Under the pieces are notes generated by a model that was not told where the DNA came from, ran no database searches, and saw only the letters and a program-made list of their open reading frames with translations. The translations under genes were made by a program, and so were the position numbers. Of a stretch of DNA of 64,000 bases, positions 1 through 64,000 are shown piece after piece (the first letter of the stretch is position 1; every line of letters starts with the position of its first letter). This DNA is from Alphaproteobacteria bacterium (GTDB lineage Bacteria; Pseudomonadota; Alphaproteobacteria; SP197): positions 2,048,001-2,112,000 of the forward strand of contig OZ245842.1 in NCBI GenBank assembly GCA_965228895.1, in the 5' to 3' direction.

Positions 1-1650
1 GCCGGCTCAATCGCGACGGCGCGATGCGATGATTTTTGGGATCACGTCGCGCATATGCGGTTTCGCTCCGGCGCCGTGCTCGGGCCCTTCGAGACGTGGT
101 TGATGCTGCGCGGCATGCGGACGCTTCATGTGCGTATGGAACGCGCACAAGCGAACGCGCAGGGGATCGCGGAGTTCCTGGCGCAACACGATCGGGTCCA
201 GCGTGTCTACTATCCCGGCCTTCGCGACCACCCCAGCCATGATCTCGCGCGAAGTCAGATGGCGGGCTTCGGCGCCATGGTCGCGTTTGACGTCGATGGC
301 GGCGTTGACGAAGCGGCGGCCGTGTGGGGCGGCACAAAGGTGTTCAAGAACGCGACGTCGCTGGGCGGGCCGGAGAGCCTGATCGAACACCGTCACATCT
401 CCGACGGCTACGACACACCGGTGCCGCCGTCCTTGCTGCGGCTTTCGATTGGGTTGGAAGATAAGGACGATCTAATCGCCGATCTCGACCAGGCCCTGGG
501 CAGGCCGGCCTCCAATCGCAAGCCGGGGGTTGCGACCAACCTTGCCCAAGGGTTGGGCTGGGAAAGCAAACCCCATGGTGGCGTGATCCTACCGGTCCAC
601 ATGGCCGTGACCTATGTGCGCGACCCCGGCGCTTATGGCGAAGGCTACAGTTATGGACGGGATCACAACCCGAACTTCGAACAGCCGGAGGTACTGCTCG
701 CCGAACTTGAGGACGGTGCGGCCGCGCGGGTCTTCGGTTCCGGCATGGCGGCGGCTGCCGCCGTCTTCCAGGCGCTGAGCCACGGTGATCACGTCGTCGT
801 CCAGGACACGCTTTATTGGGGCGTCAGAGCGTTCCTCAAACAACTCGCCGTCAAGTGGGGCATTGCCATCGACTGGTTTCCGTCCGGCGACCTGGATGCG
901 CTGCGCAGTGTTGTGCGCGCGGGTGAGACGCGGGTCGTCTGGATCGAGACGCCGGCCAACCCGGCGATGACAATCACCGACATTGTCGGCGCAGCGGCGA
1001 TCGCCCATGACGCCGGCGCGCGGCTGATCGCCGACAACACGTTTGCCACGCCGCTGGTGACGCGGCCACTCGACCTGGGCGCCGATATGGTCATGCATTC
1101 GGCGACCAAGTACCTGAACGGCCACAGCGACGTTGTCGCCGGCGCCCTGGTGACAGCGCGCGACGACGACTTCTGGCAGGAGGTCGCGGCGGTTCGCCAC
1201 CTGGCGGGCGCAATCCTCGGTCCGTTTGAAGCATGGCTCCTGATGCGTGGGATGCGCACGCTCCATGTGCGCCTGGAACGCGCCATGGCGAACGCCATGA
1301 CAGTGGCCGAACACCTGCACGGCCACGGCGCGGTCAGCCATGTCCTCTATCCAGGTCTTGCAAGTTTTCCCGGTCATGACATGGCGCGTAGGCAAATGAG
1401 CGATGGTTTCGGCGCCATGCTCAGCATCCGGGTCGCCGGCGGTGAAGAAGCGGCCAAACGTGCCTGGTCGGGATTCAAACTCATCAAGACGGCGACGTCG
1501 TTGGGCGGCGTCGAGAGCCTGGTCGAGCATCGGGGTAGCGTCGAAGGGGCGGACAGTCCCGTGCCGAAGGACCTGTTGCGGTTGTCGATCGGCATCGAAC
1601 ACGCAGACGACCTGATCGCCGATCTCGATCACGCCTTGGCGTGTGCGTGA
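1..1650 (+). CDS. Tandem double-domain Cys/Met metabolism PLP enzyme (cystathionine gamma-synthase/lyase family), 5' truncated by window edge
   Basis: Frame open from base 1 ([13 protein letters not shown]...). First unit ends ...[22 protein letters not shown], then a linker and a full second unit with YGRDHNP, SGMAA, ETPANP, DNTFATP and [12 protein letters not shown] (PLP Lys). Confidence 0.9.
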
Positions 1651-1665
1651 GGTGAGGCCAGGCCC

Positions 1666-2433
1666 GTGCCCTTCATTCCAATCAGCGACGACAACGACCT
1701 CAGGCTGATCGGATTCCAGATTGTCACGGCGGTCCTGATTGCCGCCAACGTCATTGTTTTCCTCTGGCAGTTGACCCTGGACGATCAGAGTCTTTGGAGC
1801 TTCTGGTACAGTTACGGACTGATACCGGCGATTCTGACTGGCGAACGGGAGTTGATGCCGTCGCTTGAAAAGATCCCTGCTTGGGCCACGCTCTTCACCA
1901 GCATGTTCCTTCACTCCAGCTACTGGCATGTCGGTGGCAACATGCTGTTTTTGTGGATCTTCGGCGACAATATCGAAGATGCCACCGGCCATGTGCGTTT
2001 CGTTTTCCTCTTCTTGCTATGCGGCGCCGTCGCCGGTCTTTCGGAGGTCGTTGTCGACCCCGGCGGTATGGTGCCCGTGGTTGGCGCAAGCGGCGCCATA
2101 GCCGGCGTTCTTGGTGCTTATCTCGTGCTGCATCCCAGGCGACGCCTGTTGATCCTGGTCATGCGCACGGTGCCGGTCCGGCTGAATGTTGGCTTGGTGC
2201 TCGTCTTCTGGATCCTGTTTCAGATCGGTGCGGCGCTTATTGTTGGCGGCGATGAGGATAACGAGACCGCGTGGTGGGCCCATGTCGGCGGTTTCCTGGC
2301 CGGCATGGTCTTGATACCGTTGTTCAAACGGCGCGATATCCCCTTGTTCGACGGCCAGCCCTTTGCGTTTGCCATGTTCTATCGGCGGCACGACGTGCTC
2401 GAAGACCCAGACGAGAAGGAAGACCAATCGTGA
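1666..2433 (+). CDS. Rhomboid family intramembrane serine protease
   Basis: FLH..WH..GNM motif, GASG catalytic Ser, AWWAHVGGF catalytic His, several TM segments. Confidence 0.93.
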   Translation: MPFIPISDDNDLRLIGFQIVTAVLIAANVIVFLWQLTLDDQSLWSFWYSYGLIPAILTGERELMPSLEKIPAWATLFTSMFLHSSYWHVGGNMLFLWIFGDNIEDATGHVRFVFLFLLCGAVAGLSEVVVDPGGMVPVVGASGAIAGVLGAYLVLHPRRRLLILVMRTVPVRLNVGLVLVFWILFQIGAALIVGGDEDNETAWWAHVGGFLAGMVLIPLFKRRDIPLFDGQPFAFAMFYRRHDVLEDPDEKEDQS

Positions 2434-2846
2434 CAGAAGGCAAGCAAACGAAGCTCGATGCCTTCGTGACATTTATCTATACGCCGGACACCGTGCGTGC
2501 CTTCGCCTTCTACGAAGACATACTGGGTCTGTCGCTGATCCATGACGAAGGCGTCGCGCGCATCTATCGCATCGCCGGTTCGGGGTACTTGGGCGTCTGT
2601 CAGGAAGGTGAGGGGCGTCCGTGCGAGCCGCGCGGCGTCTGCCTCTCGTTGATCACCGACGATGTCGACGGGTGGTACAAGCGCCTGACGGCCAAGGGCG
2701 TGACCACCAAGGGCCCGCCTGCCTCACTGCCACAATACGGCGTCTACAGCTTCTTTCTGCGCGACCCCGACGGTCATCTGATCGAGGTGCAGCGCTTCGA
2801 CAATCCCGATTGGGCGATGACGAAGAAAAAGGACGTAACACGATGA
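2430..2846 (+). CDS. VOC/glyoxalase family protein
   Basis: GTG start overlaps rhomboid stop; FYEDILGL and FFLRDPDGHLIEV motifs. Confidence 0.9.
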   Translation: MTEGKQTKLDAFVTFIYTPDTVRAFAFYEDILGLSLIHDEGVARIYRIAGSGYLGVCQEGEGRPCEPRGVCLSLITDDVDGWYKRLTAKGVTTKGPPASLPQYGVYSFFLRDPDGHLIEVQRFDNPDWAMTKKKDVTR

Positions 2847-3457
2847 TCGATCTTTATTGGTGGGGCACACCCAACGGCCGCAAGGTTTCCATCATGCTTG
2901 AAGAGGTCGGCCTGCCATACGAGGCCCACCACGTCGATATCGGCGCGGGCGATCAGTACAAGCAGGCGTTTCTGGAGATCAGCCCCAACAACAAGATCCC
3001 GGCCATCGTCGACCCCGACGGCCCGGACGGAAAATCGATCTCGGTCTTTGAGTCCGGCGCGATCCTGATCTATCTCGCCGAGAAAACCGGCCAGTTTCTG
3101 CCGAGCGAACCGCGCGCGCGCCTGGACGTCTTGCAATGGCTGATGTTCCAGATGGGCGGCGTCGGGCCGATGTTTGGCCAGGCCAACCACTTCATCAAGT
3201 TCGCCAACCAGAAGGTGCCTTATGCCATCGACCGCTATCGGGGCGAGGCCATGCGGCTGCTGGGGGTGATGAACACGCGCCTGGGTGATGTCGACTATCT
3301 GGCTGGCGACTATTCGATCGCCGATATCGCCACCTGGCCCTGGGTCATGCGTGCCGAATGGTACGACACCAACTGGGACGACTTTCCGAACACCAAACGT
3401 TGGTACGACACGATCGCCGAACGCCCGGCGGTTCAGCGCGGGCTCGAGGTCGACTAG
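2843..3457 (+). CDS. Glutathione S-transferase, YfcG/Ure2-like
   Basis: TPNG, ISPNNKIPAIVD, FESGAIL and YSIADIA motifs; ATG overlaps upstream stop. Confidence 0.95.
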   Translation: MIDLYWWGTPNGRKVSIMLEEVGLPYEAHHVDIGAGDQYKQAFLEISPNNKIPAIVDPDGPDGKSISVFESGAILIYLAEKTGQFLPSEPRARLDVLQWLMFQMGGVGPMFGQANHFIKFANQKVPYAIDRYRGEAMRLLGVMNTRLGDVDYLAGDYSIADIATWPWVMRAEWYDTNWDDFPNTKRWYDTIAERPAVQRGLEVD

Positions 3458-3550
3458 AGCGCGTCGGACGGGATTTGTGCTGTTACCCCACCCACGGACG
3501 ATCAATCCGCAACATTGACGCGGCCTGTCGCCATCACTAGAAACGGCGGC

Positions 3551-3641
3551 GGAGAGGTGGCCGAGTGGTCGAAGGCGCTCCCCTGCTAAGGGAGTATGGG
3601 TCAAAAGCCCATCGAGGGTTCGAATCCCTTCCTCTCCGCCA
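3551..3641 (+). tRNA. tRNA-Ser(GCT)
   Basis: GGAGAGG/CCTCTCC acceptor stem plus GCCA end, anticodon arm CTCCC-ctGCTaa-GGGAG, long variable arm, GGTTCGAATCC T-loop. Confidence 0.97.
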
Positions 3642-3794
3642 CTCCTAACTTATTGATGTTTATGGTTTAACAGGACTGCCTCGTACGCCGGGCGCTGGCG
3701 GCTTTTCTTTGCTGCGCCTGCTCGACACAATGCGCGGGCGCCGCTCCGGTTACGGGTGCGGACAAAAGAATGTCCAGAATGCGGGAGGCCAGAC

Positions 3795-4736
3795 GTGACA
3801 ACGACGACCGATGAAGACCTTGCCATCGCGTATGAAGCCATGAAAGCCGTGCCGTTTCTGGCGTCGGTCAATCCGGGCGCGTGCACGATCGAACGCCTGC
3901 ACGGTCTGACCAACAAGGTCTACCGGGTCGACACGCCGGACGGCAGCTACTGTCTGAGGGTGCCCGGCGACGGCACCGAAGGTTTCATTGATCGTTCGGT
4001 CGAACGGGTCAACGCACGCGCGGCGGCCGCGGCCGGTGTCAGCCCCGAGGTGCTCTATTTCGGCGACGACGCGCTGATGGTGACGCCGTTTCTCGGCGAC
4101 ACGACGACGATGTCGCAGGAGCTACTGCAGACGCTGCCGGGTGCGCCGTCGCGCGCCGGCGAGGCTTTTCGTAAGCTGCACACCTCAGGCGAGACGTTCG
4201 AGTTCCGGTTCGAACTGTTCGCGATGATCGACGAGTATCTGGCGCATCTCGACAAGCTCGGCGTGACCGAGCTGCCCGACGGTTACCACGAGGCGGTTGC
4301 CGAGGCGCAGGCGGTGCGCGAGGCGCTCGACGCGCATGAGATGCCGCTGGCCGCCTGCCACTGCGATCCCATGGTCGAAAACATGCTGGATGACGGCAAG
4401 CGCATGTGGATCATCGACTGGGAGTATTCGGGCATGAATGATCCCTTGTGGGATCTCGGTGACTTCTCCGTCGAAGCGGGCTTCAACGCCGAGCAAGACC
4501 GCGAGATGATGGAAGCCTATTTCGGCCGCGCGCCGACGGACTTTGAGACGGGCCGCATGGTGCTCTATAAGGCGATGTGCGATCTCCTGTGGACGCTGTG
4601 GGGCCTCATCCAACACGCCAACAAGAACCCCGTCGACGATTTTTGGGCCTATGCCATCAACCGTTTCGAGCGGTGCAAGAAGCTGATGAATGATCCGTCG
4701 TTCAAGGGCCACGTCGCCGCGGCTCGCGCGGGCTGA
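3795..4736 (+). CDS. Choline/ethanolamine kinase (LicA-like phosphotransferase)
   Basis: GLTNKVYRV, CHCDP..EN (Brenner-type) and IIDWEYSGMNDP motifs; GGAGG upstream of GTG 3795. Confidence 0.88.
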   Translation: MTTTTDEDLAIAYEAMKAVPFLASVNPGACTIERLHGLTNKVYRVDTPDGSYCLRVPGDGTEGFIDRSVERVNARAAAAAGVSPEVLYFGDDALMVTPFLGDTTTMSQELLQTLPGAPSRAGEAFRKLHTSGETFEFRFELFAMIDEYLAHLDKLGVTELPDGYHEAVAEAQAVREALDAHEMPLAACHCDPMVENMLDDGKRMWIIDWEYSGMNDPLWDLGDFSVEAGFNAEQDREMMEAYFGRAPTDFETGRMVLYKAMCDLLWTLWGLIQHANKNPVDDFWAYAINRFERCKKLMNDPSFKGHVAAARAG

Positions 4737-4777
4737 GTAAGGCACGGGCGGACGCAACACGAAGGTGTCGTTGCCGC

Positions 4778-4795
4778 TGTCACTATGTGACAATC
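4778..4795. promoter_or_regulatory. Palindromic operator TGTCA-N5-TGACA, copy 1 (upstream of ABC operon)
   Basis: tgtcactatgtgacaatc, identical at 17/18 nt to the site at 16709-16726. Confidence 0.7.
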
Positions 4796-5158
4796 GCGCG
4801 CATTTCTTGACAGACAACCTGACAGGACCGAACATTCGAGGGCAGAAAAACGCAACGTCTTCTGCCGTCGTGCCAAGGTTGGCCATGACAGGATGCCAAG
4901 CGGTCGGACATAGGTTTCGGCCCGGGGAATGGGGGAGGTTTGGCGGACACGGCCGCATCGTTGTTGACGTGCGAGTCACGTAGAGCAGGGGCTGAGATCT
5001 CCTGTCGCGATTGGTTGGTTCCCGAACCCGTCGGTTACCAGGCTTTTTATCGAAGCAGTGTTGTTTTGCAGCGGATGTTGCCGTTTTCGGCGACGCCCAC
5101 GCGTGCTGTCGCGTAGGCGTGCGCCTCCGTCAGCTCAACAGAGGGAGTGAAGAGCACC

Positions 5159-6247
5159 ATGTCGAAGAAGAATAAATCGAACCCCGTTGCGGGGAAGGGG
5201 ACGTCACGCCGCCAGGTTCTCAAGGGAGCCGGTGGCTTGGCCACGGCCGGCGCGGTCAGCGCCCTGGGTTTCCCCGCGATCGCGCAGTCCAAACCCGATC
5301 AGCTTGTCATTGCCTCGGGCGGCGGTGCTCTCGATGAGGCCTACAAGGCCGCCTATTTCGACTCGTTTACCGAGAAGACGGGCATCGAGATCATCACCGC
5401 GCCCTATGCCGGCCTTGCCAAGGTGAAGTCGATGATCGAGGCCGACAACGTCGATCTCGATGTTCTGAACATCGACGCCGCCGAGGCGCCTGTGGCCGGC
5501 AACAACGGCTGGTTGGAGCCGATCGACTGGGGGCTGACCGACCGCAGTGCTGTGCTGCCGGCGGCAGCCTGGGATGACCATGTCTATGCCGAGGTCGCGG
5601 CCAAGGTCGTCGCCTGGAACACCGACAGCTTCGGTGACAACCCGCCGCAGGGTTGGGTCGACATGTGGGACATGGAAAAGTTCCCGGGTCGGCGCAGCTT
5701 GTGGAAACAGGCGTTCCAGACACTGGAGGTCGCGCTCATGGGTGACGGCGTGCCGAAGGACCAGATCTACCCGATCGATGTCCAAAAAGGCCTTGCCGCG
5801 CTCGACAAGATCAAGCCGGAGTTGATCTGGTGGGAATCCGGCGGCCAGTCCGCCCAGTTCCTGATCGACGGCGAAAGCGATGTTGGCTCGACCTGGAACG
5901 GCCGCGTCTATCAGCCGAAAGTCGACGGCGCGCCTGTCGACTACACGTTCAACGACGCACTCTTCGTGTCCGGTGCGTGGTGTGTCGTGAAGGGCGCCGG
6001 CAATGTCGGCTGGTCGATGGAGTTCATCGCCCACACGCTGGAACCCGAACGTCAGGCGATCTATTCCGAGAACATCCCCTACGGGCCGGTGGTGCCGGCG
6101 GCGTTGGAGTACATTCCCGCCGACCGTTTGCCGCTGCTGCCGAGTTCGGCCGAAAACATCGACAAGGGTGTGTGGTCGGACTTCCAGTTCTGGGCCGCAA
6201 ACGGTGAAGAAGTCATCAACGAGTTCAACGAGTGGCTTCTGAGCTAA
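5159..6247 (+). CDS. PotD/PotF-like ABC substrate-binding protein with Tat signal
   Basis: SRRQVLK twin-arginine signal; WDMEKFPGRR and WNGR motifs; first gene of ABC operon. Confidence 0.9.
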   Translation: MSKKNKSNPVAGKGTSRRQVLKGAGGLATAGAVSALGFPAIAQSKPDQLVIASGGGALDEAYKAAYFDSFTEKTGIEIITAPYAGLAKVKSMIEADNVDLDVLNIDAAEAPVAGNNGWLEPIDWGLTDRSAVLPAAAWDDHVYAEVAAKVVAWNTDSFGDNPPQGWVDMWDMEKFPGRRSLWKQAFQTLEVALMGDGVPKDQIYPIDVQKGLAALDKIKPELIWWESGGQSAQFLIDGESDVGSTWNGRVYQPKVDGAPVDYTFNDALFVSGAWCVVKGAGNVGWSMEFIAHTLEPERQAIYSENIPYGPVVPAALEYIPADRLPLLPSSAENIDKGVWSDFQFWAANGEEVINEFNEWLLS

Positions 6248-6285
6248 TCATCACATGCCCGCGACAAAAATAAGCGGCGGGGTCG

Positions 6286-7164
6286 ATGGCAAGTGAGAGC
6301 CATATGACGACAAAGGCCTCGGGCAGGGTGTGGAGCCCTGCCCGAGGTTACTTTGTGATCTTGTCGCTGCCGGTTCTGTTCCTGCTGCTGTTCTTCCTGT
6401 GGCCGCTGTTCACGGTGGTCACCCGCAGTTTCGGGGTCGACGAACCGTTCTTCGTCCATTTCCTGACCGTCTTCGAGCGCTCGTCCTATATCCGGGTCCT
6501 GGGCTACACCTTCCAGGTTGCCGCCACCGTAACCGTGCTGTGCCTCTTAATCGCCTACCCGGTGGCGGCCCTGATCGCGCGCCTTAAGGGTGGCTGGTTG
6601 CAGATTTCGTTTGCCCTCATCCTGGTGCCGTTCTGGACCAGCACGGTCATCCGCACCTATGCGTGGATGGTGCTGTTTCAACGCAAGGGCGTCATCAATG
6701 GGTTTCTGATCGATCTCGGCCTGGTCGATACGCCGTTAAGGCTGATGCACAACAACATCGGCGTGCATATCGGCATGGTGCACATCATGCTGCCCTTTAT
6801 GCTGCTGCCGTTGATCAGCGCGTTCCGCAACATCGATCCCAGCTACATGCGCGCCGCCGGCGTGCTCGGCGCCAATCCGATCCGTGCCTTCTGGCATGTC
6901 TATTTGCCGCTATCCATGCCGGGCGTCAGCGCCGGCGTGGCGCTGGTCTTCATCACCTCGCTAGGCTTCTACATCACACCGGCGCTATTGGGCGGCGCCC
7001 AGAACATGATGGTCGCCGTCCTGATCGAGCAGCAGGTCTCGATCACGGTGAACTGGGAACTGGCCTCCGCGCTGGCCTCGTTGTTGCTGATCCTGACCGT
7101 CGCGCTCTACATCGTTTATGACCGCGTGGCGCGCCGCGCGGGCGCCGGTGGGGTATTGGAATGA
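6286..7164 (+). CDS. ABC permease, PotB-like
   Basis: PFWTS..IRTYAW motif, EAA-like loop (AAGVLGA), TM segments. Confidence 0.92.
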   Translation: MASESHMTTKASGRVWSPARGYFVILSLPVLFLLLFFLWPLFTVVTRSFGVDEPFFVHFLTVFERSSYIRVLGYTFQVAATVTVLCLLIAYPVAALIARLKGGWLQISFALILVPFWTSTVIRTYAWMVLFQRKGVINGFLIDLGLVDTPLRLMHNNIGVHIGMVHIMLPFMLLPLISAFRNIDPSYMRAAGVLGANPIRAFWHVYLPLSMPGVSAGVALVFITSLGFYITPALLGGAQNMMVAVLIEQQVSITVNWELASALASLLLILTVALYIVYDRVARRAGAGGVLE

Positions 7165-7973
7165 CGCGGTGGGCGACGGCAGGGCGCGTTGCGAAGATCG
7201 TCATGATCGGGTTCGCGGCACTTGTGCTGCTCTATCTCGTCATGCCGACCTTCGTCATCGTGCCGATGTCGTTCTCCGACAAACTCTACCTGAGTTTCCC
7301 GCCGACCGAATGGTCGTTCCGCTGGTACGAGGCCATGGCCGATCGCGTCGACTACCCGCAGGCGCTGTGGAACAGCATCAAGATCGGTGTGCCCGTCGCG
7401 CTTCTGGCGACGACCTTCGGCACGTTGGCGGCGCTCGGCGTCGTGCGCGGCCGGTTTTTTGGCGCCCGTCCGATGTCCGCGCTTGTCATCGCACCTTTGA
7501 TGCTGCCCCAGATCATTCTGGCCATCGGCCTCTATCCGGTGATGGCGAAACTCGGCATGGCCGGCACCTATCCCGGTGTCGTGCTCGGCCATACGGTGAT
7601 CTGCATTCCACTTGTCTTCATCACCGTCGCGGCATCGTTGAAAGGCTACCACCCGGCCTATGAGTACGCGGCGATGACCATGGGCGCGGGGTGGTGGCGC
7701 ACGTTCTGGTACGTCACCTTTCCGATGATCCGGGTCGGCGTCATTGTCGGGGCGATCCTTTCCTTCACCTTCTCGTTCGACGAATTGATCATTGCGCTTT
7801 TCCTGACCAGTCCGGAGACCCGAACCTTGCCCCGCCTGTTGTGGGAAGACCTTCGCCAGTACGTCACGCCGATCATCGCGGCGGCGACCACTCTTGTCTT
7901 GTGTATCTCGTTCGCGCTGTTCGGCGCGCTCGCGGTTCTGCAAAAACGTATGCAACGGGACCAGACGCCATGA
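7161..7973 (+). CDS. ABC permease, PotC-like
   Basis: SFS..LSFPP, YEYAAMTMGA and SFDE motifs. Confidence 0.92.
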   Translation: MTRWATAGRVAKIVMIGFAALVLLYLVMPTFVIVPMSFSDKLYLSFPPTEWSFRWYEAMADRVDYPQALWNSIKIGVPVALLATTFGTLAALGVVRGRFFGARPMSALVIAPLMLPQIILAIGLYPVMAKLGMAGTYPGVVLGHTVICIPLVFITVAASLKGYHPAYEYAAMTMGAGWWRTFWYVTFPMIRVGVIVGAILSFTFSFDELIIALFLTSPETRTLPRLLWEDLRQYVTPIIAAATTLVLCISFALFGALAVLQKRMQRDQTP

Positions 7974-9049
7974 CCGGGCAGGGCGCGCGGATCGAATACC
8001 GGGACATCGCCAAGTCCTACGGGGCGGTACAGGCGCTGACGCCAACCACGCTCGATATCGAGCCTGGTGAGTTCTTCTCGATCATCGGACCCAGCGGTTC
8101 CGGCAAGACAACCCTGCTGGGCGTCACCGCCGGCTACATACCGCCCACCGGCGGGGAGATACTGGTCGACGGCAAGAACGTTGTCGGCGTGCCGCCGTTC
8201 CAGCGCAACATCGGCATGGTTTTTCAGAACTACGCGCTCTTCCCGCATATGAGTGTCGGTGACAACGTGGGTTTTGCGCTCAAGATGCGCGGTGTGCCGA
8301 AGTCAGAGGCCGCCGAGCGTGTCGCGCGCATGCTGGACCTGGTGCGTCTTGGCGACATGGCCAACCGCAGGCCGAGCCAGTTATCCGGCGGCCAGCAGCA
8401 GCGCGTCGCGTTGGCGCGCGCCGCCGTCTACGACCCGCTTTTGCTTCTCATGGATGAACCGTTGAGCGCGCTCGACAAGAACCTGCGCGAAGCCATGCAA
8501 GACGAGATCAAGCAGTTTCAGGCAGCGCTCGGCTCGACCGTGCTCTACGTCACCCATGATCAGGCCGAAGCGGCCGCGATGTCGCACCGGATCGCGATCA
8601 TGAATCATGGCCGTGTCGCTCAGGTCGGCTCGCCACGCGATCTCTACGAACATCCGGTCGACCGATTCGTCGCCAGCTTCCTCGGTGAAGCCAACCTTTT
8701 CGACCTGACCGAACTCACCGCCCACGGCAACGGTGCGCGCGCCGTGACGACCGAAGGATTTGTGCTGCATTCGGCCACGGCGCCCAACGGCGATGCCCAA
8801 TGCGCCTGCGTACGGCCGGAGACCGTCAACGTGTCCGATAGGCCGGTGGAAGCCGACAACAGCGTTGAGGGGCGGATCGTCGACGCAACGTATACGGCCG
8901 GCAGCCTGCGCTACCGCATCGAAATTGCGCCCGAGGTGATCATGACGAAGCGGACGCCGTCGGTCCGGGGCGAGGCATTGATGCCTGAAGGAACAAAGGT
9001 TCACGTCTCCTGGCGGGCCGAAGACACCTTGCTCGTGAACAACGACTAG
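7970..9049 (+). CDS. ABC ATP-binding protein, PotA-like
   Basis: Walker A GPSGSGKT, LSGGQQQR, LLMDEP, C-terminal TOBE-like domain. Confidence 0.95.
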   Translation: MTGQGARIEYRDIAKSYGAVQALTPTTLDIEPGEFFSIIGPSGSGKTTLLGVTAGYIPPTGGEILVDGKNVVGVPPFQRNIGMVFQNYALFPHMSVGDNVGFALKMRGVPKSEAAERVARMLDLVRLGDMANRRPSQLSGGQQQRVALARAAVYDPLLLLMDEPLSALDKNLREAMQDEIKQFQAALGSTVLYVTHDQAEAAAMSHRIAIMNHGRVAQVGSPRDLYEHPVDRFVASFLGEANLFDLTELTAHGNGARAVTTEGFVLHSATAPNGDAQCACVRPETVNVSDRPVEADNSVEGRIVDATYTAGSLRYRIEIAPEVIMTKRTPSVRGEALMPEGTKVHVSWRAEDTLLVNND

Positions 9050-9060
9050 GGAGCCAACAC

Positions 9061-9834
9061 ATGCCCTTCACCGACAAGAAGGCGGTGGTGACCGGCGGCG
9101 GCCGTGGCATGGGCCGCAGTCATGCCGAGGCATTTGCGGCACGCGGCGCTGCGGTGGGGGTCATCGACCTTGATGGCGCATTGGTTGATCAGGCGGTCGC
9201 CACGATCCGCGAAGCAGGAGGCGTTGCTCATGGTGTCAAATGCGACGTCGCCGACGTCGCCGCGATCACCGAGGCGATCGCAAGTCTTGAGCGGTCTCTG
9301 GGCGGCATCGACATTCTGGTGAACAACGCCGGTATCGATGAAATGCGCGATATCGAGGAGATCGATGAGGCGAGCTTTGACCGTATGTTCGGCGTGCACG
9401 TCAAGGGGACGTTCTTTGCGACCCGTGCCGCCGTGCCCGGCATGAAGGCGCGAGGTGCCGGCAAGATCGTCGTGACGGCCTCGACAGCAGGCATGACAGG
9501 GATTGCGGGTGACTCCCACTATTCAGGCGCTAAAGCGGCTTTGATGGGCTTGACCAAGGCGTGGGCTAAGGAGCTGGCGCCCTTCGGCATCCATGTCAAT
9601 GCGGTGGCGCCCGGCGCGACCATGACCGAGATGGTCATGACCAAACTGCCGACGCGCGAAGAATCCATGGCGCGTGTGCGCCAGCGCCTGGATGCGGGCG
9701 CGGTGCCGTTGGGTCGTTATGCGGATCCATCGGAGATAACCGCCGTCGTTTTGTTCCTGGCCTCCGACGAGGCAAGTTTTATCACCGGACAGGTCATCAG
9801 CCCCAATGGCGGCGAAGTGATCGTCGGTATCTAG
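9061..9834 (+). CDS. Short-chain dehydrogenase/reductase
   Basis: TGGGRGMG, NNAG and YSGAK catalytic motif. Confidence 0.95.
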   Translation: MPFTDKKAVVTGGGRGMGRSHAEAFAARGAAVGVIDLDGALVDQAVATIREAGGVAHGVKCDVADVAAITEAIASLERSLGGIDILVNNAGIDEMRDIEEIDEASFDRMFGVHVKGTFFATRAAVPGMKARGAGKIVVTASTAGMTGIAGDSHYSGAKAALMGLTKAWAKELAPFGIHVNAVAPGATMTEMVMTKLPTREESMARVRQRLDAGAVPLGRYADPSEITAVVLFLASDEASFITGQVISPNGGEVIVGI

Positions 9835-9850
9835 GCAAGGGAGAACTACC

Positions 9851-10933
9851 GTGGAACTCGGACTCTTTTCGCTTCAGACCCAGCGCGATGTCGCGAAGCC
9901 CATTAAGGAAGTCTACGACGAAACGATTGACCTCGTCCGTCTTGCCGAGGACATCGGTTTCGACACCGCCTGGTTGACCGAGCACCATTTCGGCAATTAC
10001 AGCATGTGCCCGTCACCGCTCATTATGGCGTCGAACCTGGCGGCGCTGACGACGCGCATCAAGCTGGGCATGGCCGTGCTGGTGCTGCCGCTCTACAACC
10101 CCCTGCGGGTGCTTGAAGAGATCGGCATGGTCGATCAGCTTTCCGACGGGCGTCTGGTGATCGGCTATGGCTCCGGCTATCAGGCCTTTGAGTTCGAGCG
10201 CTTCGGCCTCGACCTCGCCGAAAACTGGGCCATTACCCACGAGACCATGGACATTCTGGAGATGGGTATAGCCGAGGGGCGGGTCGCCTATGACGGCACG
10301 TACTACAAGATCCCGGAGACACCGATCGGCATTCCGGTGATGCAGAAACCGCATCCTGAGGTCTTTACGGCGGGCAACGAGCCGGCTTATCTCGCGCGGG
10401 CGGCCAAGGCCGGCTACATCCCCTTCGTTACCGTCGGCGGCAACGGCACCGATGCCTTGATTGCCGTGCGCGAACACATCGCCAAGAACTTCGCGCAGGC
10501 GGGCCAGACTGGTCCATTGCCGTTCGCCATCAACCGCTCGGTCTATGTCACGGACAGCAAGGACGATGCGCGCGATGTCGCCGAACGGGTGCTCTATACC
10601 GCGCGGCTGGTCATGGCGTTTCGCGGCGGTTACGAAAAACTCGACGGCATCGAGGTCATCCCGCAGCCTTATGAAAACGAGCCTGATCTCGACACGATTA
10701 TCGAGAACCTGCCGATCGGCGATCCGGAGAGCTGCGCCGAACAGATTGCAGGCGAAATCAAGGCGACCGGTGCTTGCCACTACAGCATGTTCGTCCAGTT
10801 CGGCGGCCTCGACCACAAGCGGGCGCGACGCTCATTGGAGCGAATTGGCGCCGAGGTCCTGCCGCTTGTCGACAAGGCTGTCGGTGGTCTGAAGGAGTTC
10901 GGTCCAAGTTCGGTTATGTCGGCGGCACGCTAG
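9851..10933 (+). CDS. Luciferase-like (LLM) flavin-dependent monooxygenase
   Basis: GFDTAWLTEHHF, PSP, TTRIKLG and SDGRL motifs. Confidence 0.92.
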   Translation: MELGLFSLQTQRDVAKPIKEVYDETIDLVRLAEDIGFDTAWLTEHHFGNYSMCPSPLIMASNLAALTTRIKLGMAVLVLPLYNPLRVLEEIGMVDQLSDGRLVIGYGSGYQAFEFERFGLDLAENWAITHETMDILEMGIAEGRVAYDGTYYKIPETPIGIPVMQKPHPEVFTAGNEPAYLARAAKAGYIPFVTVGGNGTDALIAVREHIAKNFAQAGQTGPLPFAINRSVYVTDSKDDARDVAERVLYTARLVMAFRGGYEKLDGIEVIPQPYENEPDLDTIIENLPIGDPESCAEQIAGEIKATGACHYSMFVQFGGLDHKRARRSLERIGAEVLPLVDKAVGGLKEFGPSSVMSAAR

Positions 10934-11056
10934 GGTTTTGTGCCTGCGCAGACCAGTGCCGGCCGACGCCCCCGCCCGGCAACCAATGGCAGCATCCTCG
11001 GGTCGGCCGGGCGGGGGCGTGGGCCGGTGATGCCTCGGTCGCCGCCAGGCAAAAAG

Positions 11057-12763
11057 TCAGCAGTGGAGGATGGCGTCGGAAGCCTTTTCACCAATCATGA
11101 TGGTGGTCAGGTTGGTGTTGGCGCTGACGACGCTGGGCATGACCGAGGCGTCGGCGACGCGCAGCCCCTCGACACCAATCACCTTCAGGTCGGGATCGAC
11201 CACGCTGTTGGGATCGTCGGTGCGTCCGATGCGGCAGGTACAGCTGGCATGCCAGCTGCCGCAACCATGATCGCGCACCCAATCGCGCAGCGCGTTGTCA
11301 TCGGCAATCAGGCGATGCACGTCGATGCCCGGGCTGATGAACCGCGACATCATCTGACCACGCGTCAACGGGAAGTCGAGCAGAAGCGCCGCGGCCTTCG
11401 TCTTGAGCCAGTTGCTGGCCGAAACGACCGCGAGGTCGCGGGCCTTTTCGCTGAACGTCGACGGGAACATGCCTTTGACGCCGCCGCTGACGGCAGCGTT
11501 CGACATGAAGCGATAGGCGAGCCGCACGGCGTCGGCGAGCCGGTCGAGATCGCGGTCATCGGAAAACTGGTTGAAGTTGATGATGGGTTCGGCATCCGGC
11601 TCGCGCGCCTTCAACGTCACCTCGCCTTGCGAATACGGCTTGTTGACGCAAACGACAAAACCGCCGAGCAGATGGCCGAGCGGATGCCAACCGCCACGGT
11701 TGTTGGCCAGCGCAAACATATCGCCGGGTGCGCAGTCGGCATGGCCGGACGAGTACCTGAGGCCCAGGTGGATGTGCCGGCGCATGGAGGCAGGCATGCG
11801 CCAGGAGCGCTGGATGTGGCTCACCAAGGTCACGGTTGGGTGGTCTTGCAGGCCCTGGCCGACGCCCGGCCGGTCGGCGACCACGTCGATCCCATGTTGG
11901 CGCAAATGGTGGCCCGGCCCGATGCCCGAGCGCATCAGCATGGCGGGGCTGTGGAATGCGCCGCAGGAGACGACGACCTCGCGTGCGTCGACGGTGATGT
12001 CTTGATTGTCACGTCTGAGCGCGACGCCGGTTACGCGCTTGCCGTCGAAGAGCACGCGATCGACACGGCAATCCGGCCAAATCTCAAGGTTGGGTCGGGC
12101 CCGTGTCTCGGCATCGAGATAGGCAAGCGCCGTCGACACGCGGTGGCCGTCCGGACCGCCGGAGGGGTGGTTGTTGATGGCCATGGGAAACAGGCCGTCG
12201 TCGAACTCGCCGTTGTGATCGACAAGCTCTGTGAATCCGTGATCGAGCATGGCGTGGCGCGCGGCTTTGGCGAAACCCGGCCAATCGGGCTCGCGGATGC
12301 GGCGGATCGGCAGCGGCCCTTCCTTGCCATGCATGGCGCCGTCATAATCCAGGTCGGTTTCGCAGCGCCTGTAATAGGGAAGGACGTCGTCGAAACTCCA
12401 GCCGCTTGCACCGCGATCGACCCAGTCGTCGAAATCCCACGGCAGACCACGGATCGCCATCATGCCGTTGATGCTGGAGCCGCCGCCCATCAGCCGGGCC
12501 TGTTCGTAGCGCCGGGGTACGAAGGTCTCCGGCGCGTTGCTGCCCAAGCGTTCGTAGTGAACTCTCAAGTCACGCCAATGCCAGACCGAGTTGAAATAGG
12601 CGACGCTGGGATAAGCGTCGAGCACGGCAGGCGGCATGGCGCCCGGCGGTGTGTCGGTGCCGGCTTCCAGAAGCAACACGCGGTTATCGGAATGAGCCGA
12701 CAACCGGTTGGCCAGAACGGCGCCGGCCGACCCGCCCCCGACAACAACAAAATCGTGGGTCAA
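11057..12763 (-). CDS. GMC oxidoreductase (choline dehydrogenase-like)
   Basis: GGGSAG FAD motif, GGGSSINGM, SGIGP, LQDHP, WHASCTC, DASVMP..VSANTN. Confidence 0.93.
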   Translation of the reverse strand: MTHDFVVVGGGSAGAVLANRLSAHSDNRVLLLEAGTDTPPGAMPPAVLDAYPSVAYFNSVWHWRDLRVHYERLGSNAPETFVPRRYEQARLMGGGSSINGMMAIRGLPWDFDDWVDRGASGWSFDDVLPYYRRCETDLDYDGAMHGKEGPLPIRRIREPDWPGFAKAARHAMLDHGFTELVDHNGEFDDGLFPMAINNHPSGGPDGHRVSTALAYLDAETRARPNLEIWPDCRVDRVLFDGKRVTGVALRRDNQDITVDAREVVVSCGAFHSPAMLMRSGIGPGHHLRQHGIDVVADRPGVGQGLQDHPTVTLVSHIQRSWRMPASMRRHIHLGLRYSSGHADCAPGDMFALANNRGGWHPLGHLLGGFVVCVNKPYSQGEVTLKAREPDAEPIINFNQFSDDRDLDRLADAVRLAYRFMSNAAVSGGVKGMFPSTFSEKARDLAVVSASNWLKTKAAALLLDFPLTRGQMMSRFISPGIDVHRLIADDNALRDWVRDHGCGSWHASCTCRIGRTDDPNSVVDPDLKVIGVEGLRVADASVMPSVVSANTNLTTIMIGEKASDAILHC

Positions 12764-12767
12764 CGGG

Positions 12768-13727
12768 TCACCGGAACAGGAAACCGTCGGGAAGGGGATC
12801 GCAGTCCTCGACCATCAGGGTCGAGAACGCGCTCAGATAGGCTTCGCCGGCAACACGCGGACGTATGGCCGCGCGACCGTTTTCGTGGAGCACCTCATCG
12901 ATGCGACACCGGTAGTGCGCGCCCAGCACACTCTCCGCGATGAAGTCGTCGCCAACGTTGAGCTTGCCGGCGGCGTGCAGTGCGGCAAGGCGCGCACTGG
13001 TGCCGGTACCGCACGGCGATCGGTCGAACTTGTTGCTTTCCAAAACCACGAGGTGACGGGCATGTCTGTCATCGTCATCGCGAAAAAACAGGACCGAGCC
13101 GACCGGCTCGTCGACGGCTGCGTTGAGCGACGCCTTGATCGCGTTGCCCAAGCGGCAGAGTTCACCGGCGTTGTCGGGTTCGATGGGCCAGTTGCGCCCG
13201 GCCGTATCGACCAGCGCGAAGCGGCCGCCGCAGCAGGCTATGGTGGCGTCGACGGGGCCTATGCCATCGACGTCGACGGTTATGCCGTCAGTCTCGACAT
13301 AAGCAGGGACGTTGGCGATGGACGCGGTGACCGCACCGTCCATTGCTTTGCTCACGTCGACACCGACAATGCCGGCGGGTGTCTCCAAAGTGAAATGGCC
13401 TGGGCCGGATGTAAGATCGACTTGGCCGGTTGCCGCGAGCGTACGCGCAAGGCCGATGGTCGCATGGCCGCACATGTCGAGATAGACATAGGACGAGATG
13501 AAGAACGCACCGAAGTCGGCCTCACGGCTGTCGGTCATCACGGCGGCGACCATGGCCGCATGGCCGCGCGGCTCGTGTATCAACTGGCCCCGGAGACGGT
13601 CGTGGCGGGCCTTGAAATCGTCGCGACGCGCCAGCACGGTGTCGCCCTCCAACGGTGGCAACCCACCCATAATGGCGCGCGTCGGATGACCCACCGTGTG
13701 GGTGTCGATGACTTGAAAGGCCTGCAT
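12768..13727 (-). CDS. Proline racemase / hydroxyproline epimerase family protein
   Basis: EPRGH, DMCGH and DRSPCGTGT (two catalytic Cys). Confidence 0.92.
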   Translation of the reverse strand: MQAFQVIDTHTVGHPTRAIMGGLPPLEGDTVLARRDDFKARHDRLRGQLIHEPRGHAAMVAAVMTDSREADFGAFFISSYVYLDMCGHATIGLARTLAATGQVDLTSGPGHFTLETPAGIVGVDVSKAMDGAVTASIANVPAYVETDGITVDVDGIGPVDATIACCGGRFALVDTAGRNWPIEPDNAGELCRLGNAIKASLNAAVDEPVGSVLFFRDDDDRHARHLVVLESNKFDRSPCGTGTSARLAALHAAGKLNVGDDFIAESVLGAHYRCRIDEVLHENGRAAIRPRVAGEAYLSAFSTLMVEDCDPLPDGFLFR

Positions 13728-13824
13728 GGTTCTCCGATGCCGGCAAGCGGCGGTTCCACGGCAGGGTATGCTAAGGAGCCGCTACACATGGATCAAGGCA
13801 ACAAGCATGAGGGAGCAGGATTGC

Positions 13825-14607
13825 ATGCGTGAAAACAGGATTCGGAAGATTTGGGCCGAGGGCGGCACGGTCTTTAACGGCTGGCTGGCGACGCCCAGCA
13901 GCGTCACCGCCGAGGTCATGGCGCGCCAGGACTGGGACAGCGTCACAATCGACCTGCAGCATGGCCTGGTCGACTATCCCGCGGCTGTCACCATGCTGCA
14001 GGCGATCTCGCAGACCGACACGGTGCCGCTGGCGCGCGCGCCATGGAACGAGCCGGTCATGATCCAGAAGCTGCTGGATGCCGGCGCTTACGGCATCATC
14101 TGCCCGATGATCAACAGCCGCGAGGAGGCCGAGCGTTTTATCGGCGCGTGCCGCTATCACCCGGACGGCTACCGCAGTGTCGGTCCGATCCGTGCGGCCA
14201 TGTATGCCGGCGCTGATTACATCCCGAACGCCAACAAGACCGTCTTGGCATTGGCGATGATCGAGACGGCGCAGGCTGTCGAGCGGCTGGACGAAATCCT
14301 GACCACACCGGGTCTGGACGGCATCTTTGTCGGCCCGTCCGATCTATCGGTCAGCTTGGGCGAAGCGGCCGGCTTCGATCCTGAGTTTCCCGTCGTCATG
14401 CAGGCGATCGAAAAGATTGCCGAGCGTTGTCAACATCATGGCATACCCGCCGGCATCCATACGGGATCGGTCGCCTATGCGCTCAAGATGCAGGCGATGG
14501 GTTACTGCTTCATCACGCTGCTCAGCGAACTGCGTTTGATCCAGTGGGCCGCCGGCAATGCCATCGCGGCGTTCCGCGCCGGTGAGACGCAGGTCGATGC
14601 CCCTTAG
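13825..14607 (+). CDS. HpcH/HpaI class II aldolase
   Basis: IDLQHG, LDAGA, MIET and FVGPSDL motifs. Confidence 0.92.
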   Translation: MRENRIRKIWAEGGTVFNGWLATPSSVTAEVMARQDWDSVTIDLQHGLVDYPAAVTMLQAISQTDTVPLARAPWNEPVMIQKLLDAGAYGIICPMINSREEAERFIGACRYHPDGYRSVGPIRAAMYAGADYIPNANKTVLALAMIETAQAVERLDEILTTPGLDGIFVGPSDLSVSLGEAAGFDPEFPVVMQAIEKIAERCQHHGIPAGIHTGSVAYALKMQAMGYCFITLLSELRLIQWAAGNAIAAFRAGETQVDAP

Positions 14608-15865
14608 TGACGGGCCGGGTAGGGCCGGCCATGTCACCGTGGTCGGCGCCGGCATCGTCGGCATCTGTACGGCGAGCTGGCTGGTCCGCGCCGGCTTCGA
14701 CGTCACCGTGCTCGACGAGGATGAGCCGGGCATGCGGTGTTCGTTCGGCAACGCCGGGGGCATCTGTCCGGGCTCGTGCGTGCCGCTTGCTATGCCCGGT
14801 ATGGCACGCAAGGTGCCCGGCTGGCTGCTCGATCCGGAAGGTCCGTTGTTCATCCGGCTCGCTTATCTGCCGCGCGCGCTGCCGTGGCTGCTGCGCTTTG
14901 TGGCCGCCGGACGGCCAGACAGGATCGGCGCGATTGCCAATGCCATGCGCGCGCTCCACGAACCGACCATCGATCGCTACCGTTCACTGGTCGCGTGGGC
15001 GGGGTGCGAGTCCTTGCTGGTCGAGCGCGGCCAGCTCTTTCTCTACGAAAGCCAAGCGGAACTCGATGGCGACGCCCTTGGCCTGACGCTGCGCCGCGAA
15101 CGCGGCATCGAAGCAGAAGTTCTGTCGGCCGACGAACTACGTCAGTTGGAGCCCGCACTCGACCACCGCTTTCGCCACGCGGTCTTTCTGCCAGGTCAGG
15201 CGCAGTGCCTGAATCCCCACCGATTGGTGCGCGAACTTGCCGCCCAATTCGTTGCCGACGGTGGCCGTATCGATCGGTCGCGCGTGATGGCCTTTCATGC
15301 CCAAGACGGCGCGATTGAATCGCTGGAGACGGCGGATGGATCCCGCGGGGTCGAGACAGTCGTTCTGGCGGCAGGCGCCTGGTCGGCGAGGTTGTTGGCG
15401 ACCCTTGGAATCCGCGTGCCGCTGGAGGCCGAGCGGGGCTATCACGTTACGGTGGCCGCCGAGACTGACCGTGCGCCGCGTATCCAGGCGGCATGGTCGC
15501 GTCGCAAGTTTGTCGTCACACCACAGGAAGGTGGTATGCGCTTTGCCGGCACCGACGAATTCGCCGGTCTTGACGCGCCACCCGATGAAAGGCGCGCGAT
15601 GACCCTGTTGCGTCACGGGCGCGATATGGTGCCCGGGCTTGACGATGCGACCTACACGACATGGATGGGGCATCGTCCGGGAACGCCGGACAGCCTGCCG
15701 GTCATCGGCAGGGATCCGCGGTACGCCAACCTGATTCACGCCTATGGTCACGGCCATACCGGTTTGATGGGCGCATCGGTCACCGGTCACGTAATCGCCG
15801 ACATGTTGGCGGGCCATACGCCGGAGATCGACTTGGCCCCCTATGGCATTGAGCGTTTCAGCTGA
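14597..15865 (+). CDS. FAD-dependent D-amino acid dehydrogenase (DadA-like)
   Basis: GAGIVG, SFGNAG, ERGYH, WMGHRP..PDSLPVIG and YGHGHTG motifs. Confidence 0.9.
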   Translation: MPLSDGPGRAGHVTVVGAGIVGICTASWLVRAGFDVTVLDEDEPGMRCSFGNAGGICPGSCVPLAMPGMARKVPGWLLDPEGPLFIRLAYLPRALPWLLRFVAAGRPDRIGAIANAMRALHEPTIDRYRSLVAWAGCESLLVERGQLFLYESQAELDGDALGLTLRRERGIEAEVLSADELRQLEPALDHRFRHAVFLPGQAQCLNPHRLVRELAAQFVADGGRIDRSRVMAFHAQDGAIESLETADGSRGVETVVLAAGAWSARLLATLGIRVPLEAERGYHVTVAAETDRAPRIQAAWSRRKFVVTPQEGGMRFAGTDEFAGLDAPPDERRAMTLLRHGRDMVPGLDDATYTTWMGHRPGTPDSLPVIGRDPRYANLIHAYGHGHTGLMGASVTGHVIADMLAGHTPEIDLAPYGIERFS

Positions 15866-15871
15866 CCTTGG

Positions 15872-16714
15872 TCAGGTTGATCGTTGATAGGCAAGCGAAA
15901 CCGCTTGCGCGGCTTTCAGGATGATCGGCTTCAGATCGCGTCTCGCCTTCGCCAAGGTGAAATCGTCGACATCAACCGTTAGCGCGACGGCGGCCACGGG
16001 CTGATTGGCGTAATCGAACACAGGCGCGCCAAGCGCGATGGCGCGGGGATGACACGCGCGATCGGTCAGGCTGTAGCCGAGTTCGCGGGTCTGCGACATC
16101 GCCGCCATGATGGCGTCCGTTTCGACAATCGTATGTTTGGTGATCGGGAGCCGTGGGCTGGTGGCGATCAGGTCGAAGGCGCTGCGTTGGGGCATGAAGG
16201 CCAGAATTGCCAGACCGGTTGGCGAACAGAAGGCCGGTTCGCGTACGCCCACCGACGGACCCTTCACCAACGAGAGTCGCTTTTCGGCCCCGGCCATGCT
16301 GATCAGGACGACACATTCGTTACCGTTGAGCACGCTCAACTCGAGCTGATGACCGCATTCGTCGGAAACATTCTGCAGAATAGGGAAGGCGCACGTGACC
16401 AGGGGGTCGTTGCCCAGATAGGCAACCGACCAGCTCAACACCTTGGACGAAAGCCTGTAGTGTCGGGTTCGCCGGTCCTGTACCAGATAGCCGGCGCTGA
16501 CCAGTGTCGTCAGAAGCCGTCGCGCGCCGCTGATCTCCAGACCGCTTAGCTGGACGATTTCGGTGAGCGACAGCTCACGGTGTCCAACGTCGAAGCACTC
16601 CATCACCCGCAAACCCTTAAGGAGGGTCTTGGCGAGGTTCGACGATGAGGGTCTACCGGGACCCAAGTCAGGCTCTAGCGTCAGGTCGGGCACGTTGTTC
16701 TCCGCAATTGTCAT
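15872..16714 (-). CDS. IclR family transcriptional regulator
   Basis: N-terminal HTH (LSLTEIVQLSGL...LLTTL..GYL) and effector domain with LGYS and ALGAPVFD. Confidence 0.9.
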   Translation of the reverse strand: MTIAENNVPDLTLEPDLGPGRPSSSNLAKTLLKGLRVMECFDVGHRELSLTEIVQLSGLEISGARRLLTTLVSAGYLVQDRRTRHYRLSSKVLSWSVAYLGNDPLVTCAFPILQNVSDECGHQLELSVLNGNECVVLISMAGAEKRLSLVKGPSVGVREPAFCSPTGLAILAFMPQRSAFDLIATSPRLPITKHTIVETDAIMAAMSQTRELGYSLTDRACHPRAIALGAPVFDYANQPVAAVALTVDVDDFTLAKARRDLKPIILKAAQAVSLAYQRST

Positions 16715-16726
16715 TATGTGACAATC
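16707..16726. promoter_or_regulatory. Palindromic operator ATTGTCA-N5-TGACAAT, copy 2, overlapping iclR start
   Basis: attgtcattatgtgacaatc is a perfect 7-bp inverted repeat at the divergent iclR/glmL junction. Confidence 0.75.
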
Positions 16727-16848
16727 ATAGTGCATATTTGTTGCGATGTCTCGGCTGCGGACCTAGCCTTTTGAACCGCAATGCCGCCTGCGTTGCGGCT
16801 GGGGGTTGTGTCCAGGCGTCCGATATTCGGGCTGACACGGGAGCTGAC

Positions 16849-18288
16849 GTGACAAACGCGAGGCGGACCAAGGATAGGGCTGACGTGTTCCTCAGCGGGG
16901 AACGTAGCTGGAGCCGTGGCCTTCTGATCGATGTGGGCTCGACGTTCACCAAGGTCATGGTGATCGCGCCAAGTGGCGCGATGGTGGGACGCGCACAAGC
17001 CCCGACGACGATTGACGATGATGTGATGGAGGGGGTCACCGCTGCCCTCGGCCACCTGCCTGAGGACGCGCGCGACGACATCGACTGGGCGCTTGCCTCA
17101 AGCAGCGCGGCGGGCGGCCTGCGTATGGCGTCGGTCGGGCTGACCGCCAATCTGTCCGGTCGTGCCGGCGCGTTGGCGGCGTTCGGTGCCGGCGCCAAGG
17201 TGATCGCCAACGAACATGGCTTCTTGGATGACGAGGCCGTCGGCAGGATCGATGCGGAAACGCCCCATCTCGTGCTGTTGTCCGGCGGTTTAGACGGCGG
17301 CAACCGAGAGGCGCTGCTGCACAATGCCCGCAAGTTGACGGCGCTGAAGTCGGCGCGCGGGTTCATCGTCGCGGGCAATGTCGACGCTGCCGGCGAAGCC
17401 GATGCTTTGCTCAAAGTTGGCGACCGCGACGTGCGTGTCGTCGATAACGTCTTCCCACGTGCCGGCGAGATCGCGATGACCGCGACACGCGAGGCTGTGC
17501 GCGACCTCTTTTTGCAACACATCACCCAAGCCAAGGGCCTGGATGGCCTGATGGAGACTTTCGCGACGGAATGCGAACCGACTCCCCTGGCGGTCAGCCG
17601 CGCTCTCGCGCATCTGCCCGGGGAGGGCGGGCCGGTGGTGTTTGTCGATTTGGGTGGTGCGACGACCGACGTGCACTCGTTGGGCGGCGTCCGTGACGAC
17701 CACAGAGCGGTCGAAGTGCCCGATCCCGAAGTGATGCGCACGGTCGAAGGCGACTTGGGCATGCGTTGGGGCGCACCGGGTACGGTCGGTGCCATGTCAT
17801 CGGCCGACAGAGCCGCCGCTGAGGCAGTCCTGGGCTGTGATCTCGAACGAGAGGCCGACAAGCGGCGTGAGTCGCCGTCCTTTTTGCCTCAGACCGACCA
17901 TGACCGCGCCGTCGACCGTGTCTTGGCCCAGGCTGGGGTCGCGACGGCGATCGAGCGCCATGCCGGCAAGGTGGTCGTCCGCCATCGGCCGTGGGGCGAC
18001 CGCTATCAGGTGACGGGCAAGGATCTTCGCCAGACGCGGATGCTGGTCGCGACCGGCGGTGCGTTTCGCTATGGCCGTGACCCCCACTTGATGGTCTGTA
18101 CGGCCCTCGATGCGATTGAAGGCGCCCAGTCGCCACGCACCCCGGCCATCGCCATCGACAATGCCTATGCCCTCTATGTCATCGGCTTGCTCGCCCGCCT
18201 GGCGCCGGACTTGGCGCGACAGGTTGCGGCCCAAGCCATCGTTACGCCCAATCCATCAAGCCGACATCAGGAGGCACGCGCATCATGA
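16849..18288 (+). CDS. GlmL/MutL-like ASKHA protein (B12 mutase reactivating/accessory factor)
   Basis: IDVGSTFTK, SSSAAGGLRM, LLSGGLDGGN, VDLGGATTDVHS and RTVEGDLGMR motifs of the glutamate mutase MutL family; start codon uncertain. Confidence 0.85.
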   Translation: MTNARRTKDRADVFLSGERSWSRGLLIDVGSTFTKVMVIAPSGAMVGRAQAPTTIDDDVMEGVTAALGHLPEDARDDIDWALASSSAAGGLRMASVGLTANLSGRAGALAAFGAGAKVIANEHGFLDDEAVGRIDAETPHLVLLSGGLDGGNREALLHNARKLTALKSARGFIVAGNVDAAGEADALLKVGDRDVRVVDNVFPRAGEIAMTATREAVRDLFLQHITQAKGLDGLMETFATECEPTPLAVSRALAHLPGEGGPVVFVDLGGATTDVHSLGGVRDDHRAVEVPDPEVMRTVEGDLGMRWGAPGTVGAMSSADRAAAEAVLGCDLEREADKRRESPSFLPQTDHDRAVDRVLAQAGVATAIERHAGKVVVRHRPWGDRYQVTGKDLRQTRMLVATGGAFRYGRDPHLMVCTALDAIEGAQSPRTPAIAIDNAYALYVIGLLARLAPDLARQVAAQAIVTPNPSSRHQEARAS

Positions 18289-20036
18289 CAGGCAAACTTG
18301 AAGCCTATCTTCCCCAGGATTGTCCTGACGGTCTGGCCTTGCTCGAAGAAGGTCGGCGGCTCGGCGATGACGTCACGGTGGGTCGCAGCCTTCTGTGCGA
18401 AACCCATGGCGTTCGTTCGGAGGTCGAATACAAAAAGAAAATGGTCGAGGAGGGGCGCCTGATGACGTCCCTCAACATCGGCATGCAGACCTGGGCCGAT
18501 ACCGCCCGTGCGTTTGAGAAGATCTGGGACGAATCGGACAGACGTGGCTTTCGCATTGACCGCTATCAAATGCAGATGGATCGGCGTATGGGCCTGCCGC
18601 CTGAGCTTTGGGACCGCGCGGCCAAGGAGACCGGTCCGATGCTGGAAACCAAGGAGGACTGGTACGCGACCGCCCACACGGTGCCGATCCAGCCGCAGCT
18701 TGGCGACATGATGATCGGCTCGCCCATGTCGGTCAGCAACGCGCGCAACGCACTTGAGGCCGGCGTCAACTATATCGGCAACATGTCGCAGTTTGCCTGG
18801 AAGTATCCGGGCTGGCCGGGCGACGATGTCGAGCAGATGGCTGAAATGGTCAAGGCCTTGGGCCTGATGGCGGCCAAGCGCGACGACGACGCGATGATGC
18901 AGTCCTATCTGGAAGACGGCTATCCCGCGACCTTCAAGGACTATTGCTCCTATATCGGCTGGGCGCTCTTTGAGCGTTACCTTATCGATGACGTGATCGG
19001 TGCGCGCCTGTCGATCGCCTATGGCGGCCTGACCCACAATCCGGTCAGCAAGACAGCGGTGATCCTGGCGCTTGAGAAGATTAAGCCGGAAGGCACGTAC
19101 AACTCTTTCTATCATTGCAACACGACGGCCCATTCGCCGGAGATCGACGAGAACTTTGCCGTCGTCTCAATCGATGACCTCTACATCATGTTGGCCCAGC
19201 TCAAGACCAAGAGCGGCGCGGCCACGTTGTCGATCCCCGTTACAGAAGCGCTACGTGTGCCGTCCTGGGAAGAAATCGTTCAGGTTCAAACGGTCGCTCA
19301 TCGAGTCGCGCGCGACGCGCCACGGCTGATGGAGAGTTTCAATTGGGATCATATCGAGGCGATCAGCGAACGCATGATCGATGGCGGGCGCCGATTCTAC
19401 GCCAACATTTTGGAAGGCCTCACCGATCTGGGTGTCGACATGCGCGATCCCATGCAGCTCCTGCTGACGATCCGCCGCATGGGCGCGGCGACGATCGAGA
19501 ATCGTTGGGGTGTCGGCGAACTGCCGATATCGGATGCGGAAATGTATGTGCCGGAAGTGCCGACCGATACCTATCTCGACTATGTCGAACGGCGTTCGCG
19601 GGTCAAAAAGATTTTCAGCTCGGCGGGCATTCCCAAAAAGGAGCAGATCAGGCTCGTGGTCGGCTCCACCGACATCCATGAGTACGCGATGTTCCTCATC
19701 GTCGAGGGACTCACCATGGCCGGCATTCAGCCGGTTGTTGCCGGCACCAGTGTCGATCCCGATGAGTTTGCCGATTTAGCGCTGGAAGCGGGCGCCACGG
19801 CGATCCTGGTCTCGACCCACAACGGCATGGCGTTGACCTATGCGCGGCAATTGCATGACGAGGTTGTTGCCCGCGACCTCGATGTGACCATCGCGATGGG
19901 CGGCACGCTCAATCAAGATGTCGATGGCGAATCGACGCCGGTGGACGTTAAGGACGACCTGCGCGCGATGGGCGTCCACGTTTGCAGCGATGTCTCCGAT
20001 CTCTTGAACCTGATCGGCGCGACGTCACCAAGTTAG
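18285..20036 (+). CDS. Cobalamin-dependent protein: uncharacterised N-terminal domain plus C-terminal B12-binding domain
   Basis: C-terminal GSTDIHEYA (DxH), ILVSTHNG and IAMGG Rossmann pattern; coupled to glmL by ATGA overlap. Confidence 0.8.
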   Translation: MTGKLEAYLPQDCPDGLALLEEGRRLGDDVTVGRSLLCETHGVRSEVEYKKKMVEEGRLMTSLNIGMQTWADTARAFEKIWDESDRRGFRIDRYQMQMDRRMGLPPELWDRAAKETGPMLETKEDWYATAHTVPIQPQLGDMMIGSPMSVSNARNALEAGVNYIGNMSQFAWKYPGWPGDDVEQMAEMVKALGLMAAKRDDDAMMQSYLEDGYPATFKDYCSYIGWALFERYLIDDVIGARLSIAYGGLTHNPVSKTAVILALEKIKPEGTYNSFYHCNTTAHSPEIDENFAVVSIDDLYIMLAQLKTKSGAATLSIPVTEALRVPSWEEIVQVQTVAHRVARDAPRLMESFNWDHIEAISERMIDGGRRFYANILEGLTDLGVDMRDPMQLLLTIRRMGAATIENRWGVGELPISDAEMYVPEVPTDTYLDYVERRSRVKKIFSSAGIPKKEQIRLVVGSTDIHEYAMFLIVEGLTMAGIQPVVAGTSVDPDEFADLALEAGATAILVSTHNGMALTYARQLHDEVVARDLDVTIAMGGTLNQDVDGESTPVDVKDDLRAMGVHVCSDVSDLLNLIGATSPS

Positions 20037-20097
20037 CGTGAAGAAAGCCCCTTCGACTGGCATATCGAGCGGTTGACAACCAACGTATGGGGGCTGG

Positions 20098-20544
20098 TTA
20101 GCCGTTCGCAAGCTGCAAGCTGGCCCGGCCATGCACGACAACACGTTTCTTCGTGGCGCGTGAGGGACGCTTGGTTCTCCGTACGGTCGACGACACATCG
20201 ACCACGGTATCGTCGGCATGTTCCGTTTCACCATCGCCAAACGTGACGAGGTTGGTTGGTTCGGCGACGGCAAGCAGGTCGGCAGCAAAGGTCGAACGGA
20301 TCTGCGCAAAGGCAAGGCGGGCCGTTGGCCAATCGGCTGACCAGGTAACCACCGGTGTTGACGTCCCGTCCGCCGTCTTGGCGATGACGGCAGTCATGCG
20401 CTTGTCGTCCAGGGACCAAGTGTAGCCATGGGCCGGTGGCTGACCATCGAGCGGGTTGCCAAGGCAATCTTCCAGCAGCGCCCTGAAGCTTTCCGAGCGA
20501 CCATCGCGGATACGAAGCTCTATCTGCCAAGACGTTTCGTGCAT
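20098..20544 (-). CDS. Hypothetical protein, degenerate ABM/dimeric alpha-beta barrel-like
   Basis: SWQIELRIRDGRSESFRALL...GYTWSL resembles putative quinol monooxygenases; GAGAGGG upstream of ATG. Confidence 0.45.
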   Translation of the reverse strand: MHETSWQIELRIRDGRSESFRALLEDCLGNPLDGQPPAHGYTWSLDDKRMTAVIAKTADGTSTPVVTWSADWPTARLAFAQIRSTFAADLLAVAEPTNLVTFGDGETEHADDTVVDVSSTVRRTKRPSRATKKRVVVHGRASLQLANG

Positions 20545-22472
20545 GCTTGCCCTCTCGCGTGTCTGCCCTCGACCGCTATCCCTGTGCGGAATGGTCGCGC
20601 TCGATCTCGAATCGAACAAGTAACAGCGCGTCACATATCCGTTGATCATCGTGCGAAGCGGGTGCCGGCCATAAGTCAGCGAGGTCGCGGTTGGTGGCGT
20701 GCGCGGCCATCGTCTCTCGCGACTCGCGGGAAGCATGACGCCTTGTTGCCACACACCGACGTTTCGTCATCGGATGCCGAAACGCCGTCTTGAAGGGTGC
20801 TCGCAAATCGGTGCGTCAGGGCTGGCGATGTCGAATTACTTGCGTCTGCTGGTCCGTTTTACTTGCGCCTTGCCGTTGGATAAGGATCAACGGTTATGCC
20901 GCCGACATCGCACCGGTCCAGGCAGGTTTCGTTCCCTTTTTGAGAAAATAGGTCTGTATTCTTGTCCTGATACGGTACGCCGACGGGATCGAGACGGATC
21001 CGGCCGACCGTGAGCGAAGTTCTTTGCCGAGATCTTCGGACCTGATCAAATCTCATGCCCCCGCCGACGCGTGTAGGATCGCGTATCATCGCAGCCATTT
21101 GTCCCGGTGCGGGACTTCTCTATCGATATGCGTGGTGCGTAGGTGTCGATTATGCAACCATAGATAGAATTTACTGTTCAAGTCGCTCTGTTCAACAGAT
21201 GACAACAGGAGCGATGTCCGGTGTCCGTCATGCGTTGGTTGCTGTTGCGGCAATCCGAGTGGCACGAGACCATGTCGGTAACGGCTGACATCTAGCGCCG
21301 GAAATGTGCTTACGTAGCCGATTTTATGCCATCAACTTTCTGTGATCTCTCGACGCGGACGATTGCGACGCCTTCCGGCTGACGTCTGGCAATTCGCCGC
21401 TGCTTTAAGCGCACTTGCTTGGCTAAAGGGGTTGCGATCGATGGTGGCTGCGTGCTTCGTTCGGTCGGGCCAGGCGATAGAAAGATTCGTTAAATCAATG
21501 GGTTGGTGTGTTGACGCTTTGTTGTCAGGGGCACGCAACTGAATTTGCAGGCGCGGGGATGTCAGGGGTTTGGGAAGGCCATGGTCAGGTTTTGATGGCG
21601 GTGGCGTCAGGATCGGCCAATCGACTGCCGCGTTGTCGCCACCAGCCACATACATGTCGCGTGTTCCGTGAAGAGCCGATCGCAAGAGCGCGAATGTCCA
21701 AGGTTTCCAAAGGTAGCCGAGCCCCCCGCCGACACGATCGATGATACCGATCGTGCGGACGCCAAAACCGACTGTCCGCCATTACGTAGTTTTACTTAAG
21801 TATATGACCGGATTCTTGGAACTGTAGGTTGCGATCTAACATGTGCTATGGAGAAACCGGGTCGTATGAGCCGATTTCCAATCGAAATGGATAGTACGTT
21901 CTCTGTCGGTTGGAATATAGGGATCCGGAATGGCACGGTTCATGCATCGGAGGGGGTATGACCATGTGGCCTACATTGCAAGCCTTCAGGCGGGCACGTT
22001 GCGATCGGGGGGAAGACGAGCACCTCGAATGCGGTGTGCCGCCTTTGTTCACGCGCATTGCTGCCTATCCCTGTGGGCAACGCCTGTTACGAATGGATTA
22101 ACTCCTGTGGTCGATGTCTATTCATTGGTAGTGTTCATCTCAGCCATTCGAGCACTCAGCCAACGATAAAGAGGTGGTTTTTGCTGAGATGAAATTTCCA
22201 CATCTGGATGCACGTTAGTCAGAATAGAAAGTTTTTACCCACTAAGCATAGTTGTTCATCAGACGAATAGCTGGGATTGTATCAGAGTGGAAGGTAATAG
22301 ATATGTCGATCGGGTAGGAGGACTTTTTCGAGTTGTTTCGGAAGCAAAATAAAAAGCACATAGCTCCCGAAAGTCGTTGTGGGGTCGCAGAGTAAGTAAA
22401 GCTGGTCCGAACGTTGTGATTAGAAGGTCTAAATCGATGGTTCGGACTGACAGTCCAAAAAGGGGAAATCCC
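20545..22472. promoter_or_regulatory. About 1.9-kb AT-richer intergenic region upstream of the LuxR regulator
   Basis: No credible ORF; lower GC than flanks; several palindromes (TACGTA, TACTTAAGTA, TTCATCTCAGC..GCTGAGATGAA). Confidence 0.55.
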
Positions 22473-23156
22473 ATGAGTACCACGTTTATTGTCGACTCCA
22501 ACCGCCTCTCAAGGGAGGGCATGGTTCGTCTCTTGAGCGATACAAACTTCGATGTCCTGGGTCACGCCGGTGACATTAGCGGTCTTGATGACGGCTTGGC
22601 CGAATCCAGCCCGCCCGATCTGCTGCTGCTCGATTTGCCGCGCGAGACGGAGGGCCTGAAAGAGCGTCTTATCGAGCTGCGTGAGCGCGCGCCCAACATG
22701 AAGGTCGTCGTGCTGACCACCTCGGTTCAACCGCGGCCGCTTGCCGAGTACTTCAGTGCCGGCGTCGATGGTTATCTGTTGAAGGATATCTCGACCGAAG
22801 CCCTGATCGGATCGCTCAATCTGGTTCTGGCTGGCGAGCGGGTGTTCCCGTCACAGCTGATCCCGCTCATTCTCCGTGGCACCTCGGCGATGCCGACCAT
22901 GGCGAACACGGCGACAGCGGAAGGCGCCAATCTGTCAGACCGCGAGCTTCAGATCCTCGGCTGCCTCGTCGAGGGTGCGTCCAACAAGATGATCGCGAAC
23001 CGCCTGAGCGTGACCGAAGCGACCATCAAGGTTCACGTCAAAAGCATCCTGCGCAAGATCAACGCACAGAACCGCACGCAAGCGGCCATCTGGGCGCTGA
23101 ACAACGGCATTGCTGCGGATGCCGGCTTGATGATGGGACCCTCATCGCCCAACTGA
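22473..23156 (+). CDS. NarL/LuxR family response regulator (REC + HTH), CsgD-like position
   Basis: REC with LLLLD, LT and GYLLK; HTH LSDRELQIL..GASNKMIA..TIKVHV..NRTQAA. Confidence 0.93.
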   Translation: MSTTFIVDSNRLSREGMVRLLSDTNFDVLGHAGDISGLDDGLAESSPPDLLLLDLPRETEGLKERLIELRERAPNMKVVVLTTSVQPRPLAEYFSAGVDGYLLKDISTEALIGSLNLVLAGERVFPSQLIPLILRGTSAMPTMANTATAEGANLSDRELQILGCLVEGASNKMIANRLSVTEATIKVHVKSILRKINAQNRTQAAIWALNNGIAADAGLMMGPSSPN

Positions 23157-23181
23157 GGGGATCCCACACTTGTGCGCTAAT

Positions 23182-23216
23182 GAGAATGCCGCCTCAAGGG
23201 GCGGCATTCTCTTTTT
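23182..23216 (+). terminator. Intrinsic terminator
   Basis: gagaatgccgcc-loop-ggcggcattctc followed by T5. Confidence 0.85.
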
Positions 23217-23514
23217 GGGCATCCGCCACCAACGAGCGGCGGCCGAGACGGCCTCGCTTGCACAAAGCAGCCGTCTGGCAACGTCACAGCTGTGCTTGGC
23301 GGGCGCGACGCCATGCCCCATGCGGGCTCTGGCCAACCGATACACCGATATCGTTTCGATGATCTCTTCGGCGTTCGCGCGGCGCGGCGATGGTCGAAGA
23401 ATCACTTCGCCGGCGATCTCGTCTTGCGGGAGTTAACCGCTCTACCGAGAGCGCCGGCGAAAGTTTGGCAGGAGAAAGCGCCAGGCCGAACCCGGCGCTG
23501 CTTACTCTCCGGTC

Positions 23515-24057
23515 TTATCCACCCAGGCCGAAGACCTGCGATGTCCACGTGTTGATTGCGTTCCCGGACCCACCGCCGAAGCCGTAGCTGCCGCCGAACG
23601 ACGGATAACCGCCGCCACCGGTCGTCGCGGCCACCAAGCGGAACGTCCAACTTGTGACGGTGATACCGGAGCTGGACCCGAAGCCGAGCAACAGCTGGCC
23701 GCCGTCGCCGCTTCCGGTGCCGACATTCTCGAAGAAGAGACCGCCCAGATCGAGGTCGCGACCGCGGAACTGCGGAATGATCTCGCCGCTGGCGCTGGTC
23801 ACGATCGGCACACGGCCGCCGCGGTTGTTCTGGGTGATGGTCAGCAGGGATCCGTCCGAAGCGCGCATGATGTTGTCGGGCGTCGCATTGAACAGCTGCT
23901 CGTTAATGATGGCCTGCCGCGCCGCCGTGCTCATGCCGACACCGCCGTCGGGCGTGTCGAACGAGAACGGCTCGTTGTTCAGTTGGGCGTTGGCCGATGC
24001 CACATGGAGCAGAGCTACTGCACCAATCATGGCTGCCACGGCTAAACGAAATCGCAT
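23515..24057 (-). CDS. Secreted Gly/Ser-rich protein, probable accessory subunit of the CsgG/HfaB system
   Basis: Sec signal ending ANA-Q, GGAGAG RBS, Gly-rich C-terminal half, GC-rich codon usage. Confidence 0.75.
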   Translation of the reverse strand: MRFRLAVAAMIGAVALLHVASANAQLNNEPFSFDTPDGGVGMSTAARQAIINEQLFNATPDNIMRASDGSLLTITQNNRGGRVPIVTSASGEIIPQFRGRDLDLGGLFFENVGTGSGDGGQLLLGFGSSSGITVTSWTFRLVAATTGGGGYPSFGGSYGFGGGSGNAINTWTSQVFGLGG

Positions 24058-24206
24058 CGGTTCTCTCCTGCCTTACAATGACGGGGCCGAACCTTTTGGC
24101 CCCCCTCATCGCAAATTAAGCCGTAATCTGGACCAAATAATCAAGTGGATTGCGCCAACCCGGTCTACAATCCCGCCTAATAACCTTGATCCACCCCTTT
24201 AGATCG

Positions 24207-24884
24207 TCAGTTCAGACTGGTCTCCAAAGACCGCGCGGCGGGCACGAATGCTTGAATTGCGGCGAAAACAGCAGCTTCTGTTCTGTTTCTAAGCTGCAAT
24301 TTACCCAAAAGGCTCCGTACCACGTACTTCACGTTGGCTTCGGTCATATCCAGTTCTTCGGATATCGTCCGGTTGCTCTTGCCTTCGCCAAGCAACGCCA
24401 GCACCTGCTGTTCGGTCGGCGTCAACGACGACAGAAGCTGCAGGCGCAGTTCGGTCACCGTAAACGACGGCGTCATAAAAGGCGGCACCAGGCAGTAACC
24501 ATCGAGGCTGAGCCGCGCGACCTCGGCCGTCAGCGGCAGTTGCTCATCAACGAACAACCAGGCATCAACCAACGACAAGAGGTTTGTTGCCTGCAGGAGG
24601 TCATCGCGCCTGAGCGCCACGACAATGGTCGCGCGCCGCGAGACCCTCAGCAGATCGGCATACTCCATATCATTCAGCTTGGTGTGCCAAACGATCACGA
24701 CATTGGGCCGGCCATTCTCGGAATTCTGCGTTGGCAAGTCCGACAGGCGCTTGGCCTGGTTGAGCTGAATGCCGTGCTCTTCGGCCATCGCCCGTTGAAG
24801 CTGGAGTTCGGGCGTAGAGCCCTCGGCTACAATGGCGACGTTGAGGGGTCGTGCAGCACTTGTTTCACTTGTTTGCATCCTCAT
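24207..24884 (-). CDS. LuxR family regulator with degenerate receiver-like N-domain
   Basis: C-terminal LTPTEQQVL..GKSNRTI..NVKYVV..NRTEAA HTH; no Asp at the expected phosphorylation site. Confidence 0.85.
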   Translation of the reverse strand: MRMQTSETSAARPLNVAIVAEGSTPELQLQRAMAEEHGIQLNQAKRLSDLPTQNSENGRPNVVIVWHTKLNDMEYADLLRVSRRATIVVALRRDDLLQATNLLSLVDAWLFVDEQLPLTAEVARLSLDGYCLVPPFMTPSFTVTELRLQLLSSLTPTEQQVLALLGEGKSNRTISEELDMTEANVKYVVRSLLGKLQLRNRTEAAVFAAIQAFVPAARSLETSLN

Positions 24885-25493
24885 GCAGTCCCTGTTCAGA
24901 ATTGGTCCCTAATTCTTGCATCACGTTGGTTCGCGCAAAGTGGTGCCTGGTTTTTTTATGCGGCACCTTTGTTGGGCAGATGACGAGCGCGGATGTCTTG
25001 CGACACCTGCGACCGGGTAACAACACGTTGGCTGAGCAAGACGCCTTGTTCATGGCGGCGTCAGGTCAACCGACAGAGCACGGTCTTGAGGCAGATCGCG
25101 CTCGCTCTATCGATCGGGCCGTTCGGCTTTTGACGAGTTTCCAAGCTTCTTAACCGCCCAATGCTACATGGGTGTTGAGAGATGCCAACACCACGACCTG
25201 CAGTTTGTCAAAAATCCGTGACTACACCACGGGTAAAAAGGTCTACGACTTTGGATGAGTGTTAACTAAATATTAAGAACCCGATTACCCTTTAGATAGT
25301 AGCCTATCCTTTTTAATTACGAGGAGAGAAGGGGGTAATCCCTTTTCCGGTGCGATTAGTACTTCTTAACTCTTACCTTTTCTGACCCCTTCCGTAAGCT
25401 TCAACGCACGAGATTTCACGTCATTGCCGGAGGCGATCCGGCGTACCCGGTTCCGACTGCGAGCGTTACCGGGTTTGAGGAGGGTCCAGCAAA

Positions 25494-26312
25494 ATGCGTC
25501 TATTCGTTCCTGCGGCAATTGCGGCTGTTGCTCTTGTTGTAACGGCTTGCAGCACCGGTCCCTACCCGAAGGAAGGCGTACAGCCTGCCTTCAGCTTCCC
25601 GGTTACCAGTAATGACACGCCTTACAGTCAGTGCCTGCGGGCGCTGAGCGAGGTTCAGGGTAACAATCTGCCGGTATTTGCTGTGGGCGAAGTCGCCGAC
25701 AAGACGGGCCAGATCAACTATGACGAAAACGGCTATGCGCTGTCGCAGGGCGTTTCCGAAATGGTGATCAGCGCGCTCGCCAAGACCGACAAGGCGAACC
25801 TGGTTGAGCGCTTGGACCTGCGCATCCCTCTCGCCGAAGTCCAGTTGGCCGAACAGGGCCGCCTGTCGCGCTCGGCTGATGAGTACACCGATCTTCCCGC
25901 CAGCGATTTTGTCATCGCCGGCGCTCTGACTGAGCTCAACTACAACATCGTCAGCGAAGGCGCCCAGCTGTTCATCGACGGCATTGGCGGCGGCGCCCGC
26001 ACGGTGGTCATCAACGTGGCGCTCGACATGCGCGTGATCAGCTCGCGTACCTTCGCTGTGCCCTTTGTGGTGAGCCTGCAGAAACAGATTTACGGGTTCG
26101 AAGTCGAAGCGAACGTGTTCCGCTTCTTCGGCGACACCCTGGTTGAGTTTGACGCCGGACGGATCAGGAATGAACCGCTCCAGCTCGGCGTCCGTTCCGT
26201 CGTTGAAATGGGTGTTTACCAGATCATGACGGAATTCCTTGGTCTGCCCGCGAGCGAGAGCTGCCGTCTCGTTGAGACAGACCATATGGCGTCGTACCTC
26301 GAGCAGCTCTAA
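25494..26312 (+). CDS. CsgG/HfaB family outer-membrane lipoprotein (curli/holdfast-anchor secretion channel)
   Basis: Lipobox VTAC; PVTSNDTPYS..CL, VGEVADKTG, LVER.D, GALTELNYN, VALDMR, KQIYG and EPLQLGVR motifs. Confidence 0.88.
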   Translation: MRLFVPAAIAAVALVVTACSTGPYPKEGVQPAFSFPVTSNDTPYSQCLRALSEVQGNNLPVFAVGEVADKTGQINYDENGYALSQGVSEMVISALAKTDKANLVERLDLRIPLAEVQLAEQGRLSRSADEYTDLPASDFVIAGALTELNYNIVSEGAQLFIDGIGGGARTVVINVALDMRVISSRTFAVPFVVSLQKQIYGFEVEANVFRFFGDTLVEFDAGRIRNEPLQLGVRSVVEMGVYQIMTEFLGLPASESCRLVETDHMASYLEQL

Positions 26313-26335
26313 ATCCTGAAAGGAGAATGGTAGTT

Positions 26336-27433
26336 ATGAATACGTTCGGTAAAGCGACCCTTCTGGCCGGCGCCTCCGCCGTTGCCATGGGTCTGGCCAC
26401 CACCCAGGCTTCCGCTTTTGAGGATGTCGATTGGGACTGGTACGCCAACATCTACGAGAAGATCTTCATCAAGGTTAAGATCGATCCCACATTCGATCCC
26501 TCGGGTCTGGTTCAGGTCGAGAAGCTTCAGATCTTTGTTGGCGACGTGAAGGCCAACGCTTGGGTCGACGCTGTCCTGCACAAGCCTGCCGCGCCTGGCT
26601 ACGAGATCAAGACTCTGACCTCGAGCACGACCGGTGAGTTCTCGGGCACGTTCGAAGGCGGCTTCAAGGGCGTTACCAAGGGCGTGGTTCTCGACGAAGA
26701 GATCGCCTACCTGAAGAAGGGCAAGAAATGCTCGGGCAACTGGTGGGATCGCAAGTGCGAAGACGTCCTGATTCCCAAGTACGTCGATGACAAGGATCCG
26801 TTCTATGGCGTGACCTACGGCAAGCTCGGCGGCACGTTCGGCGGCGAGTTCAGCTCGTACACCGAGTATGACGTGATCATTCCGGATCCGTTCACTCTTG
26901 ACCAGCTGCCGTTGGTTGAGATTGCGGCGACCGCGATCGGCAACGCCGAGAGCATCGACTCCGACGTGGCCGTGATGGTCCACGAAGGTCAGTTCGTCGT
27001 TGGTGATGGCGACGACGGTCACCTCCCGTATTGGGTTGGCGACGCCAACGCCCACACATCGCTGGCTGATGCGCTTCTCTACATGGCCCTCGACGGTCAG
27101 CTGGAGAAGGCCACCATCTCGGCCAATGCTGGCTCGTACTACATCCAGCAGGCTCAGGCTGACATCTCCGCGACTGCTGTTGCCAACTCGAACAGCATAA
27201 ACGTTGATGCCGCCTCGCGTGACGATGCGATCGTGATCGCTGACCTCACCCAGTTCGCGTATGCCGATGTCTCGGCCAACGCTTACCTGGGCGTGCACTA
27301 TCTCGACAACTATGTCGACCTCGGCACGATGGTTGATGCTGACGGCGTCCGCCAGGCTGTGACTTCGGTTACCGCCACGGCCGTTGGCAACGTCTCCAGC
27401 ATCACGGTCTGCGCCGTCAACTGCGGCGACTAA
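26336..27433 (+). CDS. Secreted HfaD-like protein with ATA(I/V)(G/A)N repeats; putative major structural subunit
   Basis: Signal peptide ending ASA-F; repeats ATAIGNA, ATAVANS, ATAVGNV; beta-rich; directly after hfaB-like gene (alternative start 26327). Confidence 0.65.
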   Translation: MNTFGKATLLAGASAVAMGLATTQASAFEDVDWDWYANIYEKIFIKVKIDPTFDPSGLVQVEKLQIFVGDVKANAWVDAVLHKPAAPGYEIKTLTSSTTGEFSGTFEGGFKGVTKGVVLDEEIAYLKKGKKCSGNWWDRKCEDVLIPKYVDDKDPFYGVTYGKLGGTFGGEFSSYTEYDVIIPDPFTLDQLPLVEIAATAIGNAESIDSDVAVMVHEGQFVVGDGDDGHLPYWVGDANAHTSLADALLYMALDGQLEKATISANAGSYYIQQAQADISATAVANSNSINVDAASRDDAIVIADLTQFAYADVSANAYLGVHYLDNYVDLGTMVDADGVRQAVTSVTATAVGNVSSITVCAVNCGD

Positions 27434-27471
27434 GACTGTGTGAGGTGTAAGGTTCGGGTGACAGTTTGATC

Positions 27472-27549
27472 ATCCGCAAGTGTTGGGAAGCCGGGATGCA
27501 GCAGGTGCTGCATCCCGGCGACCCTCCTCTCCCGCAAACACTCTTGGAT
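27472..27549 (+). other. Strong intergenic stem-loop without U-tract
   Basis: Perfect inverted repeat gccgggatgcagca/tgctgcatcccggc at 27490-27519, extended by imperfect outer arms. Confidence 0.75.
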
Positions 27550-27576
27550 CGGCAAATCCTGTTCGGAAGGAGAAGA

Positions 27577-27990
27577 ATGATGGTAACAAAGTTTCGGAAC
27601 ATCGCCGCCGCCCTGGCTGCTACGGCCGCTATCGGCGCAATTGCTGCGCCTGCCGGCGCGCAGATGTTCGAGGGCGCCTATCAGAACAACAACCGCGACG
27701 GCCTGAGCAGCGCTGTGGTGATGAAGCAGGTTGATGAAGGCCTGTTCTCGCAACAGCAGCCGGTTGTTTCCGGTGGCAGCAGCGGCGGCGGCGACATTCT
27801 GCTGTGCGGCTCCGACGAGTCACAGTCGTCCGCCACCGCCAACTCGTCCTGCATCATCATCGGTGACGGCGCCACCGCCATCATCGACATGGGCCAGGAC
27901 AGCCTTGGCGACCAGGACGCCAACGCGGAATCGAACCAGGAAGTCAACGGCGATCTGTCAGACGCCCTGGAGTCCCTTAGCGGCGGTTGA
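27577..27990 (+). CDS. Small secreted HfaA-like protein
   Basis: AAGGAG RBS; signal ending AGA-Q; Gly/Ser linker, SSATANS motif, Q/N/D-rich tail. Confidence 0.6.
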   Translation: MMVTKFRNIAAALAATAAIGAIAAPAGAQMFEGAYQNNNRDGLSSAVVMKQVDEGLFSQQQPVVSGGSSGGGDILLCGSDESQSSATANSSCIIIGDGATAIIDMGQDSLGDQDANAESNQEVNGDLSDALESLSGG

Positions 27991-28102
27991 TGCTTGTGGG
28001 CGTTCGACGTCTATGGCTCACATAGTTTTTCTCGTCTCCTGACCCACGTTCAGGGCCGAGCCTGAGAGATAAAAGGGCATCCCAGGATGTCAAAGCGGGA
28101 TA

Positions 28103-28143
28103 GCGCCCGCCCGAACGTCGAAAGACGATCAGGCGGGCGTTTC
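28103..28143 (+). terminator. Probable intrinsic terminator after the hfa-like operon
   Basis: cgcccgcc...cgtc-gaaa-gacg...ggcgggcg followed by ttt. Confidence 0.6.
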
Positions 28144-28370
28144 GCATTCACAGCCTTGAAACAAATTCAACGACGTATGGCGATATGCGTAGGGCGTGAC
28201 TGGTGTCATAGCCCATTGCGAACGAATGACGCATGGTGGTCGCGATCAGATCGAACACTGGGCGATGGCCGCCGGTTACCCAACCTTGTCCCGGTCACTG
28301 ACCTGATCGACGTCGCATAAGGGTCTCCTTGGGTTCTTTTGCAGCCTGCACCTGGGAAAGTGCATAAATC

Positions 28371-29813
28371 ATGCTTTTTTTGACAGATAGCTTGGGATCC
28401 GTCAGCGATCACGCCACGGAACGGCGTTGGTCGGGAACCGACATTGCCACGGCTGCCCGGCAGCGCCATAAGGCGCTTGTCGACGGTGGGGTCGGGCCAG
28501 GCGACACGGTCGCTTTGTGGCAGGCGGGCTCGGGCGCTTTTTTTGCCGATCTTCTTGGCGCTTGGGCTGCCGGGGCGGCGGTTGCCGTCCTCAACCCCGG
28601 CCTGACGCCAGAGGAGATCGACAAGGTGGTCGGCCACATTCATCCGAAAATGGTGCTGGTCGATGGCGAACTCGATAGGGGCCGCTCGATCTTCACGATC
28701 CCGGTTATCGACTTCGGGGCGTCGGTTGGGCCGGACATGGCGTCCCGGACGGACCGGCGCCCTGCTCTCGACGATCCCGCCCTTATGTTGTTTACGTCCG
28801 GCACGACGGGTACGCCTAAGGGCGTCGTGCACACGTTCCGCTCGCTTGTCGCGCGACTGGCGCTGAACGAGACCTTTATGGGACGGGCCGATATGCGCCG
28901 GACGTTGTGCACACTGCCGACCCATTTCGGCCACGGCTTGATCGGCAATTGCCTGACACCGCTGCTTGATGGCGGCGATGTCGTGTTGATGGCCGGCAGC
29001 GACGCGCGTGCGGTGATGCAGCTTGGCGCGACCCTTGACCGGTACGCGATCACCTTCATGAGTTCGGTGCCTGCCTTGTGGAAGATGGCACTCAAGATGT
29101 CGAAGCCGCCGCAGGACGCAACGCTCCGTCGTGTTCACATTGGATCCGCGCCGTTGTCCGCCGATCTTTGGTCCAAGGTCGTCGATTGGTGCGGCACCAG
29201 GAACGTCGTCAACATGTATGGCATCACCGAAACCGCCAACTGGATCGGCGGTGCGTCTGCCGAAGACTTCGAGCCCCAGGACGGCCTGGTCGGCAGGTTG
29301 TGGGGCGGCCAGGCGGGCGTTCTGGGCGAGAGTGGTGACGTGCGAAGTGAAGGCGAGGGCGAGATCCTCATTCAGGCTCCGTCTCTTATGGCCGGCTATT
29401 TTGACCTTGATGATCTGACATCCCAGGTCCTCAAGGACGGTTGGTTTCATACCGGCGATATCGGCCGCCTTGAAGGCGGCGTCATCCGTCTGACGGGCCG
29501 TGAGAAGTACGAGATCAACCGAGCCGGCATGAAAGTCCATCCCGAGGACATCGATTTGCTTCTGGAGCGTCATGAAGGCGTCGTGGAGGCGTGTGCCTTC
29601 GGCGTCCCTGATCCGATCGTCGGCGAGGTCGTCTGCGTTGCCGTGGTGCTTGACGATGGAAAGGACATCAATGACATCAAGGCGTGGTGCGCCCAACGGC
29701 TGGTTCGCGAAAAGAACCCGGAGAAGTGGTTTGTTCTGGATGCGATACCCAAGACAGACCGAGGCAAGATAAATCGAAAGGTAGTCGCCGACGCCTGCTT
29801 TTCGACGATTTGA
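28371..29813 (+). CDS. Stand-alone ANL adenylate-forming enzyme (acyl-CoA/acyl-ACP ligase)
   Basis: FTSGTTGTPKG, YGITE, WFHTGDIG, GREK and PKT..GK motifs. Confidence 0.93.
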   Translation: MLFLTDSLGSVSDHATERRWSGTDIATAARQRHKALVDGGVGPGDTVALWQAGSGAFFADLLGAWAAGAAVAVLNPGLTPEEIDKVVGHIHPKMVLVDGELDRGRSIFTIPVIDFGASVGPDMASRTDRRPALDDPALMLFTSGTTGTPKGVVHTFRSLVARLALNETFMGRADMRRTLCTLPTHFGHGLIGNCLTPLLDGGDVVLMAGSDARAVMQLGATLDRYAITFMSSVPALWKMALKMSKPPQDATLRRVHIGSAPLSADLWSKVVDWCGTRNVVNMYGITETANWIGGASAEDFEPQDGLVGRLWGGQAGVLGESGDVRSEGEGEILIQAPSLMAGYFDLDDLTSQVLKDGWFHTGDIGRLEGGVIRLTGREKYEINRAGMKVHPEDIDLLLERHEGVVEACAFGVPDPIVGEVVCVAVVLDDGKDINDIKAWCAQRLVREKNPEKWFVLDAIPKTDRGKINRKVVADACFSTI

Positions 29814-29886
29814 ACCCGTAACCGCGGCGGCCCGGTCCGCGGCTTATGTGCAACCCACCATTACCTTGCCCACTCGGAGTTTCCCC

Positions 29887-30474
29887 ATGCCAGCGAACAC
29901 ACCTCGCCCCAAACCGATCAGGCTGGTGACCGACCGGTTCTTGCTGCGAACGTTACGGCCGCAAGACGTCACGCCGTCGCTTTTGGCGTGGATTGCCGAT
30001 CCTGAAGTCATGGAGCCGATCAACCAGCGGCCCATTCAGATCTCCCGCGAGCGGATGGCAGGCATCATCGCTTCATGCGACGGCGTCGAAGATACCTACA
30101 TCGGCATCTTCGAGCGCAAGTCCAGCACGTATATCGGCAACTACATGCTCCACTTCGATCGAAAGGAGCTGACGGTGACCTTCGACGTTCTTATTGGCGA
30201 TAAGTCCTTCTGGGGCCAAAAGGTTGTCCTTGAGACCCGTCCGGTGCTGTTGGACCATGTTTTCAAGTACGGCTTTGAGAAGGCAGTTGGCCGCCCGCCG
30301 GCGCGAAACTTCGCGTCGGTTTTCAACTACAAGACGGAAGGTTGGCGATTGGAGGGCATCCTGAAAGGTCAGCTGAAGCACCGCTATGGCGAGGGTCGGC
30401 TGGATCAGTATGAGTTTGGACTTTTGAAAGACGAGTGGCTCGCAATGCGTAAGGAGAGGCGTGATGACGATTAA
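29887..30474 (+). CDS. RimJ/RimL-type GNAT N-acyltransferase (copy 1)
   Basis: LVTDRFLLRTL, IGDKSFWG and N.ASVFNYKTEGWRLEG motifs; GGAG RBS. Confidence 0.88.
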   Translation: MPANTPRPKPIRLVTDRFLLRTLRPQDVTPSLLAWIADPEVMEPINQRPIQISRERMAGIIASCDGVEDTYIGIFERKSSTYIGNYMLHFDRKELTVTFDVLIGDKSFWGQKVVLETRPVLLDHVFKYGFEKAVGRPPARNFASVFNYKTEGWRLEGILKGQLKHRYGEGRLDQYEFGLLKDEWLAMRKERRDDD

Positions 30475-30703
30475 CCTTGATTGTGCTCGAGAAATCCTTG
30501 CGGCCGCGCTCGAGATAACGACCGATCGTGTCCCGGGTTCCGCACGGCTGGGCGACCCCGAGGCTTGGGACAGCTTGGCCCATTTGCGGTTGATCCTGGC
30601 GATCGAGGAAAAACTGGGGCGCGAACTCGGCGCCGAACAGATCATCGAGATCGAGTGCCTCGAGGATGTCGCGGGATTGCTGGACGGTCATGCCACCGAC
30701 TGA
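30464..30703 (+). CDS. Acyl carrier protein
   Basis: About 79 aa, acidic, with WDSLAHL phosphopantetheine Ser; AAGGAGAGG RBS. Confidence 0.9.
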   Translation: MTINLDCAREILAAALEITTDRVPGSARLGDPEAWDSLAHLRLILAIEEKLGRELGAEQIIEIECLEDVAGLLDGHATD

Positions 30704-31337
30704 CAAGAAACCGGTCCCGGTCAGACTTACCACCGAACGCTTTCTTTTGCGTTCACTGGAACCGGGTGATGCGACGGAGCGGTTCGCCGCCTGGCTGGCC
30801 GACCCGGAGGTGATGAAGCCGCTCAACAAGCCGTCAAGCCAACTGACCGTCCAGCAGCTGCAGGGAATCATCCTGGCCTGCGACGGAATCAATACCTTTC
30901 AGATCGGCATTTTCGAGCGTCGGTCAAAAACGCATATCGGCAACTTCTACGTCTACCTTGATAACGTGCATCAATTGGCGACCTTTGACGTGTTGATCGG
31001 TGACACCGGCTTTTGGGGTAGCAAGGTGGTCAACGAGTGTCGCGCTGCCTTGCTCGATCATTTCTTCCGCGTGCGCGGTGTCGAAAAGGTCATCGGTCGA
31101 CCGCTCGCGCGAAACTTTTCCTCTGTTTTCAACTACAAGACCCAGGGCTGGCATCTGGAAGGTATTCTGAAAAGCCACTGGAAATCGTTCTATGGTGAAG
31201 GCCGGCTCGACCAGTACAAATTCAGCATGCTGAAGGATGATTGGCGGTCCCGACAAAAGGCCAACCAGCCCACACCCAAACAACCCAAACAGAAAAAGGG
31301 CGGTCGCAAAAAGACTGTGGTCGGCTCAAGTCGTTGA
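30690..31337 (+). CDS. RimJ/RimL-type GNAT N-acyltransferase (copy 2)
   Basis: Clear paralog of 29887-30474 (RNFSSVFNYKTQGWHLEGILK, YGEGRLDQY). Confidence 0.88.
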   Translation: MPPTDKKPVPVRLTTERFLLRSLEPGDATERFAAWLADPEVMKPLNKPSSQLTVQQLQGIILACDGINTFQIGIFERRSKTHIGNFYVYLDNVHQLATFDVLIGDTGFWGSKVVNECRAALLDHFFRVRGVEKVIGRPLARNFSSVFNYKTQGWHLEGILKSHWKSFYGEGRLDQYKFSMLKDDWRSRQKANQPTPKQPKQKKGGRKKTVVGSSR

Positions 31338-31596
31338 GCAGGCATTCCACCCGACCTCTGATGCGCTACCCGTCTATCATCAACCGCAGATCTACGTCGC
31401 ATGTCTCAGAATGCCCACAGTTGTGTCCCACAACCGCACGGTGCCGGCCTGGCGGCCGGATCGGACCTACCGTGTCAAACGGAAGCTACACCGATGATCT
31501 GGAAGGGCCGTCGATTGGGTGCGTGGGCAGGTTTGTGGGTTCTGTTATGATGAGAGGTGCGGGGCATCCGTGTAGGATCAGAGTTAAGGAGAGCGT

Positions 31597-33501
31597 GTGA
31601 CGAGGTATCGACACAGGCCTTCGGCGAATAAGTTAGGCAGCACGCCATCACAACGCCGGTTGTTCGGGCGCCGTACGTTTGTGCTTGTGCTGCTGTCCGG
31701 TCTGATCGCCGCTGCAACGGTTGGCTCCTTTGTCACGAGTAGTGTCCGCGCTGTGGAGCCGTACTTCTGTATCGAGTTGGTGCTGTCACGAAACTGGCCG
31801 GCTGCGCAGTTCTACTGCGATGCCGCATCGATGCCCGACGACATCGGCATCGTACTGGCTGAGGGCATCGCTTACTACTTTGGTGCGCAAAACGCCGGCG
31901 ATGTGGCCCATGCCGGACGACTGTGGCGAAGCCTGCCACCATTGGCGAATGTAGGCGAGTGGCGCAATGTCGCCGGCGTCTATGACGCGGAAATCGACAT
32001 CATCAAGAGTGAAGCCGCGGGTCTTGACCGTCTGGCCCAGTACAAACTGGGCGTGTTGCATGAGACCGGCCATCTGACGACAGCCGATCCGCCGGTTGCG
32101 GTGTTCCGCTACCAGCAAGCCGCCAACGCCGGATTGCCCGAAGCGCACATTGCGCTCGCCAGACTCTTTCAGCATGGCATCGGTATCGAGGCGGATCCGG
32201 TCGCCGCGCAGCAGCATCTTTTGGCAGCGATCGAAGCGCGACCGGCACTGCGCCTTCCGGCACGACCTGCCCCGACCGAGGCGGTTGCCGAAGCGACCGC
32301 TGTCGAAGTACCTGCCGATGGCGATTTGCTTTCAGGCGAAGAAGGCGAGGGTGAAGGCGAGGGTGGTATTCTGGCCGCCATCACCGGCGAAACGACCGGC
32401 ACGCAGATCGTCGTTGAGACCGGCACCGTCCAAACCGCGGCGATCGATCCGAGCATGTCAGCGGCAGAGTTGGAAGCTCTCGAGACGTCCGTGGTGCAAG
32501 GGCAGCTACGCCGCAGAACTATCGTCGGCGCGTCATCTGATGACAGTGTGTCTGGCGGTGCCGGCGGTGGAACTGAAGTTGAATCAACGGCCGAAGCAAC
32601 TGTCGCCGCCGTGTCGTCCGGCGACGACGCAACATCGGTTACCGATAGCACTAGCGAAGCCGAGCTTGGCGCCGGGATTTTGGCAGGCCTTCTCGGTAAC
32701 GATGACGTTGTTGCTGAAGGCGCATCAGAATCCGACGGGCAGCCCATCGTTCAGCTTTGGGAAACCGATACCGGCGTTGCGATCGTGCCACCCGAAGCGC
32801 CTTCTGCAGCCACCGAACTCGTGGAACCGTCCGAGCAATCCGAGACTGCGCTTGCGGCCGATGAGACAAGGGAGGCGGGATCGCGGTGGGTGCCTCCCGC
32901 GGAGGTCGCCGCGCTTTACTACCCCAAAGAGCCGCTTGAAGAGACGACCGCAGACTTGGCGCCCGTGCCAAACCAGGAGTCCACGGGAACGGGTCAGGCC
33001 GTCGACGGCGGCGATTCCGTCAGCGTTTCGGCCGGACGTCTCGATACCCGGCAGGCCAATGACCAGCCGGACTTTTCCTGCGCCGAGACGACGACGGGTG
33101 CAACGATGGCCATGCCGGTGATTCGCGAAGAGGGCGACCTCAGCGATGAAGCGACCGATGACGAACAACGTCTTGTTGAGCCGCTCAGCCCTGACCAGTT
33201 ATCAATGCTCGAAGAGGGGTTTCGCGAAAAGGCCGCCGGTAATTTTGATGGCGCGCTCGCTGCCTGGAAGCCGCTCGCCATGGAAGGGTTGCCGACGGCG
33301 CAATACCTTGTGGGCTTGCTCTATCTCACCGGCGATGCGCTGCCGCGCAATCTGCGAGCGGCCTACGCATGGTTCAGTCTGGCGGGCGATCGCGGTCATC
33401 AACTGGCGAACTGCGAACGCCTTCGCTTGGCCGAACGTCTGTCGCCAGACGATATCGCCCTGGCCAATGACCTTGCCAGTACGCTCGCGCCGATCCCTTA
33501 G
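31597..33501 (+). CDS. Sel1-like repeat protein with N-terminal TM anchor and long acidic linker
   Basis: AQYKLGVLHETG, AHIALARLFQHG and AQYLVGLLYLTG..AYAWFSLA repeats. Confidence 0.82.
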   Translation: MTRYRHRPSANKLGSTPSQRRLFGRRTFVLVLLSGLIAAATVGSFVTSSVRAVEPYFCIELVLSRNWPAAQFYCDAASMPDDIGIVLAEGIAYYFGAQNAGDVAHAGRLWRSLPPLANVGEWRNVAGVYDAEIDIIKSEAAGLDRLAQYKLGVLHETGHLTTADPPVAVFRYQQAANAGLPEAHIALARLFQHGIGIEADPVAAQQHLLAAIEARPALRLPARPAPTEAVAEATAVEVPADGDLLSGEEGEGEGEGGILAAITGETTGTQIVVETGTVQTAAIDPSMSAAELEALETSVVQGQLRRRTIVGASSDDSVSGGAGGGTEVESTAEATVAAVSSGDDATSVTDSTSEAELGAGILAGLLGNDDVVAEGASESDGQPIVQLWETDTGVAIVPPEAPSAATELVEPSEQSETALAADETREAGSRWVPPAEVAALYYPKEPLEETTADLAPVPNQESTGTGQAVDGGDSVSVSAGRLDTRQANDQPDFSCAETTTGATMAMPVIREEGDLSDEATDDEQRLVEPLSPDQLSMLEEGFREKAAGNFDGALAAWKPLAMEGLPTAQYLVGLLYLTGDALPRNLRAAYAWFSLAGDRGHQLANCERLRLAERLSPDDIALANDLASTLAPIP

Positions 33502-33655
33502 GCTCAACACTCACTCGCCGTTGGCTGGTGGCGTCTTCAGCAGCAACACAGGAGTTTTGCGAACGCGCGTGATCGTCCCTTAGGGGGGTGCTTTTATCCG
33601 GTAGTCCGTGGTTGATACGCTGGCTCAGCCCACGACGCGGAATGACCAAATCCGC

Positions 33656-34240
33656 TTAGGGGGAGACGTTCTCGTCCCCTTCGGTCCAGGCCCAGGTGGT
33701 GTTGCTGGGCACCGAAGCGGGTGCCGCCTCGGCCTGTGCCGTCGTCACTTCGACGTCCGAGCACATCATCATTTCGACGGGGAAGCTGTTGCCGGGCAGA
33801 CAGACAGGTTGGACGCTGCAGACCTTTTCCGTCCGCGATGACATCGCGATGTTTGTCTGCATGCCGGTGACCACCGACTGTTCACCGTCGGACGACGCGT
33901 CGGCGACCAATTCTGTTTCCGAAGCAACGTCGTTCGTTTTGGCTTCCTCGGCTGTCGCGACGGGCACGCTTGTGTTCCCGGCGCGCGTCTCAACTTCAAC
34001 GTCCTTCGAGGCACCGCCGGGCTGCTCGCCATCGATCATGGCCAAGCAGCTTTGCGACACCGAATCATCGAGGCCGCTCAGGGCTTCCATGACGTTGGGC
34101 GCTTGGCTCGCCGCGGCTTGCCCGGGGTCGACCAGGGCGTCCAAAACCATGCCGGCGGCGGTTATGCCCAGCGTCGCGGGCTCGCAGGCCGCCGTTGTCA
34201 GCAACACGGTCGTTGCTGCGGGGATCATCAGGGAGCGCAT
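33656..34240 (-). CDS. Hypothetical lipoprotein with Cys-rich C-terminal motif
   Basis: Lipobox TAAC; CSVQPVCLPG..MMMC. Confidence 0.65.
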   Translation of the reverse strand: MRSLMIPAATTVLLTTAACEPATLGITAAGMVLDALVDPGQAAASQAPNVMEALSGLDDSVSQSCLAMIDGEQPGGASKDVEVETRAGNTSVPVATAEEAKTNDVASETELVADASSDGEQSVVTGMQTNIAMSSRTEKVCSVQPVCLPGNSFPVEMMMCSDVEVTTAQAEAAPASVPSNTTWAWTEGDENVSP

Positions 34241-34491
34241 GGCCAGGACTATACGCTAGTGCCGCTACCAAGTCTGATGGGTATAGGTCTTAGCCCCTTT
34301 GCCTTGATGATAAGCCAAGAGGTCTATCTTTCGGGCAGAAGACGCTCTTAAGAGGTAGAGATCCCATTTGTAGTAGACCTCCCGATACTTGGTTTACGAC
34401 CCATGCCCACAATCGTTTTTTGCCTGTCCTTGGTAGATTACTTCGCGCCCCAGGTATGAGCCGGTGGCGATTGGGATAGACAGCATAGTGG

Positions 34492-36555
34492 GTGACGGCG
34501 ATGGCAAACATCAACCTTAAGGAAATGTATGCCATCGCGGCGCAGCACTATTTGGCCGGTCATCATGAAAAGGCCGCAGCCACCTACCGCCGAATCCTTA
34601 AGATTGAGCCCGGTCGCACCGACGCCGTTCATTTGCTCGGCAAGATCGAGTACTCGCGACGCCAGTTTGAGACGGCCCTGGGGCTGTTCGAGCAATGCCT
34701 CGACATGGTGTCGGATGACGATCTGAAATTGTTGACGGCGTCGCACCGCATGCGCGGCGAGACGCTGAGATCGCTGGGGCGCCATGCGGATGCTGTCGAA
34801 GCCTGCCGTAGGGCGCTCGAACTTCAGCCTGACAGCACGCCCGCCCTTATCAGCATGGGCGCGGCACTGCGCGGCCTTGGCCGTTTGGACGACGCGTTGG
34901 CGTGCCTGGACTGTGTGATCGAGCTTGAACCGGAAATGGATGTTGCCCACAACAATCGCGGTAATGTGTTGCGCGAGATGGGTCGCTCGGCCGAAGCGAT
35001 CGCGTCCTATCGGCACGCGCTTGCCATCAATCCGCGGATGATCGACGCGCACAACAACCTCGCCAATGAATTGCGCAATCTCGGTGAGCTTGAGCAGGCG
35101 ATTGCCTCGTATGAGCAAGCGTTGAGCATGCGCCCGGATGACCCTGTCTTCCTGGTGAATCTGTTTAATGTCCTGAGCTATGCCTGCGCGTGGGAACGGC
35201 GCGCCTGGGTTGCCAATCGTCTCGCCAAGGTAACCGACGACCAAGTTCAGCGGGGCGTCTTGGTAACGGAGACTCCATTTGTCTGCAGCCTGCGCAGCGA
35301 TGACCCCGCCTTGATGCACGACATTGGAACGGCCGCGCTGGTCGCTGCCTCCCGCAAGGCGCCGACGCAGCGTAGTGATTGGCACAAGTCCGTCGCAGCG
35401 CCGGCGTCATCGGACCGGCTGCGTGTCGGGTACTTTATCGACGGCTTGGACAACCAGCCGGCGCGTCGCAAGCTGCAGACGCTGGCCCAAAGCCACGACC
35501 GTGATCGGTTTTCCGTCTTCGCTTACTGCTGCGGCAACGAGCTTAACCGTCAAAATCAGATCGAACGTGTCTGCGATGGCTATACAAACCTTCGGCACCT
35601 GGACGATGTTGAGGCAGCCAAGCGCATTGCCGCCGATGGCCTTGATGTCTTGGTCGACCTGTCGGGTCATCAACCGGGAAGTCGCCTGGGTGTCGTGGCG
35701 CAGCGCCCGGCACCGGTCCAGATGACCTGGCCAAATCTGGTCGTCACCACGGGGCCGTCGTGTGCAGATTTCTTGGTCACCGACAACGTGACGGTGCCGC
35801 CGGCTGATGCCCATCACTTTGGCGAATCTCTGCTTTATCTCCCGGCCGGCCATCAGGCCTTGGGACATGAGTCGCTGCCAATTCCGGCGCACCCCGATCG
35901 TCCGTCGCTCGGATTGCCGAGTGATGGCATTGTCTTTGCCTGTTTCGGTCGCGCGCTGCGCTTTGACCCCACTGCTTTTGACTGCTGGATGAAAATTCTA
36001 GCCGCTGTACCCGACAGTGTCCTCTGGCTGGGTCGGATGAACCGTCTGACGGTGACAAACCTGCGCGCGGTCGCCAAAGCATCTGGCATCGACCCAAACA
36101 GACTGATCATTGCCGGGCGATCGCGGGCCAAGACATCACATTTGAGCCGCCTGGCTTGCGTCGACGTGTGGCTCGACACCCACAACCAGAGCAGCGATAT
36201 GGCGTTGATGGACGCTCTTTGGGCTGGCGTTCCTGCTGTTACGCTCGCTGGCAAGACGGCGCCGGCGCGCGCTGGCGCTAGCCTCTTGAAGGCCGCTGGA
36301 CAGGACGGCTTGGTGGTCGATGGGCCGCGTGCCTATATGGCGCTTGCGATCGAATTGGCGAACCAGCCCGAGAGGCGGGACGCTATCGCCGCGCAACTGG
36401 TGACGGGACGCGATGCCGGCGCCCTGTTCGACAAAGCCGTCGTGATCAGCCGGTTCGAGCAGATGCTGGAACGTGTCGCTGGACGCGAGCCCGAACTCAC
36501 CATGCTTGAGTCCAAACTGCCCAGTCACGCGGGAGTTTCTGGCGCCGCTTTGTGA
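34492..36555 (+). CDS. TPR + GT41 (O-GlcNAc transferase/SPINDLY-like) protein, divergent
   Basis: Multiple TPRs (AHNNRGNVL, AHNNLANEL); RLRVGY, DVLVDLSGH, RPAPVQ, VPDSVLWL and DALWAGVP motifs. Confidence 0.88.
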   Translation: MTAMANINLKEMYAIAAQHYLAGHHEKAAATYRRILKIEPGRTDAVHLLGKIEYSRRQFETALGLFEQCLDMVSDDDLKLLTASHRMRGETLRSLGRHADAVEACRRALELQPDSTPALISMGAALRGLGRLDDALACLDCVIELEPEMDVAHNNRGNVLREMGRSAEAIASYRHALAINPRMIDAHNNLANELRNLGELEQAIASYEQALSMRPDDPVFLVNLFNVLSYACAWERRAWVANRLAKVTDDQVQRGVLVTETPFVCSLRSDDPALMHDIGTAALVAASRKAPTQRSDWHKSVAAPASSDRLRVGYFIDGLDNQPARRKLQTLAQSHDRDRFSVFAYCCGNELNRQNQIERVCDGYTNLRHLDDVEAAKRIAADGLDVLVDLSGHQPGSRLGVVAQRPAPVQMTWPNLVVTTGPSCADFLVTDNVTVPPADAHHFGESLLYLPAGHQALGHESLPIPAHPDRPSLGLPSDGIVFACFGRALRFDPTAFDCWMKILAAVPDSVLWLGRMNRLTVTNLRAVAKASGIDPNRLIIAGRSRAKTSHLSRLACVDVWLDTHNQSSDMALMDALWAGVPAVTLAGKTAPARAGASLLKAAGQDGLVVDGPRAYMALAIELANQPERRDAIAAQLVTGRDAGALFDKAVVISRFEQMLERVAGREPELTMLESKLPSHAGVSGAAL

Positions 36556-37001
36556 GTCCGCGCGTTCCTGGCATGAGAATCTCGCGATGCTGGGGGGCGG
36601 TCGCACACGGTGGCCAAAGGATCATGTTTCACCGCTACCGCAATTCCGCGCTGTCAATCGTCTACTACCCATCATTACCAAAAGGTAGCGCGACGCTCGG
36701 TTTCGAGAACCCCGAGCCGCAAAACGAGCCGGCTCCGGGGATGAACAATCCGAACAGGAGCGTTGCCGGGTATTTCGACATGCACAACCCGCTGTCGACA
36801 CCGCGTGCTTACTTCCCGGTCGAAGAGGATGACGTCGTGGTTTTCCCGTCAAATGCGTGGCATGGCGTGGCGCCCGGCAAACAGACCCAACCACGGATAT
36901 CAATCGTGGCGGATACCTTGATCGTGACCAATGCAATGAAGGGCGATGAATCTCTTCTGCCGCCGGTTTCGATGTGGCGGCGCTTAGGCGACAAGGCTTA
37001 G
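36552..37001 (+). pseudogene. Truncated putative 2OG-Fe(II) oxygenase (TIGR02466-like)
   Basis: W....H.Y.NS.LSIVYY, VVFPS..WHGV and PRISI motifs; N-terminal part missing and HxH appears as HxY. Confidence 0.55.
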
Positions 37002-37359
37002 CCGGACTTTTCTTCAAGGCACGCAGACACAACCGATGTACTCAAAGTGGGTAGGGGGCACCTATACCATTTCGACGGCGCTGAGATTTTGATCTGGAAT
37101 ACCTTCAATGCCCGCGCGTGTAATCCTGAATCATGCTTCGAGAAAGCGTGGCGACAGCGTCTAATTGGGCCACTTCGTAAGCGTCTTACGTCCCCACGAG
37201 CGCTTCGAAGACGATGCTTCCAGCATCTGAGAAATGGCCCTCGTCGCTTCCCCGACCCCGACCTGCACCCGCGGCGGGGGCCTCTCTCACCCCGTCAACG
37301 TCATCATCCAGTCAGGTAACTGAGCGCGACTCGACGACGTCAAGATGGACTGACCGTTG

Positions 37360-37710
37360 TCAGGGCGCGCCTAAGTCGCCCAGCATCGATTGCGACTGCA
37401 AATCCATGAGGTAAAGGCGCAACTCGTGGAGATCGCGGTCTGTCTTCTGGAATGACAGCCTCACCGGATGCGCGGTGGCGAACCACTCGCGCAGGCGAAG
37501 GTGCGACCAGTCGACGACCTGCACAACCTTGCCGAGTTCCCGCGCTTGACCTAAACCGATAGTCTCGCCGGGCATGACGTGGCAGGTGTTGCATTGGTCG
37601 TCCGCAAGTGATTTGCCGGAGCTTAGATCGGTGGCCGATAGGGTGGATGAATGGATTGTTGCCGTGGCCAAGCCCACAGAAATCAACAGGAAAGTGCGCA
37701 AGCCGGGCAT
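37360..37710 (-). CDS. Small periplasmic c-type cytochrome
   Basis: Signal peptide plus CNTCH heme-binding motif. Confidence 0.75.
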   Translation of the reverse strand: MPGLRTFLLISVGLATATIHSSTLSATDLSSGKSLADDQCNTCHVMPGETIGLGQARELGKVVQVVDWSHLRLREWFATAHPVRLSFQKTDRDLHELRLYLMDLQSQSMLGDLGAP

Positions 37711-38051
37711 GGAGTTCTACCTCTGATCCATAAAGAATGCTTTTGGTGTGATCGCCGACATGGACCCGGATGAAAGATGCGGTTATCCGTTGTGGCGGGG
37801 CGTTCTAGCGTATGTGGTCGCCAGTCTAAGGCAGTGGGTGGCGCTTGACACTAACACTTCAGTCTTATGGCAAAGTTGGTGTCTTAGACTTGCGGTACGT
37901 AAGGATTTCTTCGTAAGGATCAATGCTAAATCGGCTGGTCAGAAGTATTACTCGCGAATAATCGAAATGATTCCGTTTGCTTTCTCGATCAACTCGGCGC
38001 GAACCAACACACTCGGCACAAGCTGGTGTGAATGACAACGGAGGAGACACT

Positions 38052-38573
38052 ATGAAGCTGTTTGGATCGATTGGGGCTATCTCGATCGTGAATAGACGAA
38101 TTCAAACAATTGCTGCGACGGCGTTGCTCGCCGCCGGGATCTCGATGGCAGCAAACACTAACACCGCGGTGGCGCAGGAAATTGTGCCGGACACATGGAC
38201 CGTAGACTGCCAGGCGCCGAAGTGCGTCTTGTATTATGTGACGTCCGGTATGCGGATCTATATCGGTGAAGAGCTTGAAGGCGACCGCCTCCTGATGGAG
38301 ATGCGCCTTGGCCCGTCCCTGGAAGGGACGCCGGTGACCATGCGTATCGACACAGGCTATAGCGCCGGCTTAATCGTCACCGAATGTGCAGACGAGAACA
38401 ATTGCCGCTTGATTCTCGATATCAGCGAAAACGAACAGTTGGTCGATCAGCTGAAGCAGGGTGGATCCGGCATGACCGCCTACGTGATTGACGAAGGTGA
38501 CACGATCATCATGGTGCCGTTCACGCTGAGTGGCTTTACGGCTGGCTACAACGAAATGGCAGCGGGCGGTTAG
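38052..38573 (+). CDS. Invasion-associated locus B (IalB)-like periplasmic protein
   Basis: Signal peptide; WTVDC..C, C....C, LKQG and FTLSGFTAGY motifs; GGAGGAG RBS. Confidence 0.75.
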   Translation: MKLFGSIGAISIVNRRIQTIAATALLAAGISMAANTNTAVAQEIVPDTWTVDCQAPKCVLYYVTSGMRIYIGEELEGDRLLMEMRLGPSLEGTPVTMRIDTGYSAGLIVTECADENNCRLILDISENEQLVDQLKQGGSGMTAYVIDEGDTIIMVPFTLSGFTAGYNEMAAGG

Positions 38574-38631
38574 ACAAGCTGTCGGCGGCGCGCGCCAGCG
38601 CGCCTCCTGAACGGCTCCTTCTGCGGTAGTC

Positions 38632-39219
38632 ATGGCAGATCGACGCGTTTTCATCGTCAACGATCAAAGGAATGTCCGGGTTCTGCTCGAGACACTCCTG
38701 ACGGCTTCAGGATATGCCCCGGTCTGCTACGACGCTGGCCGGGCATTCCTGCACGACTTGCCACGCCTCAAACGGGGTTTGGTCCTCCTTGACGTACGCC
38801 TTCCCGATATCGATGGCCTGGAGGTGTTGGCCCGTATCCGCGAGGAGAACGCCAGTCTCAAGGTCATCATGATGACCGGCCATGCTGACGTCCCGGCGGC
38901 CGTGCGGGCCATGCAGGAAGGTGCCGTCGACTTCATCGAAAAACCGTTCTCTCAGGATGCCTTGCTTGCAAGCCTGGAGCGTGCGTCCAGTGCGCGGCAA
39001 AAGGCTGTTGGCGCTTCCAGAAACGTCTCGACGATGGACCGGCTGTCACCGCGCGAACGCCAGGTCCTGCAAGGTATTGTGGCGGGAAAGACCAACAAGC
39101 TGATTGCGCGCGACCTCGGCATCAGCCATCGCACTGTCGAGGCCCACCGGGCCCGTCTGATGATGAAGTCCGGCGCAGACTCCGTTGCCGACCTCGTCCG
39201 TATCGCACTCCAAGGTTAG
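38632..39219 (+). CDS. FixJ-family response regulator (orphan)
   Basis: LLDVRLP, MTGHADV, FIEKP; HTH LSPRE..NKLIA..TVEAHRA. Confidence 0.92.
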   Translation: MADRRVFIVNDQRNVRVLLETLLTASGYAPVCYDAGRAFLHDLPRLKRGLVLLDVRLPDIDGLEVLARIREENASLKVIMMTGHADVPAAVRAMQEGAVDFIEKPFSQDALLASLERASSARQKAVGASRNVSTMDRLSPRERQVLQGIVAGKTNKLIARDLGISHRTVEAHRARLMMKSGADSVADLVRIALQG

Positions 39220-39245
39220 GGCGCCAGACTTTTTCGGGGACTGCT

Positions 39246-39893
39246 CTAGGTCAGTTCGGCCACCACCTGATCGGTCGTGCGTTGACGGCAGTAGCCTTTG
39301 ATCTCGTTGAGCGCGTTGTCGTGGCGTTCTTGGGAGTAGGTGGCGCAGGCATCGCCGACCAGCGTGACGAGATAACCGAGGTCGCAGGCGTCGCGTACCG
39401 CTGATTCCACACACTGATCGGTGATCAACCCGCTGATCACCAGCTGGCGGACGCCCAGGTTGCGCAGGATGTAATCGATGTGAGTCGAGACGAAGACGCT
39501 GGACGATGATTTGGGCAGCCAGATCTCATCGTCGTCCGGTGCGATCTCGTCGATGACCTTGCCATCCCACGAGCCCTTGGGCACGTGGAAGCCGGTGATC
39601 TTGTAGTCCAGGCTGCGGTCGCGGCCGTCCTTGGTCAGGCTCTCGATGGTCGTGTACATGACCTCGATACCCACTTTGCGGCACGCAGTCTGCAGACGCT
39701 GCATGTTGGGTTTGACCGTCTGCTCCAACCGCTCGAAGTAGTAGCCGTAGCGGGCATCGATATCGGCTGCCGACAGCCCCTCGAATTCGCCGCCGTCCGT
39801 CCGCGCGCAGAAATTCTGCACATCGATGAACAGGAGAGCTGACTGGCTGGGTTCTAGAGGAATTTCGCGGCTCGGTTTGGGTTCTTGTGTCAT
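39246..39893 (-). CDS. Isochorismatase-family cysteine hydrolase
   Basis: IDVQN, K.SSSVF and TDQCV (Asp-Lys-Cys triad). Confidence 0.92.
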   Translation of the reverse strand: MTQEPKPSREIPLEPSQSALLFIDVQNFCARTDGGEFEGLSAADIDARYGYYFERLEQTVKPNMQRLQTACRKVGIEVMYTTIESLTKDGRDRSLDYKITGFHVPKGSWDGKVIDEIAPDDDEIWLPKSSSSVFVSTHIDYILRNLGVRQLVISGLITDQCVESAVRDACDLGYLVTLVGDACATYSQERHDNALNEIKGYCRQRTTDQVVAELT

Positions 39894-39920
39894 GGCGCTG
39901 TCCGGGTTGGCGGATCGCTC

Positions 39921-41069
39921 TTAGGCCGAATGGGCTCGCGGATAGATCCGCGCGGCGTTCTGGGTGGCGATCATGGCGATGATACGGTCGGCCTCGGCGA
40001 CATTGCACATGTCGTCGGCGATCCAGCGGTCCAGATGCTGTTTGAGCGCGCGGCGAAACTGCAACTGACCGAGATAATAGAGCTCGGCAAGGCCAAAGGC
40101 ATCGGAGCTATAGAGCTGTTTGTAGAACGGTCCCATCTCCAGCGCTTCGCCCAGGATGTCGGCGGCCTGCGGTCCGGCGAAGTTCAGGATCACGCCGACA
40201 TCGTAGTAGACGTTCTGAAAGATCTCGGCGAGCCAGGCGGCCTCGCGCTGGAACGGATAGTTGTGCAGCAGGGTACACGGCACCTCCCAGCCTTCCATGG
40301 CGCGCAGATAGTCGGTGAAATGGCTGGGATCACAGGCGTGCATGTAGATATCGGGATCGCCGAACCCGACATGGATCTGAAGCGGCAGTTTATGGTCGCG
40401 GCATAATGCGCCGCCGGCCCACAAGCCATGGCGGACGATCTCAACCTCGTTCAAGCGGAACTTGCCGGTTTTTTCCGACGCCTTGAACCATCGGTCCGTG
40501 CCCGCCTGGACCTGTTCTTTGGTCGGCGGCGTCTGGTCGATGGCGAAGGTGACGCGATAGGCGACGATGGTCTTCAAGCCCACCGCATGTTGGGCCCGTT
40601 TGGCGAGTTCTTCGGTGAACGCTGCGGGAAAGTCCCTGGCCGATACACCGCTGCGTGCGACTTCTTCGGCCACCGCTTCGATGCGCACGACTTCGTAAGC
40701 CGGGCGGTCCGACAACTCGGCCATCATCGGCGGGGTGGCGATATCGTCGCTGCGGTGGCCGGTATCGACCAAGAGGCTCTCCAGGCCGCAGGTCCGCAGC
40801 AGCCTTTTGTTGACCTCCTCGGCACCCAGGGCGCGGCGTCGTTCGACATAGGCTTCGCCGCTGCAGAACGGTTCGAGGTCCAGCAGCGGTGCGCACCAGC
40901 GCCGCACCACCAGGCCGAGCGGCTTATCGAACTGGGATGTGCCCGGCGGAGGCGGTTTGTAACTCTCGCTCATCAGCGCCTCGAACGTGGCGAGGTCGAG
41001 ATCGCTGGGCACCACGCCGTGGCAGTGGTGGTCGATCAGGGGCAGGTCGACATTGGGTTCAGTAGGCAA
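39921..41069 (-). CDS. Amidohydrolase (FluG N-terminal/nodulin-6-like)
   Basis: IDHHCH, GLKTIVAYR, QIHVGFGD and YSSDAF motifs; TTG start overlaps GS stop. Confidence 0.88.
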   Translation of the reverse strand: MPTEPNVDLPLIDHHCHGVVPSDLDLATFEALMSESYKPPPPGTSQFDKPLGLVVRRWCAPLLDLEPFCSGEAYVERRRALGAEEVNKRLLRTCGLESLLVDTGHRSDDIATPPMMAELSDRPAYEVVRIEAVAEEVARSGVSARDFPAAFTEELAKRAQHAVGLKTIVAYRVTFAIDQTPPTKEQVQAGTDRWFKASEKTGKFRLNEVEIVRHGLWAGGALCRDHKLPLQIHVGFGDPDIYMHACDPSHFTDYLRAMEGWEVPCTLLHNYPFQREAAWLAEIFQNVYYDVGVILNFAGPQAADILGEALEMGPFYKQLYSSDAFGLAELYYLGQLQFRRALKQHLDRWIADDMCNVAEADRIIAMIATQNAARIYPRAHSA

Positions 41070-42372
41070 AGCGGTACCTCTCACACATGGCTTCGGGGCT
41101 TTGATCGGCGAACATCGCGCTCTCATAGCGTTTGAGGGAGGTGTAGGCCTCGATCATGATGGGCGAAAACCAGCCGAGCACCGTTTCGTCGCCGGCGAAG
41201 GCTTCGAGCGCCGCGTCCAATGATTGAGGCAGCGGTTCGATCCCGAGCTCCCGGCGTTCGGCGTCGCTGAGGTCGGCTGGATCGCTGTCGAGCAGGGGTG
41301 GCAACGCCAGTTTGCCCCGAATGCCTTCAAGGCCCGCACGCACGATTGCGCCCAGGGCCAGATAGGGGCTTGCTGTCGCATCGGTGGCGCGGAATTCGAT
41401 GTTGAACGCGTTGCCGCGCTCGGCGGGATCATGTTTGGGCGAAGGGCAGATACGGATCGCCGCCTCGCGGTTCTGGACGCCGACGGCGTTGTAGCCGCAG
41501 CTCCAATGGTGCGGTCCAAGCCGCAGGTAGGAGACCGGGCTCGGCGCGGCCAGCGCGGTCAAGGCCGCCATATGGCGCGAGATGCCGGCGACGAAGTGGG
41601 CGGCGACGTCGCTCAGTTCGCCCGGCCCATCCGGGTCGAAGGCGGCGGGATTGCCCTGGTCGTCGCGAAAGCTCATGTGCAGATGACAGCCGTTGCCGAC
41701 CCCATCGGGCGTCGGCTTCGGTGTCACCGTGGCATGCAGACCGCAGCGCCGGGCGACCTCGCGCAGAACTTCCCGCGTTACGACGACACGATCGGCGCCG
41801 GCAACACCTTCAGCCGGTCCGCAGCTGATCTCGTATTGACTAAGACCATATTCCGGCTCGACCGTCTCCAGGCCGACATCGACGCTCTTGAGCGCCGCCA
41901 CGAGGCGCTCGATAAACGGCGCGACCTGACGCGCGCTGCCAAGCGAGAAGGGTGCGACCCAGGGACCGTCGCCACCGGTTAGCAGGAATTCGTTCTCATA
42001 GGCCGAGTGCAGTGTCAGCCCGGTCTCGGCTTTCAGATCGTCAAGCGCAGCGATCAGGAAACTGCGGGTGCAGCACTCCCAGGGGCTGCCGTCGGCGTTG
42101 AGCGAATTGCACAGGACGAAGTCCAAGGCCGGCCAGTCGCCATCGCCATCCAGGTGAACCTGGGTCGCCGGGTCGGGCGTTTGCCGCAGTTCGGTCATCG
42201 GACCCCAGGGGTTCGGCGCGATATCCTCGAACGGTGTCAGCGACTGTCCGGCCGCGGCCCAGCCCAAGCCGTGTTGTTTGCGGCTCTCGTATTCGCTCTT
42301 CGGTACGCCGCGCGTGCGCGCCAACCCGACCAGGTCGTTCCAGACCAGATAAACGACATCCCCCTCACTCAT
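41059..42372 (-). CDS. Glutamine synthetase-like gamma-glutamylamide ligase
   Basis: YENEF, EPEYGLSQYE, GNGCHLH, NREAAIR and EFRATD motifs. Confidence 0.92.
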   Translation of the reverse strand: MSEGDVVYLVWNDLVGLARTRGVPKSEYESRKQHGLGWAAAGQSLTPFEDIAPNPWGPMTELRQTPDPATQVHLDGDGDWPALDFVLCNSLNADGSPWECCTRSFLIAALDDLKAETGLTLHSAYENEFLLTGGDGPWVAPFSLGSARQVAPFIERLVAALKSVDVGLETVEPEYGLSQYEISCGPAEGVAGADRVVVTREVLREVARRCGLHATVTPKPTPDGVGNGCHLHMSFRDDQGNPAAFDPDGPGELSDVAAHFVAGISRHMAALTALAAPSPVSYLRLGPHHWSCGYNAVGVQNREAAIRICPSPKHDPAERGNAFNIEFRATDATASPYLALGAIVRAGLEGIRGKLALPPLLDSDPADLSDAERRELGIEPLPQSLDAALEAFAGDETVLGWFSPIMIEAYTSLKRYESAMFADQSPEAMCERYRFAY

Positions 42373-42375
42373 GAC

Positions 42376-43281
42376 TTAGCTTCGTCCCCCGTCGTTCTCC
42401 TGTTCGCTCCATGTCGAGCCCGTCCTGAGCTCCTCAAGCACCTCGATGCGCTGACGGATCGACGTCCCCATGCGTGCAACCAGCGCGGCCAGCAAGGTCT
42501 CGGCGACGGCGAGGGCAGCGACAAGCGAGTCATAGGGCGACGGCGCTTCGACGCTGGCGGTCAGCACATGATCGGCGATGTCGGCAATTGGCGACAGCCA
42601 GGGATCGGTGATCAGGACAATCGTCACACCGCGTTTCGCGGCCTTGTGGGCAAAGTCCACGGTGTCCTTCTGGTAGCGTCGAAAGTCGAAGACGATGAGC
42701 ACATCGCGCCGGCCCATGTCGAGCAGACTGTCGTTCCGCAAGCCGCCGTCGGACCCGATAAGTCGGCAGTTCGGCCGAAACTGGAAGAGATCGGAGAAAA
42801 GGGCGGTCGCGCATGTCTGCGACGAGCGCCCGCCGGTCGTCCAGATCGGCCGCCGCGGGTCGGCCAGAAGCTCGACCACGGCCTCGATTTCGGCACGCGG
42901 CAGATTGGCAAAGGTCGCGTCGAGCGCGCGCACGAAGGTCTGGTGCGCCTGCTCAACGACATCCTTCGGGCCCGACTTGGCGCGCCGGCGTTCGTACATG
43001 CGAAGTGGGGAATCAATGCGCGCGGCGAGATCCTGGCGCAGCGCCTTTTGAAACTCTGGATAACCAGCGAAGCCGAGTTTGGTTGCGAAGCGCACGACGG
43101 TCGGGCCGCTGACCTGTGTGCGCTGCGCAAGCTCGGCCACGGTGTCGAAGCCCGCCATCATGTTGGTGGCGAAGAGCGCGCGCGCGACCTTACGTTCGGA
43201 TGGCGTTAGATCGGCGGAGCGCTGATGAATCAACTCGCCCAGCGTCGTGCGCTCGGTGTCTTTATCCGTCGCCGCAGTCAT
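42376..43281 (-). CDS. MurR/RpiR family transcriptional regulator
   Basis: LTPSERKVA, SGPTVVRFATKLGFAGY and SIS domain (FDFRRY, LITD). Confidence 0.92.
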   Translation of the reverse strand: MTAATDKDTERTTLGELIHQRSADLTPSERKVARALFATNMMAGFDTVAELAQRTQVSGPTVVRFATKLGFAGYPEFQKALRQDLAARIDSPLRMYERRRAKSGPKDVVEQAHQTFVRALDATFANLPRAEIEAVVELLADPRRPIWTTGGRSSQTCATALFSDLFQFRPNCRLIGSDGGLRNDSLLDMGRRDVLIVFDFRRYQKDTVDFAHKAAKRGVTIVLITDPWLSPIADIADHVLTASVEAPSPYDSLVAALAVAETLLAALVARMGTSIRQRIEVLEELRTGSTWSEQENDGGRS

Positions 43282-43296
43282 GTAACAAGCATTACA
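43281..43296. promoter_or_regulatory. RpiR/HexR-type operator TGTAA-N6-TTACA
   Basis: tgtaacaagcattaca abuts the rpiR start codon in the divergent promoter; extra TGTAAC half-site near 43320. Confidence 0.6.
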
Positions 43297-43401
43297 GAAC
43301 GGATCGAAACGGTCAATTGTGTAACATGAAGCTTGACGGGCTAAACGGCAGGTCCCTATCGTTGTTCCATAACCAACCGTTAACAAAGCGGGGACAAAGG
43401 G

Positions 43402-45297
43402 GTGGGGCAGCCGGCTGCCGGCAAGGGGCAATCACCAGGGCCGAGTGGGGGCGTGATGCGGTTGCTGCCGCAGGGCACGGTGCCCGGCAGTCTGATTCTC
43501 ATTGTCCCGATCGTTATCGTAACGCTGATTGCTTGGCAGACCGTTGGCGCGGCCATGCAGGGCACGGTCACCCACTACCTTGTCATGACCGTCGCGGTCC
43601 TGGCGTTCAGCATCTTCACCGGCAACTCGGGCATTCTGAGTTTCGGTCACGCCGCCTTCATGGGGTTGGCGGCGCACATCACCGGTGCGCTGACCATACC
43701 GGCGGCGCAGAAGGCGATTTTTCTGCCCGAACTGCCCATGTGGCTGGCCCAGACGGAGCTCAGTTTTCTGACTGCCGGCCTCATCGCGGTTGTCATCGTC
43801 ACGGTGATAGCCTTCCTGATCGGTGTGCCGATCGCCAGGCTTGGTGGTCCGTCGGCGGCCATCGCGACCCTGGGCCTGTTGATCATCATCTACGGCGTCA
43901 TCGTCGGTGCGCGTGATTTCACGCGCGGTAGCCAGGCGCTGATCGGCGTACCAAAGGAAATCGATATTCCGACGGCGTTGATCTTTGCCGCGCTGGCAAT
44001 CGTCATTGCCCGCGCCTTCCGGGATTCGCTCGCCGGACTCGAACTGCGCGCAGTGCGCGAGGACGAACCGGCGGCGCGCGCCATTGGCGTCAACGCGCCG
44101 GGCCGACGGCTTTTGGCCTGGACCGTCAGCGGCGGCGTCGCAGCACTTGCCGGTGTCCTGCTGGCGCATTATCTGGGCGTCTATTCGCCCAAGGAGTTCT
44201 ACTTCCAGATCACCTTCGCGATCCTGGTCATGCTGATTGTCGGCGGTATGACCAGCGTATCCGGCGCGGTGGTCGGCGCCATTGCCGTCACCGTGATGAT
44301 CGAGGTGTTGCGCACCGCCGAGGACCGCCTGAACGCCGACGTTTTCGGCGAACCCACCGTGTTCGGCCTGACCGATATCGGCCTCAGCCTGGCTATCCTG
44401 GCTATTCTGTTTTGGCGGCGCGAGGGCCTGTTCGGCTTCTGGGAAGTCGATGAGCTCTTCGGACGCTGGCGAAAACGAAACGTTAGCCATGACACCGCCC
44501 CGTCGACTTCGGAAGCCGCGGCCAAGATCGCGCCGGAAGGCAGCTTGGCCGTCGAAAACGTCGTCAAGGCGTTTGGCGGCCTGCGCGCGGTGGATGGCGC
44601 CAGCCTGGACCTCCGGCCGGGCGAAATCGTCGGCCTGATCGGCCCCAACGGCTCGGGCAAGACGACGCTGCTGGGCACGATCTCTGGCGCCCTGGAGTTG
44701 ACCGAAGGTCGCATCGAATTGGATGGCGACGACATCTCCGACCTGCCGGCCCATAAAATTGCGCGCCGCCATGTCGGCCGGACCTTCCAGAACATTCGCC
44801 TCTTCGTGCACTTGACCGTGCTCGACAACGTTAAGGTCGCGTTGGCGGCGAGCGGCACGCGCCTGGCGCCGGCGGAGATGGTGGCGCGTTCAACCGCGCT
44901 CTTGGGCGAACTCGGTATCGCCGACTATGCGTACCGGCGCGCCGGTACGCTGCCCTATGGTTTGCAGCGCCGGCTGGAGATCGCCCGGGCGCTGGCTCTT
45001 ACGCCGCGCTATCTGCTGCTCGACGAGCCGGCAGCGGGCATGAACGAAACGGAATCCGACGAACTGCTGGAGATCCTGGGCCGGTTGCGTGACAGCCGCG
45101 GTCTGGGCCTGCTGGTCGTCGACCACGACCTGCGCCTGATCATGCGTTTATGCGACCGGGTGGTCGTCTTGAACAAGGGACAGGTCATTGCCGAGGGCGC
45201 ACCGGGAGAGGTTCAAGCCAATCCCGATGTGATCGAGGCATATCTTGGCAAACGCAGGGCGGCGACCCGTGCCGCACCTGCACCACAAGGGAGGTAG
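43402..45297 (+). CDS. Branched-chain-type ABC permease + ATPase fusion (LivM-LivG)
   Basis: SFGHAAF and TM region followed by GPNGSGKT and LLLDEP. Confidence 0.92.
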   Translation: MGQPAAGKGQSPGPSGGVMRLLPQGTVPGSLILIVPIVIVTLIAWQTVGAAMQGTVTHYLVMTVAVLAFSIFTGNSGILSFGHAAFMGLAAHITGALTIPAAQKAIFLPELPMWLAQTELSFLTAGLIAVVIVTVIAFLIGVPIARLGGPSAAIATLGLLIIIYGVIVGARDFTRGSQALIGVPKEIDIPTALIFAALAIVIARAFRDSLAGLELRAVREDEPAARAIGVNAPGRRLLAWTVSGGVAALAGVLLAHYLGVYSPKEFYFQITFAILVMLIVGGMTSVSGAVVGAIAVTVMIEVLRTAEDRLNADVFGEPTVFGLTDIGLSLAILAILFWRREGLFGFWEVDELFGRWRKRNVSHDTAPSTSEAAAKIAPEGSLAVENVVKAFGGLRAVDGASLDLRPGEIVGLIGPNGSGKTTLLGTISGALELTEGRIELDGDDISDLPAHKIARRHVGRTFQNIRLFVHLTVLDNVKVALAASGTRLAPAEMVARSTALLGELGIADYAYRRAGTLPYGLQRRLEIARALALTPRYLLLDEPAAGMNETESDELLEILGRLRDSRGLGLLVVDHDLRLIMRLCDRVVVLNKGQVIAEGAPGEVQANPDVIEAYLGKRRAATRAAPAPQGR

Positions 45298-45302
45298 AGT
45301 TA

Positions 45303-46475
45303 ATGACGATATCCCGTTGGTTAAAGACAACCGCCATGTCGGCGGCGCTGGTCGGCGCCGGTGCGATGGCCGGTACGGCGGTAGCGCAAGACACGCTGAT
45401 CATCGGCTATGCCGGTGGCCACACCGGCTATTTGGCGCCCTACGACCAGCCGTCGCTGAAAGGCGTGCAACTGGCGATCGAGGAGATCAATGCGGCCGGT
45501 GGTATCGGCGGCACCATGCCAATCGAACTGATCGTCAAGGACACCCGCTCCGACACGGCCCAGGCTGCCGTGGCGGCGCAGGAACTGGTCGATGAGGGCG
45601 TTCATGTCATGATCGTCAGCTGCGACGTCGACCCGGCCGTTGCGTCCGGCGTCGTCGCCCAGGCTGCCGAGATCCCGTCGGTCAGTTCATGCGCTTCGAC
45701 GCCGACCCTGCCGGCGGCGGTTGGCCCCTACATGTTCAGCAACTACACCGCCGACAACCTGCAGGCGGCTGTGCTGGCCGACTACGCGCGTCAGGAAGGT
45801 TATGAAAACGCCTATGTCCTTCTGTCGCGTGACACGCCTTACACGGAGAAGCTGCCTGAGTACTTTGCCGAAGCGTTCGGCGATCGCGGCGGCAACGTCG
45901 TCATGATCGGCGAATACACCATGGGCCAGCAGGACTTTTCGGCCGAGGTCACCAACATCACCGGCCTCGATCCGCAGCCCGACGTCATCATGACATCGGC
46001 CTATGAGCCCGATTTCCCGGCGTTCATCAAGCAGCTTCGGGCAGCCGGCATCGATACGCCGGTGCTGGGTTCCGACGGCATCGATTCGCCGACCACGTTC
46101 TCGCTCGGTGACGTCTCCGAAGGCGTTGTCTTCTCCAACGCCGGCTTCCCCTCGGAAGGCAGTGCGCTTGAGGCGTACGAAGTCGCCTATGAGGAGAAGT
46201 ATGGCGAGCCCAACGACACGATCTTCTCGGCCACCGGTTATGACATCGTCAAGGTCGTGGCCGCGGCGGTCGAGCAGGCCGGGTCGACGGACGGCGCGGC
46301 CATCCGTGATGCCTGGGACAACCTGGAGAACGTCGAGGTGGCGACCGGCACGATGACCTACAAGGGTCAGGAACGTGTGCCCGTGCGTGTCGTTGCCTTG
46401 AACCGTGTCAACAACGGCCTGCGTGAGCATGTCGGTGACTTCTCGCCTGATCCGTCACAGATCCCTGCTCCGTGA
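45303..46475 (+). CDS. ABC substrate-binding protein (LivK-like)
   Basis: Signal peptide; EEINAAGGI and DFSA motifs. Confidence 0.92.
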   Translation: MTISRWLKTTAMSAALVGAGAMAGTAVAQDTLIIGYAGGHTGYLAPYDQPSLKGVQLAIEEINAAGGIGGTMPIELIVKDTRSDTAQAAVAAQELVDEGVHVMIVSCDVDPAVASGVVAQAAEIPSVSSCASTPTLPAAVGPYMFSNYTADNLQAAVLADYARQEGYENAYVLLSRDTPYTEKLPEYFAEAFGDRGGNVVMIGEYTMGQQDFSAEVTNITGLDPQPDVIMTSAYEPDFPAFIKQLRAAGIDTPVLGSDGIDSPTTFSLGDVSEGVVFSNAGFPSEGSALEAYEVAYEEKYGEPNDTIFSATGYDIVKVVAAAVEQAGSTDGAAIRDAWDNLENVEVATGTMTYKGQERVPVRVVALNRVNNGLREHVGDFSPDPSQIPAP

Positions 46476-47197
46476 GCGATCAGGGCCACGTACTGACGGT
46501 TGAGGGGCTCACGGTCCGCTACGGCGCTATCGAAGCCGTGCGGGGCGTGAGCCTCGCCGTCGACGACGGAGAGATTACGACCCTTCTCGGCGCCAATGGC
46601 GCCGGGAAGAGTTCGACACTGAACGCGATCATGGGCCTGGTGCCGGTAGCGGCCGGGACGGTCGTCTTGGAAGGCCGCAACGTGGCCGGCGAAGCGCCGG
46701 AGCGTGTCGTGCGCCGTGGCATGACTCTGACGCCGGAGGGCCGCCACGTCTTCGCCAACCTGACGGTGATGGAAAACCTGTCGCTGGGGGCGGCCTCGCG
46801 CCGCGACCGCAGCGAGATCGCCGCCACCCGTGACGATATGATGACCCTGTTCCCCGTGCTTGCCGAACGCCGCGAACAGGTGGCCGGTACGTTGTCTGGC
46901 GGTGAGCAGCAGATGCTGGCAATCGCGCGCTCGCTGATGTCGAAGCCGCGCATTCTTCTCTTGGACGAACCGTCGCTCGGCCTGGCGCCTCAGATCGTCG
47001 ATACGATCTTTGAGCTGATCGCCGGCCTGCGTGATCGTGGCCTGACCATCCTGCTGGTCGAACAGAACGTCGACCTGGCGCTCGAGATTGCCAACCGAGG
47101 TTATGTCATGGCCTCCGGTTCGATCGTCATGTCCGGCACGGCCGAAGAGCTTCGCCGCTCCGCCGGCGTCGAGCGCGCCTATATGGGCGTGGCCTGA
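46472..47197 (+). CDS. ABC ATP-binding protein (LivF-like)
   Basis: GANGAGKS, LSGGEQQMLA and LDEPSLGLAP motifs. Confidence 0.95.
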   Translation: MSDQGHVLTVEGLTVRYGAIEAVRGVSLAVDDGEITTLLGANGAGKSSTLNAIMGLVPVAAGTVVLEGRNVAGEAPERVVRRGMTLTPEGRHVFANLTVMENLSLGAASRRDRSEIAATRDDMMTLFPVLAERREQVAGTLSGGEQQMLAIARSLMSKPRILLLDEPSLGLAPQIVDTIFELIAGLRDRGLTILLVEQNVDLALEIANRGYVMASGSIVMSGTAEELRRSAGVERAYMGVA

Positions 47198-47221
47198 ACC
47201 GGACGGCGGGGCGGGGGCGCA

Positions 47222-48106
47222 ATGGATATCCTGGTTCAGCAGTCGGTCAACGCTTTGGCGCTTGGCGGCACCTATGCCTTGCTGGCGCTGGGCCTTGCCA
47301 TGGTGTTCAGCGTGCTCGGCCTGATCAACTTCGCCCATGGCGATCTGATGACGATCACCGGCTATGCCATGTTCTTCTGCATTGCCGGTGGCTTAGCGTT
47401 TCCCGTCGCCGTATTCGCCGGTATCCTGGCGGCGATTGCCGCGGCCGTCCTGATGGAGCGAGTTGCCTTCAGGCCGGTGCGCGACGCCAGTACGGCGACC
47501 ATGCTGCTGACCAGCTTTGCGGTCAGCACGATCCTGCACATGCTGTTCCAGAACCTGATCTCGGCACGGCCTCGGGCCATCCCGATGCCCAGTTTTCTCG
47601 GTGGTGCCATCGACATTGCGGGTTTCGATATTGGCGCCATTCAGGCGGTATCCATTAGCGCGACCGCCCTCTTGCTCTTCGCGCTCACCATGTTCCTGCG
47701 CCGCTCCATGCTGGGCATCGCCATGCGCGCGGCCTCGCTCGACTTCCCGACCACGCGGCTCATGGGCATCAACGCCAACGCCGTGATCTCGACGGCCTTC
47801 GCCATATCCGGCCTCTTGGCCGGTGTTGCCGGCGTGCTGTGGCTGGCGCAGCGCGGCTCCGTCGACCCGCTGATGGGTTTTCTGCCGGTGCTGAAGGCCT
47901 TTATCGCCGTCGTCCTCGGCGGTTTGGGCAGCCTCTCGGGCGCCGTCGTTGGTGGCCTCGTCTTGGGCATCATTGAAGTCGGCCTGCGTGCCTTTTTGCC
48001 TGAAGAACTGCTGCCGTTCCGTGAGTCCATCGCGCTGTCGCTGGTGATCATCCTGCTGCTGATACGGCCCGAAGGCCTGCTTGGGCGCAAGGAAGCCATT
48101 CGTTAG
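47222..48106 (+). CDS. ABC permease (LivH-like)
   Basis: INFAHG, GGLGS and RPEGLLG motifs. Confidence 0.93.
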   Translation: MDILVQQSVNALALGGTYALLALGLAMVFSVLGLINFAHGDLMTITGYAMFFCIAGGLAFPVAVFAGILAAIAAAVLMERVAFRPVRDASTATMLLTSFAVSTILHMLFQNLISARPRAIPMPSFLGGAIDIAGFDIGAIQAVSISATALLLFALTMFLRRSMLGIAMRAASLDFPTTRLMGINANAVISTAFAISGLLAGVAGVLWLAQRGSVDPLMGFLPVLKAFIAVVLGGLGSLSGAVVGGLVLGIIEVGLRAFLPEELLPFRESIALSLVIILLLIRPEGLLGRKEAIR

Positions 48107-48116
48107 GAGCGACGTC

Positions 48117-49292
48117 ATGACAGCGATCCAGAAAAAAGACGTCGTCGTGATAGGAGCCGGCATCGCCGGTGCATCGGCAGCCTACTTCTTGGCACAGCAG
48201 GGTATCGATGCGGCATTGGTAGAGCGCGAGCATCCTGCCAGCGGTCCCACCGGCACATCGTCGGCTGTCAGTCACCTGTTCTATACGGAGGCCGAGCTCT
48301 CACTGCTGGCCAGGCGTGGCTGCGAACTGCTGAAGGCCATCCCCGAGATCACCGGACACCCGCACCCGGTCTTCCACCCGGTTGGGATGTTATGGGCATG
48401 CGGAGCGAGTAACGAGGCGGTCTGGCGGGACGCGGCGACGCGCATTCGTGACGACGAGGGCGGCGGCATCGACATCCTGACACCGGGCGACATGGCGGGG
48501 ATGGCGCCGGGATTTGCCATGGATCAGATCGTCCTGGCTCTGTGGGAGGAGGCCTATGGCTATGCTGACCCCTATGACGCCACCAACGCCTTTGCGTCGG
48601 CGGCACGCGATGGCGGTGTCGAGGTGAAGCAGCAGGCCCGCGTTACCGAGCTAGAGGTAATGGCCGGCAAGGTATCGGGGCTTGCCCTGGCGAACGGCGA
48701 GCGGCTGGCGGCGGACTGCGTCATCTGCGCCATGGGGCCGTGGACAAGCTCGTTCGTTCGGGATCAAACCGGCGTTGATTTGCCGCTTCACATCGAGCGC
48801 CACGCCATGGCGGTTCTGGATGCCGCCGATCGTGCCGAGAGCGTTCTTCCGTTCGCATGGTGCGACGACATCAATGCCCATTACGCACGGCCCGAACGCG
48901 ATCACACCATCCTGGTCGGTACCTGGGCAGGTGGCGGTACCGGCGTTCGCAACGAGGAAGCCGACCGGCCCCAACAGCACACCGATCCCGACAACTTCGA
49001 CTCCGGATCATCACAGGATGAATCCGCCTGGATCGTGGAACAGGCCTTGCCGCGCATACCCGCGCTCGCAGAGCTCGGCATCAAACCAGGCTACGCCTGC
49101 CTCTACGATATGAGTCCGGACGATCTTCCGGTCGTCGACGCGGTGCCGGATGTTGACGGGCTCATTGTTGTCGCCGGATCCAGCGGCCATGGCTTCAAGC
49201 TTGGCCCCGCGGTCGGTGAGGAGGCCGTTCGGTTGGCGACCACCGGAGCTTCCGATCTGCTGGCACCTTTCGGCCTCTCTCGTTTCACCTGA
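48117..49292 (+). CDS. FAD-dependent amine oxidoreductase (DAO/sarcosine oxidase beta-like)
   Basis: GAGIAG, YDMSPDDLP and SGHGFKLGP motifs. Confidence 0.9.
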   Translation: MTAIQKKDVVVIGAGIAGASAAYFLAQQGIDAALVEREHPASGPTGTSSAVSHLFYTEAELSLLARRGCELLKAIPEITGHPHPVFHPVGMLWACGASNEAVWRDAATRIRDDEGGGIDILTPGDMAGMAPGFAMDQIVLALWEEAYGYADPYDATNAFASAARDGGVEVKQQARVTELEVMAGKVSGLALANGERLAADCVICAMGPWTSSFVRDQTGVDLPLHIERHAMAVLDAADRAESVLPFAWCDDINAHYARPERDHTILVGTWAGGGTGVRNEEADRPQQHTDPDNFDSGSSQDESAWIVEQALPRIPALAELGIKPGYACLYDMSPDDLPVVDAVPDVDGLIVVAGSSGHGFKLGPAVGEEAVRLATTGASDLLAPFGLSRFT

Positions 49293-49303
49293 TGGAGGAT
49301 AGC

Positions 49304-50623
49304 ATGGCCAATTCTCTCCTGGAGCGTGACGCAAAGGCGTTGGCCGCCATTGGCAAGCTCCGGTGTTTCCCCCTGACCATCAAACATGCGCGCGGCAACT
49401 ATCTGATCGAAGAGGATGGGCGTGAGGTGCTGGACATGGCGGCCTCGGCCGGCGCGGCCCTCCTGGGTTATGGCCACCCTGCCGTGGCGGAAGCCGCCCA
49501 ACGTGGAGTGACCGAGGCATGCAGTGCCTCCGATATGTTCGGCGCATCGGAAACCGCCGTCAGCCTGGCCGAGGAGCTCTTGGCGTTGGTCCCAGGACAG
49601 GGCGAACGCCGCGTCTGGTTCGGCCATAGCGGGTCGGATGCTAACGACACGGCCATGCGCGCGATCAGCGCGGCGACGGGGCGCCGGCGTTTCCTGTCGT
49701 TCTATGGCGCCTATCACGGCGGGGTGTCCGGCTCGATGTCAGTATCCAGCCACCCATCCCAGCAGCACAGCCTGCCACGCGCCGGTCTGGTCCAGATACC
49801 CTATCCCAACCCCTACCGGCCGTTCTCGGGCGAGGACGCGGCCAAGGCCGTGCTCGACTATCTCGACTTCGTGCTGGAATGCGGCGCGCCGCCGGACGAC
49901 ATCGGCGCTTGTTTCATTGAGCCGTTGCAGTCCGATGGCGGCATGATCGTGCCGCCGCCGGGTTTCTTGAAGGCGTTACAGGATCGTTGCCGCCGGCATG
50001 GCATTCTGCTTGTCAGCGACGAAGTGAAAGTCGGCCTGGGCCGGCCCGGCCGCTGGCATTGTTTCGAGTGCGAAGGCATCGAGCCGGATGTCGTTACCTT
50101 CGGCAAGGGGCTGGGCAGCGGCGTGCCGCTCTCGGCCATTGTCGCGCCGGCAGCGATCATGGATTGCCAGCCCGCTTTCGCGCTGATCACGACAACCGGT
50201 AATTCGGTTTGCACGTCGGTCGGGCGCGCGGTTTTGAAGACGATCGAGGACGAAGGCCTTGTCGCCAATGCCGCGGCGCGGGGCGACCAGATCATGGTGG
50301 GCCTGAAAGCCCTTCAGGCCGAGCATCCGATGCTGGGCGAAGTCCGGGGCAGGGGATTGGCCATCGGCCTTGAGCTGGTCAACGACCGTGAGACCCGCGA
50401 ACCGGCCGGTATGGCAGCCGCCAAGGTCGTCTTCCGGGCCTACCAGCTCGGTGTCGTCTGCACCTATGTCGGCATGTACTCCAACGTGCCGGAACTGACA
50501 CCGCCGCTGACGCTGAACGACAGCGAGGCCAAACTGGCGATCGATGTCATCGGCCAGGCGATCGACGATGTCGAGCAAGGCCGCGTCTCCGATGCCGATG
50601 TTGCCGAGTTTGCTGGTTGGTGA
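49304..50623 (+). CDS. Class III aminotransferase (GABA/putrescine type)
   Basis: SGSDAN, YHG, EPLQSDGG, DEVKVGLGR and FGKGLG (PLP Lys). Confidence 0.93.
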   Translation: MANSLLERDAKALAAIGKLRCFPLTIKHARGNYLIEEDGREVLDMAASAGAALLGYGHPAVAEAAQRGVTEACSASDMFGASETAVSLAEELLALVPGQGERRVWFGHSGSDANDTAMRAISAATGRRRFLSFYGAYHGGVSGSMSVSSHPSQQHSLPRAGLVQIPYPNPYRPFSGEDAAKAVLDYLDFVLECGAPPDDIGACFIEPLQSDGGMIVPPPGFLKALQDRCRRHGILLVSDEVKVGLGRPGRWHCFECEGIEPDVVTFGKGLGSGVPLSAIVAPAAIMDCQPAFALITTTGNSVCTSVGRAVLKTIEDEGLVANAAARGDQIMVGLKALQAEHPMLGEVRGRGLAIGLELVNDRETREPAGMAAAKVVFRAYQLGVVCTYVGMYSNVPELTPPLTLNDSEAKLAIDVIGQAIDDVEQGRVSDADVAEFAGW

Positions 50624-50624
50624 C

Positions 50625-51449
50625 GTGACGGATCCGGTGCTGAGCGTCGACGACGGCCCGCCCATTGAGGTGTTCAATCCCGATGGCCAGGCCGATTGTC
50701 TGGTGGTCTGCGATCACGCATCGAACAGGATTCCAGAGCGTTTTGCGAAGCTCGGTCTGGCCACTCAACACCTCGGCGAACACATCGCCTGGGATATCGG
50801 CGCCGCCGTCATGGCGCGGCGCTTGGCCGAGCGGCTCGACGCGCCTGCGATGCTGACGAGATTTTCGCGCCTTATCGTCGACTGCAACCGCTACCTCGAC
50901 CATCCCGCGGCCTTCGTTGCGGTCAGCGACGAGATCACCGTACCAGGCAACGCCGGACTGTCGGCAGAAGACAAAGAGGCCCGCGCCGCAGCGGTCTACT
51001 GGCCCTATCACGAGGCCATGGAGGCCTGGCTGGGTGATGCCGTGGCGAATGGGCGTGTCCCAACCCTTATCGCCTGTCACACGATGACGGATCGCATGCG
51101 CGGCAAGGACCACCGGCCCGAGGAAGTCACCGTATGCTGGGACCGAGACGCCCGTTTGGCGGTGCCGTTCATCGACAACCTGAAGGCAGTCGACGGTTTG
51201 GTTGTCGGCGATAACGTCCCTTATGGGCTCGACCTGGGCGAAGACTACACCGTGCCCGAGCACGCCATGCGCCGAGGATTGCCTCACTTGCAGTTCGAGG
51301 TGCGTCAGGATCTGGTCACCGAAGAGCGTGAAGCCGTGCGTTATGCCGACATACTGTATGACGCCATCGCCGAACCTCTGGCGTCATCTGACGCCCACCG
51401 TCTTGAGCACCATTGGCCGCTTGATAACGACATTCAGGTGCGCAGGTAG
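50625..51449 (+). CDS. N-formylglutamate amidohydrolase family protein
   Basis: CDHASN, HIAWDIG, SRL.VDCNR, PYH and EVRQDL motifs. Confidence 0.92.
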   Translation: MTDPVLSVDDGPPIEVFNPDGQADCLVVCDHASNRIPERFAKLGLATQHLGEHIAWDIGAAVMARRLAERLDAPAMLTRFSRLIVDCNRYLDHPAAFVAVSDEITVPGNAGLSAEDKEARAAAVYWPYHEAMEAWLGDAVANGRVPTLIACHTMTDRMRGKDHRPEEVTVCWDRDARLAVPFIDNLKAVDGLVVGDNVPYGLDLGEDYTVPEHAMRRGLPHLQFEVRQDLVTEEREAVRYADILYDAIAEPLASSDAHRLEHHWPLDNDIQVRR

Positions 51450-52849
51450 ACGTCGTCCAGGCGTTCGATGTCGTCTTCGCCGAGATAACTGCCGCACTGG
51501 ATCTCAATCAGGCGCATGGGGTCGTCGCCCAGGTTCTCGAGCCGGTGGACGGCGCCCAGAGGCACAAAGGTCGACTGGTTGGGGCCGAGATCGCGGACGT
51601 CGTCACCGACGGTGATACGGGCCGTGCCGCTGACCACGGTCCAGTGCTCGGATCGATGGGCATGGCGTTGCAGTGACAGGCGGCCACCCGGCTTGACCAT
51701 GATGTGCTTGACCTGAAACCCGTCGCCCGCGTCGATACTCTCGTAGTAGCCCCAGGGCCGGTAGACCTTGGCGGGGTCGATCTGCTCGTTGCGGCCGCGC
51801 TTCTCAAGCTCGCCGACAACCTGCTTGATTTCGTCGAGCCGGTCGCGCGGCGCGACCAGGACGGCATCCTTTGTCGCGACCACGACCATGTTTTTGAGGC
51901 CCAATGCCGCGACCAGGGGCCCCGATGAGTCGATCAAGCTGCCCTCGACGCCGATGGTGAGCGTGTTCCCGCGCTCGACATTGGCGCTTCTTGACGCCGC
52001 GGAGCGGCGCCACAGCTCGCCCCAGGAACCAACGTCGCTCCAGTCGCAATCCAAGGTCGTCGTTGCGGCCTTGGCGGTGCGTTCCATCACGGCATAGTCG
52101 ATAGAGATGTCCGACGCCCGGCTGAAACTCGCCGCATCCAATCGGATAAAATCGAGATCCCTTACCGCATCGGCATGGGCCTGCCGGCACGCTGCGACCG
52201 TCTCGGCATCGAAGGCTTCCAGCTCGGCAAGATAGGTCTTGGCGGTAAAAAGGAAGATGCCGCTGTTCCAGGTATAGCCACCTTCCGCCAGATAACGCTC
52301 CGCTGTCTGACGGTCAGGCTTTTCCTTGAATGTCGCGACCGCCTGAACCCCGTCCGCGACCTCATTGTCAGCGGCTTTGATGTAGCCATACCCGATTTCC
52401 GCGCGGTCCGGCGTAACGCCGAAGGTGACAACGTAACCGTCGTTGGCGGCGGGCAGGGCGCGCAGGACCGATTGGCGAAAACCTTCCGCCCGTTGGATCG
52501 CGTGGTCTGACGACATGATCAACAGCGTCGTTTCGGGCGCCAAAAGGGCGGCTGCGGCGATTGCCGGCGCGGTGTTACGCGCAACCGGCTCCAGCACGAT
52601 TGCGCCAGGCTCTACGCCCACTTCGCGCATCTGCTCGGCGGCGAGGAAGCGGTGCTGATCGTTGGCAATCACGATCGGGCGGTCGAAACGGGGATCGTCG
52701 GCAACGCGCAGAACGGTATCCTGAATCAAGCTCAAGTCGCTGGCCAAGGGCAGAAACTGCTTGGGCATGGACCGCCGCGAGGCCGGCCACAGGCGCGTTC
52801 CCGCGCCGCCCGACAAGATAATGGGGGTAATGAGGGGGGCGTTGCCCAT
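51434..52849 (-). CDS. manC: Mannose-1-phosphate guanylyltransferase / mannose-6-phosphate isomerase
   Basis: LSGGAGTRLWP, EP..RNTAPA, FKEKP, WSDVGSW, RPWG cupin, YLGEDDIER. Confidence 0.95.
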   Translation of the reverse strand: MGNAPLITPIILSGGAGTRLWPASRRSMPKQFLPLASDLSLIQDTVLRVADDPRFDRPIVIANDQHRFLAAEQMREVGVEPGAIVLEPVARNTAPAIAAAALLAPETTLLIMSSDHAIQRAEGFRQSVLRALPAANDGYVVTFGVTPDRAEIGYGYIKAADNEVADGVQAVATFKEKPDRQTAERYLAEGGYTWNSGIFLFTAKTYLAELEAFDAETVAACRQAHADAVRDLDFIRLDAASFSRASDISIDYAVMERTAKAATTTLDCDWSDVGSWGELWRRSAASRSANVERGNTLTIGVEGSLIDSSGPLVAALGLKNMVVVATKDAVLVAPRDRLDEIKQVVGELEKRGRNEQIDPAKVYRPWGYYESIDAGDGFQVKHIMVKPGGRLSLQRHAHRSEHWTVVSGTARITVGDDVRDLGPNQSTFVPLGAVHRLENLGDDPMRLIEIQCGSYLGEDDIERLDDVYLRT

Positions 52850-53000
52850 GCTGGCGATCGTCTCCAGTTGAATCCGCTCTGATGCTATGAATAGAGCAGA
52901 TTCACCTGCTTTGACGGAATCGCGAAGCGACTTTATCAAAAAACGGGATCTGCTCTAACGGCGCGCGGACTTTACAAGGACGCCGGTCCGGCCGCAAAAG

Positions 53001-53804
53001 ATGACCATGTTTACGCTTTCCCAGATCGCGCGCGGCCTGACCCAACCGGGCAATGCTCTGGTTCTCCTGCTGGCCTTTGGCCTTCTTCTGACCCTGTGGC
53101 GGGGTACCCGGCGATCGGGCCACCGCGTGATGGGCGTTGCGGCCGTCTTGCTGGTGCTGATCATGCTCTTGCCGGTCGGCGCCTGGTTGCTGGTGCCGCT
53201 GGAGAACCGGTTTCCCCGGCCTGAGCCGATGCCGGAGACGGTCGCCGGCATTATTGTCTTGGGTGGTGGCCAGGATGCGCGGCTGACCGTCGACCGCGGG
53301 GCCGTCACGGTCAACGGCGCGGCCGAGCGCATGATCGAGGGCGTTGGCCTGATGGCGCGTTATCCCGACGCCGACGTTTACTTCACCGGTGGCCTGGGCG
53401 TGCCAGGCATGACCGAGGCCGATGTCGCGCGTGAGTTCTTCAGCCTGATGGGCGCCGACATGGACCGCATCCGTTTCGAGATGGGCGCACGAAACACTTA
53501 CGAGAACGCCATTTTGTTGCATGACCTCGTCGAACCTGCGCCGGGCCAGATTTGGCTTCTGGTGACGTCGGCATCGCACATGACCCGGTCTGTGGCGTCA
53601 TTCCGCCAAGCCGGATGGTCGGTGACCGCCTATCCGGTGGACTATCAGACGCCGCGAGCCGGCGATTGGCGGATCGGGTTCTCGGCATCCGGCCATCTGC
53701 GCGGCCTGGACATCGCGCTGCACGAATACATTGGCCTCATCGCCTATTGGGCGCTGGGCAGGATCGATGACCCCTGGCCTGGGCCGGAGGCGTCACCGGG
53801 CTAG
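53001..53804 (+). CDS. YdcF/DUF218 family membrane protein
   Basis: IIVLGGG, TGG, NTYENA, LVTSASHM and HEYIG motifs. Confidence 0.9.
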   Translation: MTMFTLSQIARGLTQPGNALVLLLAFGLLLTLWRGTRRSGHRVMGVAAVLLVLIMLLPVGAWLLVPLENRFPRPEPMPETVAGIIVLGGGQDARLTVDRGAVTVNGAAERMIEGVGLMARYPDADVYFTGGLGVPGMTEADVAREFFSLMGADMDRIRFEMGARNTYENAILLHDLVEPAPGQIWLLVTSASHMTRSVASFRQAGWSVTAYPVDYQTPRAGDWRIGFSASGHLRGLDIALHEYIGLIAYWALGRIDDPWPGPEASPG

Positions 53805-54772
53805 AGCTTGTGATAGTCGCGGTACCAGTCGACGAAGCGCGGAATGCCGTCGTCGATGGTCGTCGCGGGCTCGAAGCCCAAGTCGTTCCGGCTGGCTTCG
53901 ATATCGGCGTAGGTCTCCTTGACGTCGCCCGGCTGCATCGGTTCCAGGATAATTTCGGCCTTCAGTTGCAAGGCCTGTTCGATGACGTTGATGAAACGCA
54001 TCAACGGCTCGCTCTTGTGGTTGCCGAGGTTGTAGATCCGGTGCGGCGGTGAATCGTCGGGGATGTTATCCAGGCTGGCAAGGACACCGGCGACGATGTC
54101 GTCGATATAGGTGAAGTCGCGCATCATATCGCCGTTGTTGAACACCCTAATCGGGCGGCGTTCCGAGATCGCCTTGGTGAATATGAAGGCCGACATGTCC
54201 GGTCGGCCCCAGGGACCGTACACCGTGAAGAATCGCAGGCCGGTCGCCGGAATGCCGTAGAGATGGCTATAGCAGCGCGCCATCAATTCGCCCGCGCGCT
54301 TGGTCGCGGCATAGAGCGAGACCGGATTGTCGACCCGGTCGTCGACCGAGAACGGGATATCGGTGTTGCCGCCGTAGACCGACGATGAGCTGGCGTAGAC
54401 CATATGTTTCATGCCGTCGACATGGCGCGCCAGCTCAAGCATGTTGAGATGACCTTCGACATTGGCGCTCGTGTAGTCGTGCGGATGATCAAGCGAATGG
54501 CGAACGCCCGCCTGCGCGGCCAGATGCACGATCCGATCGATGTCTGGATGGCTGCTGGAAAGCGCTGAAACCGCGTCTTTGTCGGCGATATCAAGACGCT
54601 CGAAGGTGAAACCCTTCTGGTCGGTCAGCGTCGCAAGCCGAGCCTCTTTGAGATTCACATCGTAATAGGTGTTGAGGTTGTCGATGCCGACGACCTCATC
54701 ACCGCGCGCCAACAGTGCGCGCGACACGTGGGATCCGATGAAACCGGCCGCGCCGGTCACGAGGACACTCAT
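53801..54772 (-). CDS. UDP-glucuronate 4-epimerase (extended SDR)
   Basis: GAAGFIG, LAAQAGVR, YAATK, YGPWGRPDM and MQPGDV motifs. Confidence 0.92.
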   Translation of the reverse strand: MSVLVTGAAGFIGSHVSRALLARGDEVVGIDNLNTYYDVNLKEARLATLTDQKGFTFERLDIADKDAVSALSSSHPDIDRIVHLAAQAGVRHSLDHPHDYTSANVEGHLNMLELARHVDGMKHMVYASSSSVYGGNTDIPFSVDDRVDNPVSLYAATKRAGELMARCYSHLYGIPATGLRFFTVYGPWGRPDMSAFIFTKAISERRPIRVFNNGDMMRDFTYIDDIVAGVLASLDNIPDDSPPHRIYNLGNHKSEPLMRFINVIEQALQLKAEIILEPMQPGDVKETYADIEASRNDLGFEPATTIDDGIPRFVDWYRDYHKL

Positions 54773-54850
54773 GTGGTCTTTCCCGTCGATTGAGCCCGAT
54801 CGTCGCCCACAAACGGCGGGGAACTGGCGGACAAGCGCTCTTGGTGCTGT

Positions 54851-55891
54851 CTAGCGGTGACGTTCGTCGAACGCAAGGCTGTCGGCGCCACGCTGGTAAA
54901 CCCCGCCGCGACTGTTGAGAACCGGTTGGAAACCCAGCGAACGCAGGACGTCGCGCGTATGACCGATCCCGCGGGTCGTGGCCGCCGTCTCATAGTTGAA
55001 GAGACTTGCCGGATCGGCGGCGCGCAGGGCCGCCGCATCGAGCAGGATGTGCGCGGGGTCGAAGGGCGGTCCGACCGGCGCGAACACGGCGCGCTTCGCA
55101 ATGGCGGCAGGCAAGGCCTCCAGATTGCGCTCCAAAGCCGACGTATAGCCATAAGAACTCTCGACGCAGACCCGGTTGAGCGGCGCGTGCTCAAGCAGAT
55201 GGCCCAGAATGCCGGCGATGTCGACATTGCCGGTCCCACAGGCGACGCCGACCACCCGGTAACCATCGTCGGTCTTGGCCAGCACATGGTCTTTCAAGTG
55301 GACCGCGTGCACCCACGGCGCCATGGCCGCCGCCGCGTCGACCGGGTCTTCGACGACGTTCATGGAGTTGCCGAAGTCATAGAGTGCCTGGACTGCCGGA
55401 TGATTTACGGTATCAAGGATCTCAGCGACCTCAGCACCGGTGAACTCTTCGTGGTTCTCCAACAGCAGCATGATGCCCTGATCGGCGACCCGGACCGCCG
55501 CTTGCTTTAGATCCGCAACCGTCTTGGCCATGATTTCCGCGGTCGTGCCGGTATGACGTGTGTAGGTCCTCAGCTTGTCCGCACCGATCTGCCGCGCGGC
55601 CATCGCCATGGTAGCCAGGTGATCGGGGTCGGTGCCGGACGTATCCGTCTCGACAAAAAATCCGGCATCGCTGGCGGCCTCGGCGATCGCGGCAAGGCGT
55701 GCTGGATCGGTGCCGCCGGCGCAGCGAAAGTTTTGGCCGTTCATGCTGATGTGAACACCGGCAACGCCCAGGTCGACGGCCCGATCGATGAAGGCGAAGG
55801 CATCGAAGCCCGGCTGGTGCAGAAAGTGCTGCTCGAAGCAGAATGTGTGCAGGCCGATGCGCACTGTCTGGGTGGTCTCGGGTGTCGGCAT
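54851..55891 (-). CDS. Sugar phosphate isomerase/epimerase (xylose isomerase-like TIM barrel)
   Basis: LENHE, DFGN, HLKD and G.G.VD motifs. Confidence 0.82.
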   Translation of the reverse strand: MPTPETTQTVRIGLHTFCFEQHFLHQPGFDAFAFIDRAVDLGVAGVHISMNGQNFRCAGGTDPARLAAIAEAASDAGFFVETDTSGTDPDHLATMAMAARQIGADKLRTYTRHTGTTAEIMAKTVADLKQAAVRVADQGIMLLLENHEEFTGAEVAEILDTVNHPAVQALYDFGNSMNVVEDPVDAAAAMAPWVHAVHLKDHVLAKTDDGYRVVGVACGTGNVDIAGILGHLLEHAPLNRVCVESSYGYTSALERNLEALPAAIAKRAVFAPVGPPFDPAHILLDAAALRAADPASLFNYETAATTRGIGHTRDVLRSLGFQPVLNSRGGVYQRGADSLAFDERHR

Positions 55892-55893
55892 TG

Positions 55894-56877
55894 TCAGGAT
55901 CCGTATTGCGACAACATGTCGCAGAAAACAGTGTGGTCGACATTGCCGCCCGATGCGACGACGGCGACCGACTTGCCGTCCAGGGGCAACTTGCCGCTGG
56001 TGACCGCGGCCAGCGCAGCCGCGCCGCCGGGTTCCAGGACTATTTTGAGATAGCGGAAGGCAAGCGCCATGGCGCTGCCCACATCGTCTTCGCTGACCGC
56101 AAAGCCATCGGTCACAAGTCGGCGGTTGATGGCGAACGTCAGTTCACCGGGCGTCGAAGCGAGCAGGGCATCACACAGCGACGGCGTAACCGTCTCGATC
56201 CGTTGCCGCGTGCCTGCTTCAAGCGAACGCTTGGTATCGTCCCAACCTTCGGGTTCGGCGGTATGGATTGTCGCGCCGGGTAGACGTTCACCAAGGGCGA
56301 CGGCGCTTCCGGCGGTCAGGCCGCCGCCACCGCAGCACACGACGACGTGGTCGAGAGCCACGCCGCGTTCCCCGGCCTGTTCGGCAATCTCGAGGCCCAC
56401 CGTGCCTTGTCCCGCTATGATTTGGGGGTCGTCATAAGGTGGAACGACGGCACGGCCCTGTTCCCGGGCGATTTCGAGGGCGATGGTTTCCCGGTCGGCC
56501 CCGTGGCGCGGATAGGTCACGACCTCCGCGCCCCAGGCGCGGGTGTTGTCGAGTTTCACCGCCGGTGCGTCGTCCGGCATCACGATCACCGCAGGCGTCT
56601 TGAGGAAACGCGCGGCCGCAGCCACGCCCTGGGCGTGATTGCCCGATGAATAGGCGACAACACCGCGCTCTCTGGCTGCCGCATCGAGCTGGCTGATTTT
56701 GTTGAAGGCGCCACGAAACTTGAACGAGCCGGTCAGCTGCAGGTTCTCGGCCTTGACCAGTAACCGGCCGCCAAGCCGTTCGTTGAGCAATGGCGCTTCG
56801 AGCAGGGGCGTCACGACTGCTTGGCCGCGCAACCTCTCAGCGGCCGCCTCGATGTCGCTGAAACCAGGCTCGTTCAT
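55894..56877 (-). CDS. Threonine/serine dehydratase (PLP)
   Basis: GSFKFRGA, SSGNHA, GGGGL, EPGGA and SGGN motifs. Confidence 0.93.
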   Translation of the reverse strand: MNEPGFSDIEAAAERLRGQAVVTPLLEAPLLNERLGGRLLVKAENLQLTGSFKFRGAFNKISQLDAAARERGVVAYSSGNHAQGVAAAARFLKTPAVIVMPDDAPAVKLDNTRAWGAEVVTYPRHGADRETIALEIAREQGRAVVPPYDDPQIIAGQGTVGLEIAEQAGERGVALDHVVVCCGGGGLTAGSAVALGERLPGATIHTAEPEGWDDTKRSLEAGTRQRIETVTPSLCDALLASTPGELTFAINRRLVTDGFAVSEDDVGSAMALAFRYLKIVLEPGGAAALAAVTSGKLPLDGKSVAVVASGGNVDHTVFCDMLSQYGS

Positions 56878-57563
56878 GGGCCGGCCAAGAGAGGCAGCAA
56901 CTCGTTCAACTGGCTGATTTCAGCTTTTGGAGTGCCAGGCAGGCGTTCGCGCGGTTGACCGAAACGGTTGATCCAGACGACCTGGAATCCGTAGTTCGCC
57001 GCGCCCGCCACATCCCATGCATTCGACGATAGAAAACAGATCTCTTGCGATGCCAGGCCAAAGGCCTGGTTGGCCATGCGATAGGTGTTGGAGTCCGGTT
57101 TGAAGATACCGCAGGCCTCGACCGAGAGGACATGGTCAAACAAAGGAACCAGACCCGCGTTCTCGACGGCGGCCCGCAGCATGGTTGGTGCGCCGTTGGA
57201 GAGGATGGCCAGCGATAACCCGCGCTCGCGCAGAACCGCCAGCGTCTCCGGCACCTCGTCATAGGCGTCGAGCGCGAGATAGGCCTGCATCAAATCGTCC
57301 TTGAGCCCGTCGTCGCTGATGCCGGCGTCGGCAAAGGCGTAGTCGAGGGCATCCGCCGTGACCTGCCAGAAATCGGCGTGCCGGCCCATAAGGCTGCGCA
57401 GCCACGTGTATTCCAGCTGTTTCTGGCGCCACAGCCCTGAAACGGCATCGGCATGGCCACCCAAACGCTCGCGGTGGCGTCCTACCGCGGAATGCACATC
57501 GAACAAGGTCCCATAAGCGTCAAAGGCGCATGCTTTGACGCCGACGATCGGTGTCGAACCCAT
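56874..57563 (-). CDS. Haloacid dehalogenase type II
   Basis: FDAYGTL, LSNG, FKP and SSNAWD motifs. Confidence 0.93.
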   Translation of the reverse strand: MGSTPIVGVKACAFDAYGTLFDVHSAVGRHRERLGGHADAVSGLWRQKQLEYTWLRSLMGRHADFWQVTADALDYAFADAGISDDGLKDDLMQAYLALDAYDEVPETLAVLRERGLSLAILSNGAPTMLRAAVENAGLVPLFDHVLSVEACGIFKPDSNTYRMANQAFGLASQEICFLSSNAWDVAGAANYGFQVVWINRFGQPRERLPGTPKAEISQLNELLPLLAGP

Positions 57564-57701
57564 GGTTTGCCCTTCTTGACGTTCGGCGCGAAGCTAACCG
57601 AGCCTCACGATCTTGGCGAGCCTTGCTTGCAGCGCGACGTTACCTGGCATTATGGTGCGCCGATTCTGACCTTCCGCCATCATCAGCCCATGGAGAGTAC
57701 G

Positions 57702-58577
57702 ATGTTCAAGGGGTCTTTCGTTGCCCTCGTCACGTTGTTCCGAAACGGGCAGGTGGACGAGAAAGGTTATCAGGACTTCGTCAACTGGCAGATCGAGCAG
57801 GGGACCAACGGCCTGGTGCCGATGGGCACCACCGGTGAATCGCCCACCTTGTCGCACGATGAGGATATGCGCGTCGTCAAGCTGTGCATCGAGGCCGCCG
57901 GCGGGCGTGTCCCGGTTATCGCGGGAACCGGCTCCAATTCGACGGCGGAATGCATCGAACTGTCGCAAAGCGCCAAGGAGGCGGGCGCGGACGCGGTGCT
58001 GATCGTCACCGGCTACTACAACAAGCCGACCCAGGAAGGGCTTTACCAGCACTACAAGGCGGTAAACGACGCCGTCGACATTCCGATCGTCGTCTACAAC
58101 ATTCCCGGGCGCACCGGCGTCGACATCTCGGTCGAGACCATGGCCCGCATCGCCAGTCTGCCGAATGTCGTCGGGTGCAAGGAATCAACGGCAGCCGCCG
58201 ATCGGGTGTCCAAGCAACGGGCGCGCATTGGAACAGGGTTTTGCCAATTGTCCGGCGAAGACGCGGCCGTCCTCGGCCTGCTGGGCATGGGCGGTCACGG
58301 CTGCATCTCGGTCACCGCGAACGTCGCGCCGGCGCTGTGCTCGGCCATGCACAGGGCTTGGCACGAAGGCGAGCATGAAGCGGCGCGTGAAATCCAGGAT
58401 CGTCTGATGCCGCTGCACGAGTCTCTCTTCGCCGAAACCAGCCCCGCACCAATCAAGTTTGCGGCGTCGTTGTTGGGTTATGGTGATGGCTCGGTGCGTC
58501 TGCCGCTGGTCGAGCCGGGGCCGGCGACCAAGGAGCGGGTTGCCCAGGCCATGCGTGGCCTTGGGTTGATCGCGTAA
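57702..58577 (+). CDS. dapA: 4-hydroxy-tetrahydrodipicolinate synthase
   Basis: GTTGES, YYNKP, YNIPGRT and G.KES motifs. Confidence 0.96.
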
Positions 58578-58584
58578 CGGCGCC

Positions 58585-59061
58585 ATGGCCAAAAAGAAGG
58601 CCGAACCGACGAGCCTGACTGTGGCGCGTAACCGCAAAGCGCGCCGTGACTACTTCCTGGACGAGGAGTTCGAGGCCGGCATCCAATTGACCGGTACCGA
58701 GGTGAAGTCGCTGCGTGAGGGCCGGGCGACCATCAACGAGGCGTTCGCGCGAGAGAAGGATGGCGAGATCTGGCTTGAAGGGATGCATATCCCCGAATAC
58801 GACCCCGCAGGCCGGACCAACCACGAACCCAACCGGTCGCGCAAGCTGCTGCTGCACCGGCGCGAGATCAGCCGCCTGATCGGCGCCACGAACCGCTCGG
58901 GGCAGACACTCGTGCCTTTGAGCCTCTACTTTAACCGGCGCGGCATTGCGAAGGTCTCGTTGGCTCTGGCCCGCGGTAAACATACGTATGACAAGCGCCA
59001 AGCGGTCCGTGACCGCGACTGGCAGAGGCAGAAAGCAAGGCTTTTGCGCGACCGCGGCTGA
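58585..59061 (+). CDS. smpB: SsrA-binding protein
   Basis: [25 protein letters not shown] and YDKR motifs. Confidence 0.98.
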
Positions 59062-59075
59062 CCGCCGGGCCTTCC

Positions 59076-59708
59076 TTAGAGCTGTTCTTGAATCTGGGCA
59101 AAGACGGCCTCGAACATGGCGGGTGTCAGGCGGCCGGTGTTCGTGTTGAGACGCGAGCAATGGTAGCTATCGACCAGCTTTAGGTCGTCACCGACATCGT
59201 GATCAGCGGCGTGGCCAAAACGAAATTGCGATTGTTTGTGGCCCAACGCCCGCAGCACCGCGTTATGGGAGATGCCGCCGAGTGCCAAGATTACGCGCAG
59301 CTTGGTCATGGCACCGAGCTCGCGCGCCAGAAAGCCGTTGCAGGCGCTGATTTCGCTGCCGATGGGTTTGTTCTGAGGCGGCACGCACCGAACCGCATTG
59401 GTGATGCGGCTGTTGATCAACCGAAGACCATCATCAGGGCGCGCTTCAAACACACCTTCGGCGAAGCCGGTCTTGATCAGCGTGGGATAAAGCAGATCTC
59501 CCGCGCCATCGCCGGTGAACGGCCGGCCGGTCCGGTTGGCGCCTTTCAGGCCCGGCGCCAAGCCAACGACCAGCAATTGCGCGTCTCGCGGGCCGAACGC
59601 GGGGACGGGCGCGTTGTGCCAATCGGGGTGGCGCCCCCGGATATCCAGCCGAAAGTCGACCAGGCGCGGACAAAGCGCGCAGTCCCGAGCCGGCGCGAAC
59701 CCGCTCAC
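59076..59708 (-). CDS. Uracil-DNA glycosylase (family 5-like)
   Basis: C..CPRL, GLAPG..GANRTGRPFTGD, RCVPP.NKP and YHCS motifs. Confidence 0.93.
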   Translation of the reverse strand: MSGFAPARDCALCPRLVDFRLDIRGRHPDWHNAPVPAFGPRDAQLLVVGLAPGLKGANRTGRPFTGDGAGDLLYPTLIKTGFAEGVFEARPDDGLRLINSRITNAVRCVPPQNKPIGSEISACNGFLARELGAMTKLRVILALGGISHNAVLRALGHKQSQFRFGHAADHDVGDDLKLVDSYHCSRLNTNTGRLTPAMFEAVFAQIQEQL

Positions 59709-60322
59709 GACGTGCGAATGACCACCGCTTCCTCGTCCTCGTCCTCGTAATCCTCGTAGCCGTCGTCCGCACGATCGGTGGAACGTTCGACATACTTGCG
59801 GGCGATGACATCGGCGATATCGGCGATATCAATGAAGTTGTCGGCTTGGCGGCGCAAATCATCGGCCACCATGGGCGGTTGGGTTTTGAGACTGCTGACC
59901 ACGGTAACCCGGGTGCCCTTGCGCTGAACCGCCTCGACCAGGGAGCGGAAATCGCCGTCACCGGAAAACAAGACCGCGTGATCCATGAAATCGGCCATTT
60001 CCAGCATGTCGATCGCCAGCTCGATATCCATGTTGCCTTTGATCTTGCGCCGCCCCATGGCGTCGGTGAACTCGCGGGTCGGCTTCGTTACCATGGTATA
60101 GCCGTTGTAATCGAGCCAGTCGATGAGAGGCCGGATCGGCGAATACTCTTGATCATCTACCAGGGCGGTATAATACATGGCACGAATTAGACGGCCGCGA
60201 TTAGAGAATTCTTCTTTGAGTAACCTGTAATCTATATCAAATCCTAATGATTTTGCTGTTGCGAAAAGATTGGCGCCATCAATAAACAAAACCATCCGCT
60301 CTTCATTATAAAATTTTACCAT
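59705..60322 (-). CDS. NYN domain protein (LabA/DUF88)
   Basis: FIDGANL, KGNMDIELAID, LFSGDGDF and LRRQAD motifs. Confidence 0.94.
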   Translation of the reverse strand: MVKFYNEERMVLFIDGANLFATAKSLGFDIDYRLLKEEFSNRGRLIRAMYYTALVDDQEYSPIRPLIDWLDYNGYTMVTKPTREFTDAMGRRKIKGNMDIELAIDMLEMADFMDHAVLFSGDGDFRSLVEAVQRKGTRVTVVSSLKTQPPMVADDLRRQADNFIDIADIADVIARKYVERSTDRADDGYEDYEDEDEEAVVIRTS

Positions 60323-60968
60323 ATTATTTGTTCTTCCGTTCTTACAATTGCTAAGTCGACGGTTTGGTTGTGCATCCGCAGTGTTTGTTCGCTTGTCTGA
60401 CAGCGCGGTAGCAACAGATGTGTTTTAGTTCTCGTTGGTGACTGTTCGCAAGTCGGCGTGTGGGCAAACAGGTCGAGGACATAAGCTTTGCGACGTATAG
60501 GCGAGTACCGGGCGGTGTGTTGCAATCGCAATGGCTCGTGCCTGCCGGTCCCAACCACATTTTCGGCGCCCGTGACGGCTGGCGCACCTATGTTTTCACG
60601 CTGTCATACAGTCGCAATAGGTGCTGACTCGCGCACTTCCAACTATCGATCTAGTCGAGTACTTACCACCTCTGATGCTGTGGGTAGATTTGGTGTAGGG
60701 CCATGGCCGGGTGGGGTACGTCGCATGTTCGGATGCTTCTTGGGCCGAGGCTTGTTAACCTTTTTTCTAACGATCTCAATGTGTTCGACCGTCAGGTTGC
60801 GGCAGGCGGGCATGTCGTTGATCTTAAGTAACCAAGTTTTGAAGTAACGAGACGATCGGCACGCGAGATGGATGGTGTGAGCAAAACCATACACCAGCGG
60901 CCCCGGGGGAAAGAAGCGGGGCAGCATGCGCGTTGCGTTCTGAGTTTCTGTGAGACCGCCGAAGAACG

Positions 60969-62219
60969 ATGTCATCCGGTGTCTGTGTCATGAGGTCGCT
61001 TGCTGCAGTTGCATTGGCGATCGGTGTTCTCGCTCTCGGTCCAGTCCTGTCCGCCGGTTCGGTTTGGGCGTCTGACGGCGAGAGTCATCGCCATGGCGAT
61101 GACATTGACTTTGCCAGCCTTATGGCGCCAAGCCTTGGTTCTGACGACGACCACGGCGATTGGGTTACGACCGACTGGTACGCCGGCATGGTCGGCTTCG
61201 ACGATCCGGTGGTCGTCACCCGTTATGACCGAGGTTGGCGAGGCGAGACGGGGTTGACGCGCGTTGCGCTCGACCAGGTGTTTGTCGGCAATGTAAGCGC
61301 CACCAGCCAAGGCGGCGTCTTGCTGTACAAGATGGATGGCGCTTTTGATAAGTCGGCTGATCCGCTGGTTAGCTTGACCGCGACCGCCATGGCGAATGTT
61401 TCCGACATTGCCCTTTGCGAAGGCGACGTGTGCGGCGAGCGGACCGACGATGTGCAGGCGACGAACGTGCAGGCGACATCGGGCGATGCCTCGGCGTCGC
61501 CGTCTGTTGATTTCGCGCAGATGATGGCGCCCAGCCTGGGCTCTGGTTCTGGTTCGATGACCGCCTACATCCTGCTTGATTTGATCATTGCCTATGATGT
61601 CCGCACGTCCCAGGTTCTGGTCGGGCACGTGGATGCTTACGCCGCGGTTGATTCGGTCTTGGTGAGCCCAGCGGTTGAAAGCCCAGAGCCCGGTGATGTG
61701 GTGCCGGAGGTCAAGGTTGCCGCGACGGCCGTTGGCAATGTGGGAACACTGGAAAGCGACGTTGGCGTGCGAGGCGAGAGCGTGCAGATCGTCGTTGGCG
61801 CGATCCTGCCGCCGGAAGAACCAGTGGTTGATGAGCCGGTGGTGCAAGCGGCTCTGGACGTCCCAAGCGAGAATGCCGACCCGCTGTCAGGCGTGCTGTC
61901 AGGTCTGGTCAGTGACGACCACATTGAGAAAGCCCAGATCACTGCTGAGGCTTCCGTTGGTTCGTTGGCCGGCGTCTTCACCGATGTCAGCGCTACAGCG
62001 CTCGCCAACCTGCATGTAACCCATATTGACGTCACCGACGTTGGTGACGTCAGCACAATTGACGTTGACCAACTCGCCTATGCCGACGCAATGGCCATCG
62101 TCCATCTCGAAGAGATCGCGCTTGAGCACACGCCCGGTCTGCGTGCGGCGGCGACGGCGCTGGGCAACATCAGAAATGTTGTCATCAGCATGGCCGACGG
62201 AATCGAAACTGGTTTCTAA
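60969..62219 (+). CDS. Secreted paralog of the HfaD-like protein at 26336-27433
   Basis: Signal peptide; DWYA, VFVGNV, ATAVGN..ESDV, IEKAQI and DQLAYAD segments align by eye with the 26336 protein. Confidence 0.75.
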   Translation: MSSGVCVMRSLAAVALAIGVLALGPVLSAGSVWASDGESHRHGDDIDFASLMAPSLGSDDDHGDWVTTDWYAGMVGFDDPVVVTRYDRGWRGETGLTRVALDQVFVGNVSATSQGGVLLYKMDGAFDKSADPLVSLTATAMANVSDIALCEGDVCGERTDDVQATNVQATSGDASASPSVDFAQMMAPSLGSGSGSMTAYILLDLIIAYDVRTSQVLVGHVDAYAAVDSVLVSPAVESPEPGDVVPEVKVAATAVGNVGTLESDVGVRGESVQIVVGAILPPEEPVVDEPVVQAALDVPSENADPLSGVLSGLVSDDHIEKAQITAEASVGSLAGVFTDVSATALANLHVTHIDVTDVGDVSTIDVDQLAYADAMAIVHLEEIALEHTPGLRAAATALGNIRNVVISMADGIETGF

Positions 62220-62245
62220 GAGCGGTCTAGAACCCGCGACCAAGT

Positions 62246-62272
62246 AAGGGTGCCTGGCGGCGCCCTTTTTTG
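62246..62272 (+). terminator. Intrinsic terminator
   Basis: aagggtgcc-tggc-ggcgccctt followed by a T tract. Confidence 0.75.
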
Positions 62273-62413
62273 TGTTATCGCTGCTTGTTGCATTCGGCGC
62301 GCGATTTGGCGTGCAACCATTGCCACGATGTGATGAATACGCCAGCGGCCAAGCGTTGGCCGTGTGGCGGAAAACTCAATGGCCTGGTCGTGACGCAACA
62401 CGCCGATTATCCC

Positions 62414-62908
62414 ATGCCCATCCTGATCGGCCTGGGCGCCAACCTGGACTCACGTCACGGTTCGCCGCGCGAGACCATCGAGCTTGCCTTGGCGAGCCTT
62501 CAAGATGCTGGTGTCACCGTGGTCGCCGTGGCGCCGATGTATGAGAGCGCGCCGGTGCCGGCGAGCGATCAGCCCTGGTTCGTCAACACCGTCGCTGTGC
62601 TCGAGACGGATAGGACGCCGGAAAACCTGCTCGATCTGCTCCATGTGACGGAGCAGGCGTTCGGCCGCGAACGGCGCGAACGCTGGGAGGCACGGGTGCT
62701 GGATATCGATCTTTTGGACTATCGCGGCCAGGTCAGTCCGACGGGATGTCCCATTTTGCCACACCCGCGCATGGCCGAGCGCGCCTTTGTGTTGCTGCCG
62801 CTGCGCTGCCTGGTGCCCAAATGGCGGCACCCGGTGACCGGAACGTCGATCGACGCGCTGGTCGCGGCCTTGCCGGCGGACCAGGAGATCCGGCCCCAGG
62901 AGCCTTGA
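62414..62908 (+). CDS. folK: 2-amino-4-hydroxy-6-hydroxymethyldihydropteridine pyrophosphokinase
   Basis: IGLGANL, Q.WFVN, R.LDIDLL and PHPR..ERAFVL motifs. Confidence 0.95.
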   Translation: MPILIGLGANLDSRHGSPRETIELALASLQDAGVTVVAVAPMYESAPVPASDQPWFVNTVAVLETDRTPENLLDLLHVTEQAFGRERRERWEARVLDIDLLDYRGQVSPTGCPILPHPRMAERAFVLLPLRCLVPKWRHPVTGTSIDALVAALPADQEIRPQEP

Positions 62909-62997
62909 GGCCAAGCCTGACAGGGCTTGCCACCACCCTTGCATAAGGCTATGACCACGGCCACATAGAACGGATTGTTGACAGGAAAGAATGAACC

Positions 62998-63387
62998 ATG
63001 GCGCGTCTTACCGTTGAAGACTGTATCGACCGGATTCCCAACCGTTTTGAGCTGGTGATGCTGGCCGCGCAGCGTGCCCGCGAGCTCGGCGCCGGGGCGC
63101 CGATGACGGTCGACCGCGATAACGACAAAAACCCGGTCGTGGCGCTGCGTGAAATCGCCGACGATACGGTTGAGCTGGATGGTCTGCGCCGCAAGCTCGT
63201 TTATGGCGGTGAACCCCAGCATGACGATGATGATCTTGAAGGCGACCTTGGTCTGGGCGATGAGGTCGGCCTGTCGGGCGATGCGGTCGCCGCCGCTGCC
63301 GCTGCGGCATTGGCCGGTCTTGGCGCTGAAGTGGTCGACGAGACGGCGGTTGAAGAGGCGGCCCCGACCGACGAGAACCAAGCCTGA
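62998..63387 (+). CDS. rpoZ: RNA polymerase omega subunit
   Basis: [29 protein letters not shown]. Confidence 0.97.
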
Positions 63388-63467
63388 GCTTTATGATCTC
63401 ATCGCGTGGTGCCCGCGCCTTGCGGGTGTAGACTGGCGAAGCAGTCAAAGCGCGCTAGAACAACAAC

Positions 63468-64000
63468 ATGCTTCGCCAATACGAACTGGTCGAGAAGGTA
63501 AGGGACTACGACACGTCCGCCGATGAGGACGCGCTGAACCGCGCCTATGTCTTCTCGATGATGGCCCACGGCCATCAGACCCGTGAATCCGGCGATCCCT
63601 ACTTCTCGCACCCCGTGGAAGTCGCGGGCATTCTGGCCGATATGCGCCTGGATGGTGCCTCGATCATCACCGGCCTGTTGCATGACACGGTCGAGGATAC
63701 CGATGCCACGCTGGAGGGCATCGAAGATCAGTTCGGACAGGAGGTCGGCCGCCTTGTCGACGGCGTCACCAAGCTGTCGCGCCTGGAGCTTCAATCGGAA
63801 AACACGAAGCAGGCCGAAAACTTCCGCAAGTTGCTGCTGGCGATGTCGGAAGACATCCGGGTCTTGTTGGTCAAACTGGCCGACCGGCTGCACAACATGC
63901 GTACCCTCCATCATGTGGCCAAGCCGGAAAAACGCGTGCGCACCGCCAGCGAGACTATGGAGATCTATGCGCCGCTGGCCGAGCGGATCGGCATGCAGGC
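63468..64000 (+). CDS. spoT: Bifunctional (p)ppGpp synthetase/hydrolase (Rel/SpoT), 3' truncated
   Basis: MLRQYELVE...AHGHQTRESGDPYFSHP..LLHDTVED..KLADRLHNMRT; directly after rpoZ. Confidence 0.96.
   Translation, partial: MLRQYELVEKVRDYDTSADEDALNRAYVFSMMAHGHQTRESGDPYFSHPVEVAGILADMRLDGASIITGLLHDTVEDTDATLEGIEDQFGQEVGRLVDGVTKLSRLELQSENTKQAENFRKLLLAMSEDIRVLLVKLADRLHNMRTLHHVAKPEKRVRTASETMEIYAPLAERIGMQ

What the first reader, a model, noticed from the sequence alone, without database searches (positions are those of the whole stretch)
16849..20036. GlmL/MutL partnered with an orphan single-chain B12 enzyme
Known: GlmL/MutL normally sits with glutamate/methylaspartate mutase or ornithine aminomutase genes. 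Seen: here it is translationally coupled to a 583-aa protein with a C-terminal DxH B12 domain. I cannot match its N-terminal domain to MutE, methylmalonyl-CoA mutase or the aminomutases. Inference: an uncharacterised adenosylcobalamin-dependent mutase or eliminase acting in the neighbouring catabolic pathway.
Basis: partly seen in the sequence, partly recalled or inferred. Interest (0 to 1): 0.72.

Follow-up and report, generated by a model that had tools for sequence, protein, structure and literature searches.

The report
Unassigned B12 mutase with GlmL chaperone
A repair-chaperone gene (GlmL) is coupled to a single-chain vitamin-B12 radical enzyme that shares only its fold with glutamate mutase and belongs to a conserved family of unknown reaction, so it may catalyse a B12 rearrangement that has not yet been described.

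Summary
GlmL (16849-18288) overlaps by ATGA a 583-aa gene (18285-20036) preceded by AGGAGG.

**What the 583-aa protein is**
- Pfam and NCBIfam recognise only a weak C-terminal B12-binding domain.
- The AlphaFold model (pLDDT 90.8) is a TIM barrel plus Rossmann domain.
- The tail is closest to GlmS, with a DxH His-on motif.
- It fails the sequence tests for MutE, the aminomutases and methylmalonyl-CoA mutase.

**Family and context**
- It belongs to a conserved, unnamed family of about 580 aa.
- GlmL is adjacent in 20 of 49 informative loci, including 12 of 12 close orthologues.
- A complex model docks GlmL on the cobalamin face (ipSAE 0.83, best control 0.00).
- The gene stays beside an ABC importer, SDR, luciferase-like, Pro-racemase-type, GMC, aldolase and D-amino-acid-dehydrogenase cluster across 54-80% identity.
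- Class III aminotransferases recur elsewhere.

**Reading**
It is most likely an adenosylcobalamin isomerase for an amino or imino acid. The substrate is unknown. Comparison with 2-methyleneglutarate mutase could not be made. Earlier notes of this scan (e1-1392940, e1-1422571) describe what appears to be the same family on other DNA.

The parts
16849..18288 (+). GlmL/MutL-family accessory protein (479 aa), predicted ATPase and chaperone of the mutase
   Evidence: It matches Pfam MutL at 396.9 bits and TIGR01319 at 230.1 bits (cut-off 204.05). DxGSTFxK (D28-K35) and DxGGATTD (D267-D274) are invariant in 19 GlmL sequences. The GTG start is shared with L003. It is the only PF13941 match above the family cut-off in this genome.
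18269..18288 (+). Translational coupling signal: AGGAGG at 18269-18274, then ATGA where the mutase start overlaps the GlmL stop
   Evidence: Read directly from the sequence.
18285..20036 (+). Single-chain B12 enzyme (583 aa) of an unnamed family
18285..19604 (+). N-terminal catalytic TIM barrel with helical cap (about residues 1-440)
19632..20033 (+). C-terminal Rossmann-type cobalamin-binding domain (about residues 450-583) with D463xH465, S510-T-H-N-G514 and G539-G540
15872..16735 (-). Divergent IclR-family regulator (the true start may lie further in than the ORF call)
   Evidence: Pfam HTH_IclR and IclR_C match. An orthologue lies in the same divergent position in L003, L004, L005, L007, L033 and L035.
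16707..16744 (.). Conserved intergenic block: palindrome ATTGTCA-N5-TGACAAT followed by CATAGTGCATATTTGTTGC, a candidate operator and promoter of the GlmL-mutase operon
   Evidence: The inverted repeat is perfect, 7+7 bases. The block recurs with few changes upstream of GlmL in all six orthologous loci examined (L003, L004, L005, L007, L033, L035), whose proteins are 61-91% identical. That it binds IclR is inferred.
14558..15865 (+). FAD-dependent D-amino-acid-dehydrogenase-type oxidoreductase (DAO family)
   Evidence: Pfam DAO scores 223.7 bits and NF001933 scores 236.8 bits, below its cut-off of 383. It is syntenic in L004, L005, L013, L033 and L035.
13726..14607 (+). HpcH/HpaI class II 4-hydroxy-2-oxoacid aldolase
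   Evidence: Pfam gives 104.8 bits. The best solved relative is the hydroxyketoacid aldolase 6r62, E 1.6e-59. It is syntenic in L005, L013, L033 and L035.
12768..13727 (-). Proline-racemase-family epimerase with a Cys/Cys catalytic pair
   Evidence: Pfam Pro_racemase scores 283.7 bits. MCGH and SPCGTG align with the two catalytic cysteines of solved racemases. It lies directly upstream of the mutase gene in L011, L012 and L014.
11057..12763 (-). GMC flavoprotein oxidoreductase
   Evidence: Pfam GMC N and C domains match. The best solved relative is 5-(hydroxymethyl)furfural oxidase, E 6.8e-118.
9851..10933 (+). Luciferase-like flavin monooxygenase
   Evidence: Pfam Bac_luciferase scores 208.1 bits. 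It is syntenic in L005, L011, L012, L014, L033 and L035.
9061..9834 (+). Short-chain dehydrogenase/reductase
   Evidence: An SDR lies directly upstream of the mutase gene in L013 and in G500.
5147..9049 (+). ABC importer: binding protein 5147-6247, permeases 6286-7164 and 7161-7973, and an ATPase ending at 9049
   Evidence: The binding protein's best solved relatives are 4i1d (E 6.3e-53), a GABA-sensor scaffold (E 8.9e-50) and 4eq7 (E 1.4e-45), followed by mannopine and agropine binders. It is syntenic in L012, L013 and L014, and more distant copies lie in L040 and L041.

Best explanation
A two-gene operon sits divergent from an IclR regulator and behind a conserved palindromic operator. It encodes a single-chain, base-off/His-on adenosylcobalamin radical isomerase of an uncharacterised family, together with its GlmL-type ATPase chaperone. 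The enzyme is a GlmE/KamD-like TIM barrel fused, in barrel-then-B12 order, to a GlmS-like cobalamin domain. By analogy with enzymes of this fold, substrate binding in the barrel would trigger homolysis of the Co-C bond. The 5'-deoxyadenosyl radical would abstract a hydrogen, a neighbouring group would shift by one carbon, and the hydrogen would be returned. GlmL would dock on the cobalamin face of the Rossmann domain and use ATP to release damaged cofactor or to load fresh adenosylcobalamin. The substrate is most likely a small amino or imino acid, not a CoA ester and not glutamate. It would be produced in the adjacent pathway: uptake by a GABA/opine-type ABC system, epimerisation by a Cys/Cys proline-racemase-type enzyme, oxidation by a D-amino-acid dehydrogenase, and later an SDR step and cleavage by an HpcH aldolase. 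Shown here: gene structure, fold, cofactor motifs, family membership tests, synteny and the predicted docking. Inferred: cofactor form, radical chemistry, the role of GlmL, the substrate class and the order of pathway steps.
For: **Fold**
- The model has pLDDT 90.8.

**Cofactor motifs**
- D463, H465, T511-H-N-G514 and G539-G540 are invariant in 34 members.
- They align with the DxH, SxL and GG regions of solved mutase B12 domains.
- D/H at these positions is kept in 35-36 of 38 superfamily sequences.
- The genome encodes CobO and CobN.

**GlmL partnership**
- The genes overlap by ATGA and the mutase has a Shine-Dalgarno sequence.
- GlmL is adjacent in 20 of 49 informative loci: 12 of 12 at 74% identity or more, 3 of 9 at 55-74%, 1 of 21 at 45-55%, and 4 of 7 at 29-45%.
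- In G500 the order is reversed, B12 gene then GlmL.
- The complex model scores ipSAE 0.84, 0.83 and 0.82, against a best control of 0.00. That mark was reached by 116 of 157 solved complexes and 2 of 215 mismatched pairs. The runs share at least 95% of contacts and the partner's pLDDT is at least 87.
- The interface covers mutase residues 462-463, 484-503 and 513-519, which is the cobalamin-binding face. It also covers the invariant GlmL motifs around G146-G151 and N200-P203.

**Pathway link**
- The mutase gene lies beside the same LLM, Pro-racemase, GMC, HpcH and DAO genes in L005, L033 and L035 (77-80% identity).
- The same holds, in a rearranged order and without GlmL or IclR, in L011-L014 (54-55% identity). 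That is 7 of the 14 loci at 54% identity or more that have at least 4 kb upstream.

**Amino-compound theme**
- Class III aminotransferases flank the gene in L009, L010, L034, L040, L043 and the actinobacterial loci.
- The barrel resembles the amino-acid mutases more than the CoA mutases.
Against: - No biochemical datum exists. Cofactor binding, radical chemistry and the role of GlmL are all inferred.
- Pfam's B12-binding match is below its gathering score (26.5 against 32.1), and the motif reads DxHxxA, not DxHxxG, in this subfamily.
- GlmL is missing from most family loci (29 of 49). It is also missing from 5 of 5 whole genomes checked (these are MAGs of unknown completeness). A chaperone is therefore not obligatory.
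- Neighbourhoods differ widely between clades: 3-oxoacid CoA-transferase, thiolase, enoyl-CoA hydratase and acyl-CoA ligase in L040-L042; hydantoinase in L024; an M14 peptidase in acI actinobacteria; aconitase X and CoA-transferase III in Dehalococcoidia. Neither the substrate class nor the exclusion of CoA esters is secure.
- Half of the loci with enough upstream DNA (7 of 14) lack the window-type cluster.
- I could not map active-site residues.
- The complex score used my own alignments, so its calibration holds only roughly.
Confidence: 0.68

Rival explanations
1. It is a divergent, fused glutamate (methylaspartate) mutase that interconverts L-glutamate and 3-methylaspartate, with GlmL as its usual partner.
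Against: The protein gives no match to Pfam MutE PF06368 at E<=0.1, whereas two genuine proteobacterial MutE proteins score 441-472 bits. Those genuine fusions are in the opposite order, with the B12 domain first. The MutS equivalogs score 43.7 and 28.1 bits against cut-offs of 110 and 135.8. The profile-profile comparison aligns only the B12 domain. The genome has no methylaspartate ammonia-lyase above the family cut-off. GlmL itself is below the glutamate-mutase GlmL equivalog cut-off (359.9 against 475).
Confidence: 0.07
2. It is an orthologue or close relative of 2-methyleneglutarate mutase (Mgm) of Eubacterium barkeri, the one known single-chain B12 mutase with an N-terminal catalytic part and a C-terminal B12 domain.
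For: Mgm has the same overall architecture and a similar size, about 614 aa. This is recalled from Beatrix et al. 1994; I saw only its entry in the reference list of PMC2667541. No structure of Mgm appeared among the fold-search hits, so those searches could not show it.
Against: No gene of the nicotinate fermentation route was seen among the annotated neighbours in any locus. That route comprises methylitaconate isomerase, dimethylmalate dehydratase and dimethylmalate lyase; the partner list is recalled. A 2009 survey detected Mgm in none of the genomes it examined (passage read in PMC2667541), whereas this superfamily occurs in 15 of 401 genomes of the class sampled here. The hosts are aerobic-type alphaproteobacteria and actinobacteria with amino-compound clusters. 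No sequence comparison could be made.
Confidence: 0.07
3. It is a PLP-dependent aminomutase of the lysine 5,6- or ornithine 4,5-aminomutase kind, moving a terminal amino group of an omega- or beta-amino acid.
Against: There is no Pfam match to the aminomutase families, and OraE scores 19.8 bits against a cut-off of 800. No lysine is invariant or nearly invariant in the Rossmann domain of 34 members. In KamE and OraE the lysine that holds PLP sits in that domain (recalled). No lysine is conserved across the 38-sequence superfamily alignment.
Confidence: 0.15
4. It is not a radical isomerase but a corrinoid protein used for methyl transfer or light/B12 sensing, with a barrel that is a methyltransferase-like module.
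Confidence: 0.03

Closest known systems
Glutamate mutase (GlmE/MutE barrel, GlmS/MutS B12 subunit, GlmL/MutL accessory protein) of clostridia
   Different: Barrel identity is 11%. There is no MutE Pfam match and no profile-profile alignment of the barrel. The protein is one chain in barrel-then-B12 order, whereas the two proteobacterial MutE fusions found here have the B12 domain first. The genome has no methylaspartase. The neighbours are an epimerase, a D-amino-acid dehydrogenase and an aldolase, not the mesaconate route.
Lysine 5,6-aminomutase (KamD/KamE) and ornithine 4,5-aminomutase (OraS/OraE)
   Different: There is no sequence-family match. No conserved lysine is present in the Rossmann domain to hold PLP. 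No small S subunit gene was seen next to the gene.
2-Methyleneglutarate mutase of Eubacterium barkeri
   Same: It is a single chain of about 600 aa with an N-terminal catalytic part and a C-terminal B12 domain (recalled, not tested).
   Different: No sequence was available for comparison. The genomic context here shows no nicotinate fermentation genes.
Methylmalonyl-CoA mutase family (MCM, ICM, HCM, ECM)
   Same: The overall two-domain arrangement matches. Foldseek ranks MCM chains first on the whole model (E 1.1e-13). The B12 domain profile matches 2yxb and 4r3u_C.

Membership tests
GlmL/MutL accessory protein family | Full-length match to Pfam PF13941 and NCBIfam TIGR01319 above their cut-offs | tested here: met
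   The scores are 396.9 bits (cut-off 27) over profile positions 2-448 of 450, and 230.1 bits (cut-off 204.05).
GlmL/MutL accessory protein family | Equivalog of the glutamate-mutase GlmL (NF040745) or of the ornithine-pathway GlmL-related protein (NF040744) | tested here: not met
   The scores are 359.9 bits against a cut-off of 475, and 267.6 against 600. It is a family member but not an equivalog of either characterised context.
GlmL/MutL accessory protein family | Intact nucleotide-binding motifs of the actin/Hsp70-like ATPase fold (the motif assignment is recalled) | tested here: met
   D28-x-G30-S-T-F-x-K35 and D267-x-G-G-A-T-T-D274 are invariant in 19 sequences. ATP hydrolysis itself was not tested.
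Base-off/His-on adenosylcobalamin isomerases | TIM barrel plus Rossmann-type B12 domain | tested here: met
Base-off/His-on adenosylcobalamin isomerases | DxHxxG, SxL and GG cobalamin-binding fingerprint | tested here: met
   D463-I-H465-E-Y-A468 carries Ala in place of Gly in this subfamily, whereas Gly is present in most of the superfamily. S510-T-H-N-G514 and G539-G540 are also present. These regions align to GlmS and to MCM-type domains.
Base-off/His-on adenosylcobalamin isomerases | Binds adenosylcobalamin and forms substrate-triggered radicals | not testable with these tools
   This needs purified protein with UV-visible and EPR spectroscopy.
Glutamate mutase (MutE/MutS) | Sequence membership of the catalytic subunit (Pfam PF06368) | tested here: not met
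   There is no match at E<=0.1. Genuine MutE proteins score 441.4 and 472.5 bits. hhalign aligned only the B12 domain, with probability 6%.
Glutamate mutase (MutE/MutS) | B12 subunit equivalog (NF002612 / TIGR01501) | tested here: not met
   The scores are 43.7 bits against 110, and 28.1 against 135.8.
Glutamate mutase (MutE/MutS) | Substrate-binding arginine triad and glutamate of GlmE (recalled from the crystal structure papers) | tested here: inconclusive
   No residue-level alignment could be obtained, and no model coordinates reach the scripts. The family does have invariant R58, R93, R100 and R101 early in the barrel.
Glutamate mutase (MutE/MutS) | Methylaspartate ammonia-lyase present to use the product | tested here: not met
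   PF07476 gives only a 24.5-bit match, below the cut-off of 27, in a genome that is 98.7% complete.
PLP-dependent B12 aminomutases (KamDE, OraSE) | Sequence membership (Pfam Lys-AminoMut_A / OAM families; NCBIfam OraE) | tested here: not met
   There is no Pfam match at E<=0.1. OraE scores 19.8 bits against 800, on the B12 tail only.
PLP-dependent B12 aminomutases (KamDE, OraSE) | Conserved lysine in the Rossmann domain forming the internal aldimine with PLP (recalled) | tested here: not met
   No invariant or nearly invariant lysine lies between residues 440 and 583 in 34 members.
2-Methyleneglutarate mutase | Sequence similarity to the E. barkeri enzyme | not tested
   No sequence was obtainable.
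Methylmalonyl-CoA mutase family | Pfam PF01642 catalytic domain | tested here: not met
   The 583-aa protein gives no match. The genome's two true members lie elsewhere.

The most novel reading that the evidence does not exclude
The family is a new adenosylcobalamin aminomutase or ammonia-lyase type that works on free beta-, omega- or imino acids without the lysine-bound PLP of the known aminomutases. One concrete form is the gene for an orphan B12-dependent 2,3-aminomutase activity such as leucine 2,3-aminomutase (EC 5.4.3.7). That activity was reported decades ago with no gene ever assigned (recalled). Its product would be transaminated by the recurrent class III aminotransferases to a 3-oxoacid. 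The 3-oxoacid would then be handled by the CoA-transferase, thiolase or acetoacetate-decarboxylase-like genes seen next to family members. In the window's own cluster the substrate could instead be the ring-opened imino acid made by the epimerase and the D-amino-acid dehydrogenase, with the rearranged product ending at the HpcH aldolase.
Probability: 0.12. Interest if true: 0.85.

Novelty: new variant of a known kind. Interest (0 to 1): 0.6.

Why it matters
Only about a dozen adenosylcobalamin-dependent rearrangements are known, and each new one has taught new radical chemistry. This family has the full B12-isomerase apparatus, but by every test run here it fits none of the characterised enzymes.

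It is conserved across Alphaproteobacteria, abundant freshwater actinobacteria, a Mycolicibacterium MAG and Dehalococcoidia MAGs. It sits in catabolic clusters for amino compounds.

This locus is a good experimental entry point for several reasons:
- The genome is a single 5.5-Mb contig, 98.7% complete.
- The enzyme comes with its own chaperone and regulator.
- The genome encodes CobO and CobN, which points to its own B12 supply.
- The flanking cluster narrows the choice of substrate.

The predicted docking of GlmL on the cobalamin face also offers a testable model for GlmL. To my knowledge (recalled) its function has never been shown biochemically, even for glutamate mutase.

Tried and rejected
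**Sequence searches**
- A search of the PDB with the protein and with the family profile matched only the B12 domain.
- The profile-profile comparison with two MutE fusions aligned only the B12 domain, so active-site residues could not be mapped.

**Fold searches**
- Neither fold search listed ethanolamine ammonia-lyase or diol dehydratase among its 50 rows. That absence is not evidence against eliminase chemistry.

**Literature**
- Six searches found no paper on this family. The first was wasted on a term that matched unrelated words.
- The paper on the E. barkeri nicotinate cluster is not held (its id was confirmed from a reference list).

- A second Atlas search, on the barrel alone, could not be run.

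**Ideas dropped**
- CoA-ester substrate. The genome's own paralogue (35% identical) lies next to a second crotonyl-CoA carboxylase/reductase homologue. That adjacency was seen at 0 of 12 other paralogue places, so I dropped it as a guide to substrate class.
- Cobalamin riboswitch. Rfam found only a tRNA in the window.
- Promoters and terminators. The consensus scans were at chance level.

**Caveat on gene calling**
- My GC3-based gene picker mis-called some genes; for example it took the antisense strand of the mutase gene in L005. The synteny counts therefore rest on tblastn with labelled reference proteins. That method cannot see families absent from my reference set.
Full report
**1. Observation**

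Two co-directional ORFs fill the flagged interval.

- The first ORF is 16849-18288, with a GTG start, and encodes 479 aa.
  - It matches Pfam MutL (PF13941) over profile positions 2-448 of 450, at 396.9 bits.
  - It matches NCBIfam TIGR01319 (GlmL family) at 230.1 bits, above the cut-off of 204.05.
  - It stays below the equivalog cut-offs for the glutamate-mutase GlmL (359.9 against 475) and for the ornithine-pathway relative (267.6 against 600).
- The second ORF is 18285-20036 and encodes 583 aa.
  - Its ATG overlaps the GlmL stop as ATGA, and AGGAGG lies 10 bases upstream.
  - Pfam sees only a sub-threshold B12-binding domain at residues 461-542 (26.5 bits against 32.1). NCBIfam sees only sub-threshold MutS and OraE matches in the same tail. 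Nothing matches residues 1-450.
  - The motif D463-I-H465-E-Y-A468 is present.

**2. A conserved family, not an orphan**

- The word-indexed search found 265 proteins at E<=0.001. The best 120 are 53-100% identical, and nearly all are 574-607 aa long. Their sources call them 'hypothetical', 'cobalamin-dependent protein' or 'methylmalonyl-CoA mutase cobalamin-binding subunit'.
- An alignment of 34 members (A1) has 64% mean column identity and about 100 invariant positions.
- A profile search of 1.84 billion cluster representatives gave 772 hits at E<=0.001 and 175 at E<=1e-30.
- Thirty-five full-length representatives share only 25-60% identity with the window's protein. Even so, they keep D211, E405 and, in at least 35 of 38 sequences, D219, E230, T280, N290, E321 and the D463/H465 pair.
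- In a sample of 401 genomes of the same class, 15 carry a superfamily member at E<=1e-40. All of them except the window's own copy are 41% identical or less.
- The genome has a second, 35%-identical copy elsewhere.

**3. Fold**

- AlphaFold2 on A1 gave pLDDT 90.8 and pTM 0.90: an eight-stranded beta/alpha barrel with a helical cap (residues 1-440) and a Rossmann domain (450-583).
- Foldseek ranked methylmalonyl-CoA mutases first on the whole chain (E 1.1e-13).

|---|---|---|
| Glutamate mutase GlmE (barrel) | 26.7 | rmsd 3.6, 365 of 483 residues aligned, 11% identity |
| Lysine 5,6-aminomutase KamD (barrel) | 24.6-24.8 | |
| Ornithine aminomutase OraE | 20.7 | |
| MCM beta chain | 19-21 | |
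| Unrelated barrels (IspG, dihydropteroate synthase) | 16 or below | |
| GlmS (tail) | 15.7 | 22% identity |

- A family profile matches solved mutase B12 domains by sequence (2yxb at E 5.5e-7), with DxH, the S-x-L-type loop and GG in register.
- The barrel is beyond sequence detection. Two genuine proteobacterial MutE proteins score 441-472 bits on PF06368, where this protein scores nothing. hhalign aligned only the B12 domains.
- Those genuine MutE fusions carry the B12 domain first, which is the opposite order.

**4. GlmL partnership**

I collected 24 loci from species-representative genomes and 48 from metagenomes. I mapped labelled reference proteins on them with tblastn. Two duplicate records (L073, L050) were dropped, as were 15 loci with too little flanking DNA. 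GlmL lies next to the mutase gene in 20 of the 49 loci that remain.

| Identity to the window's protein | Loci with adjacent GlmL |
|---|---|
| 74% or more | 12 of 12 |
| 55-74% | 3 of 9 |
| 45-55% | 1 of 21 (a Mycolicibacterium MAG) |
| 29-45% | 4 of 7 |

- A relative in the same taxonomic family (G500) has the order SDR, mutase (41% identical), GlmL.
- GlmL is nevertheless dispensable. Five of five genomes whose copy lacks an adjacent GlmL have no PF13941 match anywhere (these are MAGs of unknown completeness). In the class sample only 2 of the 15 genomes with a superfamily member also have GlmL.
- The genome in hand has a single GlmL above the family cut-off.
- A complex prediction used mutase residues 34-583 and GlmL residues 23-470.
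  - It scored ipSAE 0.84, 0.83 and 0.82 in three runs, against 0.00 for the best of three controls.
  - That mark was reached by 116 of 157 solved complexes and 2 of 215 mismatched pairs.
  - The runs share at least 95% of contacts, and the partner's pLDDT is at least 87.
  - The counts hold only roughly because my own alignments were used.
- The confident contacts on the mutase lie almost wholly in the Rossmann domain. They include S462-D463 of the His-on loop, residues 484-503 and N513-Y519.
- On GlmL the contacts include the invariant G146-G151 and N200-P203 stretches.
- I know of no solved GlmL-mutase complex (recalled), so the pass is unlikely to be memory of a structure.
- The model supports binding but does not show it.

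**5. Link to the neighbouring pathway**

Upstream of the divergent IclR gene lie the following genes:
- a D-amino-acid-dehydrogenase-type flavoprotein;
- an HpcH aldolase whose best solved relative is a hydroxyketoacid aldolase;
- a proline-racemase-family protein that keeps both catalytic cysteines, so it is an epimerase and not a dehydratase;
- a GMC oxidoreductase closest to HMF oxidase;
- a luciferase-like monooxygenase;
- an SDR;
- an ABC importer whose binding protein is closest to 4i1d, a GABA-sensor scaffold and 4eq7, ahead of mannopine and agropine binders.

The same genes flank the mutase gene in L005, L033 and L035 (77-80% identity). In four Hyphomicrobiaceae MAG loci (L011-L014, 54-55% identity) GlmL and IclR are absent. 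There the mutase gene directly follows the epimerase or an SDR gene, in two different gene orders. Persistence through that much divergence and rearrangement argues that the enzyme works in this pathway. The cluster is present in 7 of the 14 loci at 54% identity or more that have at least 4 kb upstream. The other seven have other neighbours.

**6. Other contexts**

- Class III aminotransferases lie next to the gene in L009, L010, L034, L040 (two of them, one HemL-like), L043 and many acI actinobacterial loci. In those acI loci an M14/AstE-like hydrolase, a class II amidotransferase-like gene and a LIV-type ABC system also occur.
- L040 adds a two-subunit 3-oxoacid CoA-transferase.
- L041 and L042 add an amidohydrolase, enoyl-CoA hydratase, CoA-transferase III or acyl-CoA ligase, and thiolase.
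- L013, L014 and L066 have an acetoacetate-decarboxylase-family gene directly downstream.
- L024 has hydantoinase A/B, aldehyde dehydrogenase and an aminotransferase.
- L037 has an ectoine-hydrolase-like M24 protein.
- The Dehalococcoidia copies sit with CoA-transferase III, aconitase X, an M24 peptidase and another proline-racemase homologue.

The common thread is the metabolism of non-alpha amines, imino acids and 3-oxoacids. No single substrate follows from it.

**7. Mechanism proposed**

- Shown: operon structure, fold, cofactor motifs, a cobalamin adenosyltransferase (CobO) and CobN in the genome, synteny and the predicted docking.
- Inferred, confidence about 0.68: the enzyme binds adenosylcobalamin base-off/His-on through H465. 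It performs a radical 1,2-rearrangement of a small amino or imino acid generated by the adjacent epimerase and dehydrogenase steps. GlmL uses ATP to exchange inactivated cofactor at the Rossmann domain.
- A specific route that fits the window's cluster runs as follows. The imported imino or amino acid is epimerised and then oxidised to the 2-oxo/cyclic imine form. The B12 enzyme rearranges or deaminates it to a 4-substituted 2-oxoacid. An SDR step follows, and the aldolase cleaves the product to pyruvate plus an aldehyde. I give this route no more than about 0.1.

**8. Regulation**

A perfect palindrome, ATTGTCA-N5-TGACAAT (16707-16725), and the following 19 bases are conserved upstream of GlmL in all six orthologous loci examined, whose proteins are 61-91% identical. 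This is probably the IclR operator and promoter. It lies inside the first codons of the IclR ORF as mechanically called, so the regulator probably starts further in.

**9. Comparison with what is known**

- The system works like glutamate mutase with GlmL, and like the B12 aminomutases. It fails the sequence-membership tests of each (see Membership tests).
- It lacks the methylaspartase needed for a glutamate mutase route.
- It lacks a conserved Rossmann-domain lysine for PLP.
- The one known enzyme with the same single-chain layout, 2-methyleneglutarate mutase, could not be compared. I give that possibility 0.07.
- Six literature searches found no description of the family.
- Earlier notes of this scan describe what appears to be the same family on other DNA (e1-1392940 and e1-1422571). 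They reached the same fold-level conclusion. I treated them as leads only.

**10. Verdict**

This is a real and well-defined locus. It encodes an uncharacterised variant of the B12 isomerase kind, with a dedicated chaperone and a conserved catabolic context. Its interest is moderate to high because the reaction is unknown and testable. It is limited by the lack of any substrate assignment and by the untested Mgm comparison.

Noticed in passing
G000:C1:1559866-1564584 (L002; wider view L082), outside the window: A 596-aa paralogue of the B12 enzyme (35% identical) lies in an operon with a second crotonyl-CoA carboxylase/reductase homologue (TIGR01751, 541.9 bits, cut-off 378.55). The canonical ccr plus MCM-family mutase pair sits at about 4.716-4.719 Mb. 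The Ccr adjacency was seen at 0 of 12 other paralogue places in the class.
   Followed up: partly
L025:10943-10945 (same record as L073): The Dehalococcoidia homologue has an in-frame TGA at the codon that aligns with R324, an arginine kept in most of the superfamily. The cause could be a CGA-to-TGA nonsense change, an assembly error or recoding.
   Followed up: partly
L031:1474-3405 (-) and L032:1477-4080 (-): The only two genuine MutE genes found in 301 genomes of the phylum are fusions with the B12 domain in front of the MutE barrel. In L031 the gene lies between an AMP-binding enzyme and an Orn/DAP-type decarboxylase, which suggests a biosynthetic rather than a fermentative role.
   Followed up: no
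window 16707-16744: A conserved palindrome and adjacent block lie between the IclR and GlmL genes. They overlap the first codons of the IclR ORF as called, so that ORF's start is probably wrong.
   Followed up: partly
L076:13601-14503 and L077:13322-14224; L077:7341-8483; L078:4292-5440: In the 34-36% identical clade that also has GlmL, a PdxS (PLP synthase) gene lies about 1.9 kb downstream of the B12 gene in L076. L077 has an ORF of the same length at the matching position, which was not scanned. Rieske oxygenase genes lie upstream in L077 and L078, with a reductase gene in L078 as well.
   Followed up: no
window 3756-4736 (+): A choline-kinase/APH-type kinase gene gives its best NCBIfam match to the guanitoxin kinase GntI (144 bits, cut-off 357). 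It was not found next to the B12 gene in any other locus.
   Followed up: no
window 55-1650 (+): The cystathionine gamma-synthase match begins only at about residue 157-170 of the 531-aa ORF. Either the start is mis-called or there is an N-terminal extension.
   Followed up: no
window 3551-3638 (+): A tRNA gene is the only Rfam match at gathering score in the window. No cobalamin riboswitch was found.
   Followed up: no
window 20098-20754 (-): A 218-aa ORF directly downstream of the B12 gene has no Pfam match. It is conserved in L003 at 58% identity over 189 aa.
   Followed up: no

Follow-up and report, generated by a model that had tools for sequence, protein, structure and literature searches.

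Gene content of the locus

The window, a 64,000-nucleotide stretch of alphaproteobacterial DNA, carries an island in which regulator, export and secreted-protein genes are followed by acylation and glycosylation genes. Its features, together with one distant paralog in the same window, are as follows.

22377..23156, plus strand: RR1, response regulator with a LuxR/GerE DNA-binding domain (Pfam: GerE 71.5 bits, Response_reg 42.8 bits)
23182..23211, plus: terminator-like hairpin 3′ of RR1 (13-bp stem with 8 GC pairs, then TTTTT; consensus match only)
23515..24057, minus: Gly-rich secreted protein (P0003), third putative cargo (signal peptide; mature N-terminus QLNNEPFSF...GGVGMS)
24207..24884, minus: LuxR2, LuxR-family regulator lacking a receiver domain (Pfam: GerE 54.2 bits)
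25494..26312, plus: HfaB-like/CsgG-family outer-membrane lipoprotein, presumed channel (PF03783 86.5 bits, lipobox VVTAC)
26327..27433, plus: P368 (P0001), HfaD-like secreted repeat protein of 368 aa (N-terminal AFxxVDWxW, three ATAxGNxxS repeats)
27466..27990, plus: P174 (P0002), HfaA-like small secreted SATANS protein (LxCG...SSATANSSCIIxxxxxxIxxGQDSxGDQ, two invariant Cys)
28371..29813, plus: adenylate-forming (ANL) enzyme, first gene of an AMP-ligase/GNAT/carrier-protein triad (AMP-binding 208.6 bits, AMP-binding_C 52.5 bits)
29848..30474, plus: GNAT acyltransferase 1, Acetyltransf_3 type (PF13302 37.8 bits)
30461..30703, plus: stand-alone carrier protein, ACP/PCP (PP-binding 23.6 bits, cut-off 20.8; WDSL serine motif)
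30666..31337, plus: GNAT acyltransferase 2, Acetyltransf_3 type (PF13302 45.2 bits)
31597..33501, plus: Sel1-repeat protein, anchored in the membrane and carrying a long low-complexity acidic linker (Sel1 66.2 bits, N-terminal hydrophobic anchor)
33656..34240, minus: small lipoprotein-like protein of no family (MRSLMIPAATTVLLTTAAC)
34492..36555, plus: TPR-GT41, O-GlcNAc-transferase-like glycosyltransferase (PF13844 203.9 bits)
36552..37001, plus: short 2OG-Fe(II) oxygenase-family protein, 2OG-FeII_Oxy_5 (PF13759 46.7 bits)
37360..37710, minus: small secreted c-type cytochrome (CNTCH; translation and tblastn)
37977..38573, plus: IalB-like secreted protein (PF06776 23.4 bits, signal peptide)
38632..39219, plus: RR3, response regulator with LuxR output (Response_reg 99 bits, GerE 69.7 bits)
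60969..62219, plus: P0127, orphan distant paralog of P368, 416 aa (genome search E 3.8e-8)

The genes listed in the earlier note are all present, at or near the places given there, as judged from the ORF list, Pfam and NCBIfam. Its CsgG/HfaB lipoprotein followed by two secreted ATAxxN/SATANS proteins was recovered, as was the nearby secreted Gly-rich protein, and the two LuxR regulators are borne out by their GerE matches, with RR3 adding a third. The downstream series from adenylating enzyme to oxygenase is likewise complete, except that the lipoprotein sits on the minus strand; a plus-strand frame at 33696-34259 looks non-coding. A literature search found no paper describing the locus. The probable starts of P368 and P174 are 26336 and 27577, the latter matching homologs, and RR1 may start at 22473, as the earlier note had it.

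The cytochrome and IalB-like genes close the island, and RR3 marks the end of its lower-GC stretch in the GC profile. RNA-library contigs from two studies cover the 3′ end of the HfaB-like gene and P368, spanning their junction.

Conservation of the core module and its relation to Hfa and curli

Modules of the P368 type, comprising a LuxR response regulator, a Gly-rich secreted protein, an HfaB-like lipoprotein, an ATAxGN-repeat protein and a small two-Cys protein, occur in at least 116 species-level copies among species-representative genomes, and 80 loci were fetched. Of the 80 loci, 75 have the HfaB-like gene next to that for the 368-aa protein and 68 have an RR1 homolog upstream; the family HMMs of P174 and the Gly-rich protein match in 74 and 54 of 81 loci, respectively. 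For LuxR2, tblastn gave matches at 47 of the 80 loci, with much overlap between these and the HTH of RR1, and 12 of the 80 have a homolog of the IalB-like protein close to the module. Numerous lineages outside Caulobacterales have the module, and its carriers include cultivable species such as Pelagibius litoralis and Oceanibaculum pacificum. Plasmids of Vibrio and Photobacterium bear it too, with its partner genes labelled ‘hypothetical’ in the annotation.

P368 has at least 224 homologs, and since its ATAxxN motif residues are invariant across 30 of them, the motifs are not a chance pattern. In P174 the invariant residues are C77, G78, C92, I94, Q107 and G111. Neither P368 nor the Gly-rich protein belongs to a Pfam or NCBIfam family. 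P0127 bears the same ATAxGN motifs as P368 and matches the P368-family HMM with 61.8 bits (E 1.7e-18).

The channel is closest to HfaB. Encoded by the sole gene of its kind in the genome, it scores 167.1 bits against the NCBIfam HfaB model NF037935 (cut-off 300) versus 48.6 bits against the CsgG equivalog NF011731 (cut-off 505), and is 33-40% identical to Caulobacterales HfaB genes adjoining hfaD. Lengths compare as 272 aa versus 264 model positions for HfaB, 368 aa versus 374 for HfaD, and ~137 aa for P174 versus 115 for HfaA. In hhalign comparisons the P368 family aligned with HfaD (94.7%, E 6e-8, 78 columns; alternatives 71.5% and 58.8%) and the P174 family with HfaA (96.5%, E 7.4e-10, 38 columns), both alignments being short and made up of repeat motifs in sequence that is of low complexity and rich in Ala, Thr and Asn; the profile-profile negative control, HfaB-like versus HfaD, gave 0.8%. 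The Gly-rich protein was rejected as an HfaE (0.2%, profile-profile). It has an N-terminal module in common with P174 (94.7%, E 6.2e-8, 39 columns, partly signal peptide).

The NCBIfam HfaA and HfaD models match nothing in this 98.7%-complete genome at E<=10, though both find Caulobacter. Because of this, and because the HfaB score of 167 bits lies below the cut-off of 300, sequence comparison places the core beside the holdfast anchor, as its sister, and not within it. Gene order also differs, being B-D-A here and A-B-D in Caulobacter. For the known biology of HfaA, HfaB and HfaD we drew on parts of PMC6707917 and 10.1101/2022.07.20.500906; section 5 of the latter gives HfaA and HfaE as confined to Caulobacterales. 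As for curli, the channel has the CsgG domain, but the Curlin-repeat, CsgE, CsgF and CsgC Pfam models matched none of the island proteins scanned, and a threshold relaxed to E<=10 brought no match for the three secreted proteins either. The earlier note’s description of a type VIII-like (CsgG/HfaB-type) export locus with secreted repeat proteins, without csgA/B repeats and neither canonical curli nor canonical hfaABD, thus stands.

The AF2 model of P368 is all-beta and of moderate quality (pLDDT 66.5), and structure searches gave it no significant match (lowest Foldseek E 0.049, highest VIA Z 3.0); just 4 of 48,161 chains reached a VIA Z of 2 or more, among them two functional amyloids, FapC at Z 3.0 and the CsgA fibril at Z 2.2, both far under significance. 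In complex predictions P174 docked on the last repeats of P368 with a score of 0.68 versus 0.00 for the best control. In the calibration, which is rough since in-house alignments were used, this level was attained for 116 of 157 solved complexes as against 2 of 215 mismatched pairs. Runs had at least 81% of contacts in common and a partner pLDDT of at least 56, and the predicted interface brings P368 298-326 and 342-360 together with P174 83-125, in register.

Distribution and divergence of the cassette

The cassette (28371-37001) combines enzymes of recognisable type with two envelope proteins. The best solved relative of the ANL enzyme is oxalate-CoA ligase 5ie0 (179 bits), and a sequence search returned no solved relative for GNAT 2. 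TPR-GT41 aligns with human OGT (368 bits) and Xanthomonas XcOGT 2jlb (159 bits, residues 106-665); it has no signal peptide and is therefore presumably cytoplasmic. The lipoprotein has no Pfam or NCBIfam match. The 2OG oxygenase matches TIGR02466 only at positions 93-194 of 201 and, with no tblastn match in the congeneric loci L002 or L127, is found in this genome alone of the three.

Among 79 related loci from other species, the AMP-ligase/GNAT/ACP genes were found in 1 of the 58 with at least 9 kb downstream, and that one, L002, is a congener. The cassette accompanies the module solely in the three species of this genus. In Pelagibius loci its place has nothing but genes for a cytochrome c and an IalB-like protein: the two follow P174 there and lie beyond the cassette here, with the cytochrome homologs just downstream of the module in L016, L025, L027, L028, L033 and L042. 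In other taxa the module is followed by shorter proteins, of the Sel1 type at 13 loci and of the TPR type at 18. Conversely, AMP-ligase orthologs (51-60% identity) occur in 11 of 300 other genomes of the class, next to a GNAT in 10 of 11 and to a GNAT plus ACP in 8 of 11. In the fetched stretches, about 10 kb per side where the contig allows, none of the 11 has an Hfa-like gene, and none of the triad-bearing ones has Sel1 or GT41; their contexts vary and include an O-antigen cluster, a TPR-sulfotransferase, FemAB with ShlB, and a C39-ABC exporter. On these comparisons the cassette appears to be an insertion peculiar to this genus, a restriction that leaves its tie to the exported fibre unproven.

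Within the genus, amino acid identity between congeners is 45-88% in the block that runs from P368 to the lipoprotein, versus background medians of 89% (n=16) and 93% (n=10). Values are 98-99% for the channel and regulators (RR1 98% and LuxR2 99% in both congeners), 90% in both for TPR-GT41, 74% in both for the lipoprotein and 70-74% for the Sel1 protein. G380, the closer relative overall, is the most diverged in P368 (45%), P174 (63%), AMP-ligase (67%), GNAT (52-55%) and ACP (62%), and GNAT copies number two here, three in G381 and one in G380. The 380-nt gap between P174 and the cassette has no strong terminator-like site.

Proposed working of the locus and alternative readings

We consider it probable that the core is a widespread, unnamed sister family of Hfa, of type VIII-like character, and that the cassette is a genus-specific insertion, with adjacency and divergence as the grounds for linking it to the fibre. 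The core (22377-27990) would then be a distant relative, common in Alphaproteobacteria, of the curli-type export system of the Caulobacter holdfast anchor. By homology, the HfaB-like lipoprotein would form an outer-membrane channel exporting Sec-delivered P368 and P174, and probably also the Gly-rich protein, since its mature N-terminus resembles that of P174. Outside the cell, the model predicts that the single P174 repeat stacks in parallel register on the last two P368 repeats, which could give a beta-rich, amyloid-like fibre or anchor. Since synteny is conserved, the operon is probably controlled by the LuxR-type response regulator. The cassette would comprise a portable acylation triad, also found in unrelated contexts, the envelope Sel1 protein and lipoprotein, and the putatively cytoplasmic OGT-like TPR-GT41, plus the small oxygenase in this genome.

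That the genes are instead canonical hfaABD orthologs, a true holdfast anchor that tethers a polar polysaccharide of the Hfs type made by genes at another place in the genome, we regard as improbable. HfaB is the top-scoring NCBIfam family for the channel, the similarities to HfaA and HfaD are there if remote, and the window holds both the HfaD-like P0127 and GDP-mannose genes at 51434-54772; against this stand the sub-threshold HfaB score, the unmatched HfaA and HfaD models, the different gene order, a Gly-rich protein unrelated to HfaE, and the spread of the module well beyond Caulobacterales, to which HfaA and HfaE belong in section 5 of 10.1101/2022.07.20.500906. A curli system proper, with CsgA/CsgB-type curlin subunits, was already disfavoured and is very improbable: the CsgG domain and the faint FapC and CsgA resemblances of the P368 model are outweighed by a CsgG equivalog score far below its cut-off and by the unmatched curlin-repeat and accessory families.

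The earlier note had taken the ACP, GNAT and GT41 genes for a tailoring cassette of this secretion system, which as put is not supported. In its genus-level form the idea is that the AMP-ligase loads the carrier protein, GNATs acylate the fibre proteins and/or GT41 O-glycosylates them, giving a modified type VIII-like fibre; this we think rather unlikely. There are precedents, HMW1C and FlmG, for secreted adhesins and flagellins being modified by glycosyltransferases of GT41 or TPR type. However, the cargo is exported through Sec but this GT41 lacks a signal peptide; it also sits at background identity outside the hyper-diverged block, and the cassette has no sugar-nucleotide synthesis genes by Pfam. 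The conserved neighbours of the module include no tailoring-type family, and the triad is absent from all 57 loci outside the genus with at least 9 kb downstream, as Hfa-like genes are from the other AMP-ligase loci; this comes close to the finding that the earlier note had named as refuting it, namely that hfaB-like operons never co-occur with tailoring genes. The cassette may equally act on another envelope molecule.

Coupling is nevertheless kept alive by a hint. In all three species the cassette lies right behind P174 on the same strand, and a hyper-diverged block spans fibre and acylation genes, with varying GNAT number, as in surface-antigen loci that exchange subunit and modifying genes together, although neighbouring genes share any recombination block whether functionally joined or not. 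The connection to the fibre thus rests on adjacency and common hyper-divergence, not on conserved co-occurrence. Adjacency and co-orientation in all three congeners, the gap free of a strong terminator and the excess divergence in common with the fibre genes also speak against an altogether unrelated insertion.

Gene content of the island

To re-examine the gene inventory of the earlier note we used the ORF list together with Pfam and NCBIfam searches, and all of its genes are present. The lipoprotein ORF has been moved to the minus strand; the plus-strand frame over it looks non-coding. The island comprises the following features.

22377-23156, response regulator with LuxR output (RR1)
23515-24057, minus strand, Gly-rich secreted protein (P0003) with a Sec signal peptide
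24207-24884, minus strand, LuxR-only regulator (LuxR2)
25494-26312, CsgG-domain lipoprotein (the channel; PF03783, 86.5 bits, cut-off 20.8) with the lipobox VVTAC and a Cys after the signal sequence
26327-27433, 368-aa secreted protein (P368, P0001) with three ATAxxN motifs and a Sec signal peptide
27466-27990, small secreted SATANS protein (P174, P0002) with a Sec signal peptide
28371-37001, the cassette; in order after P174: AMP-binding enzyme (AMP-ligase), GNAT, carrier protein (ACP), GNAT, Sel1 protein, TPR-GT41 protein, 2OG-FeII_Oxy_5 protein
33656-34240, minus strand, lipoprotein ORF
37360-37710, minus strand, small secreted c-type cytochrome (CNTCH)
37977-38573, plus strand, IalB-like protein
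38632-39219, further LuxR response regulator

The G+C content of the island is reduced (0.56-0.60 versus approximately 0.63), and its flanks are ordinary metabolic genes. RR1, the Gly-rich protein, the HfaB-like channel, P368 and P174 make up a five-gene core module that is complete in the window and in conserved order, with family HMM scores of 498 bits for the channel, 327 for P368, 133 for P174 and 181 for the Gly-rich protein.

A widespread probable relative of the holdfast-anchor system

To place the channel among known secretion systems we compared it with the curated NCBIfam models. HfaB (NF037935) is the best family at 167.1 bits (166.4 in the genome-wide search), below its cut-off of 300, and the CsgG equivalog NF011731 scores 48.6 bits against a cut-off of 505. 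Just one HfaB-like gene is present in the genome, which is 98.7% complete. The HfaD (NF037936, cut-off 100 bits) and HfaA (NF037934, cut-off 50 bits) models match nothing in this genome at E ≤ 10, while the control search with both finds Caulobacter. Taken together with the single HfaB-like gene, this indicates that the genes are not canonical hfaABD.

We next asked whether the secreted proteins are remotely related to HfaA and HfaD. Reference genes were taken from an 81-genome sample of the order with the best class-level HfaD hit, in which 42 genomes scored above the cut-off in the HfaD search and 42 in the HfaA search; two loci of one genome (G337) were excluded from the set. The channel shares 33-40% identity with the HfaB genes adjoining hfaD. 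In HfaD alignments an (S/T)ATAxGNxxS motif is repeated up to the C-terminus, likewise in the P368 family, and HfaA has a single such motif followed by xVxSxQxNxGxxTA.

Profile-profile comparisons with Hfa families
P174 family vs HfaA: 96.5%, E 7.4e-10, 38 columns
P368 family vs HfaD (hhalign): 94.7%, E 6e-8, 78 columns
P368 family vs HfaD, alternative registers: 71.5% and 58.8%
P368 family vs HfaA: 44%
P174 family vs HfaD: 30%
Gly-rich family vs HfaA: 39%, signal peptide only
Gly-rich family vs HfaD: 4%
Gly-rich family vs four HfaE sequences: 0.2%
Channel family vs HfaD (control): 0.8%

The alternative P368/HfaD registers are expected of a repeat protein, and the cross-comparisons (P174 with HfaD, P368 with HfaA) reflect the common motif only. 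These comparisons reveal no relationship of the Gly-rich protein to HfaA, HfaD or the four sequences of HfaE, a Cys-rich protein with the motifs PHPASQV, CNERSLLR and DGGVG.

The module has several features in common with Hfa: a CsgG-family lipoprotein with HfaB as its best family match, a secreted protein of about 370 aa whose (S/T)ATAxGNxxS motif recurs up to the C-terminal end, as it does in HfaD, a small secreted protein in which a single repeat precedes xQxxxGxQ, as in HfaA, and a third secreted protein close by. Other features set it apart. None of the three curated models gives a match at its threshold; the genes run B-D-A instead of A-B-D; the conserved module includes a LuxR response regulator as well as a Gly-rich protein showing no relationship to HfaE; and the module is found in Rhodospirillales-, Micavibrio-, Parvibaculum-, Pelagibius-, Thalassospira- and Micropepsaceae-type genomes and on Vibrio plasmids, but not in stalked Caulobacterales. 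The failed thresholds, the gene order and the added regulator and Gly-rich protein argue for a sister of Hfa rather than a member. The earlier note was right on secretion, in that this is a type VIII-like export locus, and its reading can be made more specific: the module, which is widespread and unnamed, is probably a distant Hfa-type system whose cargo would be HfaD-like and HfaA-like. The profile check against HfaA, HfaB, HfaD and CsgG bears out that these are not canonical hfaABD genes.

Curli and the module both have a CsgG-domain outer-membrane lipoprotein, Sec-dependent repeat-protein cargo and a LuxR-family (CsgD-like) regulator adjoining the structural genes, but the channel is far nearer to HfaB than to CsgG, and the module lacks curlin repeats, CsgE, CsgF and CsgC. 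For curlin-repeat, CsgE and CsgF, no Pfam family was matched at E ≤ 10 by P368, P174 or the Gly-rich protein, and none was found among the island ORFs scanned. With regard to a flagellin glycosylation island, the ORFs scanned from 9.8 to 64 kb gave no flagellar or sugar-synthesis Pfam match.

To determine how far the module extends beyond this genome, one genome per species was scanned, yielding 116 stretches that encode P368 relatives, of which 80 were fetched for analysis. By record title the carriers are Alphaproteobacteria: Ferrovibrio, Tagaea, Micavibrio, Parvibaculum, Pelagibius, Oceanibaculum, Thalassospira, Thalassobaculum, Micropepsaceae, Neomegalonema and others. In tblastn searches with the window proteins, the HfaB-like gene lies immediately 5′ of the HfaD-like gene here and in 75 of the 80 loci, with the HfaA-like gene next, and the response regulator is present in 68. 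HMMs built from the first hits detected the P174 family in 74 and the Gly-rich family in 54 of 81 loci (the 80 plus one congener, several being cut by contig ends). Unsupervised clustering of the ORFs around 79 loci recovered the same five families, with no other family in more than 18 loci. Across lineages the channel retains 58-75% identity by tblastn, and P368 just 27-45%. Within a family-level sample searched with this query, P368 is confined to the three genomes of this genus and absent from 16 genomes of four sister genera.

P368 itself has no Pfam or NCBIfam family; at least 224 homologs are present in the protein collection, nearly all unnamed, and a few carry the precomputed Pfam labels PF27294 and PF27277. 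In an alignment of 30 homologs, the mature N-terminus has an invariant A-F..W.W, and three repeats show an invariant T-A-x-x-N / A-T-A-x-G-N.

The trio of HfaB-, HfaD- and HfaA-like genes is also encoded on Vibrio alginolyticus and Photobacterium plasmids, where it is annotated as 'CsgG/HfaB family protein' followed by two 'hypothetical proteins'; its presence on Vibrio plasmids suggests that the module has spread horizontally into Gammaproteobacteria. The V. alginolyticus plasmid NZ_CP082309.1 carries a compact version at 8953-10885 (HfaD-like protein of 222 aa, HfaA-like protein of 131 aa) that adjoins the plasmid repB-parAB genes and is followed by an Hpt-domain gene; the trio likewise occurs in H1-H6.

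Two further features of the locus collection are worth recording. In Ferrovibrio- and Oceanibaculum-type loci (L003, L019, L023, L026, L040, L055, L059, L065 and L079) the two-Cys P174 is replaced by a second subtype (QQMGRxGYxFPxR...YNSSSTSIxNxNxVxQ), and a 323-aa Sel1 protein often lies 3′ of this subtype (13 loci). In addition, six loci (L048, L049, L051, L052, L056 and L065) come from MAGs titled Flavobacteriaceae, Mycobacteriaceae or Bifidobacterium, with channels 60-67% identical; these titles look like binning or taxonomy errors.

The literature regards the holdfast anchor as a Caulobacterales-specific system; section 5 of 10.1101/2022.07.20.500906 lists HfaA and HfaE among eleven proteins confined to that order. 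The sister system described here, with HfaB-, HfaD- and HfaA-like proteins and its own regulator, occurs in many free-living, predatory and marine Alphaproteobacteria and on Vibrio plasmids, and the partner genes of its channel are annotated only as hypothetical. In the carrier groups the module can be tested as a candidate surface fibre, anchor or adhesin, and it provides a second, independent family in which to study HfaA-/HfaD-type repeat assembly. A full-text literature search returned no paper that deals with the sister module or with a CsgG/HfaB system flanked by tailoring genes.

Predicted assembly of the putative cargo proteins

P368, P174 and the Gly-rich protein, all bearing Sec signal peptides, are the candidate cargo of the channel. 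The AF2 model of P368 is all-beta with long hairpins (mean pLDDT 66.5, rising to 80-94 in the C-terminal repeats). Foldseek gave no PDB match to it at E ≤ 0.001, the best being the FapC amyloid 9u4u at E 0.049, and a wide VIA-align search returned four of 48,161 chains at Z ≥ 2 (FapC, 3.0; two SufD-type beta-helices, 2.5 and 2.4; a CsgA fibril, 2.2), too weak to use.

Complex prediction for mature P368 and P174 scored 0.68, with 0.00 for the best control. Of 157 solved complexes, 116 attain this score, as do two of 215 mismatched pairs, a calibration that is only rough because our own alignments were used here. At least 81% of contacts are common to the runs, with partner pLDDT of at least 56, and the predicted interface pairs P368 residues 298-326 and 342-360 with P174 residues 83-125 in parallel register (303:104, 305:106, etc.). 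A parallel, in-register interface suggests that the HfaA-like repeat would extend the HfaD-like repeat stack, and the prediction supports a model in which P368 and P174 co-assemble following export via the HfaB-like channel. According to PMC6707917, HfaB is similar to CsgG and required for surface placement of HfaA and HfaD, and SDS-resistant multimers of HfaA depend on HfaD, a dependence that the predicted P174-P368 interaction parallels.

At their mature N-termini the Gly-rich protein and P174 have in common the module AQ-x-N-x-P-[FWY]-x-F (94.7%, E 6.2e-8 over 39 columns, part of them signal peptide), a possible docking or channel-targeting segment.

In contigs from marine RNA libraries (four runs, two studies; 90-99% likeness), the channel gene is covered at its 3′ end and the P368 gene over most of its length, and the junction between the two is bridged, with shorter pieces on the response regulator and Gly-rich genes, although contigs of this kind cannot prove transcription or a single transcript. 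Between 28.0 and 39.3 kb the sole cover is a 35-nt piece of one contig (29431-29465, in the AMP-ligase gene), which, the data being contigs, is uninformative on expression of the cassette.

The adjoining acylation and GT41 genes

To assess whether the cassette is functionally tied to the fibre genes, as the earlier note had proposed in calling it an acylation and protein-glycosylation tailoring cassette, we compared this genome with its two congeners, G380 and G381. The cassette adjoins the core in the same orientation in all three, and the island is syntenic throughout. No strong terminator is apparent in the 380-nt gap between P174 and the AMP-ligase gene, in a scan whose total of 23 terminator-like sites compares with 17.9 expected. 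The copy number of the GNAT gene varies, with two here (29848-31337), three in G381 (L127, 8289-10494) and one in G380 (L002, 13485-14102), and the 2OG gene (36552-37001) is found in this genome only.

Amino acid identity to the two congeners (background from flanking genes: G381 median 89%, range 70-94, n = 16; G380 93%, range 80-96, n = 10)
Channel, LuxR2, RR1: G381 98-99%; G380 98-99%
P368: G381 77%; G380 45%
P174: G381 88%; G380 63%
AMP-ligase: G381 80%; G380 67%
GNATs: G381 52-78%; G380 52-55%
ACP: G381 66%; G380 62%
Sel1: G381 70%; G380 74%
Lipoprotein: G381 74%; G380 74%
GT41: G381 90%; G380 90%

These identities delineate a hyper-diverged block that spans the fibre and acylation genes between conserved flanks. 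Surface-antigen loci with modifying genes often show such a diverged block. With two comparisons and plain adjacency behind it, the block is a hint and not a test. It would fit a modified, antigenically variable Hfa-like fibre, in which P368, P174, the AMP-ligase/GNAT/ACP triad, Sel1 and the lipoprotein form one hyper-variable allelic block, a reading that we consider unlikely. It is similarly doubtful that this block, lying between the conserved channel and regulators and the GT41 gene, undergoes exchange or diversification as a whole, and improbable that the GNATs (one to three copies) attach carrier-borne acyl or aminoacyl groups to the subunits, with the OGT-like enzyme possibly glycosylating them.

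The distribution of the cassette points the other way. In the 58 of 79 loci with at least 9 kb of downstream sequence, matches to AMP-ligase, GNAT, ACP and Sel1 were found only in L002, the G380 locus. GT41 gave weak tblastn matches in 19 loci, 17 of which match solely over TPR segments of 390-510 nt. L026 encodes a full-length but distant GT41 (27% identity), located on the opposite strand at a distance of 4.4 kb. Furthermore, AMP-ligase orthologs (51-60% identity) are present in 11 of 300 other genomes of the class, with a GNAT gene adjacent in 10 of the 11 and both GNAT and ACP in 8, and these stretches (up to 20 kb each, shorter at contig ends) contain no HfaB-like, P368, P174, Gly-rich, Sel1 or GT41 match. 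Their contexts vary and include plain metabolic genes. One orthologous triad (L184) sits in an O-antigen-type cluster with GT4, Wzy_C, WbqC and a DegT aminotransferase, and further copies lie beside FemAB pairs with a ShlB transporter, beside a C39-ABC exporter with OEP, or beside a TPR-sulfotransferase, whereas here the triad lies between the Hfa-like cargo genes and the Sel1 protein. Being found in differing contexts without Hfa-like genes, the triad is a portable acylation unit. The TPR-sulfotransferase fusion (L180, 12261-14168) resembles the TPR-GT41 protein of the window, with another transferase.

The position of the cassette can be read in the same way. In six Pelagibius loci a small cytochrome c gene lies directly 3′ of the P174 gene, joined in four by an IalB-like gene; here both genes lie beyond the cassette, and 28371-37001 thus looks like an insertion. 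The CNTCH cytochrome c and the IalB-like protein accompany the Hfa-like module in Pelagibius and in some Parvibaculum loci.

Collectively, the gene-neighbourhood survey finds co-occurrence only within this genus, of which the cassette beside the module is a particular feature, and the proposal of a dedicated tailoring cassette is unsupported beyond it. An export system that carries its own tailoring genes is therefore, in our estimation, a rather poor prospect. Only a genuine tailoring link would give the cassette significance, and this would then be the first modified type VIII/Hfa-type fibre.

The GT41 protein, an OGT-like enzyme of full length that lacks a signal peptide, combines a TPR array (several TPR families) with a GT41 catalytic domain (PF13844, 203.9 bits). 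It matches Xanthomonas XcOGT (PDB 2jlb, 159 bits) and eukaryotic OGT (368 bits) over its full length. Its gene falls outside the hyper-diverged block. A PDB sequence search gave no match for GNAT2 or the 2OG protein.

Three further regions of the window were noted. A 6.8-kb segment at 9047-15871, encoding a luciferase-like monooxygenase, an HpcH/HpaI aldolase, an FAD oxidoreductase and two family-less ORFs, has no blastn counterpart in the otherwise syntenic G381 contig and is a strain- or species-specific insertion or deletion. Genes for a GDP-mannose pyrophosphorylase/isomerase and a GDP-mannose-4,6-dehydratase-like epimerase lie at 51434-54772 (minus strand), 15 kb past the island. Finally, an orphan 416-aa secreted paralog of P368 with the same ATAxGN motifs (60969-62219, plus strand; P368-family HMM 61.8 bits) is located 34 kb from the sole HfaB-like gene, with an NYN-domain gene on one side and folK on the other, and similar orphans are present in both congeners (G380:C290 and G381:C29).
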